DNA of 64,000 nt from positions 1-64,000 of IMG/VR virus record IMGVR_UViG_3300037339_000405. The stretch is one strand, 5' to 3'. The number at the start of each line of letters is the position of its first letter. Positions within the stretch are counted from its first letter, which is position 1. Origin of the DNA: a virus. Of this stretch, positions 1 through 64,000 are shown one piece after another. The position numbers and the translations under genes are program-made. Under the pieces are notes generated by a model, which did not search any database, had not been told where the DNA came from, and worked only from the letters and a program-made list of their open reading frames with translations.

Positions 1-998
1 TCAACAATGATGGCATTGCGACTCGCGTCTCGCACAAGACTCTTAACGATGTGCCCAATCTTGCCGGGCTCGTGATGCATCTTCCGGTACACATGCGTCT
101 GCTGCTGCGGGTCCCACACCCTAACCACGGGGCACTTCCATGCACTCTTCAACTGCAACACCTTCGGTCGCAACGCGACTTGCTTGGCCGAAACCAGTAC
201 CTCACCTATGTGGGCTCGAAAAATGAAATCCTTTCCGTCCGGACGTGAAACAGTGGCCGTGAACCCGATCCTATAGCGGGCCGGAAACATCTGCACCACT
301 TTGGAAAACTTGTCCGCAGCAAGCCGGTGACACTCATCAAACAGCACTAGTCCAAAGCCAGCCAGAAAATCCGGATCGAGATACTTCCCCTTGTAAAGGC
401 TCTGCACCATGCCTATCACCACATCATGGTCTGGCTCATATTGATCCGCTTGCACAATGCCGATGTGTTTGTTTGGCATACCAACGAACTTATTGAACGC
501 GTCGCGCCACTGGTCCCGTGTGTCTGACTTGTTCACGACTATCAGTGTGCGCCGGCCAAGCATCGCGGCCAGCATCGCCCCGATGTAGGTTTTACCCAAC
601 CCCGTGGAAGCCTCAACAATAAAGCTACGGTCTTCGTTACTCAACAAATACCACGCTTGTTCCAGCGCGTCTTGTTGCATGAGGCTGTTGGGCGGGAAAG
701 GCCATGCCCCGTACTGCAGCGTAGGCACGCCGGGCGTTTGCCACACGACACCGTCGCTACGCTGGTCATTCATGCTACCAACAGGTACCTGCGGCGCCAG
801 TTCCCTAGCCAACCCCACCACGCGCAGCTTGCGATCATGGGTAAACAGCCTAACCTCTTGAGATTCCTCCCCCCGCTCCCAATGCACCGTGTATCTCTTT
901 TGGATTTCATTGAGGTGCTCGGACCCTGAGTACCACGCGTGCGTACTCACACCTATGGGCTTATGCCCATAGCGGGGCAAGTCAACAGAAGGTTTCAT
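1..998 (-). CDS. Superfamily 2 (DExH-box) DNA helicase, runs off the window edge
   Basis: Not in the ORF track because it has no stop inside the window. Manual translation from the ATG at 998 (ATGA overlap with the upstream stop) gives MKPSVDLPRYGHKP..., Walker A 'IVEASTGLGKT' and motif II 'LVLFDECH'. Confidence 0.9.
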   Translation of the reverse strand, partial: MKPSVDLPRYGHKPIGVSTHAWYSGSEHLNEIQKRYTVHWERGEESQEVRLFTHDRKLRVVGLARELAPQVPVGSMNDQRSDGVVWQTPGVPTLQYGAWPFPPNSLMQQDALEQAWYLLSNEDRSFIVEASTGLGKTYIGAMLAAMLGRRTLIVVNKSDTRDQWRDAFNKFVGMPNKHIGIVQADQYEPDHDVVIGMVQSLYKGKYLDPDFLAGFGLVLFDECHRLAADKFSKVVQMFPARYRIGFTATVSRPDGKDFIFRAHIGEVLVSAKQVALRPKVLQLKSAWKCPVVRVWDPQQQTHVYRKMHHEPGKIGHIVKSLVRDASRNAIIV

Positions 999-1822
999 AT
1001 ATGCTGATCAACGCTGTCGCTGATAGCAGTCTCTTTACCAATAGCCGCCTTACCGGAACCGAACCCCATCTTGCGAAGCTCGTTGGCACTGCGGTACAGG
1101 ATCTCATCCTCGTAGTTAGCCGGCTTGAACACCGTCTCCACTGTGCCCTTGTCATCAGTGGCCACGAAGAGCTTGCGCAGTACAGCCGGGTCACGCTTCT
1201 CAATGAAATCAAATGCGTTGCCGCAGCGTGGGGCGTTATCCCCTGTGCGCATCACGTCAAACGAGCACCCGACAAGCCCGCCGCGCTTGCTTGCAAGGGA
1301 TTGCAACGTCTTGATCACGGGGCGCGTGGCCGCAAACAGCCGGGGACGATCCTTGTATAGCTTGCTCTTCTTGCTGGTGAATTCACGGTGATCAATGATG
1401 GTGAGGAACCCCACCAAGCGGGCGTCAGCACCCTGCTCACAAATAGGGCAGGGCTCAAGCTCCCCGGTACAGACAAAGAAATTGCCCCACTTGCCGCCCA
1501 GCTTGAGATGGTGCTCGCGGATCGTCAGAATATCCAGCAAGCCTTCCGGAGTAAGAGACCCGTCCACGAACGTGATCCGCCCCTCTTCATCATCTTCCAG
1601 CTGGAAGCGCCACATGCGCCCGATCTGCTCCATGCGCTCTTTCACGCGCTGGTCCTCTTCCTCCACCATACTGGCCGAAGCAGCCCCACGCTTGAACCAC
1701 CCGGGCGACTTGATAGCCTGCCCGCCGAACTTCTTCACTTGACTTGGAGTCGCTACGGATACCGTCGAGACAACTTTGGCAGGCTCGGTCTTACCCATCA
1801 GCGCTTTGAAATTGATGGCCAC
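995..1822 (-). CDS. Putative single-stranded DNA-binding protein (T4 gp32-like, Zn-binding)
   Basis: H...C...CPIC Zn-binding signature, OB-fold-like strand pattern, and location among primase and helicase genes. Confidence 0.6.
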   Translation of the reverse strand: MAINFKALMGKTEPAKVVSTVSVATPSQVKKFGGQAIKSPGWFKRGAASASMVEEEDQRVKERMEQIGRMWRFQLEDDEEGRITFVDGSLTPEGLLDILTIREHHLKLGGKWGNFFVCTGELEPCPICEQGADARLVGFLTIIDHREFTSKKSKLYKDRPRLFAATRPVIKTLQSLASKRGGLVGCSFDVMRTGDNAPRCGNAFDFIEKRDPAVLRKLFVATDDKGTVETVFKPANYEDEILYRSANELRKMGFGSGKAAIGKETAISDSVDQHI

Positions 1823-1875
1823 TTTAGTCTCCTTGGACTTGTCAAACCCTGCTCGAAATAAGTCAGGGCGACGCG

Positions 1876-1904
1876 ACAGTACAATCAGATTCGCGGAATG
1901 TCAA
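1876..1904 (-). promoter_or_regulatory. Sigma70-type promoter (TTGACA-N17-TACTGT) upstream of the SSB gene
   Basis: Read directly from the minus strand. Confidence 0.5.
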
Positions 1905-2877
1905 GAGTCACATGAGCCCGCAAGTGTTCTTGTAGTACTCCCAAAAGCATAGCCCCCGGGTCTTTGAACGACTCACGCTTGTAGCGCACAATCTCCACCC
2001 CCACCGAGTGCTGAAGTGCCTCCCCCACAAGGTGCGCCGCCTTGGCTCCCGCCATATCGTTGTCAAAGAACACGACCACGCGAGGATAGTAAATCAGCTG
2101 CTCCAGTTTGATGGCGCTAAGTCCCGTAGACAAGTTCGCCATGACATTGCGGTAACACCGAGACACGTTGATGGCATCGAACTGACCTTCTACCAGCACC
2201 ACAGGCTCAGCCGTTGTAGTGAAATGCTCGCCGTACCACACGTGCGCTGTGTTGCTCACCAAATTCCACTTGTAGTCATGATGGTAACGCCCCTGCACCC
2301 CGCGCCCTCTGGCCCCGGCAAGGTAACCATCTCGATTCCAGAAGGGTGCAACGACAGCCTGCTTGCGCGAATCCCAGCGCAGATCCCACCTACGCGCCCA
2401 CGCGGAACTCACGGGCTGCCGCCTCTGCGCGAGATAGCTACGCGCTGCCGGAATCTCTTCCACCGGGGCAAACTCCTCCAGCCACCACGCAGGCCACGGC
2501 TCAAACTCCGTCTCAGGGGTGTGAATCCTGTAGGCTTCCCAATCCTCCTTCGGGGCAACGAAGCCCGCCAGCCTCTGCTCCTCCAGAAAATCAAACGCTG
2601 CAATCAACTGCACATGACGCGGGCTCGGTCCATGCGTAGACGCGTCATGCATCAACTCCACCAGAAGCGTATCCACCGTCCCCTTGGTGTTACAAGCAAA
2701 ACAGTTGAAGTGAGAAGCGCCCGTGTCAATCGTGACCCCAAAGGAGGGCCGACTATCCCTGCCAGATGAATGACGAGACCAACCGAAGGGGCACGCGCCG
2801 CGCACCCACTCGTCGCCCTCCTCGATCTGGTCAACGTCCAGTAGCCCCAGCAGCTGTTTGATCTGATTTGCTTGCAT
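1885..2877 (-). CDS. dnaG: DNA primase (Zn-binding domain plus TOPRIM)
   Basis: CPF...H...D.RPSF...FNCFAC zinc-binding domain; TOPRIM motifs 'LVEGQFDA', 'FFDND.AG' and 'KDPG'. Confidence 0.92.
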   Translation of the reverse strand: MQANQIKQLLGLLDVDQIEEGDEWVRGACPFGWSRHSSGRDSRPSFGVTIDTGASHFNCFACNTKGTVDTLLVELMHDASTHGPSPRHVQLIAAFDFLEEQRLAGFVAPKEDWEAYRIHTPETEFEPWPAWWLEEFAPVEEIPAARSYLAQRRQPVSSAWARRWDLRWDSRKQAVVAPFWNRDGYLAGARGRGVQGRYHHDYKWNLVSNTAHVWYGEHFTTTAEPVVLVEGQFDAINVSRCYRNVMANLSTGLSAIKLEQLIYYPRVVVFFDNDMAGAKAAHLVGEALQHSVGVEIVRYKRESFKDPGAMLLGVLQEHLRAHVTLDIPRI

Positions 2878-2880
2878 ATG

Positions 2881-2905
2881 AAAAAATCCCCAGTCGCCCG
2901 GGGGT
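2881..2905 (-). terminator. Intrinsic terminator-like hairpin plus U-tract immediately 5' of the primase start
   Basis: Minus strand reads CCCCGGGCGACTGGGG-ATTTTTT-CAT-ATG. Confidence 0.55.
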
Positions 2906-2966
2906 AAATCGCAGCAGCTTACAGTCTCGGAAGGGAGCCCCCGCGTCTAGCGGAGGACAAATCGCG

Positions 2967-3398
2967 CTAATCCTGTTCTTTGGGTTTCCACGCAGCCTTG
3001 CGGGTGCCGGTACGATCAGACGCTACCAGCGCCGCAACTTCTTCCGGGGTGAGGTACTTGTCCACATCGCCCAGAGTCACCTTGGCGACTTCCATGAACA
3101 CCTTCGGCCCCATCGCCTTCTTGACGGCAGCCAGATCGAGGATCTGACGCTCCACCGGCTTCTCGCTGAACTCCAGCACCCCGGTAGTACCCTCGAATGA
3201 AACCACTTCATCCGGAGCCGCCTTGTCCTCAGCCTCGTCGCGCAACGCGCGTTTGATCTCCTCGGCTCGTTTGGAGTACTTGGCCACCGCTGCCACTCGC
3301 GCCACACAATCTGCATATTCATCCACCAACAGCGTAGTGGTGTCCGGCTTGACAGCCTTCTGCTCCTTCTGCTTCTTGCTCGTGATCGTCACGCCCAT
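2967..3398 (-). CDS. Hypothetical phage protein (coiled-coil)
   Basis: 143-aa ORF with an AGGAG RBS and its own consensus promoter. Confidence 0.75.
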   Translation of the reverse strand: MGVTITSKKQKEQKAVKPDTTTLLVDEYADCVARVAAVAKYSKRAEEIKRALRDEAEDKAAPDEVVSFEGTTGVLEFSEKPVERQILDLAAVKKAMGPKVFMEVAKVTLGDVDKYLTPEEVAALVASDRTGTRKAAWKPKEQD

Positions 3399-3428
3399 GT
3401 TCGCACTCCTTGCGTTGGTTGAGAATGT

Positions 3429-3456
3429 ATTATACCACTTAGTTGCCGAATGTCAA
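3429..3456 (-). promoter_or_regulatory. Consensus sigma70-type promoter TTGACA-N16-TATAAT with extended -10 TG
   Basis: Minus strand reads TTGACA ttcggcaactaagtgg TATAAT. Confidence 0.85.
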
Positions 3457-3466
3457 TGAATAGTTT

Positions 3467-4732
3467 TCAGACGAACTTCAGTTCCTCCACTTTCTCCGGC
3501 GCGATCTCGCTGAAATCCACGGAGTTGAAATCCCACTTGACGTGAAACTCTCCCACCTCTCCATGCCGTCCTTTGAGAATGCTGATAGTGCGCCGCTTGG
3601 TAGTCTCCACCGACTCCTCTTCAAACAGCCCGAGCACAATACTGCTGATCTGGCCTATGGCATCGCTGAACGCGATATCTTCCAGCCCACCTTTTTCCTT
3701 GCCCTTCTTTGCCTTCTTGGCAGCCTCGCGCGAAAACTGGTAGGACAGGATCACCGGAATCTGTAGCGCTGACGCAAGCTCCTTGATGCGCTCAATGTTG
3801 GCTTCTACTCGCCCGTATTTGTTCAGACGAGTGTCCGAATGCTTCAACAGGTAGGCACCGTCAATGACGAGCAACTGTGGCCCCATCTGGTGCACCAAAT
3901 CAAACACCTGATTCACTGTAGCACTCAAGTTGCCGTCCACTATCCACAGCTTCTTCTCTGTCTCACGCAAACGCCTGAGCCGCATGGCCATCAAGGCGTA
4001 GCCCTGCTTGGATAGTTCGGCATTTCTGAGGTGACGCGGGTTCACGCCGGAATGCATCGCCGCTAGCCGCTGCACTATTGGCTGGGCCAGCATCTCCATC
4101 GTCACCACTAGAACGTTATGGGCGCCCCCCTTTACCGCCGGCACCCCTTGCCAGCCTGAGTGTGCCGTGTAGAGACTGAACCACGTCTTGCCCATGCTCG
4201 GGCGCCCAACGATAGACACCACATCACCACCCTGTAGCCCGCCGTTTAGCTTGTCAAACGTTGGCCAGCCTAGATGTATACCCTCTTCTTCCTGCATGCT
4301 CTTGCTGCGGTACTCGGCGGCAATCATGTCGTGGGCTTCAGCGCCGAAATCCACAAGTGACAGACGCTTGCCGGAATAGCTCAGATCGTCCACTACCTCA
4401 CGCAGCATCGCTAAAGTTGCAGTGTGATCCTGCTTCTTCATCGTCGTGCTGGCATCGGTCAACACCGATAGCAGCCGGCGATGCTGGTAACGATCTTCTA
4501 CCTGCTTGAGATAGAACTCGGGGGGTTCGGGGGCCGTGGGGATGGTTTTGAAAGCATCCTTAACGGTCTCCATGGAGGGCAACACGTGATGATCGTTTAC
4601 GTGCGTGTCAATAAACTCCCACAGCTTTTCCTCGGTAGCAACAAAGTAGCGCTTGGCCAGCTTCAGCTTTTGATAGCGGAAGACTTCCCCCTGCCGCAAC
4701 AAGGCGGCTAGCAGCCGTGCCCCAACGTCCAT
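3467..4732 (-). CDS. dnaB: Replicative DNA helicase, DnaB-like (SF4)
   Basis: 'GRPSMGKT' Walker A, 'TMEM', 'VIDGAYLL', 'SYQFSR', 'SDAIGQ' and 'KGRHG' match the DnaB motif set. Confidence 0.93.
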   Translation of the reverse strand: MDVGARLLAALLRQGEVFRYQKLKLAKRYFVATEEKLWEFIDTHVNDHHVLPSMETVKDAFKTIPTAPEPPEFYLKQVEDRYQHRRLLSVLTDASTTMKKQDHTATLAMLREVVDDLSYSGKRLSLVDFGAEAHDMIAAEYRSKSMQEEEGIHLGWPTFDKLNGGLQGGDVVSIVGRPSMGKTWFSLYTAHSGWQGVPAVKGGAHNVLVVTMEMLAQPIVQRLAAMHSGVNPRHLRNAELSKQGYALMAMRLRRLRETEKKLWIVDGNLSATVNQVFDLVHQMGPQLLVIDGAYLLKHSDTRLNKYGRVEANIERIKELASALQIPVILSYQFSREAAKKAKKGKEKGGLEDIAFSDAIGQISSIVLGLFEEESVETTKRRTISILKGRHGEVGEFHVKWDFNSVDFSEIAPEKVEELKFV

Positions 4733-4734
4733 GA

Positions 4735-5286
4735 CTATAGGGTGTGGTAGTGCGTGGCTAGATGATCGTAAATGGCGTCACCGTATTGCAGCTTCACAGC
4801 CGGCAGCGCATCTGCCTGCAGGATCGTAAGCCGCTGCTCTGCAAACCTCTCAAACAGAACATCGTAGAGTCGCTGCTGCTGCCATGCAGGCACGGCCTTA
4901 CCATCCGTGCGCCCACAGAACCTCGGCACAATCAGAACGGTAGCGTAGATGTCCTCACCCTGATCCAACAGTTGCAGGATAGCCGTGACAGTAATCACCT
5001 TGGCGTTGATATAGTGACGCAGATACGCCGCAGCAATCGCCAACAACTTGGTTTCCGAGTGGGAGCCCACTAGCATCAAGCCCGCGCAGCCTTCTTCACG
5101 CGCGGCCATGGAATGGCGAACCCATTCCACCTCTTCCTTGCTGCAATAGTCGGCTAGGGGACGCTCAATGAAAGACGCAGGAATACCCGCCGCGCGAGCA
5201 AACTCATCCTTACGGGCAAGTAGCTCCGCGTGAAACGCCGGGTCGATTACTCCGGACGGCTTCTGCCGGGTAGGCAATTTCAGCAT
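4735..5286 (-). CDS. DnaC/IstB-like helicase loader with a degenerate P-loop
   Basis: 'AGIP..F', 'GLMLVG' and 'LYDVLFERF...LTI' follow the DnaC pattern; it sits between the initiator and DnaB; GKT is absent. Confidence 0.55.
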   Translation of the reverse strand: MLKLPTRQKPSGVIDPAFHAELLARKDEFARAAGIPASFIERPLADYCSKEEVEWVRHSMAAREEGCAGLMLVGSHSETKLLAIAAAYLRHYINAKVITVTAILQLLDQGEDIYATVLIVPRFCGRTDGKAVPAWQQQRLYDVLFERFAEQRLTILQADALPAVKLQYGDAIYDHLATHYHTL

Positions 5287-6185
5287 TTGTCACGCAACTC
5301 CCACTCAATCGCGTCGATCTCGGCAACCGTAGCAGGACGTTCCTTTTGCACATGGGCGGCAGTGTAAAGCGTGCCTATCTTCCGTGCAACTGATTTCACT
5401 TTAGGCGCCACTCGCTCCTTCGATCCCAGATAGGCGCTAACCACGTCTTGACTAAACTTTGCCAGATAACCGGGGCTGGGTCTAGGAGGAGTTTTCTCAC
5501 CGTGAGTCCCCGCTATGCCAGCAGACAGGCTGGGCCAGTTTTTGCAGAGATGCTTGAGAGCCTGCAAGGCATGTTCTCCTGCCTTGCGTAGGTACTGCTT
5601 CATGAACACCCGATCCTTGTTGGTCCATGGGTCCACATGGCGTAGGAAGGCGTTCTCAACCAGCTGCTCCTGCAGAACACGTAAACCTTCATGTTCATTC
5701 CTGATGCGTGTCAGGTGTACTGTCTTCGGCTGGGTAGCCTTGTGCAAGTTGCTACGTGAATCCCCCCCTGCATACTTGCTAGGCATCGATTTCTCCAGAG
5801 CGCCGTCAGGCGCCTTTCTCTTACTTCTAGTACTACTTCTATTAGTGAGCGTGTCGCACCGCGACACAGAGCTATGTCGTACCGCGACACAGAGCGTGTC
5901 GCACCGCGACACAGAGACCATCATGCCACGGGTGCTTCCTAGACCGTGTGTTTTCACCACAATCAGCTTCTTTTTCTGTAGCTCCTTGAGCACCGCATAC
6001 AGCTTGGTACGCCCGATGAACGGAAACGTACTACACCACTGCGACAGGGAGTGCTCCCACCACTGAGAGCCATCAATCGTGATGCAGGCGTGCTCCGTAA
6101 CGAGGTAGCGAATGCGCTCCAGCACAATAGCCTCGTGCAAGCCAAGCGCGCTAGCTATGTCACTGTCGAAAAGGAATTGGGCCAT
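5280..6185 (-). CDS. Phage replication initiator protein (lambda O-like architecture), likely start MAQFLFD at 6185
   Basis: N-terminal wHTH ('ALGLHEAIVL...WW..SL..W...FPF...L..L....LI'), internal iterons, and position upstream of DnaC-like and DnaB genes. Confidence 0.75.
   Translation of the reverse strand: MAQFLFDSDIASALGLHEAIVLERIRYLVTEHACITIDGSQWWEHSLSQWCSTFPFIGRTKLYAVLKELQKKKLIVVKTHGLGSTRGMMVSVSRCDTLCVAVRHSSVSRCDTLTNRSSTRSKRKAPDGALEKSMPSKYAGGDSRSNLHKATQPKTVHLTRIRNEHEGLRVLQEQLVENAFLRHVDPWTNKDRVFMKQYLRKAGEHALQALKHLCKNWPSLSAGIAGTHGEKTPPRPSPGYLAKFSQDVVSAYLGSKERVAPKVKSVARKIGTLYTAAHVQKERPATVAEIDAIEWELRDKC
5821..5916. repeat. Putative replication origin: three palindromic iterons plus an adjacent AT-rich stretch
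   Basis: GTGTCGCACCGCGACACAGAG at 5851 and 5896, with variant ATGTCGTACCGCGACACAGAG at 5874; AT-rich TTACTTCTAGTACTACTTCTATTAG at 5821-5845. Confidence 0.75.
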
Positions 6186-6191
6186 GATGTG

Positions 6192-6216
6192 AAAAAAGGC
6201 CGGGACTAACCGGCCT
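6192..6216 (-). terminator. Intrinsic terminator
   Basis: Minus strand reads AGGCCGG-TTAGTC-CCGGCCT-TTTTT. Confidence 0.75.
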
Positions 6217-6247
6217 GAAAAGTCTGCCAAAGGCAGACCCGAGATGA

Positions 6248-6859
6248 TCAGTCGGCTTCTTCGCCCTCGGAATCCTCGTCTTGCTGCTGATCCTTCGCAG
6301 CCTGCGCAGCTGCAAGGGCCTTCTCCTCTTCTGTCAGATACTCCGGAGGCTTCCCACGGATGATCTTCCTGAGAGCCTTCTCACCCACAACGATCTGCGG
6401 CGCGTACCACATTTCTTTCATGTCGGGGATATGGTCAATCAGGAAGTTGCGCAGCCATTCCCCAACCACGCCGGCATCCACGTTGATGGTGGCCCCCGCT
6501 TCAGTGGCTCGATCAATCACCCACTGAGAGAGGGTCTCGATGGTCTTGCACTCCTCCATGCGGCGCCACGCACCGTAGGGACTGGCCATCCCCCAAACGA
6601 TAGGAGTGGAAATCAGAAAACTCGCGTGAGACGCATCCTTTTCAACCCAAGGCAACCCGGGGTACACGTCCTTCAGCACCTGAATGCTAGACGATGAACT
6701 CATCGCTTGAGCGCGAACGCGCAGCCCCACGATAAGAGTGTTGCCTGCCTGTCCACCTTCCGGCTTGACTGAAAACGAAAGCCCCATCTTTTCACCTATG
6801 ATGAGGTAGACGGACTTGTACCCACTGACCAAAGTAGGAACGGGGGTTTGTGTATCCAT
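6248..6859 (-). CDS. Hypothetical protein with an acidic C-terminal tail
   Basis: 203-aa ORF with an AAGGAG RBS, its own promoter and a downstream terminator. Confidence 0.75.
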   Translation of the reverse strand: MDTQTPVPTLVSGYKSVYLIIGEKMGLSFSVKPEGGQAGNTLIVGLRVRAQAMSSSSSIQVLKDVYPGLPWVEKDASHASFLISTPIVWGMASPYGAWRRMEECKTIETLSQWVIDRATEAGATINVDAGVVGEWLRNFLIDHIPDMKEMWYAPQIVVGEKALRKIIRGKPPEYLTEEEKALAAAQAAKDQQQDEDSEGEEAD

Positions 6860-6889
6860 GGGGCACTCCTTTGCTGATGAATGAAGTCA

Positions 6890-6917
6890 AGTATACTCTA
6901 TCCAACTCGATTGTCAA
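6890..6917 (-). promoter_or_regulatory. Sigma70-type promoter TTGACA-N16-TATACT
   Basis: Read directly from the minus strand. Confidence 0.75.
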
Positions 6918-6920
6918 TAT

Positions 6921-8093
6921 CTACTTTTTAATACCCTGCTCTTTCACGTAGTCGTACACAAATTTCAACACGTCTGCATGCGTAATAGCGCGCGGAGTAG
7001 ATGACTTACCCATGCGTTTCTTGAGCAGGCTAATCATGTGCACCCGAACGCGCGTGCTGGCGGTAAATTGCTGCAGCAGAGTGGTGGCCAGCTTGTGGGA
7101 GCCAATAACATCCAGCGAAGCAATCTTGACTACCTCATCAAGGCGCCCTGCACGATACAGTTCCTTGGGCAGCTTCGTCATGTCGTTGCTGGTCATGATC
7201 GTCAGAACCCTACTGCGATGCTCAGCAAGCCACCACAACAGCTGAGACAGAAGGCGCGGGGTTACTCCAGCATCGTCAGACTCAGAAAACACCTTCTCCA
7301 CCTCGTCAATCAGCAACGCACACGGCTCTTCCTGATCAATCGTGGACAGCACCCGGGAAAAGTTGGCTTCGCTCTCACTTACCCATTTGGACAACGCACT
7401 ACTGAGATCCAAACGGTACAGCGTAACCCCCCACGACTGTGAAATGAACTTGGCAGCCGTGCTCTTACCCACTCCCGGCTCACCATAGAGCAGCATCCCC
7501 CTCGGCACGAGGCGCTCGTCAACCGCTTCGATGAAGTACTTGCGGTTACGATGAACCCACTGACTTAGCTGCGCCGGGGGTTGATATACGGACAGTTCCG
7601 TGTTTACTTGCTCAAGGCCGCGCTGCTTACCGATCAACTGGCTGCGCATTGCCATCACTGCCCGCGCGCTAAGAGATTTGGAAGCGACCATGGTGAGCCT
7701 GATCACTTCAGCCGCTTGCTTTAATGTGAGCCCGGAGAAACAGGGCAGGATCTCCGGCATAAGTTTGGTGGTCACTAGCGGTGACAGCTGGTCTCGCATC
7801 AAACTTTGCGGTACCGGCATCTCTCCCGCACTGAACACAAGAGGTGACTCGTCACCGCAATTGACCAGCACCAGCACTTTGTCGTTCTCCACGAACCGCT
7901 CGTACAGATCCTTGTCAAGCCCGGCGGGTTCTTCAGTAGCAAAAAAAAGATCCCCAGTGGGAAAGTTACCCTCTTTCCAGTCCATCACCTTGGACTCGGA
8001 AGCAAGAGCCTCCAACACCTGACGGATATTCAAGGTGTCAGTGGTGGTGCAATGGATGATAGGTATCTGCGCGCGAATTGCCAGACCCAGCAT
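6921..8093 (-). CDS. AAA+ ATPase (Ycf46-like), likely start MLGLAIR at 8093
   Basis: 'PRGMLLYGEPGVGKS', 'SKWVSESE', Walker B 'LLIDEVEK', and SRH 'TSN...LPKELYRAGRLD'. Confidence 0.88.
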   Translation of the reverse strand: MLGLAIRAQIPIIHCTTTDTLNIRQVLEALASESKVMDWKEGNFPTGDLFFATEEPAGLDKDLYERFVENDKVLVLVNCGDESPLVFSAGEMPVPQSLMRDQLSPLVTTKLMPEILPCFSGLTLKQAAEVIRLTMVASKSLSARAVMAMRSQLIGKQRGLEQVNTELSVYQPPAQLSQWVHRNRKYFIEAVDERLVPRGMLLYGEPGVGKSTAAKFISQSWGVTLYRLDLSSALSKWVSESEANFSRVLSTIDQEEPCALLIDEVEKVFSESDDAGVTPRLLSQLLWWLAEHRSRVLTIMTSNDMTKLPKELYRAGRLDEVVKIASLDVIGSHKLATTLLQQFTASTRVRVHMISLLKKRMGKSSTPRAITHADVLKFVYDYVKEQGIKK

Positions 8094-8126
8094 GCTCACT
8101 CCGTTGAAAAAATAAGGGCTGATGGG

Positions 8127-8154
8127 ATAGTACCACATCAGCCCCGAAAGTCAA
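8127..8154 (-). promoter_or_regulatory. Sigma70-type promoter TTGACT-N16-TACTAT
   Basis: Minus strand reads TTGACT ttcggggctgatgtgg TACTAT. Confidence 0.65.
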
Positions 8155-8227
8155 GCGAGGGGGAGCAACTCCTCGCTTGTGCCCCACGCACGCACGTGGA
8201 GCAGTCTGGCAACGAAGTAAATCTAGT

Positions 8228-8521
8228 TTACTCGCATTTCTTGGCTTCGGCCTTCAACAGCGTAATGTAGATGCGCGCCTGTTCCAACTCGGCAAGGGCC
8301 GCTTGCGAAAGCTCAAGGTCGGTTGCTCCAGCGGATACTGCCAGCGTCTGCCACCCGGGCTCCTGCGGCAGCAGCACTTGGCACCTCTCCCGCACAGCCT
8401 TCTCGACCGTCACTGGCTGATACACGGTATGCAATTCCGGTGTGCTCGGAGATGTAGCGCACCCACTGATCATGAGACAGCAGAACATCAGACTCAGCAG
8501 CGGCTTTTGCGCCCGTTGCAT
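8228..8521 (-). CDS. Putative outer-membrane spanin (Rz1-like lipoprotein)
   Basis: From MQRAQKPLLSLMFCCLMISGC: hydrophobic signal ending in lipobox ISG-C; overlaps the 3' end of the i-spanin gene in another frame. Confidence 0.7.
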   Translation of the reverse strand: MQRAQKPLLSLMFCCLMISGCATSPSTPELHTVYQPVTVEKAVRERCQVLLPQEPGWQTLAVSAGATDLELSQAALAELEQARIYITLLKAEAKKCE

Positions 8522-8963
8522 TTTCCCGCTTGCGCTCTTCAACGTAAGCACGGACTTGGCGAGCCCACGTTTGGTGCCACTCTTCGCCCTCACGCTGCTT
8601 CTCCTTCAAGATGTCCGTTATCTTGCGTTCCAACTGCGCGGTTGTCAACCGAGCGTTGGCCTTCTCCTGTTCGTACCGGCGATCAGCAGCCCCTCTCTCC
8701 GCAATGACGGCGTTGAGACGCTTGTTCTGCTCTTCCACCTCGGACTTGAAGCTGGTGTTTGCTGATTGCAGCCCGGCATTCTCACTGTCAAGCTGCCCGT
8801 TACGCTTAGTCAAGGCGGCGTTCTCTTTCTCAGAAGTTCCCAGCCGGGTTTCCAGCCCCTCTACCACACCATAGTGATACACCATGGCTGCGGCCACCGC
8901 CGCAAGCATTACCACGCCGATGATGAGGTAGAGGGCTGCGAACCCAACCTCAGAGCGTTTCAT
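8313..8963 (-). CDS. Putative inner-membrane spanin (Rz-like), start MKRSEVG at 8963
   Basis: Single N-terminal TM helix followed by a long coiled coil; lies in the lysis cassette. Confidence 0.75.
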   Translation of the reverse strand: MKRSEVGFAALYLIIGVVMLAAVAAAMVYHYGVVEGLETRLGTSEKENAALTKRNGQLDSENAGLQSANTSFKSEVEEQNKRLNAVIAERGAADRRYEQEKANARLTTAQLERKITDILKEKQREGEEWHQTWARQVRAYVEERKRENATGAKAAAESDVLLSHDQWVRYISEHTGIAYRVSASDGREGCAGEVPSAAAAGARVADAGSIRWSNRP

Positions 8964-9091
8964 TGGTCGCTCTTCTTGAACCACGTGGACCACGGTTTGG
9001 TGGCCAGCCACGCTAGAATCTGCGGCTGGTATCTTCCGATGAGCCACCCCACTACCCCTGACCCAAGTATGACGCCCAGAGTGCTAATCAT
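8960..9091 (-). CDS. Small membrane protein (43 aa), not in the ORF track
   Basis: GGAGG RBS; MISTLGVILGSGVVGWLIGRYQPQILAWLATKPWSTWFKKSDQ; ATGA-coupled to the i-spanin. Confidence 0.65.
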   Translation of the reverse strand: MISTLGVILGSGVVGWLIGRYQPQILAWLATKPWSTWFKKSDQ

Positions 9092-9118
9092 GATGCCTCC
9101 TTTGCAATCAACTGCAAG

Positions 9119-9526
9119 TTAGTACAACGGTTTATCCTTACGCCGCCTCTTGCGTTTGTCCTTGTTGTCTTCACCCATGTGATCATCCCGGTCATCATCC
9201 CTGCGACGCTTCTGCAGTGGCACCACCCGATCCACACCCGGCGGGTAGAAGAGAGTAGAGCCCACCCCAAGCTCCGTCTGTAACCTCTTACGAGGGGGCT
9301 GACGGGCTTCTAGGACAACAACTTGGGGTGGGGTGAATATAGACGAGAAGGCAGTAGGGGGGTGCTCTAAAGCATTATTGCTCTTCTTCGTGTAGCCACT
9401 TGCATAAGCTGCCTGTGCCTGAGCCACCGCTTTACCCCGGTCAGCGTAGCAAGTGCCTTGGTCACCCCACTTGTAGCCCTGCTCTCCCCCGGGCAAGTTA
9501 CAGCGTTGAATTGGCATGGCTATCAC
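9119..9526 (-). CDS. Hypothetical phage protein
   Basis: N-terminal 'MPIQR...GYKWG..G.CY...KA.AQ..AAYASGY' motif that I recognise from small phage proteins; basic C-terminus. Confidence 0.6.
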   Translation of the reverse strand: MIAMPIQRCNLPGGEQGYKWGDQGTCYADRGKAVAQAQAAYASGYTKKSNNALEHPPTAFSSIFTPPQVVVLEARQPPRKRLQTELGVGSTLFYPPGVDRVVPLQKRRRDDDRDDHMGEDNKDKRKRRRKDKPLY

Positions 9527-9831
9527 ACCCTCGGAAGCTTTGCTTCCAGTTCCCTAATTCTGATTTCCATAGCGTCCACGCGCGGGTCCACAAAACCCTT
9601 GATTGTTTGGGCGCTGCCCGTGAGATCGAGGTCCTTTGCGCGCTGGGCAACCGTCTTTACCCCAGCAGGAACACTCGGATCGGCCAACACCTTGTCAAAC
9701 CAAGCATCCCCTTTCTTTTCCAGTCTCCCGGATTTGAAAGCCGCTTGGAAACCCCACAAAAGTCCGGCCCCCAATAACAGAAACCCAATCAACTGTACCC
9801 AGAAGGGTAGATTCAAGGTTACTTCTTTCAT
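9523..9831 (-). CDS. Membrane protein in the lysis region
   Basis: One N-terminal TM segment; GGAG RBS. Confidence 0.65.
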   Translation of the reverse strand: MKEVTLNLPFWVQLIGFLLLGAGLLWGFQAAFKSGRLEKKGDAWFDKVLADPSVPAGVKTVAQRAKDLDLTGSAQTIKGFVDPRVDAMEIRIRELEAKLPRV

Positions 9832-9865
9832 GGCTATCTCCTATTTAGGTAGTGAGATTACTGCC

Positions 9866-9985
9866 TTACTTCTGGCAGCCCGGCCTTGCTGGATCAGCTT
9901 TGCATTCTTGTGGAGTCGGCTGCTGCGCGAACACGGCACCGGTCCAGATCATTGCAAACAACAGCAACGCGATAACGACTTTCAC
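9866..9985 (-). CDS. Small secreted peptide (39 aa), not in the ORF track
   Basis: GTG start overlapping the upstream stop, GGAGG RBS; MKVVIALLLFAMIWTGAVFA|QQPTPQECKADPARPGCQK. Confidence 0.6.
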   Translation of the reverse strand: MKVVIALLLFAMIWTGAVFAQQPTPQECKADPARPGCQK

Positions 9986-10476
9986 GGCTTTACCTCCTGT
10001 TGGATTGGTGGTGTTGGTAACTGCACAGCTTTCGCTTTTTCCCTCTCCACTACGGCGTATCCAACTGAGTCAATAGCAGCCTTACCGATGAAGATCCCGC
10101 CAATCACGGCCCAGTAGGTGTCCGTCAACCTGTCGCGCCAGTAGAGCGCGAAGATCGACCACAGCGCCGCCTCAAGTAAAAGGAAATACCCAAGCCGGTA
10201 GATGTTCTCCGGCTTACCCTCGATGAAGAAATGCACGAAGTCGAAACCGTTGTCGGACTTCGTCGCACGGTAGAAGATCAGGCCGTTCGTTCCGAACATG
10301 ACCAGCAGCACTAGCTCCGGCCCGAAGTTGGTGATAATCCCGAGGAAAACCTTAGTGTCCGCGTAGGTCCACTCCCATCCTAAGTACTTCTTACTCCAAA
10401 TAATCAAACCAAGAATGGTGAGAAGTCCTACTGTGCGGATCGCACACCGAATGGTCTTGAGTGCAAGTTCGCTCAT
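9982..10476 (-). CDS. Multi-TM membrane protein, holin candidate
   Basis: About four hydrophobic segments; two genes downstream of the endolysin. Confidence 0.55.
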   Translation of the reverse strand: MSELALKTIRCAIRTVGLLTILGLIIWSKKYLGWEWTYADTKVFLGIITNFGPELVLLVMFGTNGLIFYRATKSDNGFDFVHFFIEGKPENIYRLGYFLLLEAALWSIFALYWRDRLTDTYWAVIGGIFIGKAAIDSVGYAVVEREKAKAVQLPTPPIQQEVKP

Positions 10477-10748
10477 GGCCCATCCCCCTTAACTACACGC
10501 TTGAATCCTTCCCAAAGAACGAGCAGCGTAGCCCCAACAACTGTTCCCAGCAAGGCGACAGTTGCCGTGAAGGAAAGCTTGTCCATTCTTACTTTATGCT
10601 CCGCAGCCCAACGCAACCCGGAAATGAGTTCTGGTAATTCATCTTCAGAAATTCCGTAACGGCGACACATCACTGAAATGAAAGCCTCGCACTGAAGCTC
10701 TGCCAGAAGCAGTTTACGCTGTCGCTCTTCGGAGGAATCTTCACTCAC
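10473..10748 (-). CDS. Holin/antiholin-like membrane protein
   Basis: C-terminal TM helix; translationally coupled to the endolysin. Confidence 0.5.
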   Translation of the reverse strand: MSEDSSEERQRKLLLAELQCEAFISVMCRRYGISEDELPELISGLRWAAEHKVRMDKLSFTATVALLGTVVGATLLVLWEGFKRVVKGDGP

Positions 10749-11323
10749 GCACCGGCCCTAAGAACAGTTTTAGCGCGCTCCCAATACCGTTTACGGTCTG
10801 TGTACCCGTTCAGCCCGCCGTTGATCGTGCGGGTGATCGCCTTGAATCCTGCTTCTGTGTTTTTGTCCGCTTGGGCATTAAGTGCATGCACGCTCCAAAA
10901 CCACACCGCAGCCCGGCAGCCGTCGGTCGGGCGCGTCAGGCGCAAAGGATCGTGCAGAAGAATCGTCTCGTCTCCGTAAAGAGCCTTGGAACAATCCCGG
11001 TGGTTGTCGAAGCCTGTGATCTGAATAGGACCGTGCCCCTTCCACCACCGACCGGGACTAGAGCCATGAGACTCCGCAATCTTCACCGCCTCCGGGCGAG
11101 TGTTCCCCAAGTCGGCGCGGTTGTCATAGCGTTCTCCAGTAGCAATTTCCTGCATGTACCTGAATTCCACAGACTCGTGAGCCAGCTGCGCGACGAAAGC
11201 TGCCACTCTCTCGGGAGAATCGATTTCACCCTCGTGCATTGCCTCGTTAAGGGGGTCCAAGAAATCATCCACACGCTGTAGAGCGTGCGGCATGATAAGA
11301 AGAAACTCAGCACGAGAAATCAT
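10745..11323 (-). CDS. Endolysin, glycoside hydrolase family 19
   Basis: 'AAFVAQLAHES..FRYMQE', 'KGHGPIQITG..N' and 'ITRTINGGLNG..DR'. Confidence 0.93.
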   Translation of the reverse strand: MISRAEFLLIMPHALQRVDDFLDPLNEAMHEGEIDSPERVAAFVAQLAHESVEFRYMQEIATGERYDNRADLGNTRPEAVKIAESHGSSPGRWWKGHGPIQITGFDNHRDCSKALYGDETILLHDPLRLTRPTDGCRAAVWFWSVHALNAQADKNTEAGFKAITRTINGGLNGYTDRKRYWERAKTVLRAGA

Positions 11324-11337
11324 TACGCTGTTCCTCC

Positions 11338-11661
11338 TTAGCCAACTTCAGCACGAACCAGATACGGGCCATCGGGATCAGGAGTCGTGAGGCGCTGCGT
11401 GGGGGTAAAGGTTACTTCCCACTCAAAGAAAAGCCCAACCTCGTCTGGCTTGAAATCACCCGCCTGCACTGCGTACTCAACGACCCCATCAGCAGCATCA
11501 ACTACGACAGCAGTGCGCTGTTCGTAAGGCACACGTTTCTGCTTCCATCTAACCATCACAGTGGCGCCACTGAGATCCACCGGATCGCCATTGGGATACT
11601 TGAGGCGGCGCCGGAGTAGCAGACCAACATCGTTGGTGACAAACGTGTATTTGTAAGACAT
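11338..11661 (-). CDS. BppU-like Ig/beta-sandwich virion protein
   Basis: 'ND.G..L...L....G.PVDLSGATV...A.VVDA..G.VEY....GD...EWEVTF' pattern. Confidence 0.55.
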   Translation of the reverse strand: MSYKYTFVTNDVGLLLRRRLKYPNGDPVDLSGATVMVRWKQKRVPYEQRTAVVVDAADGVVEYAVQAGDFKPDEVGLFFEWEVTFTPTQRLTTPDPDGPYLVRAEVG

Positions 11662-11769
11662 CCAGCGCTCCTAAAAACCCATCACCCAGCAGTCAAAACA
11701 ATGCTAAAGCACTATCAGCCTCCTGAGTAGCTTCGTGCCCGCTATGTGCACTAGTTCCTACTCATCCTA

Positions 11770-14700
11770 TCAGGCTAGGCTGCGCTTCAAATACACCGTC
11801 AACGGCTTCGCGTCTTCCTCCACCAAAAGCACCTCGCGCTCGTCTTCCGTGATGAGCGTCACCGTTACTTCTAGCTCCTTGAGGAAAACCAACTCAGCAT
11901 ACTGAACAAACGCGTCTTCGATGTAATCCGATACGGTTGCTACAGGAGGGCTGCTGTTGATCGCTAGCGCAGACACCCCCGTAATCAGTACCACGCTCCC
12001 TTGTGTAAAGGAGACCGAAGGCGCCTTGCCCGTTACGACCAGAACCCCAACTTCAGGGGCAACGATGGCTACGGATAGCGCGGGGGTACGCCCTGTCAAC
12101 ACCAGAGCGGCAACCCCGGTATTGATAACCACACTAGCAGCGACTACCGCAACCGGAGACGGCCCAACAAGAACCAGCAGCCCTACCCCACTACGAACCG
12201 CCTGATCGAGTACCGGAGTTTGCCCGGCAACTACCAGCGCGCCCGTGTCAGCTACAACCGCTCTATCAAGAGACGGAGCTTGGCCTACTAGGGTCAGGAC
12301 ACCTTTTTGGGTAACTACACCACTGTCAAGAGCGGGTGGCGCGCTGATGAGCGTTAGCGTCCCAGCCCCCGTAGACACGGACACGGTTTGCCGCAGCGTC
12401 GGAGCAAAACCAGTGACCAGCAGCGTCCCAGTAGCGACCGTTACTACGACATTGCCGCCGCTAACTACTGAAGGTTCTTGCCCTAGAATCGTTAGAGCAC
12501 CAACCCCAGCTTGGATCGACCAGCTAAACGCTGGCACGTGGCCGGCGAGAACAACCTGCCCAACATTCGTCGCAACAATTACATTCTCGCTCGCGCTAAC
12601 GACCGGTACCTGCCCCGTGAGCGTTAGTTGCCCTGAGTCCGTGGAAACCCCAACCCCTGAAGTCGGGGCCAGCCCGACAAGCGTCAACGCTCCTTCTTGA
12701 GTAGCTACACCCGTATCAAGCGTAGGCGACGCGCTGGCGAGGGTAAGAGCCCCCATCTCTGTAGAAGCCGATAGGGTCTGCCCCAGAGTCGGAGCAAGGC
12801 CAGTAATCGACAGCGCCCCAACATCCGTTGAAACCCCAACCCCCAAGGTCGGAGTCAGCCCGGTGATCGTAAGAGCCCCTGAGCCCGCAGCTACAGCGTA
12901 GTCAAGGGCGGGAACAAGCCCTGTAAGAGTGAGTGCCCCTGCTGCCGTGCTTACAGAATGCCCCAGAACGGCCCCGTAGCCCTCTAGGACGAGGTTTCCC
13001 ACCCCCGGCTGTACGGTGACCAACCCCCCCGTCTGAGCGATAGGGGGATGCCCTGCGACCAGCAGAAGGCCCTGATCCGGAATTACGTAGAACGGCGCGA
13101 TGGAAAGCGGGAGTTGCCCAGCAAGAACAAGAGACCCCAGCCCCACGTCAACCGCTAGACCTAGGCTGGGTGCTTCTCCCGCAAGGGATAGAACTCCCAC
13201 ACCCGGGCGAGAGACCTGATCAATGAGAATCGAAGGCGCGTTACCCGCAAGGTCGAGGGCACCAACACCAGTAGCTACCCCATACCCCAAAGTTGAAACA
13301 GAACCAGTGACCGTTAGCTGACCGAGGCCAGTATCTACCGAGTAAGTCTGCTGAACTCCCGGAACAAACCCGAGAATCGACAGTTGCCCGCAATTAGCTG
13401 CAAACCCAAGATCAAGAGAAGAAACAAGGCCACCAACAACCAGCGCCCCCGTTCCGGGATTGATGAAAGTATTCGTGGTGACCGCTACAGTGGATACTTT
13501 ACCTTCGAGCACCAACTGACCTAGGCCCGAAGAGACAGTAGTAACTACGAGAACAGATGGTGAATTCCCTGCTATTACCAGCGACCCTACTTGTGGCTGA
13601 GAAACAATCTCTGCAAGAGATACCGGTACATGCCCGGTGATGACTAGTTGGCCAAGACCACTGAGTACAGCCTGATCAAGAAAAGGAGCATACCCAGTGA
13701 TAACAACTTGCCCCAGACCAGTAGAAACAGACTGATCGAGGACGGGCGCAAAGCCCGTGAGGACAATCTGCCCAACCCCCGGAGTGATGCTGATTGACAC
13801 CCCAAGAGCCGGAACATGCCCTGTAAAAGCCAGAGCACCAACGGCGGTGTTAAGCCCAAAGTCTAGGGTGGGTACCCTACCGTCAAGAGACAGTTGACCA
13901 ACACTTGATGAAACCGTAGTAGTTACGAGTACGACAGGGAGGAGCCCCGTTACAACCAGCGTGCCTACTTGGGGCAGAACAACAACCGAAGCAAGAGCGA
14001 CTGGTACCTGACCTGTAAGGGCCAGTTGCCCCAAACTTGGAACCACCGCTACATCAATACTCGGTGCGTGCCCTGTGAGTACAAGTCCACCAACACCAAT
14101 CAGGAGTGCATTGCCAAGAGCAGGAGCTTGCCCCGTCAGAACAAGGGCACCAGTCCCCGGTAGTGACGTGACCCCCTGAGAACCCTCTACAACAACGGGA
14201 AAATGCCCGGTGATTACTAAACCACCGACACCCGTTGCAATTAGTTGCATCAGAGTGGGTACATGCCCACTCAGAACAAGCGATCCAACACCAACGTTGA
14301 ACCCGAAATTCAGCGTCGGCTCAAGTCTTGAATCCGGGGTATCTAGGAACCCATCACCCGGGAACAGCCACTCATCGTGCCCAGTTGGCTTCTCAATAAA
14401 GCCATGGCCCGGAAGGAGAAGCTGCTCTAGCGCCCCAGAGGGGCGATCAAAGCTGAGTCTCCCGGTTGCCGGTAACGCAGACCACGTTTGGCCAAGGGCG
14501 GGCGCAAGTCCGGCGAGAGACAAAACTCCCGTGGCTGACACCACCCCTACATTGAGAGTGGGCGCAAGACCGGTAGCAACTAGCGCGCCAACACCGGGGG
14601 AAACAGAAGCGCCAGCAGAAGTAGCAGGAGTGGGGGCTAGACCCGTTAGAACTATGGAGCCAACAGCCGCCGTTAACCCTATGTCGTTCGTTGGGGCTTG

Positions 14701-17118
14701 CCCCGCGACAACTAGCGAGCCTACTCCGGTAGAAACCACTCTATCCAGAGTGGGTGCCCTACCAGTTAGAACTAAGGAGCCAACGGCCGACGCTACCCCT
14801 CTATCGTTCGTCGGGGCCTGCCCAGCGATAACCAACGAGCCTACGCTGGTAGAAACTCCTCGATCCAGAGAAGGGGCTAGACCGGTAACAACTAGCACTC
14901 CTCGACTGACACTCACGCCTACAGCGAGGGTAGGTACCCTTCCCGTTAGCTTCAGAATACCGGATTGAGCATCAATATTATAATCCGTGACAATTGCACG
15001 GTCATTCGTAGAAACCTGACCCGTTAGGATCAACGAACCTACGTTTGTGGACACCCCTCGATCAAGAGATGGCGCAAGACCGGTAACGACTAGCGCACCA
15101 ACACTCGGGGAAACAGAAGCGCCAGCAGAAACAGCAAGAGATGGTGCTAGACCAGTTACTACTAAGGCCCCTGCCCCTAGATTGATCGCTCTGTCTAAAG
15201 TAGGAGCTTGACCTGTTACTACTAAAGCCCCTAGACCAGAGATTACCGTCTTGACCTGAAGTACAACCGGGACCTGCCCGGTGATCGTGAGCGCACCAAC
15301 TCCAATCGCCAAACCAAAATCTAGGGTCGGATTGAATAGGGTTAGAGATTCTGGCCCTTCAAACGCAAACCCCGGGATGAGAAGTGAGTCTCTACTCGCA
15401 CTGGAGGACGCAAAAAATCCTGCCCCCGGGATGAGAAAATTGTCCTTCCTGACACTGATCTCTACTCGCCCAACCCCTGCAACTATGCTCACATTTAATG
15501 AGGGGGCCAGACCCGTTACCGATAAAGCTCCCGCCGCTGGTGAAGCGGACCATGTTTGCTTGACTGTCGGAACAGGGCCAGTTGCAATCAATTGCCCGAG
15601 GGAGGCATTGACCCTCATGCCTTGCTGCAACGTCGGAGCAAGACCCGTAAACGTGACCGCACCGACCCCAACAGAGATCGATCTATCTAGGGTCGGCGCT
15701 TGCCCGGTAACAACCAGCGCCCCTTGTGCGGGGGCCGCTGTAACCGGGCTAACCGATACCGGAACTTGCCCAGTTAAAACGAGACTGCCTACATCCGGTA
15801 AAACAGTTGTTCCCGTTGATTCCTTAATGGCAAACGCAGTCTTACCCGCCTCCGAAGCAGTCGCCCCGTGGGTCCAGCCAAAGGTGTTGTAGGTGTCGGA
15901 GGTCTCGGTGGCGATACCGGAACAGAAAATGTTGCCGGTATCGTTCTGGTAGGTACCGCGAGTCGTCTGATCGCCGTTCGTGGCCTGAAACAACTGCATC
16001 TGCTGCGCGGTCCACGAGACAGGATTCGCCCGCGCGCAGGAGGCGTTGCCAGTACCGGTGCCGCTGGTTGCCACTTCCTTCGTGCTTGTTTGCAACCGCG
16101 CCGGCCCAGTAGCCGAGCCCGCGTCCGTCCGTTCTACGAACGACGCAACTGAATCCGCCGTGACAGCCGAATTAATCCCGCACGCACAGAAGAGCAGCGC
16201 CAGCACATCTGCTGCAGTTGTATTGGCCCCGGTCGTCGTCATCGGCGTGGCGGTGCCGGTGCCCGCCGTGCCGTGGGTAGAGACGATAGTCCCGGACGCC
16301 TTGCAATCCCGGAACAGATTCCTACCGATTATCGCGTCCTGATTGCCCGTCCAACTACAGACTGGGTCAGAGTTCGACCCGTTGTAGATGCGGTAGGCCC
16401 ACGAACTCGTGCTGTTAGTGCCCTGCTGTACCTGCGCCCCAATCTGCGACCAACCCGTTCCAGTCCAAGCGTGCGTTACCGCCCCCTCGGAACGGCAAGT
16501 GGCAATCTCTATATCGCCAATGATCGGGCCAGCCGGAGCGCCGGTTGCGGTGATCGTCGCAATCGCAGCGGTAGCCGTGAGAGTGCCGACTGCAATCCAG
16601 ATCGGAATCCCGTTCCGATTGGTGAGGGCAACGGTGCCAGCACTTCCACCTATCGAAATTGCACCAACAGCCAGAGCATTTGTAAACCCATCGCAGCCCT
16701 GCCATTGCGTCGCTGCGGTGCTCGCGCCACGTGTCGCTGTGACCGTGCCGAAGGCGGTCGCGGCTACATCAGACTGCTCGGCGTTGTAGACCGAGAGGAC
16801 GTGAACCTGAGCCCTCGTATACGCCCCGGCCATCGTCACGGCGATGTTGGCGGGTCCGGCTGCAGTCGGCGCGGTCAGCCAGAAACACGCCTGTCGAACA
16901 ACGGTGGCGTAAACTGCGTTGTAAAGGGCGTTGGCCTTGAAGTCCGATCCGCCGTTCCAAGTGACGCTGGAAACAGCGGGGTTGGTCGCAGAATTGTCGT
17001 AAACCTCGACAAATACAAGAAGCTTACGGGAGGAGTTGTTACCAACCGTAATGCTGACGTTGATTACGCCACTGGTCGCGGTGCCGGAAGCACTGGCGTC
17101 AACGAGAACTTGAGACAT
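11770..17118 (-). CDS. Very large repeat-containing virion fibre protein (1782 aa)
   Basis: About 430-aa beta-rich N-terminus, then roughly 50 copies of a ~23-26-aa G-x-L-x-x-T-G-x-x-P repeat; lies in the tail gene cluster. Confidence 0.75.
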   Translation of the reverse strand: MSQVLVDASASGTATSGVINVSITVGNNSSRKLLVFVEVYDNSATNPAVSSVTWNGGSDFKANALYNAVYATVVRQACFWLTAPTAAGPANIAVTMAGAYTRAQVHVLSVYNAEQSDVAATAFGTVTATRGASTAATQWQGCDGFTNALAVGAISIGGSAGTVALTNRNGIPIWIAVGTLTATAAIATITATGAPAGPIIGDIEIATCRSEGAVTHAWTGTGWSQIGAQVQQGTNSTSSWAYRIYNGSNSDPVCSWTGNQDAIIGRNLFRDCKASGTIVSTHGTAGTGTATPMTTTGANTTAADVLALLFCACGINSAVTADSVASFVERTDAGSATGPARLQTSTKEVATSGTGTGNASCARANPVSWTAQQMQLFQATNGDQTTRGTYQNDTGNIFCSGIATETSDTYNTFGWTHGATASEAGKTAFAIKESTGTTVLPDVGSLVLTGQVPVSVSPVTAAPAQGALVVTGQAPTLDRSISVGVGAVTFTGLAPTLQQGMRVNASLGQLIATGPVPTVKQTWSASPAAGALSVTGLAPSLNVSIVAGVGRVEISVRKDNFLIPGAGFFASSSASRDSLLIPGFAFEGPESLTLFNPTLDFGLAIGVGALTITGQVPVVLQVKTVISGLGALVVTGQAPTLDRAINLGAGALVVTGLAPSLAVSAGASVSPSVGALVVTGLAPSLDRGVSTNVGSLILTGQVSTNDRAIVTDYNIDAQSGILKLTGRVPTLAVGVSVSRGVLVVTGLAPSLDRGVSTSVGSLVIAGQAPTNDRGVASAVGSLVLTGRAPTLDRVVSTGVGSLVVAGQAPTNDIGLTAAVGSIVLTGLAPTPATSAGASVSPGVGALVATGLAPTLNVGVVSATGVLSLAGLAPALGQTWSALPATGRLSFDRPSGALEQLLLPGHGFIEKPTGHDEWLFPGDGFLDTPDSRLEPTLNFGFNVGVGSLVLSGHVPTLMQLIATGVGGLVITGHFPVVVEGSQGVTSLPGTGALVLTGQAPALGNALLIGVGGLVLTGHAPSIDVAVVPSLGQLALTGQVPVALASVVVLPQVGTLVVTGLLPVVLVTTTVSSSVGQLSLDGRVPTLDFGLNTAVGALAFTGHVPALGVSISITPGVGQIVLTGFAPVLDQSVSTGLGQVVITGYAPFLDQAVLSGLGQLVITGHVPVSLAEIVSQPQVGSLVIAGNSPSVLVVTTVSSGLGQLVLEGKVSTVAVTTNTFINPGTGALVVGGLVSSLDLGFAANCGQLSILGFVPGVQQTYSVDTGLGQLTVTGSVSTLGYGVATGVGALDLAGNAPSILIDQVSRPGVGVLSLAGEAPSLGLAVDVGLGSLVLAGQLPLSIAPFYVIPDQGLLLVAGHPPIAQTGGLVTVQPGVGNLVLEGYGAVLGHSVSTAAGALTLTGLVPALDYAVAAGSGALTITGLTPTLGVGVSTDVGALSITGLAPTLGQTLSASTEMGALTLASASPTLDTGVATQEGALTLVGLAPTSGVGVSTDSGQLTLTGQVPVVSASENVIVATNVGQVVLAGHVPAFSWSIQAGVGALTILGQEPSVVSGGNVVVTVATGTLLVTGFAPTLRQTVSVSTGAGTLTLISAPPALDSGVVTQKGVLTLVGQAPSLDRAVVADTGALVVAGQTPVLDQAVRSGVGLLVLVGPSPVAVVAASVVINTGVAALVLTGRTPALSVAIVAPEVGVLVVTGKAPSVSFTQGSVVLITGVSALAINSSPPVATVSDYIEDAFVQYAELVFLKELEVTVTLITEDEREVLLVEEDAKPLTVYLKRSLA

Positions 17119-17148
17119 TTAACTCTTAATGAAAAAAGTTAGATATTG

Positions 17149-17613
17149 TCACTCCCCTGCGGCTACCTCTACCCCGGTTACATCAGCCGCCAAATTTTCC
17201 ATTCGAGTTCGCAACGCATCCCACTCTGACTGGTTCAAATTGAACGCACTGCGTAGCTGCGTTACGGTGATGTCACCTGCAACCACCCTGTTCACGATCC
17301 ACCGTGCCAACCGGCACAAGTCTTCCCTCAAGTAATGACGGTATCTCAGACGTAGGCGCGTGAGAGCTTCCGCCCCAGTTTGAAACCGGAGAGGAACCAT
17401 GCTGTCAGTTTCAATGGCGCGATCAAATTCTTTCTCTGCCGCAGACAACAGAAGGGTCTCCTCTCTGATAGTAGCCAGAGCGTTGTAATCTGCGCCCGCA
17501 GGAGCACTATAGAAAAGATACGCAAACTCCCCCTGCCCATCAAAATGGGTCTCCACCACATGTTGCCCACCATCGAGTTGAACCGCAGGGTCTACGACTA
17601 TTGAGAAGCTCAC
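17149..17613 (-). CDS. Hypothetical protein
   Basis: 154-aa ORF in the operon, with a GGGGG-type RBS. Confidence 0.7.
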   Translation of the reverse strand: MSFSIVVDPAVQLDGGQHVVETHFDGQGEFAYLFYSAPAGADYNALATIREETLLLSAAEKEFDRAIETDSMVPLRFQTGAEALTRLRLRYRHYLREDLCRLARWIVNRVVAGDITVTQLRSAFNLNQSEWDALRTRMENLAADVTGVEVAAGE

Positions 17614-17633
17614 ATTACCCCCTTACAAGTAAG

Positions 17634-17655
17634 CAGGGCCGCTCACGCGGCCCTG
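17634..17655 (-). terminator. GC-rich hairpin after the 150-aa structural gene
   Basis: CAGGGCCGC-TCAC-GCGGCCCTG; the U-tract is weak. Confidence 0.45.
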
Positions 17656-17707
17656 TATCCCATGCCACCAAAGTGACGGCCCGGGACTCTCGCAAAAAGC
17701 GGGCCTG

Positions 17708-18160
17708 TTACGTAACGCCACCCGTGAGAGTCAGAATCCCCAGCGCATTGAACTGAACCGTCAGCGTGTTTCCAGTCGTCACGTCAAACGCCGCCGTGGA
17801 CAGTTTGCACCAGCACAGTGCCTTGCCGCCGGAAATCCCGATCACGGCGTACTGAATCGATGCCATAGTTCCGCCCGAAGCCGAGAACACCGCATTCGTC
17901 GCATCGAACTTGGTCTCCTTCGCGGACACTCCAGTTGACAACGTGATCCCCGTGAGAGACTTCGGATGCGGGGTCTTGATGTTTGCCACCGCATTGCCCG
18001 AACCCGCCGAGGCGAAAGTGGAAACGGTGTAGTTGGACACCGTGCTCGCACCACCACCCTTGACCAGCTTGATGCGCATCAGGGCCGCGTTGATGTCCAA
18101 GTCCGCACCCAGAAGGTACTTCTTGGCCTCGTTGTAAACCCGCCATGCACTTGCAGCCAT
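17708..18160 (-). CDS. Small virion structural protein (candidate fibre subunit)
   Basis: 150-aa beta-rich protein ending 'GNTLTVQFNALGILTL', a pattern typical of phage minor tail or fibre subunits. Confidence 0.6.
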   Translation of the reverse strand: MAASAWRVYNEAKKYLLGADLDINAALMRIKLVKGGGASTVSNYTVSTFASAGSGNAVANIKTPHPKSLTGITLSTGVSAKETKFDATNAVFSASGGTMASIQYAVIGISGGKALCWCKLSTAAFDVTTGNTLTVQFNALGILTLTGGVT

Positions 18161-18164
18161 AGTC

Positions 18165-19553
18165 TTAACTCCTCTCTGACAAAGACGCGGCGTGGTTGAT
18201 GATGTGAGAGATCAGGCCGTCGCCGCGAACGTCCATCTCAAAGTCTTCGATGTGCCCGAAAATGTGCCTCACTACTTTCGGGAATTCGTAAGCCTGAACC
18301 AGCATCCAAGGATGCACCTTGAAAGTCTTCCCACCGATAGGCAGGGTTTCGAGCACCACCGCCTTATCGTTCTCCTTTTGTGCGTAGGCGTGATGTTTGC
18401 CCTCCCGCAAGCAGGAATCCCACCCAAACACCTCAAATTTCCTGAACCCAAGCATGGCCAGAACAGTCAGCCCTCGCAACATCACCGTGGTCCCCCCGGG
18501 AACCGGGTACCACTCGTGATTCGCCCCAGTTTCCTTGGCATAATCCTTGTACTCCTCTTCCACGTAGGACGTTTCCCCAGAGTGCCAAAGCAGTGTCTGG
18601 GCAGGTGGAAGAGATTTTACAGCTTCATGATCCACCTGAGAACAAATCAAATACTTGCAGGTATCAATCACCGGTTTCAGAAAGCGGCCATTGAACTCCC
18701 GGGCATCCATCATGATCTGTGCCGCTGGCCGAATACCCCGCTCTATGAGCCAATTGTAGGTGCCGTTCACCGTCACGATCAGTTCCCCTGCTTTACCTCG
18801 CTCCACGATTTCGTCCTCGTAGTCAAGCAAGGAGGGTCCCCCGGCAAGGACCAGAATTCGGGTATCGGGCTGGCGCTCGTGAGGGCAGACCCCTTTCAAC
18901 CCCAGCCGCAGATTTTTCCTGACGTTCCCACGCAACTCCTCTACCTCGGTATTCACATCCGACCGATCCGCGAAATCCTTTCCTCCGCTATACGCAGAAA
19001 CAAAGAATAAAGCAGCGGAATCTACTTCCTTCTCCCAGAGAACCTTGCAGTAAAACTCCTCCTCCAGCTTCTTCTTCCACCACTCATGGGGGTGAACACT
19101 CAGATGAAGAGGCTCGCCAATCAAGGCCCCCATCACGTCGTCCACGGTAGAGATCGCTAGGTAGACCTTGCCGGCCCCTTTCAAGACGTTCTGGAGCACC
19201 TTGTCCACGTCTTCAGGGGGGATGTGCTCCAGCACGTCAGTACAGTAGCCAAGGTCCACCACGCCCTCCACAGGCTTGGTCAGATCGTGCTGGACGAAAC
19301 GAAGCGTCTCAGACAGAGCACCCCTCACTTGCGGGTCGAGACAGTTCTCGGCGAAGTCCAGCATCTCCACGGTACAACCAACAGAGTGAATGACTTGAGA
19401 CCCGCGCCCGGTGCCGCAGCCAAAGTCTCGCACCGTCTCCGCGTTCACTGGCTTGGCCAGTTCGAGAAACTGAATGGCATGAAACTCCCCCGGAGCAACC
19501 AGACGATACTCTGGGTGATCCCACACCTTCTCGTATTTTTCCCGCTCTTCCAC
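18165..19553 (-). CDS. Fusion of a class I SAM methyltransferase and a Maf/DUF115 (MAF_flag10)-like glycosyltransferase
   Basis: N-terminal 'DFGCGTG', 'LDFA' and 'CTDVLEHI'; C-terminal 'LAGGPSL', 'TVNG', 'MMDA' and 'GGTTV...L..LGF..FEVFGWDSC...HAY'. Confidence 0.8.
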   Translation of the reverse strand: MEEREKYEKVWDHPEYRLVAPGEFHAIQFLELAKPVNAETVRDFGCGTGRGSQVIHSVGCTVEMLDFAENCLDPQVRGALSETLRFVQHDLTKPVEGVVDLGYCTDVLEHIPPEDVDKVLQNVLKGAGKVYLAISTVDDVMGALIGEPLHLSVHPHEWWKKKLEEEFYCKVLWEKEVDSAALFFVSAYSGGKDFADRSDVNTEVEELRGNVRKNLRLGLKGVCPHERQPDTRILVLAGGPSLLDYEDEIVERGKAGELIVTVNGTYNWLIERGIRPAAQIMMDAREFNGRFLKPVIDTCKYLICSQVDHEAVKSLPPAQTLLWHSGETSYVEEEYKDYAKETGANHEWYPVPGGTTVMLRGLTVLAMLGFRKFEVFGWDSCLREGKHHAYAQKENDKAVVLETLPIGGKTFKVHPWMLVQAYEFPKVVRHIFGHIEDFEMDVRGDGLISHIINHAASLSERS

Positions 19554-19606
19554 TATCGTTCTCTCCAGACTGCAATTGATTGCAAGCTACTTATCTAAGG
19601 CACCCC

Positions 19607-21160
19607 TTAAGTCAGTCTCATCTGCGGATCGAAGTACAACGTATAGCTGGCTTTTGCAAAACACACGCGTGCGCGCATCATCCCCACCTCTTGAGGTGTT
19701 AAGGACACTGCAATCTTCTGGCTGTTCGGGTTGGTCATGGACTTTGTCCACGCCGAAGCCCCAGCACCCGCCGCTAGATTGGACCCGGCGGCAAGGATAG
19801 AAGGAGCGGTGCTCACCCAAGTGCTCTTGCAAGAACCCGCCGTTCCGTAGTACTCGTACTCGATCCAAACCTCGTTGTTTTTCAGATTGGTGACCGAATC
19901 GTGGAGAAACTCCAAAGTCAGCGTCTTGGCCACCCCGGTAAGCTCGTTCCATACATGGAGCCACCGAGAACGAATTGGCAGAGTGAAACCAAACGACGGC
20001 TCTGCATTCGTCACTATTTTTTCAGAGTATTTTGAACCTTTCTGTACTGCACCCCCTGTCGTGAAAAAGGTAGCAGTGTCTATAGTAGAGGTGCCTCCGT
20101 AAACCGCACGCTCAAACTTGAGCAAATTCATGCTTGGTCCAAAAACATACCCCTCCACACTTAACTCCGCAGGCAATTGAACCGCTGCATCAATGAGAGT
20201 TGCATTGGCATTTAGGGCACTGTTCATCAGTACCATCACCCCGCCAGACGCATGTGATCCGATAGCTGAATAAACTGCGTTCCCAGTATTGAAAGAAGAA
20301 AAATCCGAAGCAGTAATTTCCATGCGAGCTATTCGACAGTACCTACCAAAACCAGCACTGATAAGTTTGGTCGGAATGGTCCCGGCCCCATCCACACTTG
20401 CATTTACCATCTCCACATAGGTGCCATCGGCGTTGGTTGCAAAGCCAACAGTTTGCCCCGTTGCAGAAAACTTGAAAATCGGGTTTAGCACGTAATTGTT
20501 CTGTGAACCGAAGGTGACCCACTGCGTACCTGTACCAGAGGCCAACGTAAATTTACAGTCGATTACAACTAGATTAGCCCATATAGCCCCGATTTCGATA
20601 TCTGCGTTCGTAGCGACAAAGTAAAGCCCGTAGATATAGACAGAGCAACCTACGCTATTTGCGGTCCACCCTATAGAAAGCGCACTAGCGCCCCCAATTG
20701 TCGCCCCCGCCAATAGAGCCGTGGGAGGCTCAGGGCTGCCCGCCGAATCCACAGAAAGGATTTTTACAGTCGCTTCTCCAATGTTCCAACTTCCCCCCCA
20801 GTAAGACCCGGAACCAGTGGCCACAGATTCGGAATGCGTGGAAGCGACATAGACAACGTCGTTGGCTGCTACCTTCAGGGAGGCAAACAAGTAGTGAATG
20901 AAGGCTGCTGCATTCGCCCACGTGGTTGCCTCACGACACGTCCAGATTACGCCGTTGTCGTTAACCGTATTGCCCGGAGTGGTGGGCCACGTGGGTTCTG
21001 TGGTGGCATGTGTCGTACCACCAGTGGTGCACTCAAACACGTAGCCCTTCGCAGCTACGGTCGCATACGCCTCTTGAGGCACCCTTCGAGCCCCAGTCGA
21101 AACAACCTGAGCCGCAGCCCAAAGGGTTGCAACTCCTGATTTGACGTAATAACTGGCCAT
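19607..21160 (-). CDS. Virion fibre / carbohydrate-binding protein, paralog A
   Basis: N-terminal 'W....V..G.RRVP...GYVFECTTGGTT..TEPTWPTTPG.TV.DNGV.WTCR' module followed by a beta-rich body. Confidence 0.65.
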   Translation of the reverse strand: MASYYVKSGVATLWAAAQVVSTGARRVPQEAYATVAAKGYVFECTTGGTTHATTEPTWPTTPGNTVNDNGVIWTCREATTWANAAAFIHYLFASLKVAANDVVYVASTHSESVATGSGSYWGGSWNIGEATVKILSVDSAGSPEPPTALLAGATIGGASALSIGWTANSVGCSVYIYGLYFVATNADIEIGAIWANLVVIDCKFTLASGTGTQWVTFGSQNNYVLNPIFKFSATGQTVGFATNADGTYVEMVNASVDGAGTIPTKLISAGFGRYCRIARMEITASDFSSFNTGNAVYSAIGSHASGGVMVLMNSALNANATLIDAAVQLPAELSVEGYVFGPSMNLLKFERAVYGGTSTIDTATFFTTGGAVQKGSKYSEKIVTNAEPSFGFTLPIRSRWLHVWNELTGVAKTLTLEFLHDSVTNLKNNEVWIEYEYYGTAGSCKSTWVSTAPSILAAGSNLAAGAGASAWTKSMTNPNSQKIAVSLTPQEVGMMRARVCFAKASYTLYFDPQMRLT

Positions 21161-21173
21161 GTTAGTACATCAC

Positions 21174-22721
21174 TCAAACAAGTCTCGCCTGTGGATCAAA
21201 GTACAACGTGTAACTCGCCTTCGCAAAGCACACTCTCGCCCGTATCATTCCAACTGACTGTGGAGTAAAGGTAACTGCGATTTTCTGGCTGTTCGGGTTA
21301 GTCATGGATTTTGTCCACGACCCTGCTCCGGCACCAGCCGCTAGATTGGCCCCTGCTGCAAGAATCGAAGCGACAGTAGACACCCAAGTACTCTTGCAAG
21401 AGCTTCCCGATCCATAGTACTCGTACTCGATCCAGACTTCGTTATCCTTCAGGTTAGTAACCGAATCATGGAGAAATTCTAGGGTTAGCGTTCTGGGTAC
21501 CCCGGTAATTTCATTCCACACTTGAAGCCATTTAGAACGTGCCGGGAAAATCTTCCCAAGGGCAGGTTCGGCATTCGTTACTAGTTTTTGCGAATACTTA
21601 GTTCCTTGCAGCGACGCACCGCCAGAAGTGAAATAGGTGGCGGTATCAAGAGTAAAGGTACCTCCGTAAACTTCACTCCGATACTTGAGCAAATCTAGGC
21701 TTGACCCGTAGACATACCCCTCCACTCTGAGGCCGATTGGAACGGTTAAAGCCGCATCATTAAGATTCGCATTGACATTGAGGCTGCTGTTCATCAAAAC
21801 CATGTAGCCAGCCGCCAGGTAAGAGTTATTAGCAGAGAAAACAGACTTTCCCGCCGCAAGATTGGAAAAATCAGAGGCTGTCACTTCTTGCCGAGATACC
21901 GTATGCCTGCGACCAAAAACGCTCTGGAAAATGTTCGTGGGGAGGGTACCGGCCCCGTCAATACTCACGTTCACCCACTCCGAATCCCCGCCAGCGTCAA
22001 GCTGGTAATGAGTTACGTACTGGCTCGGGGCAGAAAACTTAAACACCGGGTTCCTCACCCGCAAATATCTGGAATTTAACGTGAACCCTGTATTGCCACC
22101 CCCGCCATTGATGGTGAACTTGCAATCTTCCAGTGCAAGCATAGCCCAACCGGAACCAAGTTCTACTAAAACGTTATTGGTAACGAAATAAATTCCGTAG
22201 ATGTAAACCACAGATTGCGAACCCAGACCAAGCCAAGTAATCCCATTAGACCCAGTTGGCGCAACTATCGCTCCCGCTAGAAGCGTAGTCGGCGGCTCCG
22301 GACTACCTGCCGAATCCACCGACAAAATGGAAAGAGTTCCTTCCCCGACAGTAAAAAGAAACCCCCCACTGGAAACAGCCGCAGGCGCTTCACTGTGAAC
22401 AGAAGCCACGTAAAGCACATCGCCAGAAGCAGCCCTAGCACTGACCAGCCAGTAATGGACGAACGCAAGAGCATTCGCCCACGTAATCGGGTCTCTACAC
22501 GTCCAAATTACACCATTGTCATTGACTGTATTACCGGGAGTGGTCGGCCACGTTGGTTCTGTCGCCGCATCCGTGGTCCCGCCGGTGGTGCATTCAAAAA
22601 CGTAGCCCTTCGCTAGTGGGGTCGCATAGGCTTCGCGCGGGACCCTTCGATCCCCGGATACCACAACTTGAGCCGTCGCCCAAAGTGACGCGACACCAGA
22701 TTTAACGTAATAGCCAGCCAC
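21174..22721 (-). CDS. Virion fibre / carbohydrate-binding protein, paralog B (likely GTG start at 22721)
   Basis: Colinear with 19607..21160 from VAGYYVKSGV to YFDPQARLV. Confidence 0.65.
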   Translation of the reverse strand: MAGYYVKSGVASLWATAQVVVSGDRRVPREAYATPLAKGYVFECTTGGTTDAATEPTWPTTPGNTVNDNGVIWTCRDPITWANALAFVHYWLVSARAASGDVLYVASVHSEAPAAVSSGGFLFTVGEGTLSILSVDSAGSPEPPTTLLAGAIVAPTGSNGITWLGLGSQSVVYIYGIYFVTNNVLVELGSGWAMLALEDCKFTINGGGGNTGFTLNSRYLRVRNPVFKFSAPSQYVTHYQLDAGGDSEWVNVSIDGAGTLPTNIFQSVFGRRHTVSRQEVTASDFSNLAAGKSVFSANNSYLAAGYMVLMNSSLNVNANLNDAALTVPIGLRVEGYVYGSSLDLLKYRSEVYGGTFTLDTATYFTSGGASLQGTKYSQKLVTNAEPALGKIFPARSKWLQVWNEITGVPRTLTLEFLHDSVTNLKDNEVWIEYEYYGSGSSCKSTWVSTVASILAAGANLAAGAGAGSWTKSMTNPNSQKIAVTFTPQSVGMIRARVCFAKASYTLYFDPQARLV

Positions 22722-22725
22722 CCTA

Positions 22726-24708
22726 TCAACTTCCCATCGCTGTGCGCGTGAACATCGTACCAAGTTTGGACATCGCCGCAATGTGCGACTTTGCACGGTC
22801 CGCTGACACGAGCATCGCGGCGCTTACCGCTACCTGCCCGCCAAGCGGGTCCATCGTCCAGAACTGCAACCCGGTATCGCCGTTACCTCCGCGCGCGATC
22901 AGGTTGAGGCACCACCGATACATCCCCGGGGCAAGACGAACCTGAGCGTTCGTACTCCACCCGCGCGCACTGGACACATAGATCGTCTGCTCCCGCGCGG
23001 TCGGGTTAAACAACCCCACAAGCGTCATCATCGCGTTCGCGGTCCCCGATAGCCCGGACCACGAAGCTCCCCCTCGAATCCACGCCCACGCCGTATTCGG
23101 AGCCGTCAAGGCGTCTAGCTGAGCTTGAGTAGGAGCAGCATCAGTACTCGCCCCAGCGAAATTCACGACACGACAGGACCCGAGTATCGGATGCGAAGCA
23201 AGCCCTCCGTCCGTCGCCCCTCCCGAGAATTTGTACCCGGTCGCGCCAGCACGCAGCGTGGGATGAGCCTCGTTCGGCATCGAAGGATCGGAGCGAACAT
23301 CAAAACATCCGGTGTACCAACTTTGCCACCAAGTGCTATCCCCGCCCGCGAACTGCGGCGCCAAGAATGTATCCGGCAACTTGACTACGTTCTGCGCGTA
23401 CCCGAGCCCGCGCCCGCCGTGGCCGTGGAAGTACACGCCCGCCCGCTCACCTTTCGCGCGCGCGATGCAGACCCCCGTGTGCCCGCCCCCGCTGTAGTTC
23501 GTGAGGTTTACGCGCGCTCCATCCTCCAGCGTAATGTATTCCTTCACTTGCGCGCAGGCATTGTCGTGCGACTCAAGCGCGAGCGACGTGCCCGGCGCAA
23601 GATAGAAAGCGGTGTGCGGGATCTTCCACGTGTCGCCGTAGCGATCCTTGAAGTCCCAATCCGGGTTGCCTCCGGTCAGATACTCCCCTCCACCACCAAC
23701 CACACGCACATCCGGCCCCCAGCCCTCGTTGCCACCCCCGAGAAGAGCAAGAAAGCAGTGCCCACTCAGGAACTGCGGACGGTCTAAATGAAGGTCACCT
23801 TGCCCATACGGCCCGCGCTGGTTGACGACCATATGGACGTGGTTCTCGTTCATGCGCGGCGAATAGAACACGTTGGAGTTAGCACCCCCTCCTACTTTGC
23901 CGGCGGTCATCTCGATCCCGACTTTACATTGCTCGACGTGCAGCCCATACATCTGCCCGAACTGCGCCGTGTCAATCTGAAGTCCACGCTCAAGGCCGTT
24001 CAAAGACACGTTCTCAAGCTGCCAGCGTCCGTGCGTCTGGTCGTCCACCGGAGCCCCTACAGGTGCCCCCGGTACCCCACCCAGTTGACCCACACGTAGG
24101 CCAACTACTCCCGGACGATTCCGCCCGGCAATGGCAATGTTCCTGAGTGCAAACTTTCCTACGCCCTGCGCGCCCTCCCACTTCGGGAAGGTGCGGACCA
24201 TCACGATGTTATCCGCCGCCGCCCACAGGCGCGCATCGTGGCCGTCATAGTTTCCGATCTGCGGCAGGACTATGTCCGCCGTGACCTCGATATTGACCGG
24301 CTTCTCGTGCCAGATGGGTCCAGCGTTATCCCATGGCACTGCCGCCGTTCCGGTCCCTGAACCAGCCGGGCCTTGTGGGCCGACAGGTCCAACTGAACCC
24401 TGTGGACCTTGAGGACCGGTAGGACCTGTGGCGCCAGCGGCTCCAGCGGGACCCGTGGCTCCAGCGGGACCTATGGGGCCTACTGGGCCTTGTGGGCCTG
24501 CTGGGCCGGTCCCAGAGCCGCTGCCGGTTCCCGCCGGACCAGTCGCCCCGATTGGCCCCTGTGGCCCTACAGGGCCTGCTGGGCCTACTGGTCCCGCTGG
24601 ACCTACAGGGCCGGCTGGGCCTTGAGTGCCACCCCCGGTGGTGCCCCCACCCTCCACCGCTGCGCGGATCGCTGCTATGTCAACTGCAACCTGTTCAGCG
24701 ATACCCAT
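22726..24708 (-). CDS. Collagen-repeat tail fibre/spike with a probable beta-helix domain
   Basis: Two runs of Gly-X-Y (GPAGPVGPQ) near the N-terminus, then Gly/Asn-rich parallel-beta-helix-like sequence. Confidence 0.75.
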
Positions 24709-24738
24709 TTGGGAACCCTTTCATTAAAAAGAAAAGAG

Positions 24739-24939
24739 TCAAATAATTTGTGGCGGCTTCCCAGAAAGAACCAACCTACACAGCCGAGACTTCACCGTTT
24801 TGTTTACGGGGGGGACTGGAACTACCTCGTAAGGAATCATCACGATCTCACCATCCTCACCAATGTAAGGACGATAGAGGGCTGTCGGGAGGACCACCCC
24901 CGGCTTCAGCATCAGCAGTGACCCGTTGATGACGGGCAT
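24739..24939 (-). CDS. Hypothetical small protein
   Basis: 66-aa ORF closely coupled to its neighbours, with a GAGG RBS. Confidence 0.5.
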   Translation of the reverse strand: MPVINGSLLMLKPGVVLPTALYRPYIGEDGEIVMIPYEVVPVPPVNKTVKSRLCRLVLSGKPPQII

Positions 24940-24941
24940 GC

Positions 24942-25514
24942 TTACCTCTGCGCGAATACTTTGAAGTCGTCAGAATCCCCAACCACCTTTACCTGAGATA
25001 GCGGGGTTTGAAATTCCACGATGATCGGGAAGGGGTCTCCGCCCTCGGCCCAATTACCCAGTTCCAACCATGCGGATTTCTGATGTACTCGGCCATACAT
25101 GATGACCACCACACCACTGGCGGGCGTGGCATCTATTTGTGCATGGGACGCCGCGAACACAATCTGACTTTGAAGAGGGAGTTCTACAACCATGTTGCCC
25201 GCATCAACTGTGGACCCATCCACAATCGCGGCTGGCATGGTAGTCGGAACCCAGTCGAAAAAGGCCCGCCCTGCTTCGTACCCGACAACGGTCACCGTCT
25301 CCCCCGTGGCATCCAGCGCCGGGTACTTGGCACTGGTGAGGTTGATGGCCGCCGCAGTAAGCGGCACATCGAAGGCGTCCGCATACGCGCGTAGCGTAGT
25401 GCCCGTTCGCTTCAGTTGCGCAATCGCGGCTTGGTAGTACAGCGGAGGAGTAGCGGCGGGATCGTAAACCGGGAAAGAGCGGCGCGTCAGGTCATTCGTG
25501 GCAGTCTGTGTCAT
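24942..25514 (-). CDS. Hypothetical virion protein (likely start MTQTAT at 25514)
   Basis: ORF with a GGAG RBS at 25521-25524. Confidence 0.65.
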   Translation of the reverse strand: MTQTATNDLTRRSFPVYDPAATPPLYYQAAIAQLKRTGTTLRAYADAFDVPLTAAAINLTSAKYPALDATGETVTVVGYEAGRAFFDWVPTTMPAAIVDGSTVDAGNMVVELPLQSQIVFAASHAQIDATPASGVVVIMYGRVHQKSAWLELGNWAEGGDPFPIIVEFQTPLSQVKVVGDSDDFKVFAQR

Positions 25515-25596
25515 CTCTATCTCCAAAAACCACGCTTGCAATTGATTGCAAGCTTCACCGGCAACAGCCTACTCCACCTAACGAATCGGGGCAACT

Positions 25597-26724
25597 TTAC
25601 ACGTACATTTTCCATGCACCAGATTTAGTAATAGGCCCATTAGGCATTACCTTGGACCACTGAAAGTCATAGCGTTCATGCTCATAGGTAATTGGATGAA
25701 AGATTATGTGGTTAAAAAACCCAACAATCGAGACTTCTTCCCCGGTGGGCAAAACCCAGAAGTTTCCACCTTCAGCAAACTTTATATAGATTTGCCCGTT
25801 GTAGGGAGCGATAGAGGCCACCACGGAATCCCCATCAAAAAAATTATGAGAAGTAAAATCATCTATCACAGAGTTGTAGACATAATGCCTTTGGAAGTTT
25901 GATTGCAGAACCTCATAGGCCATGCCTATGTTTTCCAAACCAGTGCCACTCACTGTAATTTTTATTGTTACGTCCCCAACAAAACTATGATGCTCGTAGT
26001 AAGGTGGGCCAAAGAACTGATCCGCAAAATGCGCCCCAACATCTAGCAGAACTTCGTCACCCCCGGGTTTCCAAGCCCATACAACAAGCCTTCTACCGTG
26101 AGTGCCAGTCGGAAACCCGGGAGGTGCCGCCCCAAGATCGCCAAATCCCGGATTGAAATCCTGATCCAACGTAATCAATCGTGAAGCAGGTATTTCCGTA
26201 TCTCTAGCATAAATGGTTCCAAATGGTTTCACAGCTACTTCTAAAGCTGAAAGCATGCCCGCTCGGGTCACTTCATTAACCCCAAGGGTGCACAAAAACC
26301 GATCCCCGTTGCCGTCAAAATAAATCCACTGGTAGTACCCCAACCCCACACTGGGGAACCCGTGGACAAACCTTCCTACCCCGACAGCTAGCGCATAGTC
26401 TCTCCACTGGTATCCGCGTTCGACATCCTCTTTTGCCTCCTCGACTGATCTGGGAGTCATTTCCCACCCGGGTCTCTTGATCAGGCGGGATTCATTCCAC
26501 CCGTGCACGGGGATAATACCAATACTAAAGGGGTGAAGAGGATTGACCCAAGACGGGATTACTAGATGATGCATAGGTATCGTCGCTAAGGTAGGTAAAA
26601 TCAATGCTCCGTCCGTGTCATCGGTTCCTTCAACCTTTCCATGATAAGGAGCACCCCAGAACTTCGGCCGCTGTGGACCAAAGCTACCCTTACTCTTGAA
26701 CCCCCGCGACTGATTGATCATCAC
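25597..26724 (-). CDS. Hypothetical tail-tip-associated protein
   Basis: 375-aa aromatic-rich ORF in the tail operon. Confidence 0.6.
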   Translation of the reverse strand: MMINQSRGFKSKGSFGPQRPKFWGAPYHGKVEGTDDTDGALILPTLATIPMHHLVIPSWVNPLHPFSIGIIPVHGWNESRLIKRPGWEMTPRSVEEAKEDVERGYQWRDYALAVGVGRFVHGFPSVGLGYYQWIYFDGNGDRFLCTLGVNEVTRAGMLSALEVAVKPFGTIYARDTEIPASRLITLDQDFNPGFGDLGAAPPGFPTGTHGRRLVVWAWKPGGDEVLLDVGAHFADQFFGPPYYEHHSFVGDVTIKITVSGTGLENIGMAYEVLQSNFQRHYVYNSVIDDFTSHNFFDGDSVVASIAPYNGQIYIKFAEGGNFWVLPTGEEVSIVGFFNHIIFHPITYEHERYDFQWSKVMPNGPITKSGAWKMYV

Positions 26725-27221
26725 GGCTCTTTCTGGAACCGAAACTCAACCAAAGCTCCTTGAGCATCAGTCATCTTCAAGGTCTTGATTGGTTCGTACT
26801 CAAAAGCCAGAAGCCCGTCCGAAGACATCACCACTTCAGCAGGCCAATACGTTCTTTGCACAGTCTCCTGAGCGGCTGGAAGCCCTTCCTTCAGTGGACT
26901 GGCTATCCCCGCAGCGATTGATTTGGTTACAGCTGGATCAGCCGCCTTACCAGTTCCCCCGGGGAGTACCCCGCGAGCAGGAAGAGCCTGTAGCGTCTCT
27001 GTCTTGGTTTCTATGTTCCCCGCGAGCAGCGACCCAACGGCAGTGATAAACCTAGAATCAAGCCGGCTCGGCGTAGCCTCTTCAAACGGCTTGCGCCCCG
27101 ACACGAGATTGCTGGGCGTGGAATCGCTGAACGGCACCCGCGCAGAAACCTGACCCGTTACAGCCGGGGCAGTCCCACTCCCCGGCAGTCCTTTATCGGC
27201 TGGCCGCGTCTGCCCGTTCAT
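26721..27221 (-). CDS. Hypothetical tail protein
   Basis: C-terminal 'GIASPL.E...R.Y....V.SSDGL...EPIK.LKMTDA.G..V.F' pattern resembling siphovirus tail-tip proteins. Confidence 0.6.
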   Translation of the reverse strand: MNGQTRPADKGLPGSGTAPAVTGQVSARVPFSDSTPSNLVSGRKPFEEATPSRLDSRFITAVGSLLAGNIETKTETLQALPARGVLPGGTGKAADPAVTKSIAAGIASPLKEGLPAAQETVQRTYWPAEVVMSSDGLLAFEYEPIKTLKMTDAQGALVEFRFQKEP

Positions 27222-27272
27222 GCGTGCCCCCTGAGATACGTGCGACCGGTTATCTTTGACGTGTAGGCCATA

Positions 27273-27698
27273 TCACAGTGTCTCCAGTACCTCGGGCAGA
27301 TCAATGTGCAGGTTGGTGTACGTTCCCTTGAGAGCACTCAAATCGTTCACCCGCACCCACACTGGAATCGCCCCAGCAACCCCAGAATAGACTGTCACAA
27401 CCTGCAAATCCAAAGGAGCCCCGGGGGTGTTGGTATCCAACTCTGCTTCCGTCAGCGCAAGCGTGATAGCTGGAGCGTCTTGTGGCCCACTTCCCCCTAA
27501 ATCGTCCACAACCGACAGGATGAAGTTGTCCACGCTCGGGGCCGAAACCATCTCATAGATGAACAGCCCTACCGCTCCTAGAAACACTTGAAAATCCGCT
27601 GGGGCCAGTACCCCGTCTTGGTCTTGCAACGCCAACAGCGGGTCCTCCAGCGGTAGTAGAAGCGCCGCATCTGAATACCATTTCAGTGAGATCGCCAT
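27273..27698 (-). CDS. Hypothetical tail protein
   Basis: 141-aa beta-rich ORF with a GGAG RBS. Confidence 0.6.
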   Translation of the reverse strand: MAISLKWYSDAALLLPLEDPLLALQDQDGVLAPADFQVFLGAVGLFIYEMVSAPSVDNFILSVVDDLGGSGPQDAPAITLALTEAELDTNTPGAPLDLQVVTVYSGVAGAIPVWVRVNDLSALKGTYTNLHIDLPEVLETL

Positions 27699-27710
27699 AG
27701 TCTCTCCAGA

Positions 27711-30026
27711 TCAAACCACCGTCGGAACCTGCCCTGTTATCACCATGGCCCCAACATCCATGTGGATACTGTGAACCGCTCGCCACCCAGTCAACACCAA
27801 CACTCCGCGCGAAACGATGATGTTCAAAGCGATCACCGGCACTTTCCCTGTCACTACCATACTTCCCTTGGCGGGAGCTATCGCAAAGCTTAGCTTCGGA
27901 GCGTACCCACGAACAACCAACTGCCCCGTTGCGGGGTAGCTGATGGGAACCACCAAGCCCGGCGCAAAGGTCGTGACTCTCAAGAACCCGGTGCCGGTAG
28001 GCACGCCCAACGCCGACATGGACAGCACATCCATGGGTATCGCAACCAGAATCTCCTGAAACACCTCGTACTCAATCGGATCGGTGTCAACGGCGAGTAT
28101 ATCCGGAGCAGTGACTCGGAACTCTGTCGGATAACTAGCCTCCAACAGGAGAGTCTCCCCCGGGGGCGGTACCGAGTAGTTCCCACGATAACCTTGCCAC
28201 GACGTAGCCAAAGGTCCGGACGCTGCGTGCGCGCCGTACTCCACTGTCATTGCAGGAGGAGGGGGAATGATGGGCGGATCAGGCACAGGAGGCGGCGCCG
28301 GGGCCGCCAACGGCGTGCTCTGCTGAATGCCTACCGCAGAAATGCTCGACAGCGCCAACTTCACGTCCATCGTGGCCGCGCCGGTATCGTTGTCCATCGA
28401 AAACACGAATTGCCGCACCTTGCCCTTGGCCCTGAGTCTGTCGTAATCAATCTCCACCGTGTGCGGCAAATCCAGAACCGGGTTCAACAGAGCTTGGAAC
28501 CGCACCGAGCTTCCTCTATGGCTCGCCTTGATCGTGGTGGAGGCTTTGGCGATGAGCGTCAGCACCGCAGCATCGGATTCCACTCTCCCGTTACCGGCTT
28601 CATAGTGGTAATCCAGAAAGGGCTCACCATTACTCATCTCGCCAAGGTCAGTCGGGGGCACCAGCCTGCTCGATTCCCACGCCTGCGAATCGAACTTCAC
28701 CTCCATCGCCCCGGAATCAGTAGATTGCAGGATGCCCACCTCGGTGATCGACAGGGGGCAGGACACCGTGATGGTGTACTGCTCAGTGATGGGCTGCGCC
28801 CACCGCCGCATCAGCCAAACGCTGCCGCCCCAGCAAAGAGTCTCCCGCAACCCGGGATTGACGTACCAGATGCCTCCGTAGATGGCCTGATTCGCCGGGA
28901 TCTCGTAGAACGAGACCCCCATAAGATCCCAGCCGGAAATGCCCCCCGCACCGCGCTGAATCATCTCCTTAGATGGCAGGGTGAACCCCGAAAATACGAA
29001 CGGATAATTCGGAGCAACCAGCGCATTGATCGCTGGAAGCTGGAACGAGTAGACATAGCTTCTAGCCTTCAACCTCGGAAATCTGAAACCGTACTCGATC
29101 ACCACCTTGTTCACGATCTGCGAGCGGTTGGCTACTTCCACCTCCAGACTGCCATCTATGATGTTGTCCAGTGCAGTGTTGTCGAATTTAAGATCAGCCA
29201 CATCAGACGACGCCCACCCGTAGGAGCGCACCACGCGATACGGGTTCATGTCCACAGACTTGGGCACCGTGCTTGCCTGTGCCTGAAAGTACTCGTAGCT
29301 GTTCATCGTGGGATTGAAAACAAACGGGCTCCAGTGCCCGCCGATCAAAGCGCTGATCTGCTCCCGCGTAAGCTGCCCAACGTAGTTGTTCAGATCGTCG
29401 GTACACTGGAAATTGACCACGTGCAGCACCGGATCATAGGTGGGCACATCCACAAACCCGGTAAACACCCTGACACTGCTTTGCAAGTCGCCATTGGAGG
29501 CGTAGGTTGCAAAGTTGATGGTCACCAGCTTGCCAACCCACGCCGGTATCACCACGTTGGTATCCGGTGGAACCATCTTGAAGCTTGCTATACGGGCTTG
29601 ACCCTCTTCAGCCTCAACCTCAATCGCTCCGGTGCACTGAGTGCTGATGTCCACCCCATCCAGCACTACAATCGATGCCCACCGTGCACCTAGCTGATTG
29701 AAGTCATCAATATCTATGACTTGTATATCTATGTCGTGAACAAACGGCCCGCCGCTCAACTCGCCAACTTTGATTGTCACCGGCAGCGTAACCGGGCTGG
29801 ACCCGAGCAATGCCAACACCGGGCTCACTTCAACCGTGATCAAATCCCCGCTGCTGTTCAACAGCACAAAAGCTTGTGCCGGAATCGGTGCCGCTGTGGC
29901 TAGAACAAGGGTCTCAGAAGTATCTGCAACCGCAAACGAAGAGCCTGTCGCCGCCCCTGCACTTGATTGCACGAGCACCAGACTGCCATCGGCGACAAGC
30001 CCTACAAAGAACTGATCAAGGACCAT
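27711..30026 (-). CDS. Tail tip / baseplate hub-like protein
   Basis: 771 aa; 'IEVEAEEGQARIASF...VTI......RVFTGFVD.P.YD....V.FQCTD' hub-like pattern; downstream of the tape measure. Confidence 0.6.
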   Translation of the reverse strand: MVLDQFFVGLVADGSLVLVQSSAGAATGSSFAVADTSETLVLATAAPIPAQAFVLLNSSGDLITVEVSPVLALLGSSPVTLPVTIKVGELSGGPFVHDIDIQVIDIDDFNQLGARWASIVVLDGVDISTQCTGAIEVEAEEGQARIASFKMVPPDTNVVIPAWVGKLVTINFATYASNGDLQSSVRVFTGFVDVPTYDPVLHVVNFQCTDDLNNYVGQLTREQISALIGGHWSPFVFNPTMNSYEYFQAQASTVPKSVDMNPYRVVRSYGWASSDVADLKFDNTALDNIIDGSLEVEVANRSQIVNKVVIEYGFRFPRLKARSYVYSFQLPAINALVAPNYPFVFSGFTLPSKEMIQRGAGGISGWDLMGVSFYEIPANQAIYGGIWYVNPGLRETLCWGGSVWLMRRWAQPITEQYTITVSCPLSITEVGILQSTDSGAMEVKFDSQAWESSRLVPPTDLGEMSNGEPFLDYHYEAGNGRVESDAAVLTLIAKASTTIKASHRGSSVRFQALLNPVLDLPHTVEIDYDRLRAKGKVRQFVFSMDNDTGAATMDVKLALSSISAVGIQQSTPLAAPAPPPVPDPPIIPPPPAMTVEYGAHAASGPLATSWQGYRGNYSVPPPGETLLLEASYPTEFRVTAPDILAVDTDPIEYEVFQEILVAIPMDVLSMSALGVPTGTGFLRVTTFAPGLVVPISYPATGQLVVRGYAPKLSFAIAPAKGSMVVTGKVPVIALNIIVSRGVLVLTGWRAVHSIHMDVGAMVITGQVPTVV

Positions 30027-30033
30027 GAAGCAA

Positions 30034-31911
30034 CTACGCTTCCGAAATCTTCTCTACACTAGCCAGCACTTCTTCCCATACCTCCCCATTCTGAGACACC
30101 ACCAGATCAGAAACGTCGTTGATTGCGGCGTACATGCCGTCCTTCCACACAAAGTCGGTCAAAGACACAGATAGACCAGCCGGGCGCAACACTGTAGCCC
30201 CCCAGTCGCGGACAATGGCCCCCGCTGCAATTAACTGCATGGCGGACTGATGAGCACTCACAGGGGCCAGAATCATTGCAACGCCCAAATCGCTTGAAGC
30301 CAGAATGTGATCGAACAACACAGCTTCTGGATCAAACGTGTACCCGACAGCAAGCGCGAACACTGTATCCGGCGTGGCTAGTAAGGACAGCCAGACGTGC
30401 CTACGCGGGTAGGAATTCTGATCGTAGTCCCAAGCTTGTCTGACATCCCCGAGGGTATTGGCATCCGTAACCGCTACCTCGGCGTAAGTCGCATCGATGG
30501 TCTTGAACACCCTACCCTTTAGAGAAACCGCGAACAGGTCCATCCCGCTAGTGCGGGAGTCATACCTGACGCAGGTGATCCGATCAGTGAAAGGCTCTTG
30601 CGGGTAAGCAGGCGTTAGCAACTCAACTATCTCCACCTTGGTCAGAGCATCCCCATTCGTAGAATAAAATACGAAACGACCGCCCCATGCAACTACTTGC
30701 CCGTTGGCAATATCAAGATTAAGCTGGGTATCCGCTTGATAGTCTGCGTCCGTTTCCGTGTACGTTGCAAACGTAACTCCGTCCGTACTATGCCTTATCT
30801 GCGTGGCAGAAATACGTGCCGCAAATTCAGATGCAGTCAATGACACGTCGCCCCCAAACACGCTGCCCGGGAAAGACCCAGACGTAGAGAAAGTACTAGC
30901 CCATGAAGAATCCGTTGCTGGGGTAGTAGTCTCATACACGCCCCAATTACTAGCACTTTCATTGACGATTAAAGCTCTGTATTTCGCACTACCTGAATCG
31001 TAACCTACACCACAAACCCAACGGTTAGGTTGCGAAGTTCCTACGGTGTGCTCTACCCAAGTGTCCCCGTTGTTGGACGAATAAACATAGCCAGATAGCC
31101 CATAGGCAAATAGATTCCCGTTGAGACGCCGAATACCTCTACTCGGAAGCACTCCACCGGAAGGCGAAAAACTAAGAGACCACGTCCCGCCATTCTTGCT
31201 CCGATACAAGCGCCCGTTGGACGTAAGAGCAAACCGGTAAATGTCGGTCGCCGTGTAAGCCAAACACGCTATCCCGGTGTAACCCCCCGCTATCCAAAGC
31301 GCAGCCAAGCCAGAGTCGCCATCCCAAGTGGTACCTGCTGCATTGGCAGAGAGAGCCGTCTTGGCCCCCACTGCAAAACCCGTCGAACCATCTTCAGACC
31401 AGTCGTACACCCCTCCTCGAACAAAGGAATGCCTCCCAACAATCGCATCTTCGGCAAGCACTTCCAGAACATGCGTAGTCCCAACTAGGGAAGCAGCATC
31501 AAACCCGCAAATCTGCCCACCCGAGTTGAGGAAGCGTACCGACTCTCGCCCGCTGATCTCCGGATCACCACCACAGTAAATAGAAAACAAGGTGCCCGTG
31601 TTGGTGGTGTCAACGAACGTTTCTGTAATGGTTGTTGGCCCTACTGCAATCTCGTATAGCTCCCCGTCTTGACCGTAGGAATACACGATGCGCTTGGTCA
31701 TCTTGCGCCCGCGCTGGGGCTTGATGAACGCGGGCTCGGAGGTAAGAGGACCAAGATCAGTAGGAGTACCCGCCTGCGTGCCGTCCGTCATCCACACTGT
31801 ACCGTCAGCGAAGACGAAGAACATGCCGTCCGAATTCCTCACCACCCCATAGACCGTGGTCGGAGCCGGGCTGATGTTATGGAATAGCGATGAAATCCTA
31901 GCGAGTGCCAT
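30034..31911 (-). CDS. Beta-propeller (BNR/Asp-box) virion protein
   Basis: Repeated Asp-box-like motifs: SKNGGTW, SNNGDTW, STDGVTF, STNGDAL, SSDLG, SQNGEVW. Confidence 0.7.
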   Translation of the reverse strand: MALARISSLFHNISPAPTTVYGVVRNSDGMFFVFADGTVWMTDGTQAGTPTDLGPLTSEPAFIKPQRGRKMTKRIVYSYGQDGELYEIAVGPTTITETFVDTTNTGTLFSIYCGGDPEISGRESVRFLNSGGQICGFDAASLVGTTHVLEVLAEDAIVGRHSFVRGGVYDWSEDGSTGFAVGAKTALSANAAGTTWDGDSGLAALWIAGGYTGIACLAYTATDIYRFALTSNGRLYRSKNGGTWSLSFSPSGGVLPSRGIRRLNGNLFAYGLSGYVYSSNNGDTWVEHTVGTSQPNRWVCGVGYDSGSAKYRALIVNESASNWGVYETTTPATDSSWASTFSTSGSFPGSVFGGDVSLTASEFAARISATQIRHSTDGVTFATYTETDADYQADTQLNLDIANGQVVAWGGRFVFYSTNGDALTKVEIVELLTPAYPQEPFTDRITCVRYDSRTSGMDLFAVSLKGRVFKTIDATYAEVAVTDANTLGDVRQAWDYDQNSYPRRHVWLSLLATPDTVFALAVGYTFDPEAVLFDHILASSDLGVAMILAPVSAHQSAMQLIAAGAIVRDWGATVLRPAGLSVSLTDFVWKDGMYAAINDVSDLVVSQNGEVWEEVLASVEKISEA

Positions 31912-32517
31912 CTATGCCTCCTCAGCGTGCAGACTCCAGCCGTAGGCTGAGCCTCGCACATCAACGTTCTCTCTCAACGGATCGCAGATCACCGTAAGCT
32001 GTGGCCAATACTTGACCCGGTAACCCAACGCCCCGGCAACCACTGTCAGCGTGGCCAACTGTCCTACCATGCCCACCCCTGTCTCCTGCATCAGCCCGGT
32101 AGGCAAGACGACAAAGCCCTGCAGCGGCACATCCGAGCGGTATACAGGCACTAGAATCACGTTGCCTTCTGCACTCGCCACGCGCGGGGCCACGCACTTC
32201 ATGGTCCATGTCTGAGTGATATCAATGTCGGCCAACGCTGGCGGGACGGTACCGTTGCCGCTCACGTCAGTGGCAATCTTTTGCCATGAGCGCTGCCGGC
32301 GCCCGCTTCCCCCCAGCATCCTATGGCTCGCGTAGCCCCCCAGAGCCTCATAGGTCTGCGACAGGTCTGCGGCCGTGTAGAGGGGTACCACCAAGTCCTC
32401 GGACCCGCTGGTGAGCACTAGAGGAGGTACAAGAGCCATCGAAAGATCCTTTCTAACTACGCCCGGAGTACGCCCAGTTACGGCTAGAGCGCCGGCTGCT
32501 GGAAATACGTCCGGCAT
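31912..32517 (-). CDS. Distal tail (Dit-like) protein
   Basis: First gene after the tape measure; ends in the typical 'YGWSLHAEEA'. Confidence 0.55.
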   Translation of the reverse strand: MPDVFPAAGALAVTGRTPGVVRKDLSMALVPPLVLTSGSEDLVVPLYTAADLSQTYEALGGYASHRMLGGSGRRQRSWQKIATDVSGNGTVPPALADIDITQTWTMKCVAPRVASAEGNVILVPVYRSDVPLQGFVVLPTGLMQETGVGMVGQLATLTVVAGALGYRVKYWPQLTVICDPLRENVDVRGSAYGWSLHAEEA

Positions 32518-35500
32518 TACCGCCCCCGGCGCTTCAGGCTCTCGCGCATCACAGCGGCCTTCAAGGACGCAACCACATCAGTCGCTGCCGACATACCAAA
32601 CGTACCGAAGGGCAGAACCAGATTCACGGGAGCCAGTGCGAGATTGCTGCCCGCCTCGGCATTACCCACGCGCAGCGACGAAGACCGGCCCACCACGCCA
32701 CCCGTGGCGAAGCGCGGCATCCTGCGGCGCGGCAATCTCAGTTCATTGACGGCGTGCATGAATGTCTCGCCGTATTTAGCCACGGCCCTCGGGTTCATGA
32801 CGAACTCGCCGCCAGTCAGCCACCCCAGCACAGCATCCAAAGGCGAACGCGGCCCACGCACCGGGCCACCCTCGGCAAACTTCTTGTCCGACAAACCAGA
32901 CAGCGTAGCCGTTACGTTCTTGTTGGGACCCATCAATTCTTCCGGCACGAAGCGCACCGGGATGTTGATCACCATGCCTTGCAACTCGGTCGTCTTGTCC
33001 ACGATGGCCTTATCGTCAGGCATGTAAGCCACCCGCGTAGTGACGATCTTGGCGGACTGCTGTTTCTCGAATTCCTTCAAGGCAGCAGTGGACTCAATCA
33101 AGTTCTCTTTGTCGATCAACTGCAGCTTCTGGCCCTGAAGGCTGACTATCGTCTTCTGTATGTCTGCCAGCTTGGTGTCAAGAGACTGTATGTTGGCGAG
33201 CGTGCTTGCTTGCTCTTCCTTGGTAACCGCTCTTTCTTTTGCTAACAAGGCAATTCGATTGGCCCTGATGATGTTACCTGCTTCAAACGCGTTGGCAGCC
33301 GCTTGAGCCGCCGTCTGAATGGTTACCTCCCCATCCACCACTTCCTGTGAAAACTGCGGGACCAGCGCCGTCTGCCGCTCTATCAAAGCTTTCGCTGTCT
33401 CAAAATCCTTCTTCTGAATAGCAGCCCGTATCTCGGAGGTACGCCGGTCAAACTCCAGTCTGGCATCCCCGATCTTTTGCGAGGAGCCCAGCTGCTGGCG
33501 CTCAAAATCGACCACACTGAATTGCCCCTCGCGCTTCAGGTCGGCGATCTGCTTATCAATTCCCTTGATCTTCTCGCCATACGCCTTGTAGTCCGCCGCC
33601 ATCTTCTGGCGCTCGGCGAACACCGCCTGACTGAGACTCTGGTTGGCCTTGATCTGCGAGGTGATCAGATCCTGCGTGATCTTCTGCATCTCTAGGGCAT
33701 GTGCCCGCGAAAAGGTCCCGTCGTCTTTCCGTAGCGTTCCATATACGGCTAACAAGCGCTTTGCCTCGTTCTCGGCAACGCGCACCATCTCAAGGCTCTG
33801 CGCTTCGGCAATGCGCACCCGTTCCTGCGCGAAACGGTTCTGCGCCTCTCGCACCTCTCCGGTCTTGTTTCGCAGCGTCAACACGTCGAGAGTGTCAGTT
33901 TCCAGCTTAGCCAGCTGCTGACGCTGCGCATCGAAGTTGATCGTGGAAATCTCGCGCAACGCCGCAGCATGCGCGCGTATCTGCTCAGCAGTTTCCTTCT
34001 CTACGACTATCTGTGCTTTGGAGGATTCAGTGCTGCTCTTCACCAGATCAGAACGCAGCTTCTGCTGCCACCTTACATCCTCTTCCGCCCGACCTAGCTC
34101 TACCAAACGTACCCGTAAAAGTATCGCTGCCTGCCCATATTTGTCCTGACTCTCGGCCAGCACCAGCTTGGCTTCAGCATCTTTACGACTCAGTCTGATA
34201 TCCTCCTCATACTTTTTTAACTGAGCGTCCGTCAAAGCGGATACTTCCGCCAATCCCTTAGTCTCCACTCCAGTTGCAGCAACCCCTGCTACCGCTAGAG
34301 CTTCCTGAGCCTCCTTAACAGCCTTCACCTTTACAGCATGCTGTTCCAGCCTGCTGTTAATGTCCTTGTAGGCCGCTACCAACGCCACAGCGCCAGCCAC
34401 AGCAACTGCCAGCACCCTACCTACCGGGGTGAAAGCGAGCAGTCCTAGGCCCTTCTTGACCAGTTCCAGAGAACTGGCCAGCAAAGTCACTTCCCCCGCA
34501 GCAACGACTGCCGCTTTGCCTGTCGCAGCTGTTGCAGCGGTTGCAGCCGTAAGCAGCGCCGGCAGGGGCCTAAGCACCTTGATCAAGGCGGCGCCAGCTT
34601 TCACTAGACTAAAGATAGCAAGGCCAAACCCCAGCAATGCCGTGATGGTCGGGTGAATTTCGGCAAGATGCTTGATCGTAGTAAACAGGGAATCAAGTAC
34701 TCGTATGGCAGGCAAAATAAACTCAAGCATCGCCGTGCCAATCTGCTCAAAGGCCAGCCGCACCGTGTTAGCCAACAGAACAAATTGCTGGCCCGCCGAG
34801 CTTTGCACCCTTCCAGCTTGGGAATCCATCCGCCCCAAGGCTTCATTAAGCCCCTCCATGGAACTCGTGAGACCCTCGACTCCTTCCTTTGCCAGCGTCT
34901 GAACAGATGCGAAAATCCGGGCGTTACCCGTCAAGCCCGTGAGAGCGGTTTCTCCATTCTTGGCAGCATCCGTTACGATCTTCAGGGCGCCCGCAAGCCC
35001 CCGCGACTTGATCGCGGCTTCCGCACTCTTGAACCCTGCCTGTTCAAACACCTCCACCAACTCTTTGGAGGGCCTGCTAATCGCTACAATCACACTTTGA
35101 AGAGTGGAAAGAGAGCGCTGCGGAGACAGCCCTGAATTGGCCAGAGAGATCAGGCTTCCCTGCAACTCCTCGAAAGAAATACCAAGCTCCTGTGCGGTCG
35201 GTATCAGGTTACCCAGCCCTCTCGACAGCTGTTGAAAGGACAACCCGCTCCGCTGGGAAGTGAGCAACAGCTGATCCGCCACTTTGGAAGCCTGAGTACC
35301 TGCCAACCCATAGCCTTGCAGGACCGTGGTGACGGCTTGCATCGTGGAGGCGTAACCCTCGCCATTTATGATCCCCAGCTTCAATGCCGTGTTAACCACC
35401 TCCTGAGCCTCTGTGGCACTCTTGGCGCCCGCACTGAACGCAGTACCGTAGAGCTTGGCCACCTCATCAGCAGCCACGCCGTAGGCTTTTGAAGAGGCTT

Positions 35501-36092
35501 CTACCGCAGTGGATACTTCCTTGGTGGTTACTCCGAAATCCTCCGCGCGGAGTTGCGCACGCAAAACCTCGGTTTCCAACTCGGCAGCGCCCTTGATGGC
35601 AACATTGAAAAACGCCCCGATGGATACCGCCCCGCCCGTCAACGTGGCAACCGCTGACAGGAATTCACGCATGGTGTCATTCAGCTTCTTGACAGCCAAC
35701 TGAGAGTGCTTAGCCCCGTCCTCAATGGGCTTGAACATGCCCGTGCTCTTTTGCTTTACCTCCTGAACCGTGGAGTCAAGCTCCTTCAACTGCTTGTCGG
35801 CTTCTGAGGCTCCGGCAGAAACGGTTTGGACAGTCTCTCCCTTCAACCGTGCTACCGCAGCCCCAAACTGCTCAACCTTGTTTTTCGTCTCGTCAGTAGT
35901 CCTGCCAACAAGCTTCATGCCGTCCATCAGCGACAGCGCGAATTCTTGCTTAACGTCACGCTTATCTCCCAACTGCTGAAGCTCGGTGATCTTGGCTACC
36001 AAGCCATCAACATCTTCAGTCGTCTGCTTGATGATGCCTTCAGCTAGGTTTTGTACTGCAAGCGTTACCTCAATGCGAGTCTGATCAGCCAT
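32517..36092 (-). CDS. Tail tape measure protein (TP901-like core)
   Basis: 1191 aa, Ala/Leu-rich helical, with a central hydrophobic segment and C-terminal 'FAEGGPVRGP..D.V...LT.GEFVM...AV..YG'. Confidence 0.92.
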   Translation of the reverse strand: MADQTRIEVTLAVQNLAEGIIKQTTEDVDGLVAKITELQQLGDKRDVKQEFALSLMDGMKLVGRTTDETKNKVEQFGAAVARLKGETVQTVSAGASEADKQLKELDSTVQEVKQKSTGMFKPIEDGAKHSQLAVKKLNDTMREFLSAVATLTGGAVSIGAFFNVAIKGAAELETEVLRAQLRAEDFGVTTKEVSTAVEASSKAYGVAADEVAKLYGTAFSAGAKSATEAQEVVNTALKLGIINGEGYASTMQAVTTVLQGYGLAGTQASKVADQLLLTSQRSGLSFQQLSRGLGNLIPTAQELGISFEELQGSLISLANSGLSPQRSLSTLQSVIVAISRPSKELVEVFEQAGFKSAEAAIKSRGLAGALKIVTDAAKNGETALTGLTGNARIFASVQTLAKEGVEGLTSSMEGLNEALGRMDSQAGRVQSSAGQQFVLLANTVRLAFEQIGTAMLEFILPAIRVLDSLFTTIKHLAEIHPTITALLGFGLAIFSLVKAGAALIKVLRPLPALLTAATAATAATGKAAVVAAGEVTLLASSLELVKKGLGLLAFTPVGRVLAVAVAGAVALVAAYKDINSRLEQHAVKVKAVKEAQEALAVAGVAATGVETKGLAEVSALTDAQLKKYEEDIRLSRKDAEAKLVLAESQDKYGQAAILLRVRLVELGRAEEDVRWQQKLRSDLVKSSTESSKAQIVVEKETAEQIRAHAAALREISTINFDAQRQQLAKLETDTLDVLTLRNKTGEVREAQNRFAQERVRIAEAQSLEMVRVAENEAKRLLAVYGTLRKDDGTFSRAHALEMQKITQDLITSQIKANQSLSQAVFAERQKMAADYKAYGEKIKGIDKQIADLKREGQFSVVDFERQQLGSSQKIGDARLEFDRRTSEIRAAIQKKDFETAKALIERQTALVPQFSQEVVDGEVTIQTAAQAAANAFEAGNIIRANRIALLAKERAVTKEEQASTLANIQSLDTKLADIQKTIVSLQGQKLQLIDKENLIESTAALKEFEKQQSAKIVTTRVAYMPDDKAIVDKTTELQGMVINIPVRFVPEELMGPNKNVTATLSGLSDKKFAEGGPVRGPRSPLDAVLGWLTGGEFVMNPRAVAKYGETFMHAVNELRLPRRRMPRFATGGVVGRSSSLRVGNAEAGSNLALAPVNLVLPFGTFGMSAATDVVASLKAAVMRESLKRRGR

Positions 36093-36282
36093 CGTAGTGG
36101 TCCTTGATGAATTTCAAGAAGCTTTTCTTGTCCGCTTGGGTAGCGACGCGCATCATCAACAGCTGATCGTAAGCCTCGTTACTGTGTCGCGCCCGCGCGA
36201 GCGTGTGAAACATCCACAGCTGACGCAGGGTATACCCCATGATCTGTGGCAACAAATGGCCGTTTGCGCACAGGTATTCCAC
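36085..36282 (-). CDS. Tail assembly chaperone, C-terminal (gpT-like) part
   Basis: Lies between the chaperone and the tape measure, in the -1 frame relative to 36291..36743; that frame stays open well upstream. Confidence 0.65.
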   Translation of the reverse strand: MEYLCANGHLLPQIMGYTLRQLWMFHTLARARHSNEAYDQLLMMRVATQADKKSFLKFIKDHYDG

Positions 36283-36290
36283 CGCAGTCC

Positions 36291-36743
36291 CTAGTGCCCT
36301 TTGCCAATCTTGATCACCTTCTTGGCCGGTCTCATGACTTCGTTCACGGCGCCTGCGGCGATCTCGTCCAGCTTCATTCGGGCTGCCATCCTTCCCGCGC
36401 CTGCCGCGAGACTGCGGAGCATCTTTACAAACTCATCCTCATCAAGAACCGTCAACTCCCACACATCCTGCAGTGCCTTCAGCTGCACTTGCAGAGGCAG
36501 CTTACTGACCATGCCAGCCTCGCCCGGCTCGTCGGCCGCGTAGGCGATGATTGACGCACAGAACTCCGGGGAGTTAACCAGAATCTGCTCTATCGTGGTG
36601 GCGCCGCTGAACAGGGCATTGGTAGTCTCCGGATTCAGCTTCAACAGCATCACAATGTCGTTAAGTGTCAACCCCCGCACCTCAAACTTGCCAGAGGGGG
36701 CAACAATCTCGCGCTTCTCTATCTTCAGATCCTTCAAACCCAT
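36291..36743 (-). CDS. Tail assembly chaperone (gpG-like)
   Basis: Between the tail tube and tape measure genes; 'FEVRGLTLNDI..L' pattern. Confidence 0.75.
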   Translation of the reverse strand: MGLKDLKIEKREIVAPSGKFEVRGLTLNDIVMLLKLNPETTNALFSGATTIEQILVNSPEFCASIIAYAADEPGEAGMVSKLPLQVQLKALQDVWELTVLDEDEFVKMLRSLAAGAGRMAARMKLDEIAAGAVNEVMRPAKKVIKIGKGH

Positions 36744-36810
36744 GGCTCACTCCCTTGGCCTAGTGTTAACTGCAACCGCCTGCAACTAACTGCACGCCCT
36801 CCATGGCATG

Positions 36811-36837
36811 AAAAGAAGGGGGCCGAAGCCCCCTTTT
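36811..36837 (-). terminator. Intrinsic terminator after the major tail gene
   Basis: Minus strand reads AAGGGGGC-TTCG-GCCCCCTT-CTTTT. Confidence 0.85.
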
Positions 36838-36870
36838 CAAAACTACCCCACCCTCAACAACACCCCATTC

Positions 36871-37896
36871 TTACCTGATGGTACGCACGTTGAAGAACTT
36901 GCTCCCGCTGGTGCGCAAAGAATCCGCGAGCGCATTGCCCTCGATCTGGAACTGCGCAAGATCCTCGGTGATGAGCGCCAGTTCCTGCAGCGGGCTCGCC
37001 TGCAGCCTGAACACATCCACAACCACCGGGCTATTGCCGTCCGCAGTGTTGAGACCCTCGAAACGCACGTACTTCTCAAGCGTGCCTTGCGTCAGGGCAT
37101 CCATCCTCTGCTGCGCCGCATAGCTGTAATCAACGTCCAGCGTGAAACCATCCGTCTCAAGCTCACCCCCAGACGTGTAGGCAAGGGCCACCGTGGAAGT
37201 GTTGATCGTGACAGACGTGTTGGCAACGAACGACACAACCAGATGCCGCCTGTCATTAAGCACGGTGCTCATTGTGCCCGTGACAGCAGTAATGCCGACA
37301 TAGCCCCCCACCACTACACCTGCGGTGTTCGCAATAGAAACCACTGCGTTGGTAGCCACTGACACAGCAGTAATTGCCACGCCGTCATCAGCCAGCTTGT
37401 CAAACAACTGCGCCCCCAACCCATCGTTGAAGTACAGCGAGCCCGCGTCGGTATTGGTCTTGTAATCCCACGGCGTATTGTCATCCACATACGGGGTGAG
37501 CGTTACAGCGTTGATCCCAACAACTACCGTAGAAACCCGGAGGTTCTCCAGCGGAGTCACCTTGCCGAAGTAGCCAAGAGGAGACTCGTTTGTGACACTG
37601 CCAGCGTTCTTGATCGTCACGTTGCCGCGAAGCGCCACCGCAAGGTTCTCCGCGATCACGTTCTCGACTGTGAAAGCCACCGTCACGTTAGTCTCCTGAT
37701 TCAGCCGGAGATCAATCGCGCGTTGGCCTGACTGAGACTCCTTGTGCTCAAGGTTGGTCTCATCCACGCTTATGGTAAGTTCCGGCACGTTGCCAACAGG
37801 CACAAGACCCGCCGGAGCCCCAAGGGCATCCCGGTCCCCTATCATCAGCACGCCTTGGCCGGAGTAGTAGTAGCTCTGGCGGTCCCAAGTGCTCAT
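36871..37896 (-). CDS. Major tail tube protein
   Basis: 'YYSGQG.LMIG......G...VGNVPEL.I....EHKESQSG.R..D' and 'RFEGLNTAD...VVVD' patterns; followed by a strong terminator. Confidence 0.85.
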   Translation of the reverse strand: MSTWDRQSYYYSGQGVLMIGDRDALGAPAGLVPVGNVPELTISVDETNLEHKESQSGQRAIDLRLNQETNVTVAFTVENVIAENLAVALRGNVTIKNAGSVTNESPLGYFGKVTPLENLRVSTVVVGINAVTLTPYVDDNTPWDYKTNTDAGSLYFNDGLGAQLFDKLADDGVAITAVSVATNAVVSIANTAGVVVGGYVGITAVTGTMSTVLNDRRHLVVSFVANTSVTINTSTVALAYTSGGELETDGFTLDVDYSYAAQQRMDALTQGTLEKYVRFEGLNTADGNSPVVVDVFRLQASPLQELALITEDLAQFQIEGNALADSLRTSGSKFFNVRTIR

Positions 37897-37933
37897 TTCA
37901 TGTCTCCTTGATTATGCGTCTGGCCTAAGATGG

Positions 37934-38578
37934 TTAGCGCTTGTTGAACCAGACCAGAAGCAACTGATCCGTGCTGATGTCGGTCCCGGACTTCACACCG
38001 CCAGTCGCGTTTCCACCGCTAAGGACGGCCCCGGATACGGCAGTGGTGGTGGCAGATTCCGCAAGGGTAAACGCATTGCCACCGGTACCCTCGGCAACAG
38101 CCGTGATGGTAACAACCCCTGCAACCGCAGCCGCTCGTACCTGCTGGCTTCCGTCCCACGCCTCGACTTCGTTGACCACCGCAACAACATTGGCAGCAGT
38201 AGTATCTTCATCAGTGCCAAGGTTGATCTGCCGGGAACCCGGCGTGCGCACGGCAACAGCGGCGATGAACGTGTAGATTTTGGCATTGACCGTAATGGTC
38301 TCGGCAGCAATCGGGACCCCGGTAAACGTAATCGTGCCAGAGGCTCTCAGATCCACAATGGTCACGTCGGTAAGCAGAGCAAGAGTACCCGCCGTGTTAT
38401 GGACTGCAGCGATAACGGTATCTTCATCCCGAATCGCGGCCAAATCCATCTTGGTGGAAGCGGTGGCGCCCGCGAGAAGAGAGATCGTCAACCCCTGTTG
38501 TTCCACAAGGATCGCGCGCAAGAGCTTATCCAGCCCAGAGCCACCCTTGCCAAAATTGGAAGAAATCGTGGTCAGCAT
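37934..38578 (-). CDS. Virion structural protein (decoration/neck candidate)
   Basis: Ala/Thr/Gly-rich beta protein between the head-completion and tail tube genes. Confidence 0.55.
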   Translation of the reverse strand: MLTTISSNFGKGGSGLDKLLRAILVEQQGLTISLLAGATASTKMDLAAIRDEDTVIAAVHNTAGTLALLTDVTIVDLRASGTITFTGVPIAAETITVNAKIYTFIAAVAVRTPGSRQINLGTDEDTTAANVVAVVNEVEAWDGSQQVRAAAVAGVVTITAVAEGTGGNAFTLAESATTTAVSGAVLSGGNATGGVKSGTDISTDQLLLVWFNKR

Positions 38579-38608
38579 TTCAATGTCTCCATGTAAGTAG
38601 TCGCGGCT

Positions 38609-38947
38609 TTACTTGTCGGCGCGCGATTTGCCGAAGCGACTCAGAGTGTGTCTACGCTCGGAAGCGCCTTTCTCATTTAGATCCTTCTCTACTGCCACTT
38701 CAGCATCGTAAGAAGATTTGAAACTCACCTCTTTGCTCGGTTCCGGAGCAGTCTCTTTCACGGGGGTACCTTCAGGCACTGCAATCGAAGCGCGAATGGC
38801 CTTGAGGATCTCTCCCTTGGGTAAGGCAACCCCCCGCTCCACAAGCCACTTCGCCTTGTGCGCCGGAAGAACTAGAACCGATCCAGCGGAGCACAGCAGC
38901 CCCTTGTGGATGTGATCCCGTATGAGAGTGACTTCTACCTGCTGCAT
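38609..38947 (-). CDS. Hypothetical small head-tail region protein (likely start MQQVEV)
   Basis: GGAGGT RBS; 'V.L...H.H.G.....G....L....A.WL...GV' motif common in phage neck regions. Confidence 0.6.
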   Translation of the reverse strand: MQQVEVTLIRDHIHKGLLCSAGSVLVLPAHKAKWLVERGVALPKGEILKAIRASIAVPEGTPVKETAPEPSKEVSFKSSYDAEVAVEKDLNEKGASERRHTLSRFGKSRADK

Positions 38948-38990
38948 ATCACCTCCGATTCTAGGGCTCACAGCGCCTCCTAACAAGCTG

Positions 38991-39488
38991 CTATGAGTGA
39001 TAGCCGAAATAGGCCGAGTTGTCCTGACGCTTCACGGTGAGCATCATGGGTGTCAGCCAGCGCACCACGTGCACATGGTTGTTGCCCATATTGGGGGCGG
39101 GCACTTCACTGACGAAGCGCCATGGGTGCCCCGTGGGGGCTCTCTGTTCAAGCATCGCCAGCCGCAGCTGGTCCAGAATGTTGATAACCATGTTCTTGCG
39201 CTCGGCGCCAGCTATGGAATTGGTGTCGCTGATGACCGCTATGGCGACCTGTAGGCGGGCGCTGATGCCCTCGGGGCCACCCTGCCCACCTTGGATGAGA
39301 CCCTCGTAGAAGACGCCACAGCACGGTTTCTGGACCTGCACAGCGGCATCCAACAAATCCTTCTCGCTGTAGACATAAAACGTGCGGGTTTTGAACTGTG
39401 CAATTGACTGCATGCGCTCAATCACATGATCGAGACAAGACTGCACCACCGTCCCGGGCTCGACATTGAGAGGCACACTAGAGGGCAT
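38991..39488 (-). CDS. Tail terminator-like protein
   Basis: Assigned from position and size (165 aa) after the tail completion gene. Confidence 0.55.
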   Translation of the reverse strand: MPSSVPLNVEPGTVVQSCLDHVIERMQSIAQFKTRTFYVYSEKDLLDAAVQVQKPCCGVFYEGLIQGGQGGPEGISARLQVAIAVISDTNSIAGAERKNMVINILDQLRLAMLEQRAPTGHPWRFVSEVPAPNMGNNHVHVVRWLTPMMLTVKRQDNSAYFGYHS

Positions 39489-39924
39489 TCACAGCCTCCT
39501 TTATCCGCTTGTTGATCAGCTTTTCCACCAGCTGGCTATCAGCGTCGCTAACCCCCATGAATCGTCGCACTGGAAGAATGCTCGTGCCCTGCTGATGAAA
39601 GATCCCATAGGGCGTATCACTGAAGATTTGCATCTCGGCGTACTCACTGTCTCCCACCACTTCTGTCAGCTGGATAGAGCGGAACAGATCGCCAGTATCA
39701 AACAGCGTCCCAGTACCCCCCTGCTTTCTACGTTTTATAGCCGCTTCACTCGGGGGCCACGGCTCCTCATCCGGGTCCACCTCACGCAGAAACCGCGCTC
39801 TGATTCTGTCCAACAGCAGCGCCCCGGCTTCCTCCAATACCTTGCGGGGGTCAAACGCTTCAGACAAGCTCCCCAAGAGCTTGGTGACGGTGTTGTTGAC
39901 CGTTACCTTGACAGCTACAGTCAT
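39478..39924 (-). CDS. Phage virion morphogenesis / tail completion protein (Mu gpG-like)
   Basis: 'RF..E.DPD..PW.PS......L.DTG.L..SI...YG.FHQ.G...LP.RRFMG'. Confidence 0.85.
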   Translation of the reverse strand: MTVAVKVTVNNTVTKLLGSLSEAFDPRKVLEEAGALLLDRIRARFLREVDPDEEPWPPSEAAIKRRKQGGTGTLFDTGDLFRSIQLTEVVGDSEYAEMQIFSDTPYGIFHQQGTSILPVRRFMGVSDADSQLVEKLINKRIKEAVNAL

Positions 39925-40553
39925 CAGAGGCGCGGAAGAAATGCGAAGGGAATGTTGTTGCGCAGGTACGGGCGCACCACTTCAAACCCGTGTGCTTTGG
40001 ATTCATCCGTGAGAGGCTTGGCATCCGGCGCCCGGTTAGTGGTCTGCTGCGTGTTCAGCACCCCCGGCACATAGCTGAGCACCGCTTCCAGCAGCCAATC
40101 TGGAGGCACCTCGTCAACAAACTCCCCATCACCATCGCGCTCGAAACCGTAGTCATACGATACCTTGATCCACGCCTCATCATAGGTATCGGTAGGCAGC
40201 GTGATGATCCCTCGCACCGGGTCCACCTCGGCGTCTGCCAAGATATCCGTTACCACCCCCGCGCGCATGTCAACATAGTTTTCAGCCATCACGATGCTGA
40301 GTACCGGGTCTCCTCGCATGAAACCCATCTTCAAACGCAACCGGGCCAGCCCGCTGGGAAGCGTGTCCCAGAACTGGCTGACCCGGATATTGAAGACATC
40401 AACTGAACTACCTTTGGTGAACTGGGTATTCAGAACCCCTTCGTAGTACAGCTGAGAGCCCTTCATACCGCTCTCCATGCTGGCCTGCAAGTCAGGATTG
40501 GGAGGCATCCCCAACCGCTGGAAAATCTCGGGTCCCGTAAGCAGTTCAACCAT
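39924..40553 (-). CDS. Head-tail connector/adaptor protein
   Basis: 'GII.......IKVSY.YGF......P.WL.EAV' pattern and gene position. Confidence 0.65.
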   Translation of the reverse strand: MVELLTGPEIFQRLGMPPNPDLQASMESGMKGSQLYYEGVLNTQFTKGSSVDVFNIRVSQFWDTLPSGLARLRLKMGFMRGDPVLSIVMAENYVDMRAGVVTDILADAEVDPVRGIITLPTDTYDEAWIKVSYDYGFERDGDGEFVDEVPPDWLLEAVLSYVPGVLNTQQTTNRAPDAKPLTDESKAHGFEVVRPYLRNNIPFAFLPRL

Positions 40554-40566
40554 GGCCGCTGTCTCG

Positions 40567-41037
40567 TTACACCCCTACCGCGCGTCTGCGGGAGCTTACA
40601 GCCATCTTGCGCCCTGCACCACTCTCCGGAAGGCTTACAACCCCTTCGGGCTCCACATGCTCACGACGTTCAGCAGCCGATGAAACCTTGCGGCGTGGAT
40701 CGGCAACAGCCGTGTCGATTTCATCTTCACGAGCCTGCTGAGCATGTGTTTTCCCCTCAGCATCTTGGGCGCGGGGACCTTCACCCTCCGAGTTTCGCAA
40801 GGGGCGCTTCGCACGCTTGACATACACGCGGAAGATAGGCAGATCACGGTCATCCACCCGAGAAAGCAACGCTTCTGCTTCATCACGTGGACACTTGTAA
40901 ATCATGTCAGAGCGGTAAATCTTCGCGCTGGGGCCGATCCCCAGCATGTAGGTCTTCGCCTGAACAAGCTCAATCTGCATCTCATCCGCAACAGGTGTCG
41001 CAGCCTTGGCTACGCGCTTCACTACCATGGGGGTCAC
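40567..41037 (-). CDS. Hypothetical protein
   Basis: 156-aa ORF after the capsid terminator, with an AAGGAG RBS. Confidence 0.65.
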   Translation of the reverse strand: MTPMVVKRVAKAATPVADEMQIELVQAKTYMLGIGPSAKIYRSDMIYKCPRDEAEALLSRVDDRDLPIFRVYVKRAKRPLRNSEGEGPRAQDAEGKTHAQQAREDEIDTAVADPRRKVSSAAERREHVEPEGVVSLPESGAGRKMAVSSRRRAVGV

Positions 41038-41054
41038 TCCTTTGGGTCCAAAGT

Positions 41055-41084
41055 AAAAGGGCCACCGGGATCTCCGGTAGCCCT
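41055..41084 (-). terminator. Intrinsic terminator after the major capsid gene
   Basis: Minus strand reads AGGGCTACCGGAGATCCCGGTGGCCC-TTTT. Confidence 0.75.
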
Positions 41085-41124
41085 ACTACTCTAGCACAGC
41101 GTCTCCGCTGCGGGATGGCCCCGA

Positions 41125-42063
41125 TTACCCAGTAATGTTGATGTACTTCACAACCGCATCCTCTTCCTCGATCTGGAAGGCCACGCGCGCCGTCAGAACA
41201 ATGACAAACACCCGGGCACGGATATCCTTGTCGTACTCCAGTGTGATGCGGCGTTGGATACCCATGATCAGGTTGAGCGGGTTGGTGAAGAGCCCGGTAG
41301 TGCTCGGCATGAGCGGAACTCCGGACACCTGCGAGCCATACGCATACATCGGGGACGTGCCCTGCAGCATCGAGTCGCCCAGCGCCGTCTGGCGGTTCGC
41401 ATAGGTGTCACGGTACTCGGTCTCGTTGTCCACCGACACATAATGACTCAGGGCTGCCCGGTTACGCAGGTACTTGTCGGGCATCGCCTTCACGCCGGCC
41501 TTCAGCACATCCTTGCTGATCGTAGCAGCCGAAGCATCCACCACATGTGAAGTGGCCCGCTTCAGGAAGCCGTCCTGCAGAGCGATGTAGTCATCGCCAG
41601 ACAGGGTATCGCCTTTCAGGCCAAGCTCTTCCAGATCCAGCGAAGCGCGTTCAGCAAGCAGCGTGATGATGGTGTCCATCATGCCGCCGGCACTGGAACC
41701 CATCGAGGCATTGATGTTGCCACCCTCAACGTTGTCTTCCAGCACATCGTATGGAATCCACACCTCGGCGATCACCTCGGACGTGTTCAGCACGACTTGG
41801 CCAAGATCCGGCTTGACACGATCCCCGGGGTCAAGCGCAACAGCCGACACACCCGCACGCAGTACGCGCGAGCCAAAACCGATCTTGTTGATCTTGCGTT
41901 CGGGGGCGTTCATGGTCACCACCCGAATGCTGTTCAGCAGCGTTGGCGTATCAATGAGGGTCCTAACGAACCGGTCGGTTTGCTCCGGGTTCAGCAGGCC
42001 ACCATCTGCTACGAGATCAGCAAGCGCGATATCCGCTTTTCGGACGATCTCTTGATTGGTCAT
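41125..42063 (-). CDS. Major capsid protein (HK97 fold)
   Basis: 'GGLLNPEQ.DRF......P.LL..IR', 'KIGFGSR.LR', 'I.YDVLEDN.EG' and 'DLEEL...GD'; followed by a terminator. Confidence 0.92.
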   Translation of the reverse strand: MTNQEIVRKADIALADLVADGGLLNPEQTDRFVRTLIDTPTLLNSIRVVTMNAPERKINKIGFGSRVLRAGVSAVALDPGDRVKPDLGQVVLNTSEVIAEVWIPYDVLEDNVEGGNINASMGSSAGGMMDTIITLLAERASLDLEELGLKGDTLSGDDYIALQDGFLKRATSHVVDASAATISKDVLKAGVKAMPDKYLRNRAALSHYVSVDNETEYRDTYANRQTALGDSMLQGTSPMYAYGSQVSGVPLMPSTTGLFTNPLNLIMGIQRRITLEYDKDIRARVFVIVLTARVAFQIEEEDAVVKYINITG

Positions 42064-42096
42064 CTCAGGTCTCCTTAGTATCTCGGGTTAGTACGT

Positions 42097-43347
42097 TCAG
42101 CTGGCGAAGCCTTGCCGGCGCCGGAATGCCTCGCTCTGCTTAGTAGCAAAACGAGAGTTCTTGCGCACGTCATGGAGTGCGGTGTCAATTGCCCCACTGG
42201 AGAAATTGTCACCCTTTTCCACGCGCTGCTGCTGGCGGTCGTCAGCTGGAGCACCGCCGATCAGCTTGCCTTTCGCGGCGGCTTCAGCCTTGAGAGCCGT
42301 GTCCGTCGCTTCTTGCACCTTAGTAGCCAGTTCACCTTGAGACTTGACCACGCCATCCACCTTCTCCACAAGCCCGGTGATCTGGCCCGTCACCTGAGTG
42401 ACAAACCCCTGCAGCGCCTCGTTCATGACACCACGTGCCTGCTCAAGGATCTGTTTCATTGGGTCGGCCTCACTCTCTGAGGCTTTCTTCTTGGCAGCCG
42501 CCTCTTCCTCGGCCTTCTTGGCCGCTTCGGCTGCCGCCGCATCGTCTGCCACTTTCTTGGCAGCGGCTTCGTCAGCGGCCTTCTTCTTGTCGTCCTTCAT
42601 CACGACACACTTGCCGTCCATGAGTTCGTAACCCGGCTTGCAATTGCCGTCTTCGCCCATGTTCTTGTCCATCTCATCGGCCTTCATGATGGCACGGATG
42701 TCCCGATCCACCTTGAACGCCTTGGCGGGGATACCCTTCGCCATGCCCACCACGTAGTTGTGAAACTCGGTGAGTACCCCGTCAATCTTGGACACCGCGT
42801 CCTGCTGCGTCAGCGGATCGATGGTGTAGAGCACCGAAGAGATCGCATCGGCGAGCGCTTGCGAAGCCATGCTCAGCCCGGGGATGAAGCTCTGGGCTTT
42901 CACCAACTCGGTGAATGACCCGCCCTCCGGCCCCACTTGGTAAGGGCTAAACCCCTTGACCACCGCCAGCAGGCTGTCCGACATGCGAACCACGATGGCG
43001 TCCTTCACCTTCGAGAGATCCTCGTCAATCTGGCTGAAGACCACCGTGCCGTCTTCCATCTCCTGCGCCTTGTCCACCACGAAGCCACCGGCCACAATCT
43101 TGGCCTTGATTTCTTCCAGCTTGGCGGACTTCTCGACCACAAAAGCAAGAATCGAGGACGTAACAGCCTCGTCTGCCGCTTTCTTGGCGGCACGCATATT
43201 CAATCCGATTTTTCCGAGATCCAGCATGCCGTTCTCCGTGGATTGTTTGATGATACGAAAAGGGATGCGATTGGCACCCCGGTCCACCAGCGAAATGTGG
43301 GTCACATCGCAGTTGTCCAGCTTGTTTGCAACCAGTTGCAGTTTCAT
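42097..43347 (-). CDS. Capsid scaffolding protein
   Basis: 'ISLVDRGANRIPF.IIK' N-terminus and Ala/Lys/Glu-rich coiled coil; directly upstream of the capsid gene. Confidence 0.75.
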   Translation of the reverse strand: MKLQLVANKLDNCDVTHISLVDRGANRIPFRIIKQSTENGMLDLGKIGLNMRAAKKAADEAVTSSILAFVVEKSAKLEEIKAKIVAGGFVVDKAQEMEDGTVVFSQIDEDLSKVKDAIVVRMSDSLLAVVKGFSPYQVGPEGGSFTELVKAQSFIPGLSMASQALADAISSVLYTIDPLTQQDAVSKIDGVLTEFHNYVVGMAKGIPAKAFKVDRDIRAIMKADEMDKNMGEDGNCKPGYELMDGKCVVMKDDKKKAADEAAAKKVADDAAAAEAAKKAEEEAAAKKKASESEADPMKQILEQARGVMNEALQGFVTQVTGQITGLVEKVDGVVKSQGELATKVQEATDTALKAEAAAKGKLIGGAPADDRQQQRVEKGDNFSSGAIDTALHDVRKNSRFATKQSEAFRRRQGFAS

Positions 43348-43398
43348 AGGAGGGGAGTGTAGAGCCTCCCCAGCCTCCTAACAAGACGTGCAAAACCC

Positions 43399-43794
43399 TT
43401 ATCGCAAGAAACGAACATCTTCACCGGTCAACGCAAGCAGATGGCCACCAATACCCCGGACGAATAGACCTGATCCTTCATCAAATCCCACCTTCAAAGT
43501 CTTGGTCTTGCCCTTCAAAAAAGCCGTGATCTCTTTGCCTGACACCTCTACCGTGTTTCCCCCTTTGTCTTTAACCTGATACACAGTTGCATTGGTCTTC
43601 ATAGAAAAACGGGGAGTACCCACCACATAGTAGCCGCGCTTTCCAAGTTCTTTGGCGGCCTCCATAACAGTCAGCTTCTTGTGCGGCGGTACCGGTGGAA
43701 TGGACTCACTTCCACCACCCCCCTCATCAGTGTGCTGATTGCCCCGAAAAGGATGCCCGGGGGGCTCACCGCGCAAAATTTTCACGTAACTCAT
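43399..43794 (-). CDS. Hypothetical head-module protein with a GHPFRGNQ motif
   Basis: 131 aa, ATGA-coupled to the protease gene. Confidence 0.65.
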   Translation of the reverse strand: MSYVKILRGEPPGHPFRGNQHTDEGGGGSESIPPVPPHKKLTVMEAAKELGKRGYYVVGTPRFSMKTNATVYQVKDKGGNTVEVSGKEITAFLKGKTKTLKVGFDEGSGLFVRGIGGHLLALTGEDVRFLR

Positions 43795-44399
43795 GTGGAC
43801 TCCTCCATCTCAACCGCTTTAATACCCTCTATGTAGCTGAACCTGTGGGCGTGCTTGTCTTCGCCGGCTTCCTCGGTGGTGGTGCCGCGCTTGATCAGAT
43901 GGGCATGACCTTCCACCACATCCGTGCGCCCACCCAAGAACTTGCCGGCCTCGTCGTAAGCGACGAAGAAGCGGTGTTCATGGTTGTCGGACTTGCTCGT
44001 AGTGCCCTCAAGAATCGGAGGCAGTTCCATCTCGATGATCGTGGGAGCCCGAGTCACCAGCGCTTCCAGACTGAAGCCGTTGATCACGCCCTTCTTGATC
44101 TTGCCCCATACATCGTCATTGTTGACGTGCATGCCCACGACCCACGCACCTTCGATGAAATCCGGATCACCCTTGCGGGCAATGAAGGACTCCACGATAG
44201 AGGCACCTTCGACCAGCTTGTTGTCGTGCTGCATGTCGATTGAATCGACCCGCTTGTTGCGCAGGAACCCGTAGGCCATCTTGCGGATCGTCGCGGCGTT
44301 CATGAAATCCCCCTCGGTGTCGGGGATATCGGGTGCGTATACCTCAGCCCACACCATGCGCTGCTCGTCGTCCGCAGCCAGTTTTCTTTCGCGCGTCAT
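43791..44399 (-). CDS. XkdF-like prohead serine protease (likely start MTRERK at 44399)
   Basis: 'VWAEVYAPD..D..GD.M....I...AY.F.....D.QH...VES..A...D.DF..G.WV.......W..IK.G..NGFS.E'. Confidence 0.88.
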   Translation of the reverse strand: MTRERKLAADDEQRMVWAEVYAPDIPDTEGDFMNAATIRKMAYGFLRNKRVDSIDMQHDNKLVEGASIVESFIARKGDPDFIEGAWVVGMHVNNDDVWGKIKKGVINGFSLEALVTRAPTIIEMELPPILEGTTSKSDNHEHRFFVAYDEAGKFLGGRTDVVEGHAHLIKRGTTTEEAGEDKHAHRFSYIEGIKAVEMEEST

Positions 44400-44442
44400 G
44401 GGTTCCTGCAGTTGATTGCAAACGCCCAAATGGTATCGCTTC

Positions 44443-44625
44443 CTAACGAGGTGGGTCAATGCTCCTGATAGGAAGCTTTTGCATCTGTAACCATCCCTTG
44501 GCCTGAGAAATGGCGGCATCCCTCTCCGGAGTATGCGTCTGCTGCTTCAGCTTGGCTATGTAACGCCGTATCTGCTCAGCAGGGGAATACACGGACACTT
44601 CCGGGTCAATCAAGCTGGCGATCAT
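44443..44625 (-). CDS. Small protein downstream of the MuF polyprotein (possible immunity or accessory)
   Basis: 60 aa, ATGA-coupled to MuF, with a GGAGG RBS. Confidence 0.55.
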   Translation of the reverse strand: MIASLIDPEVSVYSPAEQIRRYIAKLKQQTHTPERDAAISQAKGWLQMQKLPIRSIDPPR

Positions 44626-47600
44626 GCGATAGCCTCCAAGGGCTCGTGAATCAAGAAGGACGGGTTTATGGGAGGCATCTGCAGGCTCTTCAACACATCA
44701 ATTCGTGCCTGCACTGCCTTCACATCGATCAACCCTTCCACCATAGCCACATCATGCAGGAAACCGGGTCCTGCCTTCTCCACCACATAATCAAGCAACC
44801 CGTACCGATGCATCACCTGATTCACGAAATGCGTATGAGCAACAGCTGCCACATTCTCATGCACCCTTCCAGCTTGCACAAACGGGCGTATCGCAGAATA
44901 AAATTCTGCCGCAGCTTTCTGGTACACATCCCGATAGAGAAGGTTAAATTCACGCATCGCATCGATATTACCCATGAATTCTTTCACCCTCCCGGCATAC
45001 GTCGTGCCTTCAGAAGTCAGCGCGAGCATCTTGTCAATGCCCCAATTGGAGGCCAGCAGCATGTCCATGTCACTCAAGCTCCTCCCCATCGGGTGATTGT
45101 GGTACACCGTGGTACCTGACAGGCGCGCGGCCTCCTCCATCGTGAAATCCACGTAAGATTTGGTGCCCCCCTTAGTCAGCACCTCTTCGCCAGACCGATT
45201 GAACGCATAGAGGTATTCGCGTTCCGCGCTATCGGGCTGGTTGAGCACGTACTTGGAAGCTGTCTCATGAGCTTGCTGTACCGCGCTACGCCCGGTAAGA
45301 GGAGGCGCGGAAGTAATCTGCTCTATGCCTAGATCCGTGTGCACCGGCTGCTTGATGCGATCTGGAAATGCGGCTTGAAAACTGGGAGTGTCTTCAATGT
45401 TTGGAACCTGCCCGAGCGGTACCAGCTGCCCCCTGCAAAACGGATGAAATGGGGGGATATGCCAATTGCGGGCCACCACTTCTTCTTCGGTCATGTTGCG
45501 CAGCTTCTCTACGTCACTGGCTCGCTGACTAGGCCACGACTGCAACGTGCGAAGCTCCTGCGGATCGTCCACCGAGAGCACTACGTCCAACGTGTTGCGC
45601 GCTGAGACCACCGTGAAGGTGCGTCCATGCATCGCACGGCACACCGGACAAATCTTGTTATCCAGCTGCTCGTTTATTGCGTAGCGTTCCACCCCGAGAA
45701 TCTCTGCCTCGGACGTGAACCCATACGCGGCCACGCGCGTAGTGTGCAGGGCGCTCACCATCTGCATGTAACCGCGCCCACCATCACGGAAGCTTACGAA
45801 AGGTTGGATCAAGCTCTTGGTAAGCTCTTTGCTTACACGCCGGAGATGCAGGGGGTAGCGCGGCTGCCCTTCTTCTTGCCATTCCGCGCGCCAAATCACC
45901 GTCTTTCTATCCAGTGTGCGCACGGTCTCTACCACATCCCCAGTCCACGCACGCCATTCCCCAAGAGAAGATACCTTGTACCCACGCGTGCCTTTCTTGG
46001 GAGACACTTGCAAAACCTTTATCTCTTGGCGCCCTATATTCTTGAGAGCTTCAGCATCCGTCATGAAGAACAACGGATCTAAAGCGCCCCCCGCATTCTC
46101 GCGCCCTGCGAGGAACCGTTGAACAAAACGCATGCGCGTTTCCGTCTGCTCTACTTCGGTAGCAGGCCGTGAATAGAAACCTTCCCCCTCGCTCTGCCAG
46201 CTACCACCCAGTTTCCCCGCAACAATCTTGGGATCAGTAGAGAACGGGGTGTCTTTGGGCCAGCGCTTGTCAAGTGGGCCGATAAACATCACTGTACGAT
46301 TACGTGTCGATGCATCTAATTCCAATGGGATGCCGCGTTTTGAAACAGCGCCTCCCCAGATCCTAGTGATGAAATCCATGTAAGGCTGTTTGGCCTCTTC
46401 GCCCAAAGTGGCTTTGCCGATCAAGTCTTCTAGGCTCACTTTCTCGTTGAGAACATCGTGCATCAACAGCATCGCATTCTCGATTGCAACAGCCGTGCCC
46501 TTGTCTTCAGTGAAGCTGATAGTGTCCGAAGTCCCCCCACCTAGCCCGCGTCCAAGACCCTGACCTAGCTCCTCGCGCGTCTTTAGCCCGTGCTCCATGA
46601 CAGCAGAGACTGCCGTAGTAACGTGGTACAACTCATCGGGCAGGTTTTCTAGCTTCTCAGCCCCCGACAGGTTTGCCTGCAGAAAAAACCCCTGCTTCGC
46701 TGCGCTCTCCGGAGTTATGGTACCCATGGCAAGCGCTCTCATCATCTGCGCATCCCACGCACGCTCCTTCACGCGCTTCTTGTCAAAGAGTTCATGCACA
46801 GCCTCTGCGCTACCTAACCTTTCCACTATCTGATCGTAGTTCAAGCCCGCGACACCAGCATCTTCCATCATACTAGCGTCAAACCGCTCTCGTTTACCTT
46901 CCGGCGGCTCATTGCTGCGCGCCCACTGACCCCCCTCCGAAGTACCTGCAGGACTACGCGGCTGGTCGGGATCGTATTTTGTAGTGGCTCTACCCCTTGA
47001 AAACACCACATCGGAAGCCCGCCATACAAAGCGCTGCCCGATCCTTTTACTCGGTGCGGCTGATTTCAATGCACGCTGCTCCTGAGAAACTATCTCAAGC
47101 ATCACCATTTTGCGCTTGATGATCTCGTCCTCAGTAACCCGCATGCTCACGGGTACATCCTCCTGCACGGACAACACCCTGAACTTTGTCCCACGTGCAA
47201 GGATGAACTCATTCTCTGTGCCAGCGCCCGTGCCCAACCCTTTGTAACCTGCGGGCACAATAATACGGGCAACCACTTCTCCCGGAGTAAATGCGAAGTC
47301 CGCTGCCTTGCTAGAAGAAAGACTAGTGGAGGTGAAGCCGTTGTCTACAAACTCATCTCCCGCAGCAACTGCCTTCGCAAGCGGACCCCCCATGCCACGG
47401 TACACGGCAAGAGACTCTTTAAGAGGGGGTGCGCCTTCTATCGCCTTGTCTAAGGCCGCAACGTGCTCTTTGGTATAGCTCAAAGTTTCCTCTGACCCTA
47501 ATCCACTTCTCAAATACTCGTTAATCACTCTGTAACCAATGCCAGTGTAGTTGCCCAGAGCAATACCTTGTGCTGCTGGCAAGTTGGCTGTGTAGTCTCC

Positions 47601-48770
47601 ATAGTTGTCGGAAAGAAACTCTCGGGCTTTCTCCCTCTGGTCCCCGGGATCAGGCCCCACCTGCTCCAGAACATCCATTACACCTGTGTCAGTCCAGCGC
47701 CCTGCTTCATCACGCGGTTGGTCGGGGTCGTATTTTGTGATGCTAGGATTTTTTGGGTCAAACGCTCCGGTGTTACCTAGTGCAGACTTGATCTGCTCGG
47801 GCTTGAATACTCCCCAAGTCCAAGATTTACCCTCTTTCACCTTGATCCCATCGTAACCAGCCTTCTGTGCCGCTTCAACAAATCCCGGAGAGGCGATGAT
47901 TTGATAAGCCTTGAACTTCTGCGGCACCCCGTCCACTTCCTCATCTCCGTACTTGCCGACAGTGAACTCCAACCCAGTCGCCTTTCTGGCTTCCGCATAC
48001 GTCATCTTGTCGTTCATGTTGAACTTCAAGGTGATCGGCTTCTTCACGGAGAGCCACACCGGATAGACCGTCGGGTACTGTCCTTCATTCCACGACTTTG
48101 CCCCCGAATACTGGTCAGCGAGAACGGAAGTCACTCCGAACCACGCCACTGGATCTGTTCTGAACTCCTCTATCCCCGTCTCTCCAGTACCGTGTAAAAC
48201 CACCAACGGGGCTCCTTTGGGATCACGAACCTTGCTTTCCCCAAACCACTCGCGGAACTCGGGAGTGCCGGTGACAGTCCAGCGCCCCTGCTCGTCTCTC
48301 GGCTGATCTGGATTGAATTTGGTGATCCGCAACTGAAATGGATCAACCTCGGTGGGACCGAAATTGGTGGTGTCGTCACTGGCTTCCACGTCTGCAATCA
48401 ATTGCAGCATATCGTCCCGCAGCAGTTCCTCAGCATCCTGAAGGATCTGCCTGACGAGCAGCAGGCCCGCCTTGTTGACGACATCGTTGAGCTTGCCTGA
48501 CCCGGCCGCTGTGCTGCTCGCGCGCTCGGTCACGCGCGTGGCACCCACAAGCAGGGCCGCGCGTGTGTAGTACTCGATGGACTTGAGATTCTCGTCTACA
48601 ACTGTCTGCAGGCTGATTGAATTGGCGATCTGCGTTGCCAGCGCGTAGTCGCCCTTCTGCAGGGCAGACTTGACCTTACGTCCGATCTCGTTGGAAACCG
48701 TGAACCAGCTGCGGGTCAGCTTGTTGGCAAGCCCCTGCTCAACCGACAGGTAGGCTTCAATTGACGCCAT
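44622..48770 (-). CDS. MuF (minor head) polyprotein carrying two clear and one probable ADP-ribosyltransferase domains and a C-terminal JAB/MPN domain
   Basis: MuF motifs 'D.KICPVC..MHG' and 'PPFHPFCR'; ART-PolyVal-like 'F.EWFG.SKV.D..G.PLVV.HGT...GYDGI...F.P.QIKS..GN.G.FD'; VIP2-like ART 'VYRG..FTSTS..ENEFIL'; 'LYHVT' ART-like domain; JAB 'E...HNHP...SLSDMD'. Confidence 0.85.
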   Translation of the reverse strand: MASIEAYLSVEQGLANKLTRSWFTVSNEIGRKVKSALQKGDYALATQIANSISLQTVVDENLKSIEYYTRAALLVGATRVTERASSTAAGSGKLNDVVNKAGLLLVRQILQDAEELLRDDMLQLIADVEASDDTTNFGPTEVDPFQLRITKFNPDQPRDEQGRWTVTGTPEFREWFGESKVRDPKGAPLVVLHGTGETGIEEFRTDPVAWFGVTSVLADQYSGAKSWNEGQYPTVYPVWLSVKKPITLKFNMNDKMTYAEARKATGLEFTVGKYGDEEVDGVPQKFKAYQIIASPGFVEAAQKAGYDGIKVKEGKSWTWGVFKPEQIKSALGNTGAFDPKNPSITKYDPDQPRDEAGRWTDTGVMDVLEQVGPDPGDQREKAREFLSDNYGDYTANLPAAQGIALGNYTGIGYRVINEYLRSGLGSEETLSYTKEHVAALDKAIEGAPPLKESLAVYRGMGGPLAKAVAAGDEFVDNGFTSTSLSSSKAADFAFTPGEVVARIIVPAGYKGLGTGAGTENEFILARGTKFRVLSVQEDVPVSMRVTEDEIIKRKMVMLEIVSQEQRALKSAAPSKRIGQRFVWRASDVVFSRGRATTKYDPDQPRSPAGTSEGGQWARSNEPPEGKRERFDASMMEDAGVAGLNYDQIVERLGSAEAVHELFDKKRVKERAWDAQMMRALAMGTITPESAAKQGFFLQANLSGAEKLENLPDELYHVTTAVSAVMEHGLKTREELGQGLGRGLGGGTSDTISFTEDKGTAVAIENAMLLMHDVLNEKVSLEDLIGKATLGEEAKQPYMDFITRIWGGAVSKRGIPLELDASTRNRTVMFIGPLDKRWPKDTPFSTDPKIVAGKLGGSWQSEGEGFYSRPATEVEQTETRMRFVQRFLAGRENAGGALDPLFFMTDAEALKNIGRQEIKVLQVSPKKGTRGYKVSSLGEWRAWTGDVVETVRTLDRKTVIWRAEWQEEGQPRYPLHLRRVSKELTKSLIQPFVSFRDGGRGYMQMVSALHTTRVAAYGFTSEAEILGVERYAINEQLDNKICPVCRAMHGRTFTVVSARNTLDVVLSVDDPQELRTLQSWPSQRASDVEKLRNMTEEEVVARNWHIPPFHPFCRGQLVPLGQVPNIEDTPSFQAAFPDRIKQPVHTDLGIEQITSAPPLTGRSAVQQAHETASKYVLNQPDSAEREYLYAFNRSGEEVLTKGGTKSYVDFTMEEAARLSGTTVYHNHPMGRSLSDMDMLLASNWGIDKMLALTSEGTTYAGRVKEFMGNIDAMREFNLLYRDVYQKAAAEFYSAIRPFVQAGRVHENVAAVAHTHFVNQVMHRYGLLDYVVEKAGPGFLHDVAMVEGLIDVKAVQARIDVLKSLQMPPINPSFLIHEPLEAIA

Positions 48771-48774
48771 GGAG

Positions 48775-50946
48775 CTATTGCATCATCGTGTCGCCGCAAC
48801 ATGCCGCGATCTCGGCCAGTCCAGCGGGATCTCTACCAATAGCCGGGAACGTCTTCGCCGCCAGCAGCTGATTCAATAGCTCGCGCTCGTGTGGCGCGCA
48901 CAGATCCACCTTGTGAAGAATGGAGGCTTTCTCGATGGAGGAGTACTCGCGCGAAGGCTCATCCAGTTCCATCACCTCGGCCCACTGATTGGCGAGCACC
49001 AACAGATCCGTAGCAGTGTAGCCGGCCCGCTTCACCCCCGCTACCGGAGAGCCCACACCCGGCTGCACCGCAACTCCAACCCCGGCGGGCTTGGGTGGGG
49101 CAATCTTGCCATCAACAGCCGCTTGCGCAAATGGCACCAACTGCGGCGGAGCGTTCAAAGCCGCAGCCTGCGGATCGTACTCAAGGGTCAGGTTGGCAAC
49201 CTGATTAAGGTCCTTCATAAAGCTCTCAGCGCTGGCCTTGTCCTTGCCCATCTCAAGCCCTTTCAGTTGGGCATCGATGTTGCGCAGAGTGAGAGGCTTG
49301 CTGACCATCTTGAATTTGAAAGCCCCTAGCGCCCGGGAAATCGTGCGGTTAATGATCTCGTCAAACTCCTCCCGCTCAGGCTGAAACACCTGAGCCTCAG
49401 TCACCATGTAGCTCGTCATCGCCGTGGCAAACGAGTAGTCCTGCGCCTCTCCTAGAAACAAGGGGTGCAGTCTGAAGCCACGCCTGACACGGTTCTCGGC
49501 ATTCTTGTCGTACTCCTGAAACATCGCATCGTTCTGGCGTGAATCCCCAAAGCGCTCCACCTTCACATCCACCTTGCCAGCCGCATCAAGAGAGCCACTA
49601 CTACTCTGAGCCTCTACTACCGCCGCGCGCTGCTTACTCTTGGCGCCACCTGACAAGTAGTGCAACAGCTGCTCGCGCATGGTCTCCACCACTGACCCGC
49701 CTTGAATGAAAATAATCGCTGGCGGGATGCCCCCCGCGTCAAAAAAATCTAGGTTGAACAATTCACTCTTGCGGGAACCAACCACACTGGGCATCTGATT
49801 GATCCATCGCGGCATGCCGTAGTGAGTGCGGTAATCCAGATCCACTACAAAATGAATGACCTCGCTCGCCATGTTATCCACGGGTACCGTTTCACCCGTT
49901 ACAGCCCAGTCACCCTCTTTACGCTTTAGCACGCGCGAAGCACCAAACTCCTTGTAGAAAATCTGTTGGCTGCCGATGATCTGCACATAGCGGCGCTCCC
50001 GCTTGAGCATGCTGACCGTGCTCTCTTTACCAGAGCGTTCAATTTTCACCTCCACTTCCACAGGCTGATCAAGCTTGACCAGCCGCAGTGAAGGTGATTC
50101 CAGACTGCGGCACAGCACCACGTCATTGGCCGAGTTACGAATCACTTCCAGATAGCCGTTGCCGGTCATCTCCAGATCAAAGCGCAATGCGCGCCTGATA
50201 GTAGTCATGCTCATCCCGGGGTATGGCTCACCGTAGAAGTCCTTGAGCATCTGCTCTTCAGGATCGACAAACGGCGGGCGCACGTCTGGGGGAGGCTCTG
50301 CGCCGGGGGCGCCCGGCAAGCTTTCCGTTGTGGCCCCTATACCTTCTGGCCCGGGGTTCTGCCCCGCAGGGTCCTGCCCCGCAGGGTCCTGTGGAGGTTT
50401 CTGACCGTTCCCAGCGGGCGGGAAGGCTTTGGTGGCGGGCAGCCCCGGGATCTGATCCTGACCGTCTACAGGCGGCTGCTTGAGGCTCTCAGGAGTCTTG
50501 GAGCCCGGCGGCAACTTGATCGGTTTGCCTTCCGAGTCCTGCGGGCCATTAGCCAATCTATCCTGTACTTCCTGCCACTTTCGCAGCTTCTTTTCCCTGT
50601 CTGCCTTCTCTTGGTCAACCGGCTCGACTGTGAAGCCCGTGCCATCAATGTTCACCTCCATGGCCTGCACACACTGGAGCAGTGTGTTGTTCGCGTAGCA
50701 CAGCGCAATCAACGTCTCCGGATTGAACGGAGGCTGTATCGCCATCTTGTTAGACTGCGCGCTGGTATACAAGGATGAAAACTGATCCTCGTATGTCAGA
50801 GGTTGATTGGCAATCAACTCGTTCTCGGCGGAACGTTTGAATGCCTTGGAAAAGTGAACCGCAATATCGGCCGAACTACTACCGGATTTGCGGACGGGTA
50901 TTGCTTTGTGTGCTTTAGCCATAGTGGCCCCCTGAATAGCCAGCAC
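48775..50946 (-). CDS. Portal protein, with a Pro/Gly-rich insertion
   Basis: 'IQPPFNP..L......N..L..CV.AM..NIDG.G', 'D.E.TGNGYLE.IR', 'YG.PRW' and 'N..FF..G.IP'. Confidence 0.9.
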   Translation of the reverse strand: MLAIQGATMAKAHKAIPVRKSGSSSADIAVHFSKAFKRSAENELIANQPLTYEDQFSSLYTSAQSNKMAIQPPFNPETLIALCYANNTLLQCVQAMEVNIDGTGFTVEPVDQEKADREKKLRKWQEVQDRLANGPQDSEGKPIKLPPGSKTPESLKQPPVDGQDQIPGLPATKAFPPAGNGQKPPQDPAGQDPAGQNPGPEGIGATTESLPGAPGAEPPPDVRPPFVDPEEQMLKDFYGEPYPGMSMTTIRRALRFDLEMTGNGYLEVIRNSANDVVLCRSLESPSLRLVKLDQPVEVEVKIERSGKESTVSMLKRERRYVQIIGSQQIFYKEFGASRVLKRKEGDWAVTGETVPVDNMASEVIHFVVDLDYRTHYGMPRWINQMPSVVGSRKSELFNLDFFDAGGIPPAIIFIQGGSVVETMREQLLHYLSGGAKSKQRAAVVEAQSSSGSLDAAGKVDVKVERFGDSRQNDAMFQEYDKNAENRVRRGFRLHPLFLGEAQDYSFATAMTSYMVTEAQVFQPEREEFDEIINRTISRALGAFKFKMVSKPLTLRNIDAQLKGLEMGKDKASAESFMKDLNQVANLTLEYDPQAAALNAPPQLVPFAQAAVDGKIAPPKPAGVGVAVQPGVGSPVAGVKRAGYTATDLLVLANQWAEVMELDEPSREYSSIEKASILHKVDLCAPHERELLNQLLAAKTFPAIGRDPAGLAEIAACCGDTMMQ

Positions 50947-50975
50947 AGCCTACCGGATTTTGGCCCTGCTAACAA

Positions 50976-53324
50976 TCAATCCAGTGTGAGCTTCTTCAGT
51001 TCCGCAAGATTCGACCCCACTTGGCAATCCACCTTGAAGGTCAGCTGAGGATGCCAGCCCACTTCATGGAACGGCAGATTCTCCATGATCTCCTTGGACA
51101 AGCGCGCGTAGTACTCAAAATTGTTCTCGGGGAAATAGAACAACAGCTGATCGTGCACCATGCCCCACACCGGCATCACGGGAAACAGTCTGCGCTGATC
51201 CACGATTGCCGTGGCCCACAATGCCATGTCACTAAGGGTTCCCTGCACCGGGCTATTGATCGCCTGCCGCCCCGCCTTGCTGTTCATGTACCTGTCAGCG
51301 GAATGAATCAGCGGCAAATGCCGCACGCGCCCCAACGGGCTATAAACCTTGCTGTGCATGCGAGCGAAAGCCTTCTGCTCCTCATGCCACGGCCCCAGCC
51401 TACTATATAGGCTGAAGAAAGCATCTCGGGCTACAGTAGCCTCCTCCAACGTCATCGCCACGCCATACACGTACCACGCGTAATCCTTGAAACCCTCGGC
51501 GCTCATTCCATACAGAAGCCCAAAATTACCCGCCTTAGCCTTCTGCCGGACCAACTCGAACAGCGCGGGATTGGTGCGCGCCAGTTCCAGAAACTGCTCA
51601 AAATTCTTGTACCCTGCAAGCTTGGCGCCGGTCATCGCATGCAAATCGATGCCCTTGCGATACGCAGACAGCATGGTGGGCTCCTCGGCCAGACACGCCG
51701 CGATGCGCAGTTCCCCTTGACTGTAATCATTGGACCCGATCAGCCAGCCTTTCGGCGCCACCAAGCAACGCCGGATCTTCCCGGCCCACTTGGTGTGCTT
51801 GGGCACCGTCTGCCCGGGTGGGTCCTTGACACTGATGCGCCCGGTATTGGTCCCTCCCGCCGATTCATGATCATCCCCAGCGAACAGGAAATGCGTCGGA
51901 TGAAACCGGCCATCGGAACGCAGATGTTCCAAGAAGCCAGTGACATAGGTGTTCAGTGTCTTGGTGGCCTCACCGTACTCATCCAGCAGCTTGATAAACG
52001 GCCCTGCCTCCTCGTGCTCGCTGAACATCTCCAGATGTTTCATCGCCGTGGAGGGCTTGTTGGTCTGCGCTGTCTTCATCTTGGGGCGCAGGTTGAACCC
52101 CGTGGGACTGAACATCACATCGTGCAGGAAGCTTGGCTTGGTGAGATTGATCTCCCCGTCTTTATCGGTGTGCCGCAGAATCAAGCGCGGGCTCACCATC
52201 GACTTCACCTCTTCAGTCTTCTTGGCGATAAACGCGCGCACGTCGGCCTCAAGCTCACGATAGGCTTCGCGGTCCACACACCAGCCTACCCGTTCAACCT
52301 TCTCGTAAGCGCGTGCAGCCGGATGCAGAATCGTGGTGTAGAAACGAGCCAGCCTAGGCTCCTGCAGCAACTCCTGCCTGAGTGGCTCTATGACGCGGTA
52401 ACAAGCATCTGTGTCGCCGCCGGCATACATCAGAAACCGGTCAGGATCTGCAGCTAGCGCAAGATCCATGCGTGACTTGTCCACCATACGGTTGAAGCCA
52501 TCATCGTAGCCGCCAAGATCCGTGTATATCTTAGCGTGCACGTTGAGACTGTTGCTGCGATTCTCATCCACCAGTGAACCTACGAGCATGGTATCCATGC
52601 GAAACGTGGTGCACTCGGTGATCAGCCACAGCTTGGCAATCCAGTTCAAATCAAACTTGAGATTGGCGCCATACAACGCCACGCGCGGGTCAGTGAGTAT
52701 GAAATTGAAGTCGGCGCGCAGCCCCCACCCGATGCGCCGGCACGCCTTGCGATTAGCGAACTTGACCGCATCAGCCGTGCCTGCCTTGACAGTAACCTGC
52801 GCACTGACGATGTACCCAAGTGGATTGTAGGGGTCAACTCCCCGTGTTTCCAGATCCAGAGTGGTACGCACCGGTTTGCCCGTGCGTGCAAACTCGGCCT
52901 TGATGAAATCAATTGCATCGGTGAAATCTTCCACCCAGCGGTACTGACCCATAGGTGGTATGACAGTGCCCGTGTGCACCAGCCTGATCGCCGTGCGCAC
53001 GTCCATCATGGTGTCCACCGCCAACGCGTGGTCCACATCGATGATCTGTGCCGCATAGGTCAACAGGCATTGCGCCCCACACGGCAGCGCAATCGGCTGC
53101 GTGCGCAGGCTGCCTATCGTGCGGTTACGCGGCTTGATTACCCCTGCGTCAGAGATCAACTGACGCGCGTTAGCGCCCATGGCAAGCACCACGTCTCCCG
53201 TACCAAACTCAGGGAGGTGATCGCCTACGGACTCGAATCTATGTGGAGTGCTGGTCCCACTCAACGCTGGGGCCACCACCTTCTTCAGGTGGTGCGGCGT
53301 ATCCGGGGTCCACACTATGAGCAT
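50976..53324 (-). CDS. polA: DNA polymerase family A with 3'-5' exonuclease and an N-terminal UDG-like remnant (likely start MLIVWTP at 53324)
   Basis: Exonuclease motifs 'LDLET', 'NLKFD' and 'YAGGD'; polymerase motifs 'TGRIS', 'DYSQGELR', 'R..AKAGNFGLLYG', 'N.PVQG' and 'VHDQL'. Confidence 0.95.
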   Translation of the reverse strand: MLIVWTPDTPHHLKKVVAPALSGTSTPHRFESVGDHLPEFGTGDVVLAMGANARQLISDAGVIKPRNRTIGSLRTQPIALPCGAQCLLTYAAQIIDVDHALAVDTMMDVRTAIRLVHTGTVIPPMGQYRWVEDFTDAIDFIKAEFARTGKPVRTTLDLETRGVDPYNPLGYIVSAQVTVKAGTADAVKFANRKACRRIGWGLRADFNFILTDPRVALYGANLKFDLNWIAKLWLITECTTFRMDTMLVGSLVDENRSNSLNVHAKIYTDLGGYDDGFNRMVDKSRMDLALAADPDRFLMYAGGDTDACYRVIEPLRQELLQEPRLARFYTTILHPAARAYEKVERVGWCVDREAYRELEADVRAFIAKKTEEVKSMVSPRLILRHTDKDGEINLTKPSFLHDVMFSPTGFNLRPKMKTAQTNKPSTAMKHLEMFSEHEEAGPFIKLLDEYGEATKTLNTYVTGFLEHLRSDGRFHPTHFLFAGDDHESAGGTNTGRISVKDPPGQTVPKHTKWAGKIRRCLVAPKGWLIGSNDYSQGELRIAACLAEEPTMLSAYRKGIDLHAMTGAKLAGYKNFEQFLELARTNPALFELVRQKAKAGNFGLLYGMSAEGFKDYAWYVYGVAMTLEEATVARDAFFSLYSRLGPWHEEQKAFARMHSKVYSPLGRVRHLPLIHSADRYMNSKAGRQAINSPVQGTLSDMALWATAIVDQRRLFPVMPVWGMVHDQLLFYFPENNFEYYARLSKEIMENLPFHEVGWHPQLTFKVDCQVGSNLAELKKLTLD

Positions 53325-53799
53325 CGTCAATCCTCTTCCACTTCTTCTTGATGTACTCGTAATGTGCCAGCAGACACTGCGGCACTTTCCAGATGATGTT
53401 GCGGTATATGTCGGCAAGCGAGCGATTCGTTATGTCCCGATGCCCAGACAGGAACATGCCCCCTTCAGGAAACACGGCGTCACTGTCCCGGATTTTAGCG
53501 CCGTCCAACACCAACACGGACTGACGATCAGTAGCCTTACTGTGCACGACCAACAGAAACAAATCCACGCCCACATGCACCAGCATCCATAGTTGGGACC
53601 CAAGAATACTGGAAGCCTTTACCATCAACGTAAACTCCAAGTCTACCTCTCCCGGAAGGCTCTCCATCTGCACAGTAAGCGCCCCTGAGATCGGCAAGCT
53701 CACAGCACCTACATTCAGCTGATTGCGATCCACCGTCAACGGCATCTGCAAAACGTCAGACATCTTCTTAATGTGCTCTAGGATCACAGGAGTGCTCAT
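53239..53799 (-). CDS. Hypothetical protein
   Basis: 186-aa ORF, ATGA-coupled to the upstream gene. Confidence 0.6.
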   Translation of the reverse strand: MSTPVILEHIKKMSDVLQMPLTVDRNQLNVGAVSLPISGALTVQMESLPGEVDLEFTLMVKASSILGSQLWMLVHVGVDLFLLVVHSKATDRQSVLVLDGAKIRDSDAVFPEGGMFLSGHRDITNRSLADIYRNIIWKVPQCLLAHYEYIKKKWKRIDDAHSVDPGYAAPPEEGGGPSVEWDQHST

Positions 53800-53993
53800 G
53801 CCTTCACCACACGCGTGTGCTTGCCGATCTTCACGCCCATGTAGATCACGTCATAGTGCAACAGCTTGCCACCCGGCACCGCCACACTCTCTTCCTCCAA
53901 ACACGGCACCAGAATCACCGGCTCAGGGCTCAGCCCGAGAAACAACGGACCCAAAACAATAGTGTCTTCTTTTCGCACGGCTACCCGTGGCAT
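53796..53993 (-). CDS. Hypothetical small protein
   Basis: 65-aa ORF overlapping its neighbours in the operon. Confidence 0.5.
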   Translation of the reverse strand: MPRVAVRKEDTIVLGPLFLGLSPEPVILVPCLEEESVAVPGGKLLHYDVIYMGVKIGKHTRVVKA

Positions 53994-54817
53994 AGCTGGC
54001 GCAACTTCTTCATGGACGGCATCGGGGTATCAAATTCAACCCCGCTGCCCACCAATACGGCACCGAGAATCTTGTCCACCGGAGCCTTCTCGGTAGCATC
54101 AAAATGCCCACTCAAGTATTTACCACCGCCGCTCCCATGGCCGACCGCTACCTTCTTCCAATCTTGCGCATCGAAGTCCCCTTCAACACGCACACTCAGC
54201 CGGGCACCTCCCAACTTAGCAGCAACAGCTACTAAAGGCGCCGTTGCCATGGCCACAACGTAGTAGTAACTTTCCGGAGACGTGCCCAGCACTTTCTGAT
54301 ACAGGTGCTGCGCTTGCGCAAGCTTGACCGGCTGATAGTTCTCAGTGGAAACGTAAGCCTTCTCTACTGCAGACGCCGCAGCTGTTAGGCCAACACTGAT
54401 ACCGCTTCCATCCTCTTTTTTGATAGCCTGTACTACGGACTCATCATCAGAAAGAATGTTTTTGATTGAAGACAGCACAGCCTTCTCAACCCCCGTTGGG
54501 TTAAAAACAGCCTGCACCGGGAGGGTCGCCTGTTTATGCACTAGGTTTACGAGAAGCTTGGAGATCACCGGCACCAGAGAAAGAACCACAGTCTTACTGG
54601 CCTGCCCGGCAAGGTAATCCATAATGCTAAATCCGAGAGAGATCCCCGCCGGCACACTGGAGCCTTGCAGTGCCTTGAATTCAAGCCCATCCGGTAGCAC
54701 TAGTTCAACAGAAATGCCGTGATCCTTGGCAGACTGGATCAACTCCCCGTCAACCCCAAATTTATGCAGTAGCTCCCACGGGTTACTCAGACTCTTAACT
54801 TTCAGTTTGATCGCCAT
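53981..54817 (-). CDS. Hypothetical protein (likely start MAIKLKV at 54817)
   Basis: GGAG RBS and its own promoter at 54847-54874. Confidence 0.7.
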   Translation of the reverse strand: MAIKLKVKSLSNPWELLHKFGVDGELIQSAKDHGISVELVLPDGLEFKALQGSSVPAGISLGFSIMDYLAGQASKTVVLSLVPVISKLLVNLVHKQATLPVQAVFNPTGVEKAVLSSIKNILSDDESVVQAIKKEDGSGISVGLTAAASAVEKAYVSTENYQPVKLAQAQHLYQKVLGTSPESYYYVVAMATAPLVAVAAKLGGARLSVRVEGDFDAQDWKKVAVGHGSGGGKYLSGHFDATEKAPVDKILGAVLVGSGVEFDTPMPSMKKLRQLCHG

Positions 54818-54846
54818 TGTCCCGCACTCCGTTGCTCCATATGAGT

Positions 54847-54874
54847 ATGGTACTACATCTGGCTCAAATGTCAA
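54847..54874 (-). promoter_or_regulatory. Sigma70-type promoter TTGACA-N16-TACCAT
   Basis: Read directly from the minus strand. Confidence 0.65.
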
Positions 54875-55527
54875 CCCCAGATGGATAGCTTACTAGTCTC
54901 CTCCGGAGTGCACTTGTCTAGCGCCAGCCGCCGAGCGGCAGCACTAGGCTGATTGAGGGTGAAATCTTTCAAATAGGAATACGGCCCCATGCGCACCGAA
55001 TCCAACTCACGGTTGATCTCCTTAACACTGGCGCGGCTTCCCAGTACGTCTTTGGCCCCATAGTTCTTGACTAGGAAATCAACCTGAGCCCGAGACTCCA
55101 CAGCGCGTGAACAATAGTTCTCCCGCACCCAGCCAATCGGGTCCACCTCCTTGTTCATGATGAACACCAGCGCCGCCAACACCATGCCTGTGCGGCCATG
55201 CCCGCCTAAACATCCCACGTGCACCCGCTTGCCCTGACGCAATAGCTCGGCCAGCCATTCAATCATCTTGCGGAACTCTGTCAGGTTCTTTGGCGCCTGC
55301 ATGTCAGAGATTCCAAAGAACACAAAGACCGGCCCACTCTGCGCATGATTCCACGGATACATGCTCGGATGGCTCGCGGTACCCCAGTCCAGCGACACAT
55401 ACACGTCCAACTCGTCTTTCGGGTCTGCCGCGATACCACCATGGAACTCACCCGCCCCCAGCTTGACTACCGGATGCGAATGCGCACACCTGCTCTTGTC
55501 CTTTCCGAATCCCAATCCGAACTTCAT
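54871..55527 (-). CDS. Cys-based (CX5R) protein-tyrosine / dual-specificity phosphatase 1
   Basis: 'HVGCLGGHGRTG' P-loop, 'ISDMQAP' acid loop and 'AVES.AQ' Q-loop. Confidence 0.9.
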   Translation of the reverse strand: MKFGLGFGKDKSRCAHSHPVVKLGAGEFHGGIAADPKDELDVYVSLDWGTASHPSMYPWNHAQSGPVFVFFGISDMQAPKNLTEFRKMIEWLAELLRQGKRVHVGCLGGHGRTGMVLAALVFIMNKEVDPIGWVRENYCSRAVESRAQVDFLVKNYGAKDVLGSRASVKEINRELDSVRMGPYSYLKDFTLNQPSAAARRLALDKCTPEETSKLSIWG

Positions 55528-56603
55528 GCCACCGGCCTCTCTGTCACGTAAGCGTAATCTGTGCCATTCACGAAAAACTTCTTGTTCTCCAGCAAAGCCT
55601 CCTGCAACAGCTTGGCTGCCTGCGCCTGTTCGTGCTTTGCGGCAAAACTACTAATCCCATGCTTAGCCACCTGCTTAGTCTTCTCCGCTGCATAATGACC
55701 GACTGCCCCAAGAGCTTCCACAGCAAACCAGTCCACATACCCGTTGAATCCTTCCACTCCTGCAGCCTGAGCACAATTAAATGCTGTTAACACCCTCGGG
55801 CTCATCCAGTAGGAATACGCAGGTACGTTTGCATTTTTCGAGTCATTGACCAACTCTGGAACCTGACCAGAGCGCTGCACGTCCAGAATCTTGCGCAGAA
55901 CAAGGTTGTTCTGCGCCACCACGAACATGCCCTTGTTGAAGATAGGTCCACCGTTGTGGACAAGGGTAAACACGGTATCCAGCAGGATCTCCGCGCTGAT
56001 CTCCCCGAACACGTACTTACGCAGCGTCTCAGCAACGCTGCCCCACTTGTGCCCACCAAAGGACCCCGAAAAATTGGCATTGAAAAATAGATCGGTAACC
56101 CCCGCCACATACGGACCTAGGCACATGTCCGGTGGCGTCTGCAAAAAATACTCCGCCGTGTTTTCACTCCCCAATCCTCGGATATTACAATTGAACGCTT
56201 CAAAAGTATTTCCGTACTTCATACATACGTCATGGCGCGTGGTGTTGTGGTACGCATGACGAGACTCGCGCGTAATGATCAACAGCAAATAGTTGATCAT
56301 GTACCGTGCAATAAGATTGGCCTGTATCACGTAGTCTTCACAAATGGCGCACTCTGCTGCCGTGAGAGGCATATGCTGATCACGCTTGGCAGCTATCTTG
56401 GCGAAGGCGTGGTTCAACATGTAGAAACACACCGCAGCTTCATCTGGATTGATCCACTGGCCTGCCGCGCCATAGCTACTCCTGAAGTGCCGCACGGCCC
56501 CTGCGACCGCCGGCACACGAGAATCCTCTACGCTGCGTTTCATGAACAGGGGCCGGGATCTGAACCCTGCTATCGTGTCCTGTCGCTGGTGATACATCCG
56601 CAC
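55524..56603 (-). CDS. Enzyme-like hypothetical protein in the dikinase/phosphatase operon
   Basis: 359 aa with motif-like segments 'RESRH', 'FGGHKWG' and 'D..F.LVHNGGPIFNKG'. Confidence 0.75.
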   Translation of the reverse strand: MRMYHQRQDTIAGFRSRPLFMKRSVEDSRVPAVAGAVRHFRSSYGAAGQWINPDEAAVCFYMLNHAFAKIAAKRDQHMPLTAAECAICEDYVIQANLIARYMINYLLLIITRESRHAYHNTTRHDVCMKYGNTFEAFNCNIRGLGSENTAEYFLQTPPDMCLGPYVAGVTDLFFNANFSGSFGGHKWGSVAETLRKYVFGEISAEILLDTVFTLVHNGGPIFNKGMFVVAQNNLVLRKILDVQRSGQVPELVNDSKNANVPAYSYWMSPRVLTAFNCAQAAGVEGFNGYVDWFAVEALGAVGHYAAEKTKQVAKHGISSFAAKHEQAQAAKLLQEALLENKKFFVNGTDYAYVTERPVA

Positions 56604-56634
56604 TCCGTTGCAGTTGATTGCATCAGACTACATA

Positions 56635-57171
56635 CTACACCAGATCAGCTAGGATTGTCAATCCACGATCACGCAGCCATAGCTTGAGACGCAGCTTGCG
56701 AAGGCCCCACTTCATAAGCTCCATCGGAAAATCCCTCACGTAGATTTCCTGCTCAGGGGTCTCCACCGCCGCCGGCCGAAACGACTGCCTAACGTATTCA
56801 ACCGGAGTGGGCTCACCACAAGCCCGCGCCAGAAGCGCTAGGAAGGTCCCAGTGCGCCCCAGACCCCCAAGGCACCCCACGAACACCTGCTGCCCATCAA
56901 TCGCCCTGCGCAGGGCCTGAAGGATCGTACAAGCCATGTGGTCAGGATCGGACGGAATCCCCATATCCCTGATAGGCACTTCAGCATCTGACGCCTTGGG
57001 CTCCTCCGGAGCAAGCTTGATCATCCAAACCCCACTCAACGGGGTAGGACCACTCTTGTAAGGCCCTCCCCAAAGCCGCAGCTTGGCGCTGCCAAACATT
57101 ACATCCATCGGGAAGGCTACACCCCCCGCTAGGACCCTAGCCCTATTGGGAGGGGATTGCACCTTTGCCAT
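56635..57171 (-). CDS. Cys-based (CX5R) phosphatase 2
   Basis: 'FVGCLGGLGRTG', 'PIRDMGIP' and 'AVETPEQ'. Confidence 0.9.
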   Translation of the reverse strand: MAKVQSPPNRARVLAGGVAFPMDVMFGSAKLRLWGGPYKSGPTPLSGVWMIKLAPEEPKASDAEVPIRDMGIPSDPDHMACTILQALRRAIDGQQVFVGCLGGLGRTGTFLALLARACGEPTPVEYVRQSFRPAAVETPEQEIYVRDFPMELMKWGLRKLRLKLWLRDRGLTILADLV

Positions 57172-57535
57172 TGCCGGACTCCTTTCCTAACTGGCACATT
57201 GGACAGTATATCATCCGACTGACCAACCCTTCGTCACAAAAGTCGCAGCCGTCACCATTACAGTTCTCACAGCCGTCAAACACGGCCAGCTTCCCTAGAT
57301 CCCGACAGGTTTTACACGTGTACCCGGGAGCCCAGCCATCAACCACCTTCAGATCCATCACACGATTCCCCTCCACTCTGAAGAGAAATTCGTGCCATCG
57401 GCGGTTGCCCTCCGGATGTGTAACCCGGGCTGAAGCAACTACCGCAGATTGCAACTGGCCTGCGTCCAACCCAAATTCTTTAGCCCGGCGCAGCAGATGC
57501 AAAGGTATCGTAAAGCCCCGCTTTGCGTAGAGCAT
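57143..57535 (-). CDS. Zn-finger protein (four CxxC pairs, DnaJ-CRD-like CxxCxGxG)
   Basis: CKTC, CENCNGDG, CDFCDEG and CPMC. Confidence 0.65.
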   Translation of the reverse strand: MLYAKRGFTIPLHLLRRAKEFGLDAGQLQSAVVASARVTHPEGNRRWHEFLFRVEGNRVMDLKVVDGWAPGYTCKTCRDLGKLAVFDGCENCNGDGCDFCDEGLVSRMIYCPMCQLGKESGNGKGAIPSQ

Positions 57536-57827
57536 ACAGCGATTCTCGCAGAATCTTGATCTCCCGTGGGGCTTCAATCAGCAGTCTGGCCAAGACAGAC
57601 TCGTTGGGCCTTGGATCACCACTTGACTTGTAAACCCGCTCCCTCGGCCTGCCCATGCTGATGAATACGCCGGGGTACACCTCCACCGACTCTTTATCAG
57701 TGATCGTGTAGAACGCGGGACCACACTTCAGAATCGCGTGCTCATGCCCTTTCAACAGCACCACGTGCACTTCTTCATCATCAAGATAGAGTTTGTCTCC
57801 CTCATGAATTCCTAGAGCGAGTGCCAC
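57480..57827 (-). CDS. CsrA/RsmA-like RNA-binding protein (extended)
   Basis: C-terminal 'ARLLIEAPREIKILRESL' matches the CsrA signature VR(L/I)GIxAPxx(V/I)xI(L/H)REE; the N-terminal strand pattern is also CsrA-like. Confidence 0.6.
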   Translation of the reverse strand: MALALGIHEGDKLYLDDEEVHVVLLKGHEHAILKCGPAFYTITDKESVEVYPGVFISMGRPRERVYKSSGDPRPNESVLARLLIEAPREIKILRESLYALRKAGLYDTFASAAPG

Positions 57828-58272
57828 GGCGGGCTCCTTTGGAAAAGATCAAACGATGCGCAGCTTGGGTCAGAGACCATGTGCTACCACCCGACACTCC
57901 TTTACGGGCTTGCACAACCATAACCAACCCTCGAATGCGCAGCACAGTCAACTGGGACGCCACTTCACTTGGCGTATGCTTGTCGCGCCGCCGCAAGTTT
58001 AGCATTTCGGTGATCTCGCCGGTAGTCGCCGCCTCCAACGCTGCCAGCTGCATGATGCACCGATGCAGATTGCTGCCAGCTTCCGGCAGCCGCACCTGCA
58101 TGCTGGTGTCAAAATGCTCGATGATCATCTCTTTCAGTCTAGTCTGGACCACGCGACGATACCCACAGAGACATCGCAGCCACACGTCCTGATGGTCTCG
58201 CTGAAACCACGCAGACAAACTTAAGCACTTCGGGCACTCTACTTTTTCCCGCATGCCATCCGCAGTCCCCAT
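57802..58272 (-). CDS. Zn-ribbon plus winged-helix putative transcriptional regulator
   Basis: CPKC...CLCG ribbon, then 'ATTGEITEML......SEVASQLTVLR.RGLV......G..GGSTW.LT' wHTH. Confidence 0.7.
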   Translation of the reverse strand: MGTADGMREKVECPKCLSLSAWFQRDHQDVWLRCLCGYRRVVQTRLKEMIIEHFDTSMQVRLPEAGSNLHRCIMQLAALEAATTGEITEMLNLRRRDKHTPSEVASQLTVLRIRGLVMVVQARKGVSGGSTWSLTQAAHRLIFSKGARRGTRSRNS

Positions 58273-58305
58273 GGGACCCGGATTGTAACCCGCTCCTTTT
58301 TGCAG

Positions 58306-60495
58306 TCAACTGCACGAGAGCACCGATGTGGCCAATTGCCTACGCGACACGCCCACCGTAACCACCGACGCATACTTTCCTTTGGGCAACCCTCTCGCGG
58401 GGGAAAACAACGTCAGCTGCTCGGCAGCACTCTGCTTCAGTTCCAGTACTTTAGTAAGGGCGCGCGGATCAAATTTCACACCGCCCTCTTGGTAGTCAAG
58501 CCACACCAATCCAGTCTGACTCACAAGAGATCCAATATCCTCCACCACGTCCATCACGCGATACCCCATGGCACTCAGTTTCGCAACCAGCGGAGGCGTG
58601 AGCAGATCGTGCGGCAGAATCCAGAAATTCTTCACCGGGTGACTTTTGGCGAACTCAATCAGAAACTCAATCTTCTTTATGAACACGTGCACTGAATTCG
58701 GCAGAATCTTAGGCTCCAGTGTCTGCAACAGATCGTAGTCACCACCACCGTTAACTTGCAAGCACAACAGAGTCATATCAATCACCATGGTGCGATTGCC
58801 AGCAGCCTTCAGCACCTCCAGAAAATTCGTGCCCCGGAACCCGTCGATCTCCATAGCATATGAAGCAAAAAGCACCTTGTCACCTGCTGCAGCCACTTCA
58901 GCTGCATTGGTGCACGTCTCGAATACGCCATACCGGGTGAACAGCATCGAATAAAACTTGTCCACCTCACTACTCATGCCTGCCAACACCGGAACCTCAA
59001 TATCCACCCACACGCGCCCAGTGTCACCGCACAGTGTCACCTTGCTACCCTTAGTGATCGCGCTTATGTCACCGCATCCCACCACGCACGGCAGATTCAT
59101 ATCACGCGCAACCACAGCAGCGTGCGCTGTTGAACCCCCAGTGCGGGTGACGATCCCGCGCGCTGCGCGCATACCCTTGATATCGTCGGGGTTGGTTTCG
59201 TCAGTGACCAGAATCACGCCTTCAGCACTCCTCTGCTCAGCTTCTTTGGAAGAGAAAACCGCGAACCCCGTTGCTACGCCACCGGAAGCAGCAATACCCT
59301 TCAAGGTCTCCTTGCCAGTGAACGATGCCGGGATAACAGGCTTGGCAGCCTCAAACAACTGTGCAAGTGTCACGTGTTTGACTGCCATATCCAGATCGAT
59401 CAGATTGGACGCCGCCATCTCAGTAGCGATACGCAGCGCAGCCCTCGCAGTACGCTTGGCAGCACGGGTCTGCAACACATAGGTGAGCCCTTTCTCTACA
59501 GTAAGCTCCACATCCTGTGCATCACCGTTGAAAGCCTCCAATTTCTTGACCGTGGTGAACACTTCTTCCGCCACGTACTGATCCCACACGGCTAGCTGAT
59601 CGATTGGCATGGGAGTCTTGATGCCCGCCACCACATCCTCTCCCTGTGCCATCGGAAGAAACTCCCCCACCACTTTGTTTTCGCCGGTAGAAGGATCACG
59701 CGAGAATGCGACCACGGTACAGCTGTTCACGTCCAAATTGCCGAAAACCATCTGCTGGATCACCACCGCCGTGCCAAGATCATGCGGGATGCCATTCATA
59801 TCACGGTAGACTTTTGCGCGCTCGTTACCCCAACTGGCGAACACCGCGCATATGGACTGAATCAACTGGCCCTTAGCCTTCGGAAATTTCTGGCCGGTCT
59901 CCTTCTCGAAAAGCTTGAAGCGCTCGCGCAACCCAAGGTTCTGAAACTTGTGGCGCTCGATGCCGAATACCACACTGCCGAACATCTCAACCAGCTTGCC
60001 ACGCACTTCGTCAGCGCAACTCTGCCCCAAACTGGCTCTCCAATGACTAGCGTTGGTTTCATCGATGCCCACGTTGAGAATTGTGTCCATCATGCCGGGC
60101 ATAGAAAACTTGGCGCCGCTACGCACGCTCACCAGCGGCATCACGTCACCCACCCCCTGCATGGTATTGATTATTTGCGGCAGCAGTTCGTTGAGAAGTG
60201 AGACTACCGCATCAGGGTCCTGCATATAGAGCTTGCAGGCCGTCACCGGAATGATTATGGCAGGAGGAACTCGAAACCCAGCCCGGTGCATACGCACCAG
60301 ACCGTAACCCTTACCCCCAAGTAAATCCAGATCCTCGGGAGCGTTATCCAACGTGTAGAACGGGAGCCCTTGCATCTCGCACTCCTTTGCCAGACCCATG
60401 CCTGCAATGATACCAGATTGGTACTGCTTGTCAAGCTCCTCCGCGTAAGCCTGCTGCCATGATTTAAGTGACGCCGGCAGCTTCTTCTTGACCAC
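58306..60495 (-). CDS. PPDK-derived dikinase: ATP-grasp plus phospho-His swivel domains, with an unrecognised C-terminal domain instead of the pyruvate-binding barrel
   Basis: 'LGGKG', 'VSVRSGA..SMPGMMDTILN.G', 'QQMVFGN', 'AQGEDVVAG..TP', 'LQTR..KRT' and catalytic 'GGSTAHAAVVAR'; 729 aa, and no barrel motifs in the last ~225 aa. Confidence 0.9.
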   Translation of the reverse strand: MVKKKLPASLKSWQQAYAEELDKQYQSGIIAGMGLAKECEMQGLPFYTLDNAPEDLDLLGGKGYGLVRMHRAGFRVPPAIIIPVTACKLYMQDPDAVVSLLNELLPQIINTMQGVGDVMPLVSVRSGAKFSMPGMMDTILNVGIDETNASHWRASLGQSCADEVRGKLVEMFGSVVFGIERHKFQNLGLRERFKLFEKETGQKFPKAKGQLIQSICAVFASWGNERAKVYRDMNGIPHDLGTAVVIQQMVFGNLDVNSCTVVAFSRDPSTGENKVVGEFLPMAQGEDVVAGIKTPMPIDQLAVWDQYVAEEVFTTVKKLEAFNGDAQDVELTVEKGLTYVLQTRAAKRTARAALRIATEMAASNLIDLDMAVKHVTLAQLFEAAKPVIPASFTGKETLKGIAASGGVATGFAVFSSKEAEQRSAEGVILVTDETNPDDIKGMRAARGIVTRTGGSTAHAAVVARDMNLPCVVGCGDISAITKGSKVTLCGDTGRVWVDIEVPVLAGMSSEVDKFYSMLFTRYGVFETCTNAAEVAAAGDKVLFASYAMEIDGFRGTNFLEVLKAAGNRTMVIDMTLLCLQVNGGGDYDLLQTLEPKILPNSVHVFIKKIEFLIEFAKSHPVKNFWILPHDLLTPPLVAKLSAMGYRVMDVVEDIGSLVSQTGLVWLDYQEGGVKFDPRALTKVLELKQSAAEQLTLFSPARGLPKGKYASVVTVGVSRRQLATSVLSCS

Positions 60496-60817
60496 GCCCC
60501 CACCCCCTCATGGCTACGCGCAGGTTGGGATTAGGATGCAACCGCCTCCATTCGTCAAGCACGCTAGGTGGGCGCTTCATCATGGGAGATCCCGATTCTG
60601 CGCGCCCCGCGCGTGGGTAGAGCACATACCTGTCACCCAGAAAAGACACGGCCTGCTGGCGACGCTTTTCCATCCTCTCGCGCGCTTCGTGCACCCGCTG
60701 CTCTTCCTCGTCAGGATCAGGCACCGCCACCGCCGCGTTCACTGGGACATACTCTTCCCGCTGAGCAAACGCGCTACCGGCTTCCCCTTTCATTACAGCC
60801 GCAATCCAGCTGAGCAT
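60464..60817 (-). CDS. Hypothetical protein (likely start MLSWIAA at 60817)
   Basis: GGAGG RBS at 60823-60827. Confidence 0.6.
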   Translation of the reverse strand: MLSWIAAVMKGEAGSAFAQREEYVPVNAAVAVPDPDEEEQRVHEARERMEKRRQQAVSFLGDRYVLYPRAGRAESGSPMMKRPPSVLDEWRRLHPNPNLRVAMRGWGRGQEEAAGVT

Positions 60818-60843
60818 ACCTGCCTCCGTGCAATCAATTGCAA

Positions 60844-61071
60844 TCAATACAGATGGTACAGATGCACCAGACGATTCAACAGTGCCTCATCAGACGACAG
60901 TAAGTCGTAAGAGGCGTCAGCAGCTGTGCGCACAATGCGCTCATCTCGCGCCGTCATCTGCCCAACGAACTGTAGCAAATGCGTGGCCATCTCCCGCAAC
61001 TGATCATCACTGAAAGCCAAACTAGGTCTCATTTTGGCTACTGTTCTGTCAGGCATATGTATTGCTGACAC
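60844..61071 (-). CDS. Hypothetical small protein
   Basis: 75-aa ORF in a tightly packed operon. Confidence 0.55.
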   Translation of the reverse strand: MSAIHMPDRTVAKMRPSLAFSDDQLREMATHLLQFVGQMTARDERIVRTAADASYDLLSSDEALLNRLVHLYHLY

Positions 61072-61292
61072 TCGCTCGGGGTCACCGTATTGAAGTAGTA
61101 CGCGTATTCTTCTCGCGCATCCCCCCGCTCGATCACCACTTCTTCACGCACCAGCGGATGCCTGCCTTTGCACTGACAAACACAGCCCGCATACTCGATG
61201 CCCGTGCGTAGCCCCAACACGTACAGCTGCACGCACCCGTGCTCAGGGTACACGTCCAGAACCTTGCCGTACTCGATCACTTCGGTAATCAC
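61038..61292 (-). CDS. Hypothetical small protein (Cys-rich)
   Basis: 84-aa ORF. Confidence 0.5.
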   Translation of the reverse strand: MITEVIEYGKVLDVYPEHGCVQLYVLGLRTGIEYAGCVCQCKGRHPLVREEVVIERGDAREEYAYYFNTVTPSECQQYICLTEQ

Positions 61293-61332
61293 GATTAGAT
61301 TCTAGCCCGGGTATCCCCTCCTGAGCAGGGAG

Positions 61333-61605
61333 TCATGCCTCATAAGAAGCGACGCGGGCAATGCGAGCCCCATTCTGCAGAATGCACGCGGTAACAACTC
61401 TGGACCCAGACCCCAGATGGCTATTGGCACCACCCGGTTCCAGCGACTTGTTGAAGTGGTCCACCCACTTCTTGAGGTTGTTGTTGGTGGGTTTGCCGTA
61501 GCCGGGGATCTGGTAGCGCTGACCCACCCGCCATTCCATAGGGGAGATGTATCCCGCGACTGGTTTCACTTGAATCACGTACTTCGGAGCGTAAGAGCGT
61601 CCCAT
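61333..61605 (-). CDS. Hypothetical early protein
   Basis: 90-aa ORF with a GGAGG RBS. Confidence 0.7.
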   Translation of the reverse strand: MGRSYAPKYVIQVKPVAGYISPMEWRVGQRYQIPGYGKPTNNNLKKWVDHFNKSLEPGGANSHLGSGSRVVTACILQNGARIARVASYEA

Positions 61606-61619
61606 GATCCCTCCACTAG

Positions 61620-61958
61620 TTAATCATCATAGATCGAGTTAAGTCCAGCACGATTAAACGCCACACCCACAGCCTTCGCAGCACGCTTAATACTCACACT
61701 ACTACGGTAGTCTATGCGCGCAAAGTCTGGGAACCACTTCACCGAACCCGTCGCAAGTATTCTTACGTACTCCACAGCCCTACGCATCTTCGGCGCCACC
61801 TCTGCAGCGTAACCCTCGGCCGTCTCACCGTCTCGCATTTTTGGAAATGCATCTGGTGGGGCACGCTTCGCGCAAACAGCCTTCGCAAGTTCACGCTCAT
61901 AGACACTCCAAAACACGGCCACCCGTTCCTTAACCTCCGCTACGCCCTTATCGCTCAT
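61620..61958 (-). CDS. Hypothetical early protein
   Basis: 112-aa ORF with an RBS. Confidence 0.65.
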   Translation of the reverse strand: MSDKGVAEVKERVAVFWSVYERELAKAVCAKRAPPDAFPKMRDGETAEGYAAEVAPKMRRAVEYVRILATGSVKWFPDFARIDYRSSVSIKRAAKAVGVAFNRAGLNSIYDD

Positions 61959-61968
61959 CTCAGCCCCC

Positions 61969-62388
61969 TTAATCCATCCGGCTCATTGAATAGGCATTGA
62001 GCCCGGCAGCATTCAGCACCATCGCAAAAGCACCGGCATACGCTTCTTTGCGAGCGAGAGACTGATTGAACTCACTCACCCAGAGCATGTACCCGCCCTC
62101 ATAGGAATCGGCCTTGCCCATCCCGCGAGACTTCAGGTAACTGACAAACGGGCCACGCGCGGGGCGAATCTTGATCCACGCAAACCCGCACACGCCATCC
62201 ATAATGGGAGCGTATTTGCGCATGATCGGGCTTGCATCATCCAGCGGGTTGGCCCGCTCCACCACGATCATCGGAATCGGCACCACCTCTGCCGCCGCTT
62301 CCAAACCCGCCGCTCGCGCACGCGCGAACAACTCGCCCATCTCCTTGCGTTCCGCAGCTTTCATTTTTCGCCCTCCTTGGCTAAACAC
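61969..62388 (-). CDS. Hypothetical phage protein (probable start MKAAERK)
   Basis: 'GVCGFAWI.I.PARG.F......G......GG......F.QS..RKEAYA.AFA.VL...G..A...SR.D' pattern familiar from phage early genes. Confidence 0.75.
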   Translation of the reverse strand: MFSQGGRKMKAAERKEMGELFARARAAGLEAAAEVVPIPMIVVERANPLDDASPIMRKYAPIMDGVCGFAWIKIRPARGPFVSYLKSRGMGKADSYEGGYMLWVSEFNQSLARKEAYAGAFAMVLNAAGLNAYSMSRMD

Positions 62389-62397
62389 TACAGTCTT

Positions 62398-62425
62398 ATG
62401 ATACCACGTACAGCAGGATTGTCAA
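62398..62425 (-). promoter_or_regulatory. Sigma70-type promoter TTGACA-N16-TATCAT driving the early/accessory operon
   Basis: Minus strand reads TTGACA atcctgctgtacgtgg TATCAT. Confidence 0.75.
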
Positions 62426-62430
62426 GCATT

Positions 62431-62452
62431 AAAAAAGCGGGCCTAGCCCGCC
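62431..62452 (-). terminator. Intrinsic terminator
   Basis: Minus strand reads GCGGGC-TAG-GCCCGC-TTTTTT. Confidence 0.8.
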
Positions 62453-62473
62453 TTTACAGATACCCGGAGACCC

Positions 62474-62677
62474 CTATTTGGAGGGGGCCAACGGGTTTGC
62501 CTTCAGCCAGTCTTCATAGGCTTTGCGCTCATCAAGATCACGCAGAGCCTCCAAAGGAACCCCTTGGCGAGCAAGCGAGCCATAGAACTCATCTGGGCTA
62601 AACTTGCGTACTTCACCCGGGTCATTCTCATACACGTCCTGCCTGTGCGGCGGGATAAACACCTTGTCGGCTGCCAT
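62474..62677 (-). CDS. Small acidic protein downstream of the zeta toxin (antitoxin candidate)
   Basis: 67 aa, AGGAG RBS, co-terminated with the zeta gene. Confidence 0.6.
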   Translation of the reverse strand: MAADKVFIPPHRQDVYENDPGEVRKFSPDEFYGSLARQGVPLEALRDLDERKAYEDWLKANPLAPSK

Positions 62678-62685
62678 GCTGTCTC

Positions 62686-63813
62686 CTAACCCAATGGGGC
62701 CTTTCTCACTGAAATCCTCGGCAAGCGGGTCGTCACCGGCTTGGCTCTGACCCCTTTACCAGTAGCGCTGTCGTACTCAGCAACTTTAATCGCCGGCTTG
62801 TCTCTTGCCACTTCGTTGTTGAACACAGACCATTTCTCAAAGTGAGTAGACAGCTGCTCAAAATTCTTCTCATTGTTGAAGCCACTTAGAATTGCTGAAG
62901 GAGGAACCAGCCTCCCACGCTGACCCGGTCCCTTGCCTCTCCACCTTTCCACCGCACGCTGCGCCGCTAGCTGCGGGGGCAAATGGACGAAAGCCCCCTG
63001 TACACTGTAACCAGCCTTGGAAAAACTGGTTATCCTATCTAAAGCTGGGTCATAGCTCTTCATCGTAGCGTCAAGAACCACGTTATACCCGGCAGCTTTT
63101 GCTCTTCGTGCCGCCATATCAAAAAGATGCCCGCTTTCCTCATGGTAAATGGCAGCCTTGGATTCCCAACCCTTGACTTTGTCACGCTCGGCCAGCCTCT
63201 CCTTGAAGTGATCGGCATCAATCACAAGAGTCTTAGCCGGATCATACAAATGCAGAGACACTGGCCGAGAATCACTGCGTGCACCGCTTTTTCCACTGCC
63301 TCCACGCCCCCCCAATACCAAAGCCGTTGGTGCAACACCCACCGGCGGTATAGCGTTAGCGGCACCCTTGAAGAACTCAACAAGGATCTCATCATGCACC
63401 TTCGTGCGTTCCGCACTAAAAGAATCTTTCGTGGCCCCGGCATGAACCATGTGAGTACTTTTGCCGGCAGCTATATCTGCGTCCACTGCGGCCATTTCAC
63501 GCAGAAACTCCGCATGATCCGCCTTGCTTAACGTAGCAAAGAGGATCTCGTCTTCTATTTCAGCCCTCCCAGACTGGGTTTCTACTCGCGGGTCGGCGGA
63601 CTCATTGAATAGAGAAGACGCGGAACCTCCGGGGGTGACCCTCTCTCCCGGCCGCGCATTGATGGCTTCTCGTACCTTTACCGGGCGCTTGCGCACCATC
63701 GCGCCACCAACACTGGCGCCTAACGATTTAATCCACTTACCATATTCATCCCTAGGCTGGCTGGGGTCGAATTCCTTACGGACGTTCTGGAAAATGGAAG
63801 GGATGTTCAACAT
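62686..63813 (-). CDS. Zeta-toxin-family P-loop kinase with an N-terminal DPxQPRD tag
   Basis: 'LGGRGGSGKS', 'VIDAD.FK', 'HEES', 'NVVLDAT' and 'A..RA..R....GR.VP'. Confidence 0.85.
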   Translation of the reverse strand: MLNIPSIFQNVRKEFDPSQPRDEYGKWIKSLGASVGGAMVRKRPVKVREAINARPGERVTPGGSASSLFNESADPRVETQSGRAEIEDEILFATLSKADHAEFLREMAAVDADIAAGKSTHMVHAGATKDSFSAERTKVHDEILVEFFKGAANAIPPVGVAPTALVLGGRGGSGKSGARSDSRPVSLHLYDPAKTLVIDADHFKERLAERDKVKGWESKAAIYHEESGHLFDMAARRAKAAGYNVVLDATMKSYDPALDRITSFSKAGYSVQGAFVHLPPQLAAQRAVERWRGKGPGQRGRLVPPSAILSGFNNEKNFEQLSTHFEKWSVFNNEVARDKPAIKVAEYDSATGKGVRAKPVTTRLPRISVRKAPLG

Positions 63814-64000
63814 CAGGCAATCTCCATAGGACTGCCCGCCATTATACGCAGCCAGCGGCTCCTAACCAGCGCTGCTAGAAGGCTCCCCTGCCAACATTTG
63901 CACTTGCTTGCACGCTAGGGGCTTGAGTGCTGTGCGCTGCACAAGTGCATCGTCCTGTTTAGCCTTTCGGCATCAAGTCCAGCAGCCGCTTTCGCCGCAA

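Follow-up and report, generated by a model that had tools for sequence, protein, structure and literature searches.

A regularly spaced 14-base palindrome dispersed through large siphovirus genomes, with a putatively ParB-like protein as candidate ligand

Dispersed sites in phages, plasmids and chromosomes

The plasmid prophage P1 (roughly 94 kb) has a C1 repressor and about 20 dispersed operators, which are asymmetric 17-mers found at promoters. The cellular Noc-NBS, SlmA-SBS and MatP-matS systems use dimer-bound palindromes of 12-16 bp, present in tens of copies and often intragenic, for division-site control or domain organisation, and we know of no phage counterpart with regular spacing. 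On plasmid RK2, the OB operators are numerous and comprise promoter-adjacent, promoter-distal and intragenic classes. KorB of RK2, whose N-terminal domain is a CTPase, reaches promoters by sliding over as much as 1.5 kb and is then locked by KorA (PMC11790492; PDB 1r71, 8qa8). In Cluster A mycobacteriophages such as L5 and Bxb1, dozens of short repressor sites termed stoperators are scattered genome-wide, most of them off promoters; a few are true operators, the site consensus changes between lineages together with the repressor that each phage encodes, and orientation is biased with transcription (PMC6550527, PMC9283540). The stoperator is an asymmetric 13-14-bp site bound by a monomeric repressor (PMC9283540). 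This repressor has two domains and its sites lie mostly between genes (PMC6550527, PMC9283540). Finally, the Stenotrophomonas phages DLP5 and DLP3 have been reported as phagemids (PMC5834331, PMC7326821).

The palindrome described here, TGCA-N6-TGCA, resembles the stoperators in that its 26 copies are dispersed over 95.6 kb, most of them not at promoters, and in that its consensus co-varies with the phage's own candidate protein, hereafter K. Unlike stoperators, the sites are palindromic, regularly spaced and, for two thirds of them, intragenic at conserved codons, and the candidate binder is predicted to carry a ParB-type HTH, unlike the two-domain repressor. Where stoperators adopt one orientation, central CA exceeds central TG here by 2:1 on the coding strand, more strongly so in the phages RcZahn and RHph. 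As for KorB/OB on the 60-kb RK2 replicon, we are dealing with a dispersed operator-like palindrome having promoter-proximal and distal sites, and K may resemble the global regulator KorB, since its model aligns to the DNA-binding domain of this ParB-family protein (Z 6.6). K differs from KorB in having no detectable ParB_N domain and no known KorA-like partner, and the phage sites differ from OB in being two to four times more numerous and regularly spaced. They are also evenly spread, unlike the parS clusters next to parA-parB in ParABS systems, where a ParA ATPase is the partner. By analogy with Noc (7nfu is among the fold matches of K), SlmA and MatP, the binder could organise a whole replicon and not single genes. 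The family shares with P1 the existence of plasmid prophages (DLP5, DLP3) and of dispersed operator-like sites, which here, unlike those of P1, are palindromic. We found no description of this 14-base palindrome system in the literature searched.

Abundance, form and position of the palindrome

The window, that is the whole 64-kb stretch of DNA analysed, contains 19 copies of TGCA-N6-TGCA, against 1.97 +/- 1.37 (maximum 7) expected from dinucleotide shuffles. The initial annotation had listed 17 copies by eye against roughly 1 expected; the enrichment holds (19 versus about 2), while the listing was incomplete, the extras at 1292, 52314 and 63899 having non-RY spacers. As it also reported, 14 window copies have an RYYRRY spacer, and these match TGCARYYRRYTGCA. 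In the whole 95.6-kb phage genome, the 26 copies compare with 2.6 expected, and a distance of 10 is the sole enriched TGCA-TGCA spacing among all distances up to 40. Strict-pattern copies number 17 genome-wide, against 1.5 +/- 0.7 (maximum 4) when synonymous codons are shuffled with every protein kept, and against a mean of 0.03 when codon order is shuffled. The enrichment therefore survives codon-aware null models (0.03-1.5 versus 17), including the codon-preserving one suggested at the outset.

The consensus is TGCA-AT-YR-AT-TGCA, relaxed to TGCA-RY-YR-RY-TGCA in the studied phage. It consists of two inverted TGCARY half-sites flanking a 2-bp centre, which is YR (CA, TG or TA) and almost never CG. 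LacI/GalR-family operators, to which a loose likeness had been noted initially, are palindromes of 14-20 bp centred on CG. The half-sites are symmetrical only by purine/pyrimidine class, and the resulting A-C and C-T mismatches break an RNA stem, so that an RNA hairpin is disfavoured. Across the family, intragenic copies are read in all three frames (QSIA/QLIA, AINC, CNQLQ), even imposing Cys codons. Judging from these sequences, the signal is one that acts at the DNA level, neither as protein nor as RNA.

The window copies and associated elements are as follows, all surrounding genes being on the minus strand:

1292..1305, TGCA-N6-TGCA with non-consensus spacer AGGGAT
2599..2612, copy within the primase gene (1885-2877, minus strand; Toprim domain), codon 89, read V-Q-L-I-A
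9103..9116, intergenic copy 2 nt past the upstream stop codon, adjoining AAGGAGG-N4-ATG on the coding strand
14236..14249, copy far inside a 1782-aa gene, codon 957, read M-Q-L-I-A
15583, one-mismatch copy in the 1782-aa gene, same frame as the 14236 copy
19571..19584, intergenic copy, with gene 18165-19553 starting 17 nt on
25537..25550, copy between genes, preceded by TTGCCC-N17-TAGGCT and by a GTTAGG element, with ATG 22 nt on
29958..29971, one-mismatch copy TGCACTTGATTGCA in gene 27711-30026 (codon 19)
30226..30239, copy at codon 558 of gene 30034-31911, read M-Q-L-I-A
36771..36794, overlapping pair of copies with TGCA three times at a 10-bp period, preceded by a terminator-like hairpin, with the pre-tape-measure gene 36291-36743 starting 27-37 nt on
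39399..39412, copy read M-Q-S-I-A within gene 38991-39488, sharing its alignment column with copies of phage Summit, G003 and G004
43327..43340, copy in the scaffold gene (codon 3), preceded at 15 nt by the -10 of a late-type promoter-like element
43350-43384, this late-type promoter-like element of the scaffold gene, TTGTTAGG-N-TACACT
44407..44420, copy before the protease gene, with ATG 7 nt on and the -10 of TTGACC-N18-TACCAT 9 nt before the copy
48393..48406, copy read L-Q-L-I-A within the MuF-like gene 44622-48770, in an alignment column shared with a G003 copy
52314-52327, copy with non-consensus spacer
56609..56622, copy before a 359-aa gene, with ATG 11 nt on and the -10 of a strong promoter-like site, TTGACA-N18-TAGTAT, 9 nt before the copy
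58301..58314, copy upstream of gene 57802-58272, containing a -35-like TTGACT, with TACAAT after a further 17 nt
60829..60842, intergenic copy before a 117-aa gene, with GGAGG 1 nt on and ATG 11 nt on
63899-63912, copy with non-consensus spacer

The copies at 1292, 52314 and 63899 may be due to chance or decay. The placement upstream of start codons that had been described for 9103, 19571, 25537, 36771/36781, 44407, 56609, 58301 and 60829 was recovered, as were the copy in the first scaffold codons, the triple TGCA at 36771 and the in-frame Q-L-I/V-A reading of intragenic copies, here found as Q-[LS]-[IV]-A. The promoter-palindrome-start layout of the protease gene is also observed in Summit, G004 and V-YDF132.

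Conservation in related phages, another check suggested initially, extends across siphoviruses of 80-120 kb with 15-52 copies each. Carriers include Stenotrophomonas phages DLP5 and Summit (37 copies), Rhodobacter phage RcZahn (28), Vibrio phage V-YDF132 (33), Rhizobium phage RHph_Y1_11 (15-30) and many IMG/VR contigs, with 29, 30, 45 and 52 copies in four IMG/VR genomes. The motif persists, in lineage-specific variants, across a GC range of 42-64%, an argument for a phage-encoded factor and not a host one. Genome G005 displays 36 copies of TGAWCTYRAGWTCA in place of the TGCA palindrome, and G002 only TGCAGAYRTCTGCA. The core common to all motif-bearing phages is mostly composed of replication and recombination genes (two DnaB-like helicases, primase, SNF2-type helicase, RecA-like, RuvC and T5-like polymerase). 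The sites provide a testable regulatory logic for this large and barely studied family, which contains therapy candidates against Stenotrophomonas maltophilia (DLP3, DLP5, Summit) as well as laboratory-growable phages of Vibrio, Rhizobium and Rhodobacter.

Along the genomes, the palindromes are evenly spaced, with a gap CV of about 0.5 versus 0.95 if random. Even spacing of 2-4 kb is found in 9 of 10 genomes and persists in all four genomes that were compared with random sampling of gene starts. About 55-85% of the sites lie inside ORFs, depending on the genome; non-coding ones are 5-8 times over-represented, with enrichment at promoters and immediately upstream of ribosome-binding sites. In the window, promoter sites overlie a -35 or stand +9 to +15 relative to a -10 box. 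Offsets to the late-type element TTGTT[AC]GG repeat across genomes, and in V-YDF132 a TTTGACAAAAC -35 follows 12-13 of the 33 sites after 6-8 nt. The coding strand is the G-rich strand throughout. The positions of the palindromes are under selection, since codon columns are kept in orthologues even after the motif has changed: coincident site pairs in orthologous genes amount to 25 against 0.59 expected, and G005, despite its different motif, still has 5 coincident positions against 0.09. Together with the even spacing, this conservation suggests genome-scale organisation and not gene-by-gene control. Such a combination is unusual, and it means that the coding sequences of these phages have been shaped by a DNA-level signal.

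Protein K and its putative recognition helix

The gene of protein K (289 aa) lies beyond the window, at 90419-91288 of the genome on the minus strand, where the replication/recombination module ends; the protein is found in 10 of 10 complete genomes. Pfam, NCBIfam and PHROGs gave no named function for it. Its AF2 model (pLDDT 78) has a disordered N-terminus, and Foldseek returned ParB, Spo0J and Noc as top matches with probabilities of 0.9-0.98 but E values of 0.14-1.3. With VIA, the top match overall was Raf1; ParB DBD-parS gave Z 7.7, Spo0J Z 6.6, KorB DBD-operator Z 6.6 (alignment over 106 residues of the 114-residue chain) and DnaA domain IV a weak Z 5.3, values below 8 being flagged as a possible common helical arrangement. 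ESM Atlas neighbours of K bear HTH_ParB, DUF3102 or DUF1016_N domains. The central domain looks like the ParB/KorB DNA-binding domain, with modest scores. ParB_N (PF02195) was absent throughout G000 in a search that detected it in 11 of 14 control genomes, and in a K devoid of this CTPase domain KorB-like sliding cannot account for distal sites. In 8 of 10 genomes a palindrome precedes the K open reading frame by about 70-105 nt; G002 and G005 have none there.

We then compared helix and motif in about 58 genomes and contigs. Each non-TGCA motif is paired with its own unique K helix:

YRKAMYL or YRKATYW, TGCA-type sites, in about 30 genomes
DRTIRYM, GGCA..TGCC
RSKAFHL, TCCA..TGGA
YRVGLWY, TGAAAACGTTTTCA
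YRKCMYL and YRKACYL, TGAT..ATCA
YRRAMYF, TGAWCT..AGWTCA
YRTAxYW, variant TGCAAC-AA-AYTGCA

G002 has a helix core as in G000, yet different inner bases, and a simple detector gave no clear palindrome in several K-bearing contigs. At the sequence level, the site consensus co-varies with the putative recognition helix of K, a relation partly confounded by phylogeny. If K is the binder, these pairs would constitute a natural series of matched protein-site specificities on a ParB-type HTH, useful for studying the evolution of DNA-binding specificity and for building orthogonal operator-repressor pairs.

We give a probability of about 0.5 to the reading in which the palindromes are duplex-DNA sites of a phage-encoded dimeric HTH protein, most likely K. 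A dimeric protein acting genome-wide had already been put forward, and the symmetry of the sites, their conservation across phages and their proximity to promoters argue for it. Binding by K is our inference, and so are the sign of its regulation and what the intragenic sites do. K would be produced early from its own sigma-70-type promoter, a palindrome just upstream allowing autoregulation, and would fill about 25 sites, one every 2-7 kb. At promoters, the copies stand between the -10 box and the ribosome-binding site (44407 at the head protease, 56609, 43327, 25537), over the -35 (58301 and, outside the window, 75308 and 75939) or just upstream of the -35 (81105 and 91380, also outside); a K dimer bound there would be an operator-bound regulator, probably a repressor. 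The many conserved intragenic sites could be roadblocks, anchors for bridging or a sink that titrates the protein. The whole one-strand genome would thereby be under control, for example for silencing in the plasmid prophage, a state known from DLP5/DLP3, or for the timing of lytic growth.

Competing readings of the sites

The even spacing and the 2:1 polarity are not predicted by a plain operator model. A more tentative proposal, which we hold possible though clearly less probable, is a phage-wide "chromatin" in which CTPase-less ParB-HTH-like dimers on regularly spaced palindromes would block or bridge the DNA every 2-4 kb, either silencing the plasmid prophage or acting as a copy-number timer. 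In the timer version, replication would multiply the sites and titrate the protein, thereby releasing the late head promoter. If this were true, palindrome and helix switches, occurring in place, would define immunity groups among the 80-120 kb siphoviruses of Proteobacteria, a family that is very large and uncharacterised.

One could also assume, although we find it rather unlikely, that the sites are DNA-metabolism signals read on one strand by a core replication/recombination protein, such as signals for regular lagging-strand priming, helicase/primase loading or recombination hotspots, or nicking sites priming strand-displacement synthesis by the T5-like polymerase. Even 2-4 kb spacing in 9 of 10 genomes (in four of them also against gene-start sampling), site positions fixed irrespective of gene boundaries, polarity on the coding, G-rich strand and a universal core made mostly of replication/recombination genes would all fit, as would the location of K at the end of the core module and its weak DnaA domain IV likeness (Z 5.3). 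However, priming requires neither a 5-8 times non-coding excess nor recurrent distances to -35/-10 boxes and ribosome-binding sites, the polarity is merely 2:1, and many sites could not form a good hairpin.

The binder proposed in the initial annotation was a different protein, which our comparisons did not support:

57802..58272, minus strand, protein A, Zn-ribbon plus MarR/ArsR/PadR-like winged-helix (wHTH) protein, earlier candidate binder, unsupported

Such a dimeric binder would be autoregulated through the 58301 copy, which overlaps the -35 of its promoter-like site; in favour of A are also its wHTH, a copy just upstream of A in G002 and one helix residue (Y/Q/H/F) that loosely follows motif class. 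This identity is nevertheless improbable, as a full-sensitivity profile search detected no homologue of A in RcZahn, V-YDF132 and RHph_Y1_11 despite their 15-33 motif copies, and the helix does not change where the motif does: it is identical in a contig with GGCAATYRATTGCC sites of the GGCA...TGCC motif (L125 = L181). Q-type forms of A co-occur with strict TGCAATCAATTGCA (L121/L122). Moreover, Summit, G003 and G004 have no site near A.

A conserved host protein (nucleoid protein, sigma factor or global regulator) exploited by the phages is unlikely too, at slightly longer odds. The core GCAAT-YR-ATTGC is near-identical in gamma- and alpha-proteobacterial phages, and the motif contains TTGCA/TTGC-N6-TTGC, which we take to resemble -35-like and lambda CII-box-like strings. 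The lambda CII box (direct TTGC-N6-TTGC repeats straddling the -35 of CII-dependent promoters) is contained in TTGCAA..TTGCAA, but only a few sites overlap a -35, and the proteins scanned (a subset of ORFs) included no CII-family protein and no LacI-family match. A host ligand fits poorly with palindromes that differ sharply between close relatives (G002, G005, L181, L206, L186), with motif changes that follow the helix of a phage protein, and with the retention of the motif in phages of 42-64% GC, whose hosts are necessarily diverse.

The least probable reading, an RNA hairpin 5' of ribosome-binding sites controlling translation, processing or stability and read for instance by the CsrA-like protein 57480-57827, would accord with the many copies adjoining Shine-Dalgarno sequences, the one-strand gene layout with its coding-strand polarity and the conservation of the CsrA-like gene nearby, but two thirds of the copies are intragenic at conserved positions, the favoured orientation yields A-C mismatches where the opposite one would yield G-U (5:0 in RcZahn), the stem is merely 4-5 bp with a loop devoid of GGA and is broken by the RHph TTTCA variants, and copies upstream of -35 boxes lie outside the transcript of that promoter.

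Abundance and spacing of the palindrome

The 14-bp palindrome TGCA-N6-TGCA was found 19 times in the window, where dinucleotide shuffles yield 1.97 ± 1.37 copies, and 26 times in the whole 95,622-bp record, whose initial 64 kb the window covers, against 2.6 expected. When all distances between TGCA tetramers of the genome were compared, only that of 10 bp was enriched. The stricter form, TGCARYYRRYTGCA, has 17 genomic copies, of which 14 are in the window; against these 17 copies, a null model that keeps proteins and codon usage gives 1.5 ± 0.7 and one that shuffles codon order 0.03. The enrichment claimed by the initial annotation thus persists under a codon-preserving null, and the positions that it gave were borne out: copies lie no more than about 30 nt from start codons, one falls at the third codon of the scaffold gene and TGCA is tripled at 36771-36794. 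The frame in which intragenic copies were said to be read, Q-[LS]-[IV]-A, was also confirmed; it is preferred in this genome because the other two frames require a Cys codon.

No cultured phage was matched by a megablast search with 12 kb of sequence. The capsid protein retrieved over 80 loci from IMG/VR; among cultured phages it matched the Delepquintavirus group (Stenotrophomonas phages DLP5, DLP3 and Summit), Rhodobacter phage RcZahn, Rhizobium RHph phages and Vibrio siphoviruses of about 80 kb. Most of the 20-kb capsid loci hold several palindromes irrespective of GC content (42%-64%). Conservation in related phages, which the initial annotation had proposed to check, is indeed evident: whole-genome counts reach 29, 30, 45 and 52 in four IMG/VR genomes, 37 in Summit, 28 in RcZahn, 15-30 in RHph_Y1_11 and 33 in Vibrio phage V-YDF132, where 25 of the 33 are identical (TGCAATTAATTGCA). 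The genome under study sits at the degenerate, low-copy end of this family.

The copies are regularly spaced. Random placement would give gaps with a coefficient of variation of about 0.95; nine of the ten genomes show 0.40-0.61 (P ≤ 0.004), and the tenth, the related genome G005, shows 0.77 (P = 0.06). The largest gap in the ten genomes does not exceed about 11 kb, and a comparison made in four of them found the gaps far more even than those of randomly sampled gene starts. Positions are also conserved. Orthologous proteins only 30-50% identical carry copies at identical alignment columns, all three frames being in use, as in the helicase, the PPDK-like enzyme, the second phosphatase, a tail gene (39399) and MuF (48393). 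Between orthologous genes, 25 coincident site pairs were counted where 0.59 would be expected. For G005 the figures are 5 and 0.09 despite its different motif and encoded peptide, so that a site stays in place even as its sequence and its reader co-evolve. Non-coding DNA makes up about 5-8% of the genomes and harbours about 17-46% of the copies. Finally, the copies are polar: on the coding strand, the centre CA is preferred over TG in 39 of 54 non-coding copies (P = 0.0015) and in 89 of 145 coding ones (P = 0.008).

Promoter geometry and possible role

Since the minus strand carries about 94-96% of the coding in this genome, site contexts were read on that strand, coordinates remaining those of the plus strand. 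Genes are simple longest-ORF calls, promoters are consensus matches, and what is said about function is deduced from sequence throughout.

Palindrome copies near promoter consensus matches
56609: 9-15 nt 3' of the -10 box of TTGACA-N18-TAGTAT
44407, 43327 and 25537: 9-15 nt 3' of -10 boxes
58301: includes a -35
75308 and 75939 (outside the window): overlap a -35
84656 (outside the window): occupies a promoter spacer
91380 and 81105 (outside the window): 8-16 nt upstream of a -35, the former 8 nt before TTGACG-N17-TACACT

A second family-wide promoter-like element, TTGTT[AC]GG-N13-17-TAnAnT, stands ahead of head, tail and lysis genes (window 38986 and 43384; 68773 outside it; Summit 3196, 4040, 8965 and 26129), and palindromes lie at recurring offsets of +31, +15, -16/-18 and -35 relative to it. 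It is probably the late promoter type. The order promoter, palindrome, ribosome-binding site and protease gene is common to the genome under study, Summit, the related genome G004 and V-YDF132; in the latter, 12-13 of the 33 copies sit 6-8 nt upstream of a TTTGACAAAAC -35. The Vibrio phage (L143-L147) further contains an intergenic cassette of about 80 bp, in which a CAGTTGTTC-like element is followed by TGCAATTAATTGCA and then by AACCCGATTTGACAAAAC-N17-GACAAT. With a dozen occurrences (e.g. 14937, 16378, 23619, 41559 and 79474), it gives the impression of a promoter-operator module duplicated to many places in the genome. Sigma-54 promoters have a GG element and a spacing of 11; such a reading was rejected, the GG being missing and the spacing 10.

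Judged by this geometry, the promoter-associated copies are in putative operator positions, which leaves the conserved intragenic copies unexplained. The best reading of the palindromes would be a genome-wide network of operators and roadblocks. Such a network could silence the whole genome in a temperate phagemid state, a proposal that fits reports of DLP5 and DLP3 as temperate phagemids (PMC5834331, PMC7326821); alternatively, the network might serve timing by titration. The main rival is that the palindromes are a DNA-metabolic signal for priming, nicking or recombination. Their regular spacing and polarity, together with a shared gene core rich in replication genes, would suit such a signal, whereas their geometry relative to promoters and ribosome-binding sites speaks against it.

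A parallel can be drawn between the proposed operator and roadblock network and the stoperators of Cluster A mycobacteriophages (PMC6550527, PMC9283540), KorB-OB of RK2 and the dispersed C1 operators of P1, with which the logic of dispersed sites is shared. Unlike in these three systems, the sites described here are palindromic, regularly spaced and conserved inside genes, and their reader is probably a ParB-type helix-turn-helix (HTH) protein devoid of a clamp domain. The motif strings were not found in the phage literature searched, and no repeated palindrome is mentioned in the papers on DLP3 and RcZahn. Systems in which a global regulator of a mobile element acts through dispersed sites are known in kind; what appears new is the palindromic variant and its spread through a large family of phages.

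Candidate readers

The site consists of two TGCA-R-Y half-sites flanking a 2-bp centre, CA, TG or TA, and its symmetry lies at the purine/pyrimidine level, without strict base pairing. If folded as RNA, well-placed copies, among them 44407 and 56609, would contain A-C mismatches; in RcZahn the A-C orientation occurs five times and the G-U-pairing one is absent, and in RHph_Y1_11 the common variant TTTCA disrupts the stem. These patterns fit a dimeric protein on duplex DNA and speak against a hairpin, so that action of the palindromes at the RNA level is unlikely.

The motif itself switches between relatives. The related genome G002 contains TGCAGAYRTCTGCA only, G005 has three TGCA-N6-TGCA copies (about chance level) and 36 of a replacement, TGAWCTYRAGWTCA, and further lineages have GGCA..TGCC, TCCA..TGGA, TGAT..ATCA or TGAAAACGTTTTCA. 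Such switches point to a reader encoded by the phage and make a host factor unlikely. Taken together, the sequence comparisons lead us to propose, with a probability of roughly 0.8, that a phage-encoded dimeric DNA-binding protein reads the palindromes.

The proteins considered are as follows.

57802-58272, minus strand: protein A, Zn-ribbon and MarR/ArsR-like winged helix (model pLDDT 80)
90419-91288, minus strand, outside the window: protein K, 289 aa
94566-95054, outside the window: protein D, MerR/Xis-type HTH, PHROG 'transcriptional regulator'

Protein A, the binder suggested by the initial annotation, is a core gene product of the Delepquintavirus-like subgroup, and one residue of its helix loosely tracks the motif class. 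However, no homologue was detected, even with filters off, in RcZahn, V-YDF132 and RHph_Y1_11, all of which bear the motif, and the helix is unchanged in L125/L181 (a single contig), whose sites are GGCAATYRATTGCC; the suggestion is therefore not supported. A profile search with protein A against PDB sequences returned nothing significant.

Protein K is encoded by one of the about 27 genes common to all ten genomes, eight of which have a palindrome upstream of this gene (copy 91380 in the present genome). It matches nothing in Pfam or NCBIfam and no named PHROG, and a profile search against PDB sequences gave nothing significant. In an AlphaFold model (pLDDT 78), residues ~52-180 bear a modest resemblance to ParB-family DNA-binding domains. 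Foldseek ranked ParB, Spo0J and Noc first (probability 0.9-0.98, E 0.14-1.3). With VIA-align, which cautions about Z below 8, the top match was Raf1 (Z 9.1), and the other scores include those of ParB-parS (7.7), KorB-operator and Spo0J (6.6 each), and P1 ParB and SopB (about 4.4). Its ESM Atlas neighbours carry HTH_ParB, DUF3102 or DUF1016_N. No ParB_N CTPase domain was found in protein K, so that the sliding described for KorB (PMC11790492) cannot be assumed.

The putative HTH of protein K reads FKELVQDKFG-LHYRKAMYLIQIY; among 25 homologues, Y107, R108, K109 and Y112 do not vary. Across 48 further contigs and the ten genomes, in a comparison uncorrected for phylogeny, the helix core YRKAMYL or YRKATYW pairs with TGCA-type sites, whereas each non-TGCA motif has a distinct helix variant; the RHph-type one was met again in contig L202. 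As our detector requires perfect outer arms of 4 or 5 bp and misses degenerate or asymmetric motifs, the lack of a motif in some contigs encoding protein K is not evidence of absence. We would give protein K about an even chance of being the binder, with TGCAATCAATTGCA as its putative target. Versions of about 400 aa (P0044, P0045, P0056, P0061 and similar) occur on large bacterial contigs, e.g. of Nitratireductor and Hyphomicrobium, one of them with a histone-H1-like Lys/Ala-rich region (PF07382); they have the look of prophage-borne copies extended by a DNA-binding tail.

Other proteins were rejected. Protein D does not occur in every genome, and genomes sharing a motif differ in its helix. 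A ParB_N protein encoded upstream of the terminase gene in most relatives was undetected (PF02195) in the genome under study, G002 and RcZahn, and the neighbours of our terminase gene gave no ParB match. The universal small proteins of 122, 143 and 183 aa, once aligned, displayed no obvious HTH.

Other features of the genome

Positions 1-127 and 95496-95622 form a direct repeat of exactly 127 bp, a common assembler k-mer; the repeat is thus probably an assembly overlap and the record a circular assembly without real ends. Several genes could be assigned.

50976-53417: 813-aa T5-like DNA polymerase (homology to Summit), adjoining the portal gene
53981-60495: cluster of a PPDK-like dikinase, two Cys phosphatases and unknown proteins of 359 and 297 aa
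57143-57577: protein with GNRRYH and zinc-finger-like CxxCxGxGC motifs, next to the CsrA-like gene
57480-57827: 115-aa protein with a C-terminal CsrA signature, LIEAPREIKILRE (Pfam E 4e-5, below cut-off)
81125-83965 (outside the window): 946-aa large terminase (homology to Summit), split by an intein with an HNH endonuclease

The cluster at 53981-60495 belongs to the core of about 27 genes common to the Stenotrophomonas, Rhodobacter, Vibrio and Rhizobium phages and is therefore no accessory island. The 115-aa protein, with homologues in Summit, G002, G005, RcZahn and RHph, may be a phage CsrA-like RNA binder.

A search of sequencing runs found the studied stretch in sediment metagenomes. Short contigs of one sediment metatranscriptome match 58428-58585, 58799-59012 and 60548-60698 without differences; being contigs from a library that may contain DNA, they do not prove expression, transcript starts or nicks.

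Very strong sigma-70-like promoters, TTGACA-N17-TAnnAT, most of them continued by a near-identical leader that ends in CAAAGGAGTGCGAG-ATG, precede accessory (moron-like) genes dispersed over the genome (window 3456, 6917, 8154, 54874, 60434 and 62425; outside it 65053, 65325, 66239, 71990, 74212, 80042, 81088, 87041 and 95061). Of such sites, 39 are on the coding and 12 on the opposite strand.

Follow-up and report, generated by a model that had tools for sequence, protein, structure and literature searches.

A short peptide, here called the header, opens each of eight modules encoded by a 95,622-bp (~96-kb) phage genome, the first 64 kb of which form the window analysed here. The header is a widespread label of proteins whose genes adjoin phage head genes, and apparently one not described before. 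Judging from sequence, we give a probability of about 0.5 to the reading that it is a handling signal for head-carried cargo, a widespread peptide of which each copy opens one cargo module. The consensus is [VLI]-x-K-[YF]-[DSN]-P-[DNS]-Q-P-R-D-[ED]-x-G-[RK]-[WF]-T, with a Gly/Ser tether after it; QPR-xPxGx-xEGGQ[WF] is the long form, and GHPF-x-GNQ[WY]T defines a sister type. The header-bearing modules are two ADP-ribosyltransferases (ARTs) and a domain of no named family within a MuF protein, a Zeta kinase, three modules across two ART genes, and a 131-aa protein. Of the eight headers, three stand inside a protein; the second header of a 448-aa protein would make a fourth.

Outside T4, little is understood of how tailed phages select the proteins that ride in the head and accompany the DNA into the cell. 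With a header recognisable from sequence, thousands of unannotated genes next to head modules would become candidates for injected effectors, and the occurrence of one and the same enzyme module either free or fused to MuF, portal or scaffold would be accounted for; cargo loading could also be tested simply, with harmless reporters in laboratory phages.

Header Copies in the Genome

All four tags reported by the first-pass annotation were found at the positions it gives, on the minus strand, three in the MuF protein and one in the Zeta kinase. In a six-frame translation of the complete genome, the pattern [YF][DNS]P.[QH][PD][RE] has 7 matches, whereas 200 shuffles averaged 0.1 and never exceeded 2; 3 of the 7 lie beyond the window, in two ART genes just outside it. 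The copies are mostly unlike at third-codon positions and their longest common exact DNA string is 13 nt, so that the conserved entity is the peptide and not a DNA repeat; a DNA repeat or recombination site as the main cause was rejected on these grounds. The residues ahead of all eight headers are [ITVL]-x-[KR], or K-E in the Zeta protein.

The MuF-Anchored Protein and the Head Module

All features placed within the window lie on the minus strand. The MuF-anchored polyvalent protein (44622..48770, 1382 aa) consists of an N-terminal stretch of 148 aa, three cassettes of header plus module, a MuF/gp7 core and a JAB-like end. Header 1, a short form, ITK-FNPDQPRDEQGRWT (48276..48326, aa 149-165), precedes an ART-PolyVal ADP-ribosyltransferase domain (47760..48224, aa 183-337; PF18760, E 5.1e-19, 69.9 bits with a cut-off of 31.2), and header 2, also short, ITK-YDPDQPRDEAGRWT (47691..47741, aa 344-360), precedes a VIP2/exoenzyme-type ADP-ribosyltransferase domain (47157..47624, aa 383-538; PF03496, E 2.7e-18). 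Header 3, TTK-YDPDQPRSPAGTSEGGQW (46923..46985, aa 596-616), is a long form with a 5-residue insert and is followed by a domain of about 300 aa that belongs to no named family (45981..46904). Since this region (aa 617-981) has no family match in Pfam, PHROGs or NCBIfam, gave no usable fold from the single sequence (pLDDT 34) and yielded no relative in an Atlas search, it is only a putative enzyme; 21 of its homologues are free-standing proteins of 309-528 aa, some with other header variants and many without a header. The earlier claim that each tag in this protein precedes a distinct enzyme domain is thus verified for the two ARTs, but not for the third module.

The probable MuF/SPP1 gp7-like core (45417..45827, aa 982-1118) scores below the cut-offs of TIGR01641 (E 1e-6, 29.1 bits against 39.65) and PF04233 (E 0.013, 16.7 bits against 29.6); among PHROGs it matches phrog_30193 (9e-25) and the minor head protein families phrog_9907 and phrog_115, the minor-head matches being at 3e-5 and 3e-4. 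In Stenotrophomonas phage Summit, the gene that follows the portal encodes a homologue of it; the N-terminal 148 aa align only weakly (E 0.043) with the same Summit protein when compared for a possible MuF split by the insert. The C-terminal domain (44625..45233) matched no library and Pfam was silent; an H-N-H-P-x6-S-x2-D motif read at aa 1224 suggests that it is JAB/RadC-like. Neither HExxH nor HExxxH occurs in the protein, and no peptidase family matches it.

The MuF gene directly follows that of the portal protein (48775..50946; PF04860, E 1.1e-8, below cut-off), an order also seen in Summit, and the next gene encodes an XkdF-like head protease (43791..44399; PF14550, Peptidase_S78_2, E 1.2e-26, 93.6 bits with a cut-off of 24). 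The true start of the protease is probably Met41 of a 242-aa open reading frame, giving 202 aa, because its homologues are about 200 aa long. After the gene for a 131-aa protein come a candidate scaffold (42097..43347, 416 aa), so named by its position and composition, with an Ala/Lys/Glu-rich middle and no family match, and the major capsid protein (41125..42063, 312 aa; N-terminus MTNQEIVRK-AD), some homologues of which are named HK97-family capsid protein or carry PF05065.

Free-Standing Header Genes

The Zeta-toxin-like kinase (62686..63813, 375 aa; PF06414, E 3.3e-19) is free-standing, has a GGAG ribosome site ahead of its ATG, and contains a Zeta_toxin domain (aa 160-323) with a P-loop, the Walker A motif GGSGKS at aa 171. 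Its header, VRKE-FDPSQPRDEYGKW (63733..63783, aa 11-27), sits behind a 14-residue leader that runs to Glu14, with Lys at position 13. The 131-aa protein encoded after the protease (43399..43794) has the leader MSYVKILR, a header of the second type (GHPFRGNQ), GEPPGHPFRGNQHT, and a Gly run. Past the window edge (63814..64000) lie two more header-bearing genes, in genome numbering that continues that of the window. A 282-aa ART (genome 66240-67088, L001:2240-3088) starts with the leader MMYAHVLR and the long-form header YSPDQPRAPVGTTEGGQF, and a 448-aa protein (genome 67085-68431, L001:3085-4431) consists of a leader and the header FNPNHDERGRF, a ParB-like region (ParBc_2, 1.5e-3), a second header, YDPEQPRVPAGNSEGGQF, at about aa 200, and an ART; PF03496 matches the two at 4.6e-18 and 1.4e-20. 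An 8-residue leader, M-x-[YF]-[AV]-x-[VI]-L-[KR], is common to three of the free-standing genes here, whatever their header type and each behind a good ribosome site, and similar leaders are seen again in metagenomes.

The free-standing tagged genes are 14-20 kb upstream of the head module, past a DNA polymerase gene and among host-takeover genes, so that co-expression with the head genes is not evident. The tagged set of this genome comprises three or four ARTs, Zeta and one module of no named family; untagged host-takeover genes include two phosphatases, a PEP-utilising enzyme and an ADP-ribosylglycohydrolase. This split is a testable prediction of particle content. The glycohydrolase, 20 kb off, is the sole candidate antidote.

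Conservation of the Header Across Phages

A profile of the tag found 1,803 protein clusters (counted as representatives) at E<=1e-3, of which 357 reach <=1e-10; the strongest matches are proteins of 0.4-3.8 kaa with 2-13 tags each, about one domain apart. Among 590 header instances, R is present in 100%, G in 97%, W/F in 98% and Q in 90%, and conservation is absent upstream of -3; Gly makes up 37.5% of the 5 residues following W. Spacing between tags is mostly 100-400 aa. The first tag lies within 40 aa of the N-terminus in 76 of 146 tag proteins (52%), and the last within 40 aa of the C-terminus in just 2 (1.4%); since half of the proteins begin with a tag and almost none end with one, the tag is a header. 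AlphaFold2 modelling of 48 aligned tags gave a core of mean pLDDT 83 between low-confidence flanks, the core being a compact loop, predicted with moderate confidence, with an R16-W22 bridge.

A PDB profile search gave no convincing match for the header; the best phage entry, the gp113 baseplate hub of phage 7-7-1 (9RKU, E 0.15), was set aside because only the QPRD-x-x-GRF half is present, inside a hub loop. Self-cleavage at Asn/Asp-Pro, of the FlhB NPTH-like or GDPH-like kind, was rejected, since the position is taken by Ser in 32% of the 590, as it is in one of this phage's own headers. Literature searches with motif strings returned nothing relevant, and no paper describing the header was found.

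Cargo and Genomic Context

A census of cargo in 51 tag proteins gave ADPrib_exo_Tox (9), MuF (8), ART-PolyVal (7), PARP (4), Zeta (3) and Tpt1 (3), together with TopoIB, GNAT, ATLF and LPD1; ARTs, Zeta, Tpt1 and TopoIB are domains of polyvalent proteins. Genomic context was taken from IMG/VR loci. Among 150 neighbouring ORFs from 37 loci, the leading families are S78 protease, capsid, four portal families, MuF and terminases, and the header-bearing loci span 33-74% G+C. In a complete 31-kb phage, the same two ARTs as in the MuF protein here, ART-PolyVal and exoenzyme-type, form a free-standing pair, both with headers, right before MuF; elsewhere, a lambda-type portal is followed by a 5-header chain running from ART to Zeta, in which Pfam finds no MuF, and a header with a Tpt1-like module is fused to DUF2213. 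A cultured case is gp14 of Mycobacterium phage Predator, a very basic protein encoded between portal and MuF that starts MSFNPRQPRDRLGRW, with only two residues ahead of the header. The portability claimed for the tag is therefore borne out, as it is common to fused and free-standing effector genes and is found elsewhere almost always among head genes, a distribution that fits a label for head-carried cargo.

A tblastn search of cultured phages with a 25-aa tag was too insensitive, returning only the Predator group. The ART-PolyVal homologues of the cultured phages Tunturi_5, Caulobacter Jess A, Dickeya JA33 and Gordonia Gray have no header, and neither does the Summit MuF protein. A single conserved accessory "receptor" gene beside the tagged genes was not supported by all-against-all clustering of 1,122 neighbouring ORFs, in which no family occurs in more than 23 of 119 loci, the largest being the capsid/protease-capsid group. 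MuF as an obligatory partner was also set aside, since PF04233 was detected in just 14 of the 30 long contigs and in 3 of the 6 that are complete, figures limited by the sensitivity of the model.

Possible Roles of the Header

As a handling signal, the header would be read during head building and would give a module access to the procapsid or keep it there, be it free or joined to MuF, portal or scaffold. A cut at the N-terminal edge of the header ([IVL]-x-[KR] in this phage) would free the fused modules or the 8- to 14-residue leader, leaving every mature effector with the header as its new N-terminus, on a flexible tether, and ready to be ejected along with the DNA. Cleavage after the Lys is a hypothesis, and cutting would not always be needed, given the two residues ahead of the header in Predator gp14. 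The reader of the header would not be one particular protease family.

The first-pass annotation had combined a portable, module-opening header, which is supported, with cutting by the XkdF protease, which is not supported as a rule. We judge unlikely the model in which the XkdF-like head protease recognises and cleaves the header, cutting after the Lys, and as its one reader both recruits and releases the cargo, although the residues ahead of all eight headers here speak for it, as do a K or R at -1 in 61% of 587 headers (background 12%) and a -1 residue that is uniform within a phage at 30 of 54 loci, compared with 5.9 by shuffle. Such uniformity can stem from relatedness of the copies; a basic residue before the tag is common but not universal, other phages using A, G, D, E, N or F at -1 and about a quarter of headers having no basic residue at -1 to -3. 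Further [ILV]-x-K sites had been noted in the head proteins. Those of scaffold, capsid and MuF are not above chance (14 in the scaffold against 8.9 expected from its own composition, 5 in the capsid protein against 3.2), but the capsid N-terminal site stands out, as N3, K9, A10 and D11 are invariant across 35 homologues, giving an I/L-V/I-x-K-A-D motif nine residues in. Moreover, the conserved part of the header lies 16 residues downstream of the proposed cut, far beyond the needs of a protease subsite, and co-occurrence with this protease is not the rule: among 30 tag-bearing viral contigs, each of at least 30 kb, PF14550 is over its cut-off in 4 (7 at E<=1e-3), HK97-type S78 (PF04586) is found in 8 and DUF2213 in 3-4, ClpP and S49 are absent, and about 11-14, including one complete 54-kb phage, show none of these five families. 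Against the handling-signal reading, the header is conserved across phages with different portal, capsid and protease families, which is odd for a peptide docking on fast-evolving head proteins and points to a conserved partner or an intrinsic property. Such conservation, over 33-74% G+C, would suit a cellular partner better than a phage one, as would be the case if the header acted after injection, binding a conserved bacterial component or setting the lifetime of the effector. One header per enzyme module suits the need of each separated effector, no immunity genes adjoin the ART or Zeta modules of this phage, and a cut before [YF] would leave a Tyr or Phe N-terminus, a type that the bacterial N-end rule adaptor ClpS recognises. 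Against this, the N-degron context is poor when position 2 holds Asp, Ser or Asn, and headers also open non-effector head proteins (the DUF2213 scaffold/protease-type protein and the very basic Predator gp14), so that we regard action in the infected cell as similarly improbable.

Less probable still is a junction module kept for cassette swapping, like the motifs before polymorphic-toxin tips, with no dedicated reader. The same domain families do occur with different header types or none, free or fused to different carriers, and cargo sets vary between related phages, Summit MuF having none. However, at most 13 nt of common DNA and scrambled third codons leave little for homologous recombination to act on, the near-invariant R, G, W/F and Q show strong purifying selection on the peptide itself, and N-terminal headers on single-domain genes are not junctions. 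The compact loop and its bridge, together with a [DSN]-P-x-Q that we take to resemble a helix N-cap box, would agree with an inert cap or linker that folds into a small turn by itself and does no more than separate domains; yet a spacer is needless at the extreme N-terminus of single-domain proteins and would be expected neither to be confined to head-gene neighbourhoods nor to give the start/end asymmetry, and this is the least probable of the readings considered. A broader form of the handling-signal reading, in which the whole family (QPRD-GRW, QPR-PAG-GGQW, NPNHD-GRF and GHPF-GNQW) is a tailed-phage address label for proteins that a particle carries and injects, used across unrelated head types and hosts and read by a conserved partner, is put forward tentatively. 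If it were true, injected effectors could be listed from sequence alone and chosen proteins loaded into phage heads.

Comparison with Known Systems

In phage T4, the internal proteins (IPI-III and Alt) carry a capsid targeting sequence (CTS) that is removed by the prohead protease gp21 (PMC9026906, PMC9958956). The likeness would lie in a short N-terminal peptide by which otherwise unrelated proteins reach the inside of the head, in its link to proteolysis during maturation, and in cargo that is injected with the DNA and has an ART among its members. The CTS, however, is poorly conserved, upstream of the cut and discarded, whereas the conserved part of the header is downstream of the proposed cut, repeated inside polyproteins and nearly invariant across head types; in place of [LI]-x-E cut by a T4-type prohead protease, this phage has [ITVL]-x-[KR] and a PF14550 protease. 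In the giant phages phiKZ and SPN3US, many head-internal proteins are cut by a T4-like head protease at a short consensus, a 3-residue site ending in Glu, and then ejected (PMC10052503, PMC7411985); unlike in the present phage, no long conserved header follows these sites. Encapsulin cargo-loading peptides and DarA/Hdf of phage P1 are precedents for cargo held inside an HK97-fold shell through a short peptide or a small adaptor. The encapsulin peptides are C-terminal and co-vary with the shell. In P1, DarA/Hdf dock on the inner capsid surface (PMC12810830); these are folded adaptor proteins. Contact of the header with a shell would be hypothetical.

The MuF polymorphic toxins of temperate phages described by Jamet et al. 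2017 (PMC5576092) have an N-terminal MuF, one C-terminal toxin and then an immunity gene, and no junction motif is described there. Here too, a probable MuF head protein carries swappable toxin domains, but the order differs, three modules (aa 149-981) preceding the MuF core (982-1118) and the C-terminus being JAB-like, and the downstream gene encodes the protease and not an immunity protein. Phages and conjugative elements also encode polyvalent proteins (Iyer, Burroughs, Anand, de Souza and Aravind 2017, PMC5512222; NAD/ADPr survey 2022, PMC9503650), very large chains that combine several effectors, have domains of the ART-PolyVal, MuF, RadC/JAB, ParB and Zeta types, and are predicted to be packed in the head and injected. 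The same studies report that ARTs are often encoded beside head genes and propose zincin-like metallopeptidase domains as processing agents (PMC5512222, PMC9503650); text searches of both found no mention of the header. The 1382-aa protein belongs with them in joining ART-PolyVal, ADPrib_exo_Tox, an unnamed module, a MuF core and a JAB-like end in one chain, and in carrying a domain family defined on such proteins (PF18760); the zincin-like domain, common but not obligatory among them, is absent from it. The header itself goes beyond the polyvalent proteins, since it also marks free-standing genes.

Distribution and anatomy of the header

The four tags reported by the first-pass annotation, three in the 1382-aa MuF protein (44622-48770, minus strand) and one in the Zeta protein (62686-63813, minus strand), are all present where it placed them, and six-frame translation of the whole genome contains the pattern [YF][DNS]P.[QH][PD][RE] seven times (200 shuffles: mean 0.1, maximum 2). 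The viral contig is a single piece of 95,622 bp, of which the window covers the first 64 kb, and nearly all of its long ORFs lie on the minus strand. The three additional copies are found beyond the window in two translationally coupled minus-strand genes. One (genome 66240-67088) encodes a 282-aa ART with the N-terminus MMYAHVLR-YSPDQPRAPVGTTEGGQF; the other (genome 67085-68431) encodes a 448-aa protein made of the leader VTFAVILK, the header FNPNHDERGRF, a ParB-like region, a second header, LR-YDPEQPRVPAGNSEGGQF, and an ART. Alignment of the seven copies separates a QPR-DE-x-G[RK]W tail from a QPR-xPxGx-[ST]EGGQ[WF] tail with a five-residue insert, and also reveals an NPNHD-x-x-GRF variant. 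At identical residues the third-codon positions mostly differ between copies, and the longest DNA string that copies have in common is 13 nt; this conserved module-opening sequence is thus selected as a peptide. The minus-strand 131-aa gene that follows the protease gene begins with MSYVKILR-GEPPGHPFRGNQHT-DEGGGG, a second header type, whose GHPF-x-GNQ[WY]T sequence followed by Gly recurs at the equivalent position in giant QPRD-header proteins, one of which contains six GHPF-type headers and four QPRD tags. With this type counted too, the phage encodes five proteins with eight headed modules between them. Its three short free-standing genes have in common the 8-residue leader M-x-[YF]-[AV]-x-[VI]-L-[KR] before three different header forms, each gene having a good ribosome site or translational coupling.

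A profile built from the seven tags and run against 1.84 billion representative proteins matched 1,803 proteins at E ≤ 1e-3 and 357 at E ≤ 1e-10, a census biased toward similar forms, as both the profile and the DNA pattern used below derive from the tags of this phage. The best 150 matches are proteins of 426-3,849 aa with 2-13 matched stretches each. The consensus of 590 instances, 95 of them in the long form that carries the insert, is [VLI]-x-K-[YF]-[D43 S32 N19]-P-[DNS]-Q90-P84-R100-D82-[ED]-x-G97-[RK]-[WF]-[TAS], and conservation is absent upstream of position -3. The first tag lies within 40 residues of the protein start in 76 of 146 proteins and the last one within 40 residues of the end in only two, successive tags being mostly 100-400 aa apart. 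The five residues following the Trp are rich in Gly (37.5%) and Ser (15%), while the 17 residues preceding the tag have background composition. The tag is therefore a header, neither a trailer nor a plain linker. The leaders that precede N-terminal tags are 5-25 residues long, most commonly 7-11, and many follow the pattern M-[YF]-A-x-h-L-K. AlphaFold2 models of 48 aligned tags give a compact core loop (mean pLDDT 83) with low-scoring flanks, a faint hint that the header may be a small ordered motif.

Cargo and genomic setting

In the minus-strand head module, transcription order runs from a family-A DNA polymerase (50976-53417) through the portal (48775-50946), the MuF-type protein, the XkdF-like protease (PF14550, 1.2e-26), the 131-aa gene and a 416-aa scaffold-like gene to the 312-aa capsid protein. 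The order portal, MuF-like, serine protease, two genes, capsid is the same in Stenotrophomonas phage Summit (95.7 kb), and of all named relatives Summit's MuF-like protein comes closest to the MuF core (40% identity over aa 985-1177); no close relative of the phage was found among deposited phages. The protease ORF (43791-44519, 242 aa) is probably 40 codons too long: about 120 homologues have lengths near 200 aa and an entry with 99% identity has 202 aa, indicating a start at Met41 (44399).

The Pfam domains of 51 tag proteins correspond to the polyvalent-protein repertoire: ADPrib_exo_Tox (9), Phage_Mu_F (8), ART-PolyVal (7), PARP (4), Zeta_toxin (3) and Tpt1 (3), together with topoisomerase IB, GNAT, lethal-factor-type zincin, LPD1, PI3/4-kinase and ParB. 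A degenerate DNA pattern for the short form matched at least 119 IMG/VR stretches; the loci listed range from 33 to 74% G+C, and many of them have two to five tagged genes side by side. In IMG/VR loci of up to 15 kb, the commonest families among 150 untagged neighbouring ORFs (37 loci) are head genes without exception, namely S78 protease (7), Phage_capsid (6) and three other capsid families, MuF (4), four portal families (5, 3, 2, 2) and several terminase families, and conjugation genes do not figure within the 25 most frequent families. The header is thus restricted to head-gene neighbourhoods, within which the same cargo interchanges between a free form, fusions to MuF or scaffold, and a portal-adjacent form. 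In a complete 31-kb phage, the ART pair that the studied phage fuses into MuF is encoded by a gene of its own (header-ART-PolyVal-header-exoenzyme-ART), in which the leader MKNIEIIRK precedes FDPNQPRD; this gene and a further tagged one stand immediately ahead of MuF, S78 protease and capsid. A complete 48-kb phage shows the order terminase, tagged 152-aa gene, portal, MuF, tagged 233-aa gene, DUF2213, cement, capsid. Another complete phage, of 54 kb, has terminase and portal of lambda type; its portal is directly followed by a chain of 1443 aa with five headers (ART-PolyVal ... PARP/Tpt1-like ... Zeta), in which Pfam recognises no MuF domain. In a complete 66-kb phage, a DUF2213 head protein is fused to a header with a Tpt1-like module.

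Among cultured phages a single carrier came to light, gp14 of Mycobacterium phage Predator (L127:4995-5756; NC_011039 8264-9025), encoded between the portal gene on one side and a gene with a JAB-metalloprotease motif and then the MuF gene on the other. It starts with the header MSFNPRQPRDRLGRW, followed by about 235 low-complexity residues rich in Lys, Arg, Ala and Gly, and is very basic; although annotated as a head maturation protease, in composition it resembles a basic protein of the head interior more than a protease. The baseplate hub gp113 of Agrobacterium phage 7-7-1 (PDB 9RKU; L129:3903-5267) has SQPRDASGRFAYSGGPG at aa 82-98; this is only the second half of a header plus tether, lacking the [YF]-x-P start (E 0.15), and is probably coincidence.

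MuF modules and untagged neighbours

Each MuF tag had been described as preceding a distinct enzyme domain. Two modules are indeed ARTs (PF18760, PF03496), while for module 3 (aa 617-981) Pfam, PHROGs and NCBIfam gave no match. Free-standing homologues of module 3 number 21, some with other header variants and many without a header. The C-terminus of the MuF protein (44625-45233) contains an H-N-H-P-x6-S-x2-D motif resembling JAB/RadC metalloenzymes, with spacing one residue under the usual, which Pfam does not recognise. As a JAB gene also adjoins the tagged gene in Predator, a JAB enzyme could be another processing candidate.

Just upstream of both tagged ART genes, a 331-aa ADP-ribosylglycohydrolase without header is encoded (L001:4669-5664, i.e. 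genome 68669-69664, minus strand; PF03747, 2.1e-35). It may act as an antidote or timer for the four ART modules of this phage and, lacking a tag, is predicted to be left out of the particle. Directly downstream of the same ART genes lies the gene for a 292-aa protein with a DUF6011 zinc-ribbon-like motif (L001:1331-2209, genome 65331-66209; 2.9e-9). Headers are also absent from two small genes for dual-specificity phosphatases (54871-55527 and 56635-57171, minus strand; PF22785 and PF22784), whose families are known from polymorphic toxins and 'Swiss Army Knife' proteins, although both genes are located between Zeta, which is tagged, and the head module. A 729-aa protein (58306-60495, minus strand) combines PPDK_N and PEP-utilising mobile domains (4.8e-36, 2.8e-24), a family seen once near tagged genes of other phages.

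Possible processing and role of the header

It had been suggested that the XkdF-like protease cuts after the Lys preceding each tag. Searching the entire records of 30 tag-bearing contigs of at least 30 kb for head-protease families did not bear out a tie to this enzyme: XkdF-type PF14550 exceeds the cut-off in four (seven at E ≤ 1e-3), while HK97-type PF04586 has a match in a different set of eight, DUF2213 in three to four, and ClpP and S49 in none. The six contigs rated at least 90% complete have S78 in two, DUF2213 in two, XkdF in one and none in one, whose head genes likewise gave no protease with PHROGs. MuF is recognised by Pfam in 14 of the 30, a negative Pfam result not amounting to absence of protease or MuF, as the MuF core of the studied phage itself falls under the cut-off. 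These censuses indicate that the header is independent of the XkdF protease and of any single portal, capsid or MuF family, and a model relying on XkdF only appears doubtful.

The preference for a basic residue in front of the header is strong but not universal: Lys or Arg stands at -1 in 61% of instances (background 12%), at -1 or -2 in 73% (23%) and at -1 to -3 in 78% (32%), and some whole phages have A, G, N, F, D or E at -1. In 30 of 54 loci (5.9 by shuffle) all tags have one and the same -1 residue, but tag copies in one phage are related, so this is no proof of co-evolution with a protease. In this phage [ITVL]-x-[KR], or K-E in Zeta, precedes all eight headers. As for the additional cleavage sites proposed in the head proteins, [ILV]-x-K is not enriched in scaffold (14 versus 8.9 expected) or capsid (5 versus 3.2); the capsid N-terminus nevertheless stands out, with an invariant h-h-x-K-A-D nine residues from the start, because N3, K9, A10 and D11 are invariant in 35 homologues (65-82% identity). 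Cutting at the pre-header and capsid Lys/Arg sites may fairly be proposed as no more than a local hypothesis for this phage.

We infer, with a probability of roughly 0.5, that the header is a handling signal shared by head-carried cargo and that the modules become separate. A fused module needs no loading signal and a free one no junction, yet both have the same header; in the simplest reading each module would finally stand alone, its N-terminus bearing the header on a flexible tether. This would require a cut at the upstream edge of the header, or removal of the short leader, and recognition of the header by something. The near-invariance of the header across phages with sequence-unrelated head proteins is the chief difficulty for this reading and argues for a conserved reader, candidates being a fold-level feature of portal or capsid, a protease fold, or a host protein. 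The same near-invariance keeps alive the idea that the header acts after injection, which seems unlikely. Should the cut fall before [YF], effectors would start with Tyr or Phe, the class of N-termini read by the bacterial N-end rule. A pure recombination junction appears quite improbable, and an inert cap very improbable.

Comparison with known systems

By the definition of Iyer et al. 2017 (PMC5512222), the MuF protein counts as polyvalent. It does not belong to the MuF polymorphic toxins as Jamet et al. 2017 (PMC5576092) define them, since its architecture is reversed and no immunity gene follows. Text search of these two papers, of PMC9503650 and of the wider openly accessible literature returned no description of the header motif. 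The header is alike in idea to the T4 capsid targeting sequence, but differs in the features that define that family, namely the type of protease, the L/I-x-E site and conservation that resides in a leader which is discarded. Precedents of a functional kind only are the processing of ejection proteins in phiKZ-like phages, the cargo peptides of encapsulins and the Dar proteins of P1, which dock on the inside of the capsid (PMC12810830).

Follow-up and report, generated by a model that had tools for sequence, protein, structure and literature searches.

What is the 1382-aa protein that an uncultured phage encodes among its head genes, and why is it so long? The window analyzed here is a stretch of 64,000 nucleotides, positions 1 to 64,000 of the IMG/VR virus record IMGVR_UViG_3300037339_000405, and the gene (P0001) lies in it as follows.

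48775..50946, minus strand, portal protein gene, directly upstream of P0001 (PHROG 12, E 1.7e-23)
44622..48770, minus strand, MuF-family polyvalent protein gene (P0001), one continuous 1382-aa ORF
43791..44399, minus strand, XkdF-type (S78) prohead serine protease (Pfam PF14550, E 1.2e-26; translation; DLP_5 synteny); 44399 is likely its true start

Stenotrophomonas phage DLP_5 is a relative of the source phage, and its head module is syntenic (portal, MuF, XkdF protease, and major capsid protein). The location of P0001 between the portal and XkdF protease genes in the head module fits a packaged payload. P0001 formed a singleton cluster in a collection of 5.8 billion proteins. Its domain order, given correctly in an earlier note on this DNA, is N-terminal helical domain, ART-PolyVal, VIP2/Alt-like ADP-ribosyltransferase (ART), a third module (D3), MuF core, and JAB-like end, and apart from the JAB assignment, the part assignments are far beyond chance.

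Two separated regions belong to the MuF family.

48351..48770, minus strand, N-terminal helical domain of the MuF family, aa 1-140 (homologue alignments)
45411..45818, minus strand, MuF/SPP1 gp7-like core, aa 985-1120 (PHROG 30193, TIGR01641, identity to DLP_5 gp003)

The core matched PHROG 30193 (E 9.4e-25) and TIGR01641 (E 1e-6), scored under the curated Pfam and NCBIfam cut-offs, and carries the motifs CPVC (C1041-x-x-C) and PP-F-H-P-F-C-R (HPFCRG). The core region, to approximately aa 1177, was 39% identical to DLP_5 gp003 aa 144-330 (E 4e-41), and core identity was 39-59% across gp003 and uncultured relatives from IMG/VR and metagenome loci (L013-L017 and L019). The N-domain aligned with gp003 aa 3-127 (E 2e-8; 25% identical), with positions 12-142 of PHROG 30193, and with the N-termini of P0013, P0015, P0080, L014-L017, and L019. 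In P0001, the N-domain (aa 4-129) and the core (aa 985-1177) are ~850 aa apart, whereas they adjoin in gp003 and the six uncultured relatives. Because contiguous homologues exist, the MuF of P0001 is truly split by an internal array, as the earlier note had proposed. The insertion point is common to P0013, P0015, and P0080, and the insert opens with a tag at aa 144-152.

The comparison of cassettes among relatives, which that note had suggested as a check, showed what the unsplit form looks like. DLP_5 gp003 (annotated "ParB-like nuclease domain protein", 446 aa) and the six relatives are orthologous to P0001 by position and sequence, with identical head-gene order, but they are unsplit, measure 446-600 aa in contrast to the split 1382-aa P0001, and each bear a single C-terminal effector that varies (ParB-like, VIP2-like ART, JAB-like, or unassigned). 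The ancestral design, still present in the closest relatives, would have been an N-domain, a MuF core, one exchangeable C-terminal effector, and a small cognate ORF; the change in P0001 would be an ~850-aa array of three NAD+-dependent ART-fold modules at the hinge of N-domain and core.

The MuF polymorphic toxins of temperate phages (Jamet et al. 2017, PMC5576092; e.g. the EFV toxin, MuF plus ART) are also encoded directly after the portal gene, and their variable C-terminal domain is swapped among close relatives along with a small downstream ORF. Since P0001 has exactly this combination of MuF scaffold, exchangeable C-terminal domain, and small downstream ORF, it could be such a toxin, a lysogen's weapon against competitors and not a set of enzymes for lytic take-over or counter-defense. 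However, those toxins carry one effector, whereas P0001 has four effector-type modules, three of them internal, and no immunity genes for the inserted ARTs were visible. The phage itself also lacks signs of a temperate life: the complete 95.6-kb genome, which has terminal repeats, yielded no tyrosine integrase, encodes its own DNA polymerase, and has all its genes on one strand, as in the virulent-looking DLP_5 group. The source phage is DLP_5-like and probably virulent, and we consider the lysogen toxin highly improbable.

Phage-type polyvalent proteins (Iyer, Burroughs, Anand, de Souza, and Aravind 2017, PMC5512222) likewise join several unrelated enzymatic domains in a single chain whose gene lies with the head genes; among their protein-modifying domains, ART-PolyVal is the most frequent, multi-ART proteins have up to 12 copies, and MuF fusions were noted. 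In P0001, by contrast, the modules are inserted between the MuF N-domain and core, not appended, and three different ART clades are combined. The earlier note was right that a single C-terminal toxin is usual in the MuF toxins described to date, yet MuF fusions to Alt/VIP2-type and polyvalent-type ARTs, as well as multi-ART polyvalent proteins, have already been published (PMC5512222, PMC9503650). P0001 is a fresh layout of the known polyvalent-protein strategy for carrying enzymes in the virus head. Taken as a whole, the explanation that P0001 is a MuF (SPP1 gp7-like) minor head protein turned polyvalent effector carrier is likely.

The first two inserted modules were identified by Pfam, in agreement with their earlier assignment.

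47760..48224, minus strand, ART-PolyVal domain, aa 183-337 (Pfam PF18760)
47157..47624, minus strand, VIP2/Alt-type R-S-ExE ADP-ribosyltransferase domain, aa 383-538 (Pfam PF03496; Vip2 alignment)

The ART-PolyVal domain matched PF18760 with an E of 5.1e-19 (69.9 bits vs a cut-off of 31.2), and H193, Y221, and D307 were conserved among eight domain copies. The VIP2/Alt-type domain matched PF03496 (E 2.7e-18), and in the alignment with Vip2 (structures 9vej and 1qs2), its VYR(458)G, S481-T-S483, and E519-N-E521 fell exactly on the R, STS, and ExE. Judged by sequence, the catalytic motifs of both modules are intact. Like T4 Alt, the VIP2/Alt-like module would modify host proteins by mono-ADP-ribosylation of arginines, and the ART-PolyVal module (H-Y-D) would act on some host target.

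T4 Alt is a packaged R-S-E ADP-ribosyltransferase whose capsid-targeting sequence is cut by the prohead protease. It is of the same VIP2/Alt clade, has the R, STS, and ExE in common with P0001, and resembles it in that a short peptide precedes the cargo and a head protease is encoded close by; head carriage and injection are presumed for P0001. The two differ in that the cargo of P0001 is covalently part of MuF, and the tag of P0001, whose cleavage is putative, is unrelated in sequence to the T4 targeting sequence.

The third module had been the weakest ART call of the earlier note.

45906..46808, minus strand, D3, divergent ART-fold domain with large helical inserts, aa ~655-955 (alignment, AF2 model, VIA-align)

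D3 had no match among Pfam, NCBIfam, or PHROG models or PDB sequences, and its alignment with ART-PolyVal was not significant (hhalign P 0.07). It contains the motifs LYH(716)VTT, IS(752)FT(754), and GE(938)WR and belongs to a family of at least 511 representative sequence clusters, in which H716, R732, G744-746, S752, T754, R890, E938, and R940 are invariant. The AlphaFold (AF2) model had a pLDDT of 84.8 and a pTM of 0.84. When this model was compared with known structures by VIA-align, at least 44 of the best 50 chains were from the ART superfamily, with Z-scores of 7.7 for Tpt1 (the best), 6.7 for pertussis S1, 6.1 for diphtheria toxin, and 6.0 for DarT, all within the range attainable by unrelated folds. 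The ART assignment follows from the consistency of the match list, no single match being decisive. The Foldseek rows were weak and also ARTs, and the best BFVD match was a "phage head morphogenesis domain" protein (E 9e-6). In the model and alignment, the invariant His lay on the first strand, the S-x-T on the second, and the Glu on a late one. D3 is thus predicted to have an ART fold, and structure prediction, one of the checks suggested earlier, bore out the call.

The best structural match was the NAD+-binding lobe of the RNA 2'-phosphotransferase Tpt1/KptA (PDB 9ld3, 7kw9, and 7yw2), with an rmsd of 2.8 A over 86 residues and 17-20% identity, and both proteins have the first-strand His in an [LV]-Y-H-x-T context. 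Membership of D3 in the Tpt1 family was nevertheless rejected, because only the NAD+ lobe aligned, there was no Pfam match, and D3 has ~140 residues of helical insert and an invariant set of its own (K-T-R, LGGG, S-F-T, F-R-E, and G-E-W-R). With its H...S-x-T...E arrangement, structurally nearest to the Tpt1, DarT, and diphtheria/pertussis toxin class, D3 would probably use NAD+ too, and its acceptor is possibly nucleic acid or phosphate. D3 appears to represent a large enzyme family for which Pfam, NCBIfam, and PHROG have no model.

Each inserted module is headed by a tag of the form K-[FY]-[DN]-P-D-Q-P-R..G-[RQ]-W.

48273..48326, minus strand, tag 1, ITK-FNPDQPRDEQGRW, aa 149-166
47688..47741, minus strand, tag 2, ITK-YDPDQPRDEAGRW, aa 344-361
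46920..46985, minus strand, tag 3, TTK-YDPDQPRSPAGTSEGGQW, aa 596-617
62686..63813, minus strand, stand-alone zeta-toxin-like kinase opening with the same tag, VRK-EFDPSQPRDEYGKW

In the source phage, the tag heads three effector genes besides P0001, and the genome also has an ADP-ribosylglycohydrolase gene; 40 tags were found in 16 of 153 D3-bearing proteins, compared with 0 in shuffles. Neither the MuF core nor the JAB-like module of P0001 is preceded by a tag; therefore, if the tags are cut sites, D3 remains joined to MuF.

Alt is known as a packaged ART, and MuF proteins are known to bind the portal and to be ejected (PMC5576092, PMC5512222). We infer that P0001 is present in the virion, cleaved, and injected and that its modules are enzymatically active, along the following path. 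MuF would anchor P0001 at the portal during procapsid assembly, the neighboring XkdF-type protease may cut at the Lys/Arg-preceded tags, and the pieces would leave the capsid with the DNA and modify host targets early in infection.

The end of the protein and the adjoining small ORF are arranged as follows.

44946..45224, minus strand, JAB/RadC-like module, aa 1183-1275 (seven-sequence alignment, hhalign, Atlas, L017/L019 C-termini)
44625..44945, minus strand, C-terminal tail, aa 1276-1382, conserved with L017 and L019
44443..44625, minus strand, 60-aa ORF, candidate immunity/regulator partner of the JAB-like module (sequence; relatives)

The module contains E1184, H1224-N-H1226-P (HNHP 1224-1227), S1233, and D1236, with an SLS-DMD motif and a spacing of HxH-x6-S-x2-D. 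Homologous C-termini occur in L017 and L019. The upstream Glu, Gly, HxHP, Ser, and Asp were invariant in all seven copies, several of which are otherwise barely alignable and are differently placed in different polyvalent proteins. Against E. coli RadC, hhalign gave P values of 2.6e-4 (local) and 5.7e-5 (global), a separate run gave 2e-4, and the probability was 38-46%; the global profile alignment covered the whole RadC domain in register. Eight of the ten best named Atlas clusters were in the JAB clan. The module shares the first-strand Glu, H-N-H-P, and Ser-x-x-Asp with RadC and Prok-JAB, in the order and register of E. coli RadC paralogues, but canonical JAMM enzymes have seven residues from the second His to the Ser, whereas the module has six, and it falls under detection with both Pfam models. 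For the earlier JAB/MPN call, the motif in seven copies and the RadC comparison (P 2e-4 to 6e-5) stood, whereas the fold was not recovered, the single-sequence model having a pLDDT of 44.

These features could also belong to an unrelated, possibly non-enzymatic capsid-internal domain with a convergent or chance HNHP..S..D motif, as the absence of matches with Pfam (including RadC and Prok-JAB), NCBIfam, PHROG, and PDB sequences, the hhalign probability, the non-canonical spacing, and a Phage_min_cap2 Atlas neighbor at the same score (0.83) suggest. The seven-copy invariance and the in-register global alignment argue otherwise, and we regard this reading as doubtful, although it deserves some weight. 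The module is probably a JAB domain.

A JAB domain might serve as a cis-acting processing peptidase, cutting the polyprotein (e.g. at or near the tags) and freeing the ARTs in the capsid or after injection, and would then not be a host-directed effector. Characterized JAB/MPN+ enzymes are peptidases, and in other polyvalent proteins, which need a processing peptidase according to Iyer et al. (PMC5512222), this role has been ascribed tentatively to zincin-like metallopeptidases; a zincin-like peptidase domain was not detected in P0001. However, the JAB-like end is also found on the unsplit L017 and L019, where there are no inserted modules to free, the XkdF protease is already present two genes away, and a dedicated small partner ORF fits an inhibitor of a toxic activity better. 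This makes a processing role unlikely.

The earlier note had proposed instead an anti-defense isopeptidase that removes ubiquitin-like conjugates (CBASS Cap2-type cGAS conjugation, Bil-type tail tagging). Ubiquitin-like conjugation is indeed part of bacterial defense and is reversed by JAB enzymes, Cap3 among them (PMC10097602), and E..HxH..S..D is the motif of active JAMM enzymes. Nevertheless, no tie of the P0001 module to Ubl systems was found, and by profile it comes closest to the RadC-like (HNHP) clade, for which Iyer et al. argue that the ubiquitin-tail groove is missing and that nucleic acids may be the substrate (PMC5512222). An enzyme harmless to its producer would also need no cognate small partner ORF, and we judge deconjugation to be quite unlikely.

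The start of the 60-aa ORF overlaps the P0001 stop (ATGA), by which the two are predicted to be translationally coupled, and a homologous small ORF was found only after relatives with a JAB-like C-terminus (L017 and L019; two lineages). Such joint occurrence of the small ORF and the JAB-like end is characteristic of toxin-immunity or enzyme-inhibitor pairs, not of a deconjugase. The C-terminal module would most likely be a RadC-like JAB/MPN metalloenzyme that the co-translated 60-aa protein restrains in the producing cell.

The genome that carries the MuF gene is 95,622 bp long, has direct terminal repeats, and is rated complete in IMG/VR; the window covers its first 64 kb. All of its large ORFs lie on the same strand, and no DNA-level relative was found in the phage collection. 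The MuF protein (P0001), a minor head protein of the SPP1 gp7 type, was a singleton in a collection of 5.8 billion protein clusters. It is encoded by a single ORF of 1382 codons with no interruption, and its ATG at 48770 lies 5 bp past the portal gene. The head genes located in the window are as follows.

48775–50946 (−), portal (PHROG 12, E 2e-23)
44622–48770 (−), MuF gene P0001
44443–44625 (−), 60-aa ORF
43791–44519 (−), XkdF-type S78 head protease (Pfam E 1e-26), longest ORF

After the protease come two genes without assigned function and a major-capsid-like protein (PHROG 1623, E 5e-104). In Stenotrophomonas phage DLP_5 (96.5 kb), the head genes are ordered alike: portal, a 446-aa MuF-like protein (gp003), XkdF protease, two genes, and major capsid protein. 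The longest ORF of the protease runs into the 60-aa ORF; its true start is probably the ATG at 44399, because the DLP_5 homolog has 200 aa and the Pfam match begins at residue 49. Positions 50976–53417 (−) of the window, immediately upstream of the portal and without an intervening terminase, encode a family-A DNA polymerase with a 3′–5′ exonuclease domain.

P0001 scored below the cutoffs of PF04233 (12.3–18.8 bits; cutoff, 29.6) and TIGR01641 (29.1 bits; cutoff, 39.65) and matched PHROG 30193 at E 9e-25. Its homolog P0002, which has a related core at the 76-bit level, cleared the Pfam MuF cutoff (30.4 bits). On these matches, P0001 is assigned to a divergent branch of the MuF family. Alignment with gp003 of DLP_5 gave two blocks, aa 3–127 on P0001 aa 4–129 (25% identity, E 2e-8) and aa 144–330 on P0001 aa 985–1177 (39% identity, E 4e-41), and the gap between them was 16 residues in DLP_5 but ~855 in P0001. 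Positions 12–142 of PHROG 30193 (360 positions) fell on P0001 aa 12–146, and positions 157–274 fell on aa 995–1114. The closest MuF cores (46–59% identity) were found on five IMG/VR contigs and one metagenome contig; wherever the N-terminus is present, these six relatives are unsplit and 480–600 aa long, and their N-domain leads directly into the core, which is followed by one variable C-terminal domain. The N-terminal region is part of the MuF lineage and lies outside the 112-position MuF model of Pfam, indicating that the interruption falls at the hinge between two domains and not within a single fold.

Insertion at the same point of MuF was found in three proteins recovered through the third inserted module (D3), namely P0013, P0080, and P0015, in which the insert opens with a short peptide tag at aa 144–152. 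Its content ranges from D3 by itself, through D3 with a type IB topoisomerase, to modules totaling more than 2,200 residues. The topoisomerase lies just before the MuF core in two of these split proteins (P0080 aa 544–794 and P0015 aa 2049–2289), and P0013 (1029 aa) carries an intein inside the MuF core at residues ~545–799, directly after CPVC (Pfam Intein_splicing, E 5e-10). P0001 itself, encoded between the portal gene and the head protease gene, combines four effector-type modules in a single ORF. By predicted domain content, it is a phage-type polyvalent protein, that is, one with at least two unrelated effector domains encoded together with virion/packaging genes.

The first two inserted modules were matched by Pfam models for ADP-ribosyltransferases (ARTs). 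ART-PolyVal (PF18760) covered aa 183–337 (E 5e-19; 69.9 bits against a cutoff of 31.2), and its residues H193, Y221, and D307 were kept in 7–8 of eight copies, in the H-Y-D configuration described for the ART-PolyVal clade by Iyer et al. (PMC5512222). The VIP2/Alt-type model (PF03496, ADPrib_exo_Tox) covered aa 383–538 (E 3e-18; 66.5 bits against a cutoff of 23.4), and in the alignment VYR458, S481-T-S483, and E519-N-E521 fell on the Arg, STS, and ExE of Vip2 structures. The R-S-ExE enzymes include Vip2, C2, iota, and T4 Alt. Based on established knowledge of these enzymes, the VIP2/Alt-type module most likely mono-ADP-ribosylates protein arginine. The earlier note had proposed a MuF protein split by an internal array beginning with an ART-PolyVal-like and a VIP2/Alt-like R-S-ExE domain; both domains were confirmed by matches above the cutoff with intact motifs, and the split was confirmed by the contiguity of the two MuF blocks in gp003 of DLP_5, PHROG 30193, and the unsplit relatives.

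D3 (aa ~655–955) belongs to a family that domain databases do not cover. No match to P0001 aa 618–985 was found in Pfam (E up to 10), PHROGs, NCBIfam, or PDB sequences, and no member of the D3 alignment matched a relevant Pfam family. The only match of the alignment profile among PDB sequences was a repeat protein aligned to 'EWR..TG.A', which was discarded as spurious. When 1.84 billion representatives were searched exhaustively with phmmer, 511 proteins matched at E ≤ 1e-3, 186 of them at E ≤ 1e-30; a contig search for relatives via D3 found none in genome contigs. Among 153 D3 proteins (P0001 included), 43 were stand-alone, with lengths up to 420 aa, and 75 were above 1,000 aa, with lengths up to 5,944. 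Across 35 aligned sequences, the invariant residues were the Pro of L-P, the His of L-Y-H-V-T-T, the Arg of K-T-R, L-G-G-G, the Ser and Thr of I-S-F-T, the Arg of F-R-E, G-G, the Pro of D-P-L-F-F, and the Glu and Arg of G-E-W-R; in P0001, they include H716, R732, S752, T754, R890, E938, and R940. The commonest Pfam companions in 44 multidomain relatives were ART-PolyVal (5), DUF3293 (4), and GNAT (3), and portal, RNA ligase, 2H phosphoesterase, inorganic pyrophosphatase, and helicase occurred once each. This is the usual set of polyvalent proteins, and it does not fix the substrate of D3. In the hhalign comparison of D3 with ART-PolyVal, the His and the second strand lined up, at a P value that was not significant (0.068).

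The AlphaFold2 model of D3, built on the D3 alignment, had a pLDDT of 84.8 and a pTM of 0.84. The Foldseek search against PDB gave nothing at E ≤ 0.001, and its weak matches included pertussis toxin S1, Tpt1, and tankyrase. When the model was compared with 48,161 chains by VIA-align, at least 44 of the best 50 matches belonged to the ART superfamily, with Z-scores of 4.4–7.7, a range in which matches can occur by chance (Z < 8) and no single score is decisive. The best match was Tpt1/KptA (Z 7.7; rmsd 2.8 Å over 86 residues), followed by pertussis toxin S1 (Z 6.7), diphtheria-toxin relatives (Z 6.0–6.1), and DarT (Z 6.0), and Rhs ART toxins, Arr, heat-labile toxin, exotoxin A, PARPs, RES, and MbcT were also among the matches. 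In the model, H716 lies on the first strand, S752-x-T754 on the second, and E938 where a late strand begins, a placement broadly comparable to that of the catalytic residues in ARTs (strands 1, 2, and 5). Given the near-uniform list of ART matches and the placement of the invariant residues, D3 is very probably a diverged ART fold into which ~140 mostly helical residues are inserted. A third ART-like domain had been the weakest call in the earlier note, and the model and the VIA-align list uphold it as an ART fold.

Membership of D3 in Tpt1/KptA was ruled out, since only the NAD+ lobe (chain residues 87–180) aligned and D3 had no Pfam match at E up to 10. In BFVD, the sole significant neighbor was an 848-aa 'phage head morphogenesis domain' protein (E 9e-6). 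Residues 1421–1610 of PDB 9k3a chain B, a cyanophage A4 pre-ejectosome protein, also matched D3 as an ART fold (Z 4.8); 9k3a is a solved case of an ART-like domain within an ejected phage protein. Multidomain polyvalent proteins, multi-ART proteins, and MuF fused to ARTs of the Alt/VIP2 and polyvalent (N4-ART) types have already been published (PMC5512222, PMC9503650), whereas the insertion site internal to MuF and the presence of three distinct ART clades within a single head protein are new. Placing a family of at least 511 clusters, for which databases have no model, in the ART fold and proposing an active site for it would also be new, provided that D3 is none of the LPD domains of PMC5512222 that never entered Pfam.

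The C-terminus of P0001 (aa 1150–1382) is nearly an orphan. Word-index homolog searches returned only P0001 itself and a 91%-identical fragment, and a scan of viral contigs with the single C-terminal sequence returned nothing. 'Minor tail proteins' of Microbacterium phages, found by tblastn against phages at E 0.1, have no HxH motif and were rejected as chance matches. The earlier note had placed a terminal JAB domain here. The motif and a profile comparison with RadC make this call probable. The Pfam RadC and Prok-JAB models (PF04002 and PF14464) had no match anywhere in the genome up to E 10; hmmscan likewise gave nothing. The profile of the JAB-like alignment had no match among PDB sequences, and four E. 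coli RadC sequences, turned into an HMM, had no significant match among the 154 collected proteins.

The motif comprises a Glu on the first hydrophobic stretch, a Gly, H-x-H-P, and Ser-x-x-Asp six residues on, and a motif scan of the collected proteins found it in four other polyvalent proteins at differing positions. E1184, H1224, H1226, S1233, and D1236 were invariant in seven copies, with a spacing of x6 against the x(7) of E...H-x-H-x(7)-S-x-x-D. The first phmmer round connected P0016 with both the P0001 C-terminus (E 4e-6) and P0116 (E 5e-4), and two of the unsplit uncultured relatives, L017 and L019, have a clearly homologous C-terminus (iE 1e-19; ~26% identity over 200 residues). The hhalign comparison of the seven-sequence profile with four E. 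coli RadC-family JAB domains gave P values of 2.6e-4 (local) and 5.7e-5 (global, 94 columns), with the Glu, Gly, HxHP, and S..D in register and a probability of ~40% (38–46% across runs); a second comparison of three with four sequences gave a P value of 2e-4 and a probability of 46%, only over the 19-column motif block. In the ESM Atlas, eight of the 10 best named clusters for aa 1176–1290 belonged to the JAB clan (Prok-JAB, RadC, DUF4329, and Toxin-JAB1), at scores of only 0.78–0.83 that serve as leads. The single-sequence AlphaFold2 model was all-helical, with a pLDDT of 43.9, and was unusable. Taken from sequence, a JAB/MPN fold for the C-terminal module is likely.

The ATG of the 60-aa ORF overlaps the TGA of the MuF gene, and DLP_5 has no gene at this position. 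L017 and L019, which share the JAB-like end, have a homologous ORF of 55–61 aa at the same place (34–37% identity; BLASTP E 1e-6 for L017 against the 60-aa ORF), and the small ORFs of all three loci share the motif L-I-D-x-x-V-x-V-[YH]-S-x-x-E. Because L017 and L019 are close to each other, this co-occurrence counts as two independent lineages. The relatives carry five different C-termini, and a homolog of the 60-aa ORF was found only with the JAB-like one; behind other C-termini, the small ORF is a different one or is missing. The domain and the small ORF are thus swapped as a unit, like the variable C-terminus and small downstream ORF of MuF polymorphic toxins (Jamet et al. 2017, PMC5576092); such joint swapping is a hallmark of toxin–immunity cassettes of MuF and other polymorphic toxins. 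By this analogy, the pattern favors a potentially self-harmful enzyme with its inhibitor over a harmless deconjugase. A putative JAB-like module with a cognate small ORF is likewise new in phage MuF proteins. MuF polymorphic toxins are encoded by temperate phages or prophages (PMC5576092). A search of the complete genome of the P0001 phage, limited to the PF00589 model, found no tyrosine integrase, which argues here against the reading of MuF toxins as lysogen weapons.

Each inserted module of P0001 is preceded by the tag [IT]-T-K-[FY]-[DN]-P-D-Q-P-R, followed by G-[RQ]-W within 2–9 residues; the MuF core and the JAB-like module have no tag ahead of them. The whole-genome scan found the tag, in the form K/R-[FY]-x-P-x-Q-P-R, in three further genes, listed here with their neighbor.

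62686–63813 (−), zeta-toxin-like kinase, tag at the N-terminus
Just beyond the window, second VIP2-like ART, tag at the N-terminus
Just beyond the window, ParB-like domain fused to a third VIP2-like ART, tag where the two meet
Adjoining these two tagged VIP2-like ART genes, ADP-ribosylglycohydrolase
Whole genome 66243–67088, 67088–68431, and 68672–69664 (−) (= 2240–3088, 3085–4431, and 4669–5664 of L012), tagged-ART/ADP-ribosylglycohydrolase cluster

In total, the phage encodes five ART-fold domains and one eraser, the ADP-ribosylglycohydrolase. Lys or Arg precedes every copy of the tag, and 40 tags were counted in 16 of the 153 D3-bearing proteins, whereas shuffled sequences had none. At the DNA level, the three internal tags share only 73–82% identity, indicating that the peptide is what is conserved; recent DNA duplication as their origin was rejected for the same reason. 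In unsplit relatives, stand-alone tagged proteins are encoded just after MuF and begin with the tag variants KYNANHDEKGRF, KYDPNQPRDKGGRW, and AFDPEQARDANGRW.

L013 2068–3525, stand-alone tagged gene
L014 3640–4249, stand-alone tagged gene
L015 10459–11124, stand-alone tagged gene
L017 8823–9476, stand-alone tagged gene
L019 2556–2930, stand-alone tagged gene

The same cargo grammar is therefore used in fusion with MuF and in separate genes. We hypothesize that the tag could be a cut site for the XkdF-type protease or, by analogy with the T4 capsid-targeting sequence, an address for capsid loading.

MuF/gp7 proteins are portal-bound, are present in few copies per capsid, and exit with the DNA, and T4 Alt is a packaged ART acting on host RNA polymerase (PMC5576092, PMC5512222). 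P0001 would be packaged in the capsid, may be cleaved at the tags, and as infection begins would bring three enzymes that use NAD+, together with one JAB-like enzyme, into the host. Proteins that enter with the phage DNA act ahead of any phage gene expression, which makes them prime candidates for host takeover and antidefense. Acceptance of cargo by MuF internally, besides at the C-terminus, widens the search space for such effectors. Only tentatively do we combine the parts into one reading, in which D3 would be an unmodeled family of phage-delivered ARTs acting on a nucleic-acid or phosphate acceptor, the JAB-like end and the 60-aa ORF a new toxin–immunity pair, and the tags addresses or cut sites; that all of this holds seems rather doubtful. 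If it did, the D3 family would comprise at least 511 clusters at 50% identity, alone or in polyvalent giants of up to 5,944 aa, with an active site of H/S-x-T/E plus several invariant arginines and a Tpt1- or DarT-like acceptor rather than a protein, and PxQPR tags would let any cargo module travel alone or spliced into MuF. The D3 model offers several hundred sequence clusters, blank in domain databases, a fold and a candidate for the active site. The three ART modules are concrete targets for assays of NAD+-dependent modification, and the JAB-like end and its 60-aa partner are directly testable as a toxin–immunity pair. With two more tagged ARTs and an ADP-ribosylglycohydrolase, the phage would be a compact model for ADP-ribosylation-based warfare.

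Other D3-bearing proteins have different repeats at their module junctions: 'AAEDW..FRGPRGGTGWKNVRTG', 'AKHGDKGEPGY.LLHPG', and 'LH.GPGEHPSGSPQEVHG' in P0003, P0008, and P0012. These differing junction peptides suggest that there may be several unrelated tag dialects.
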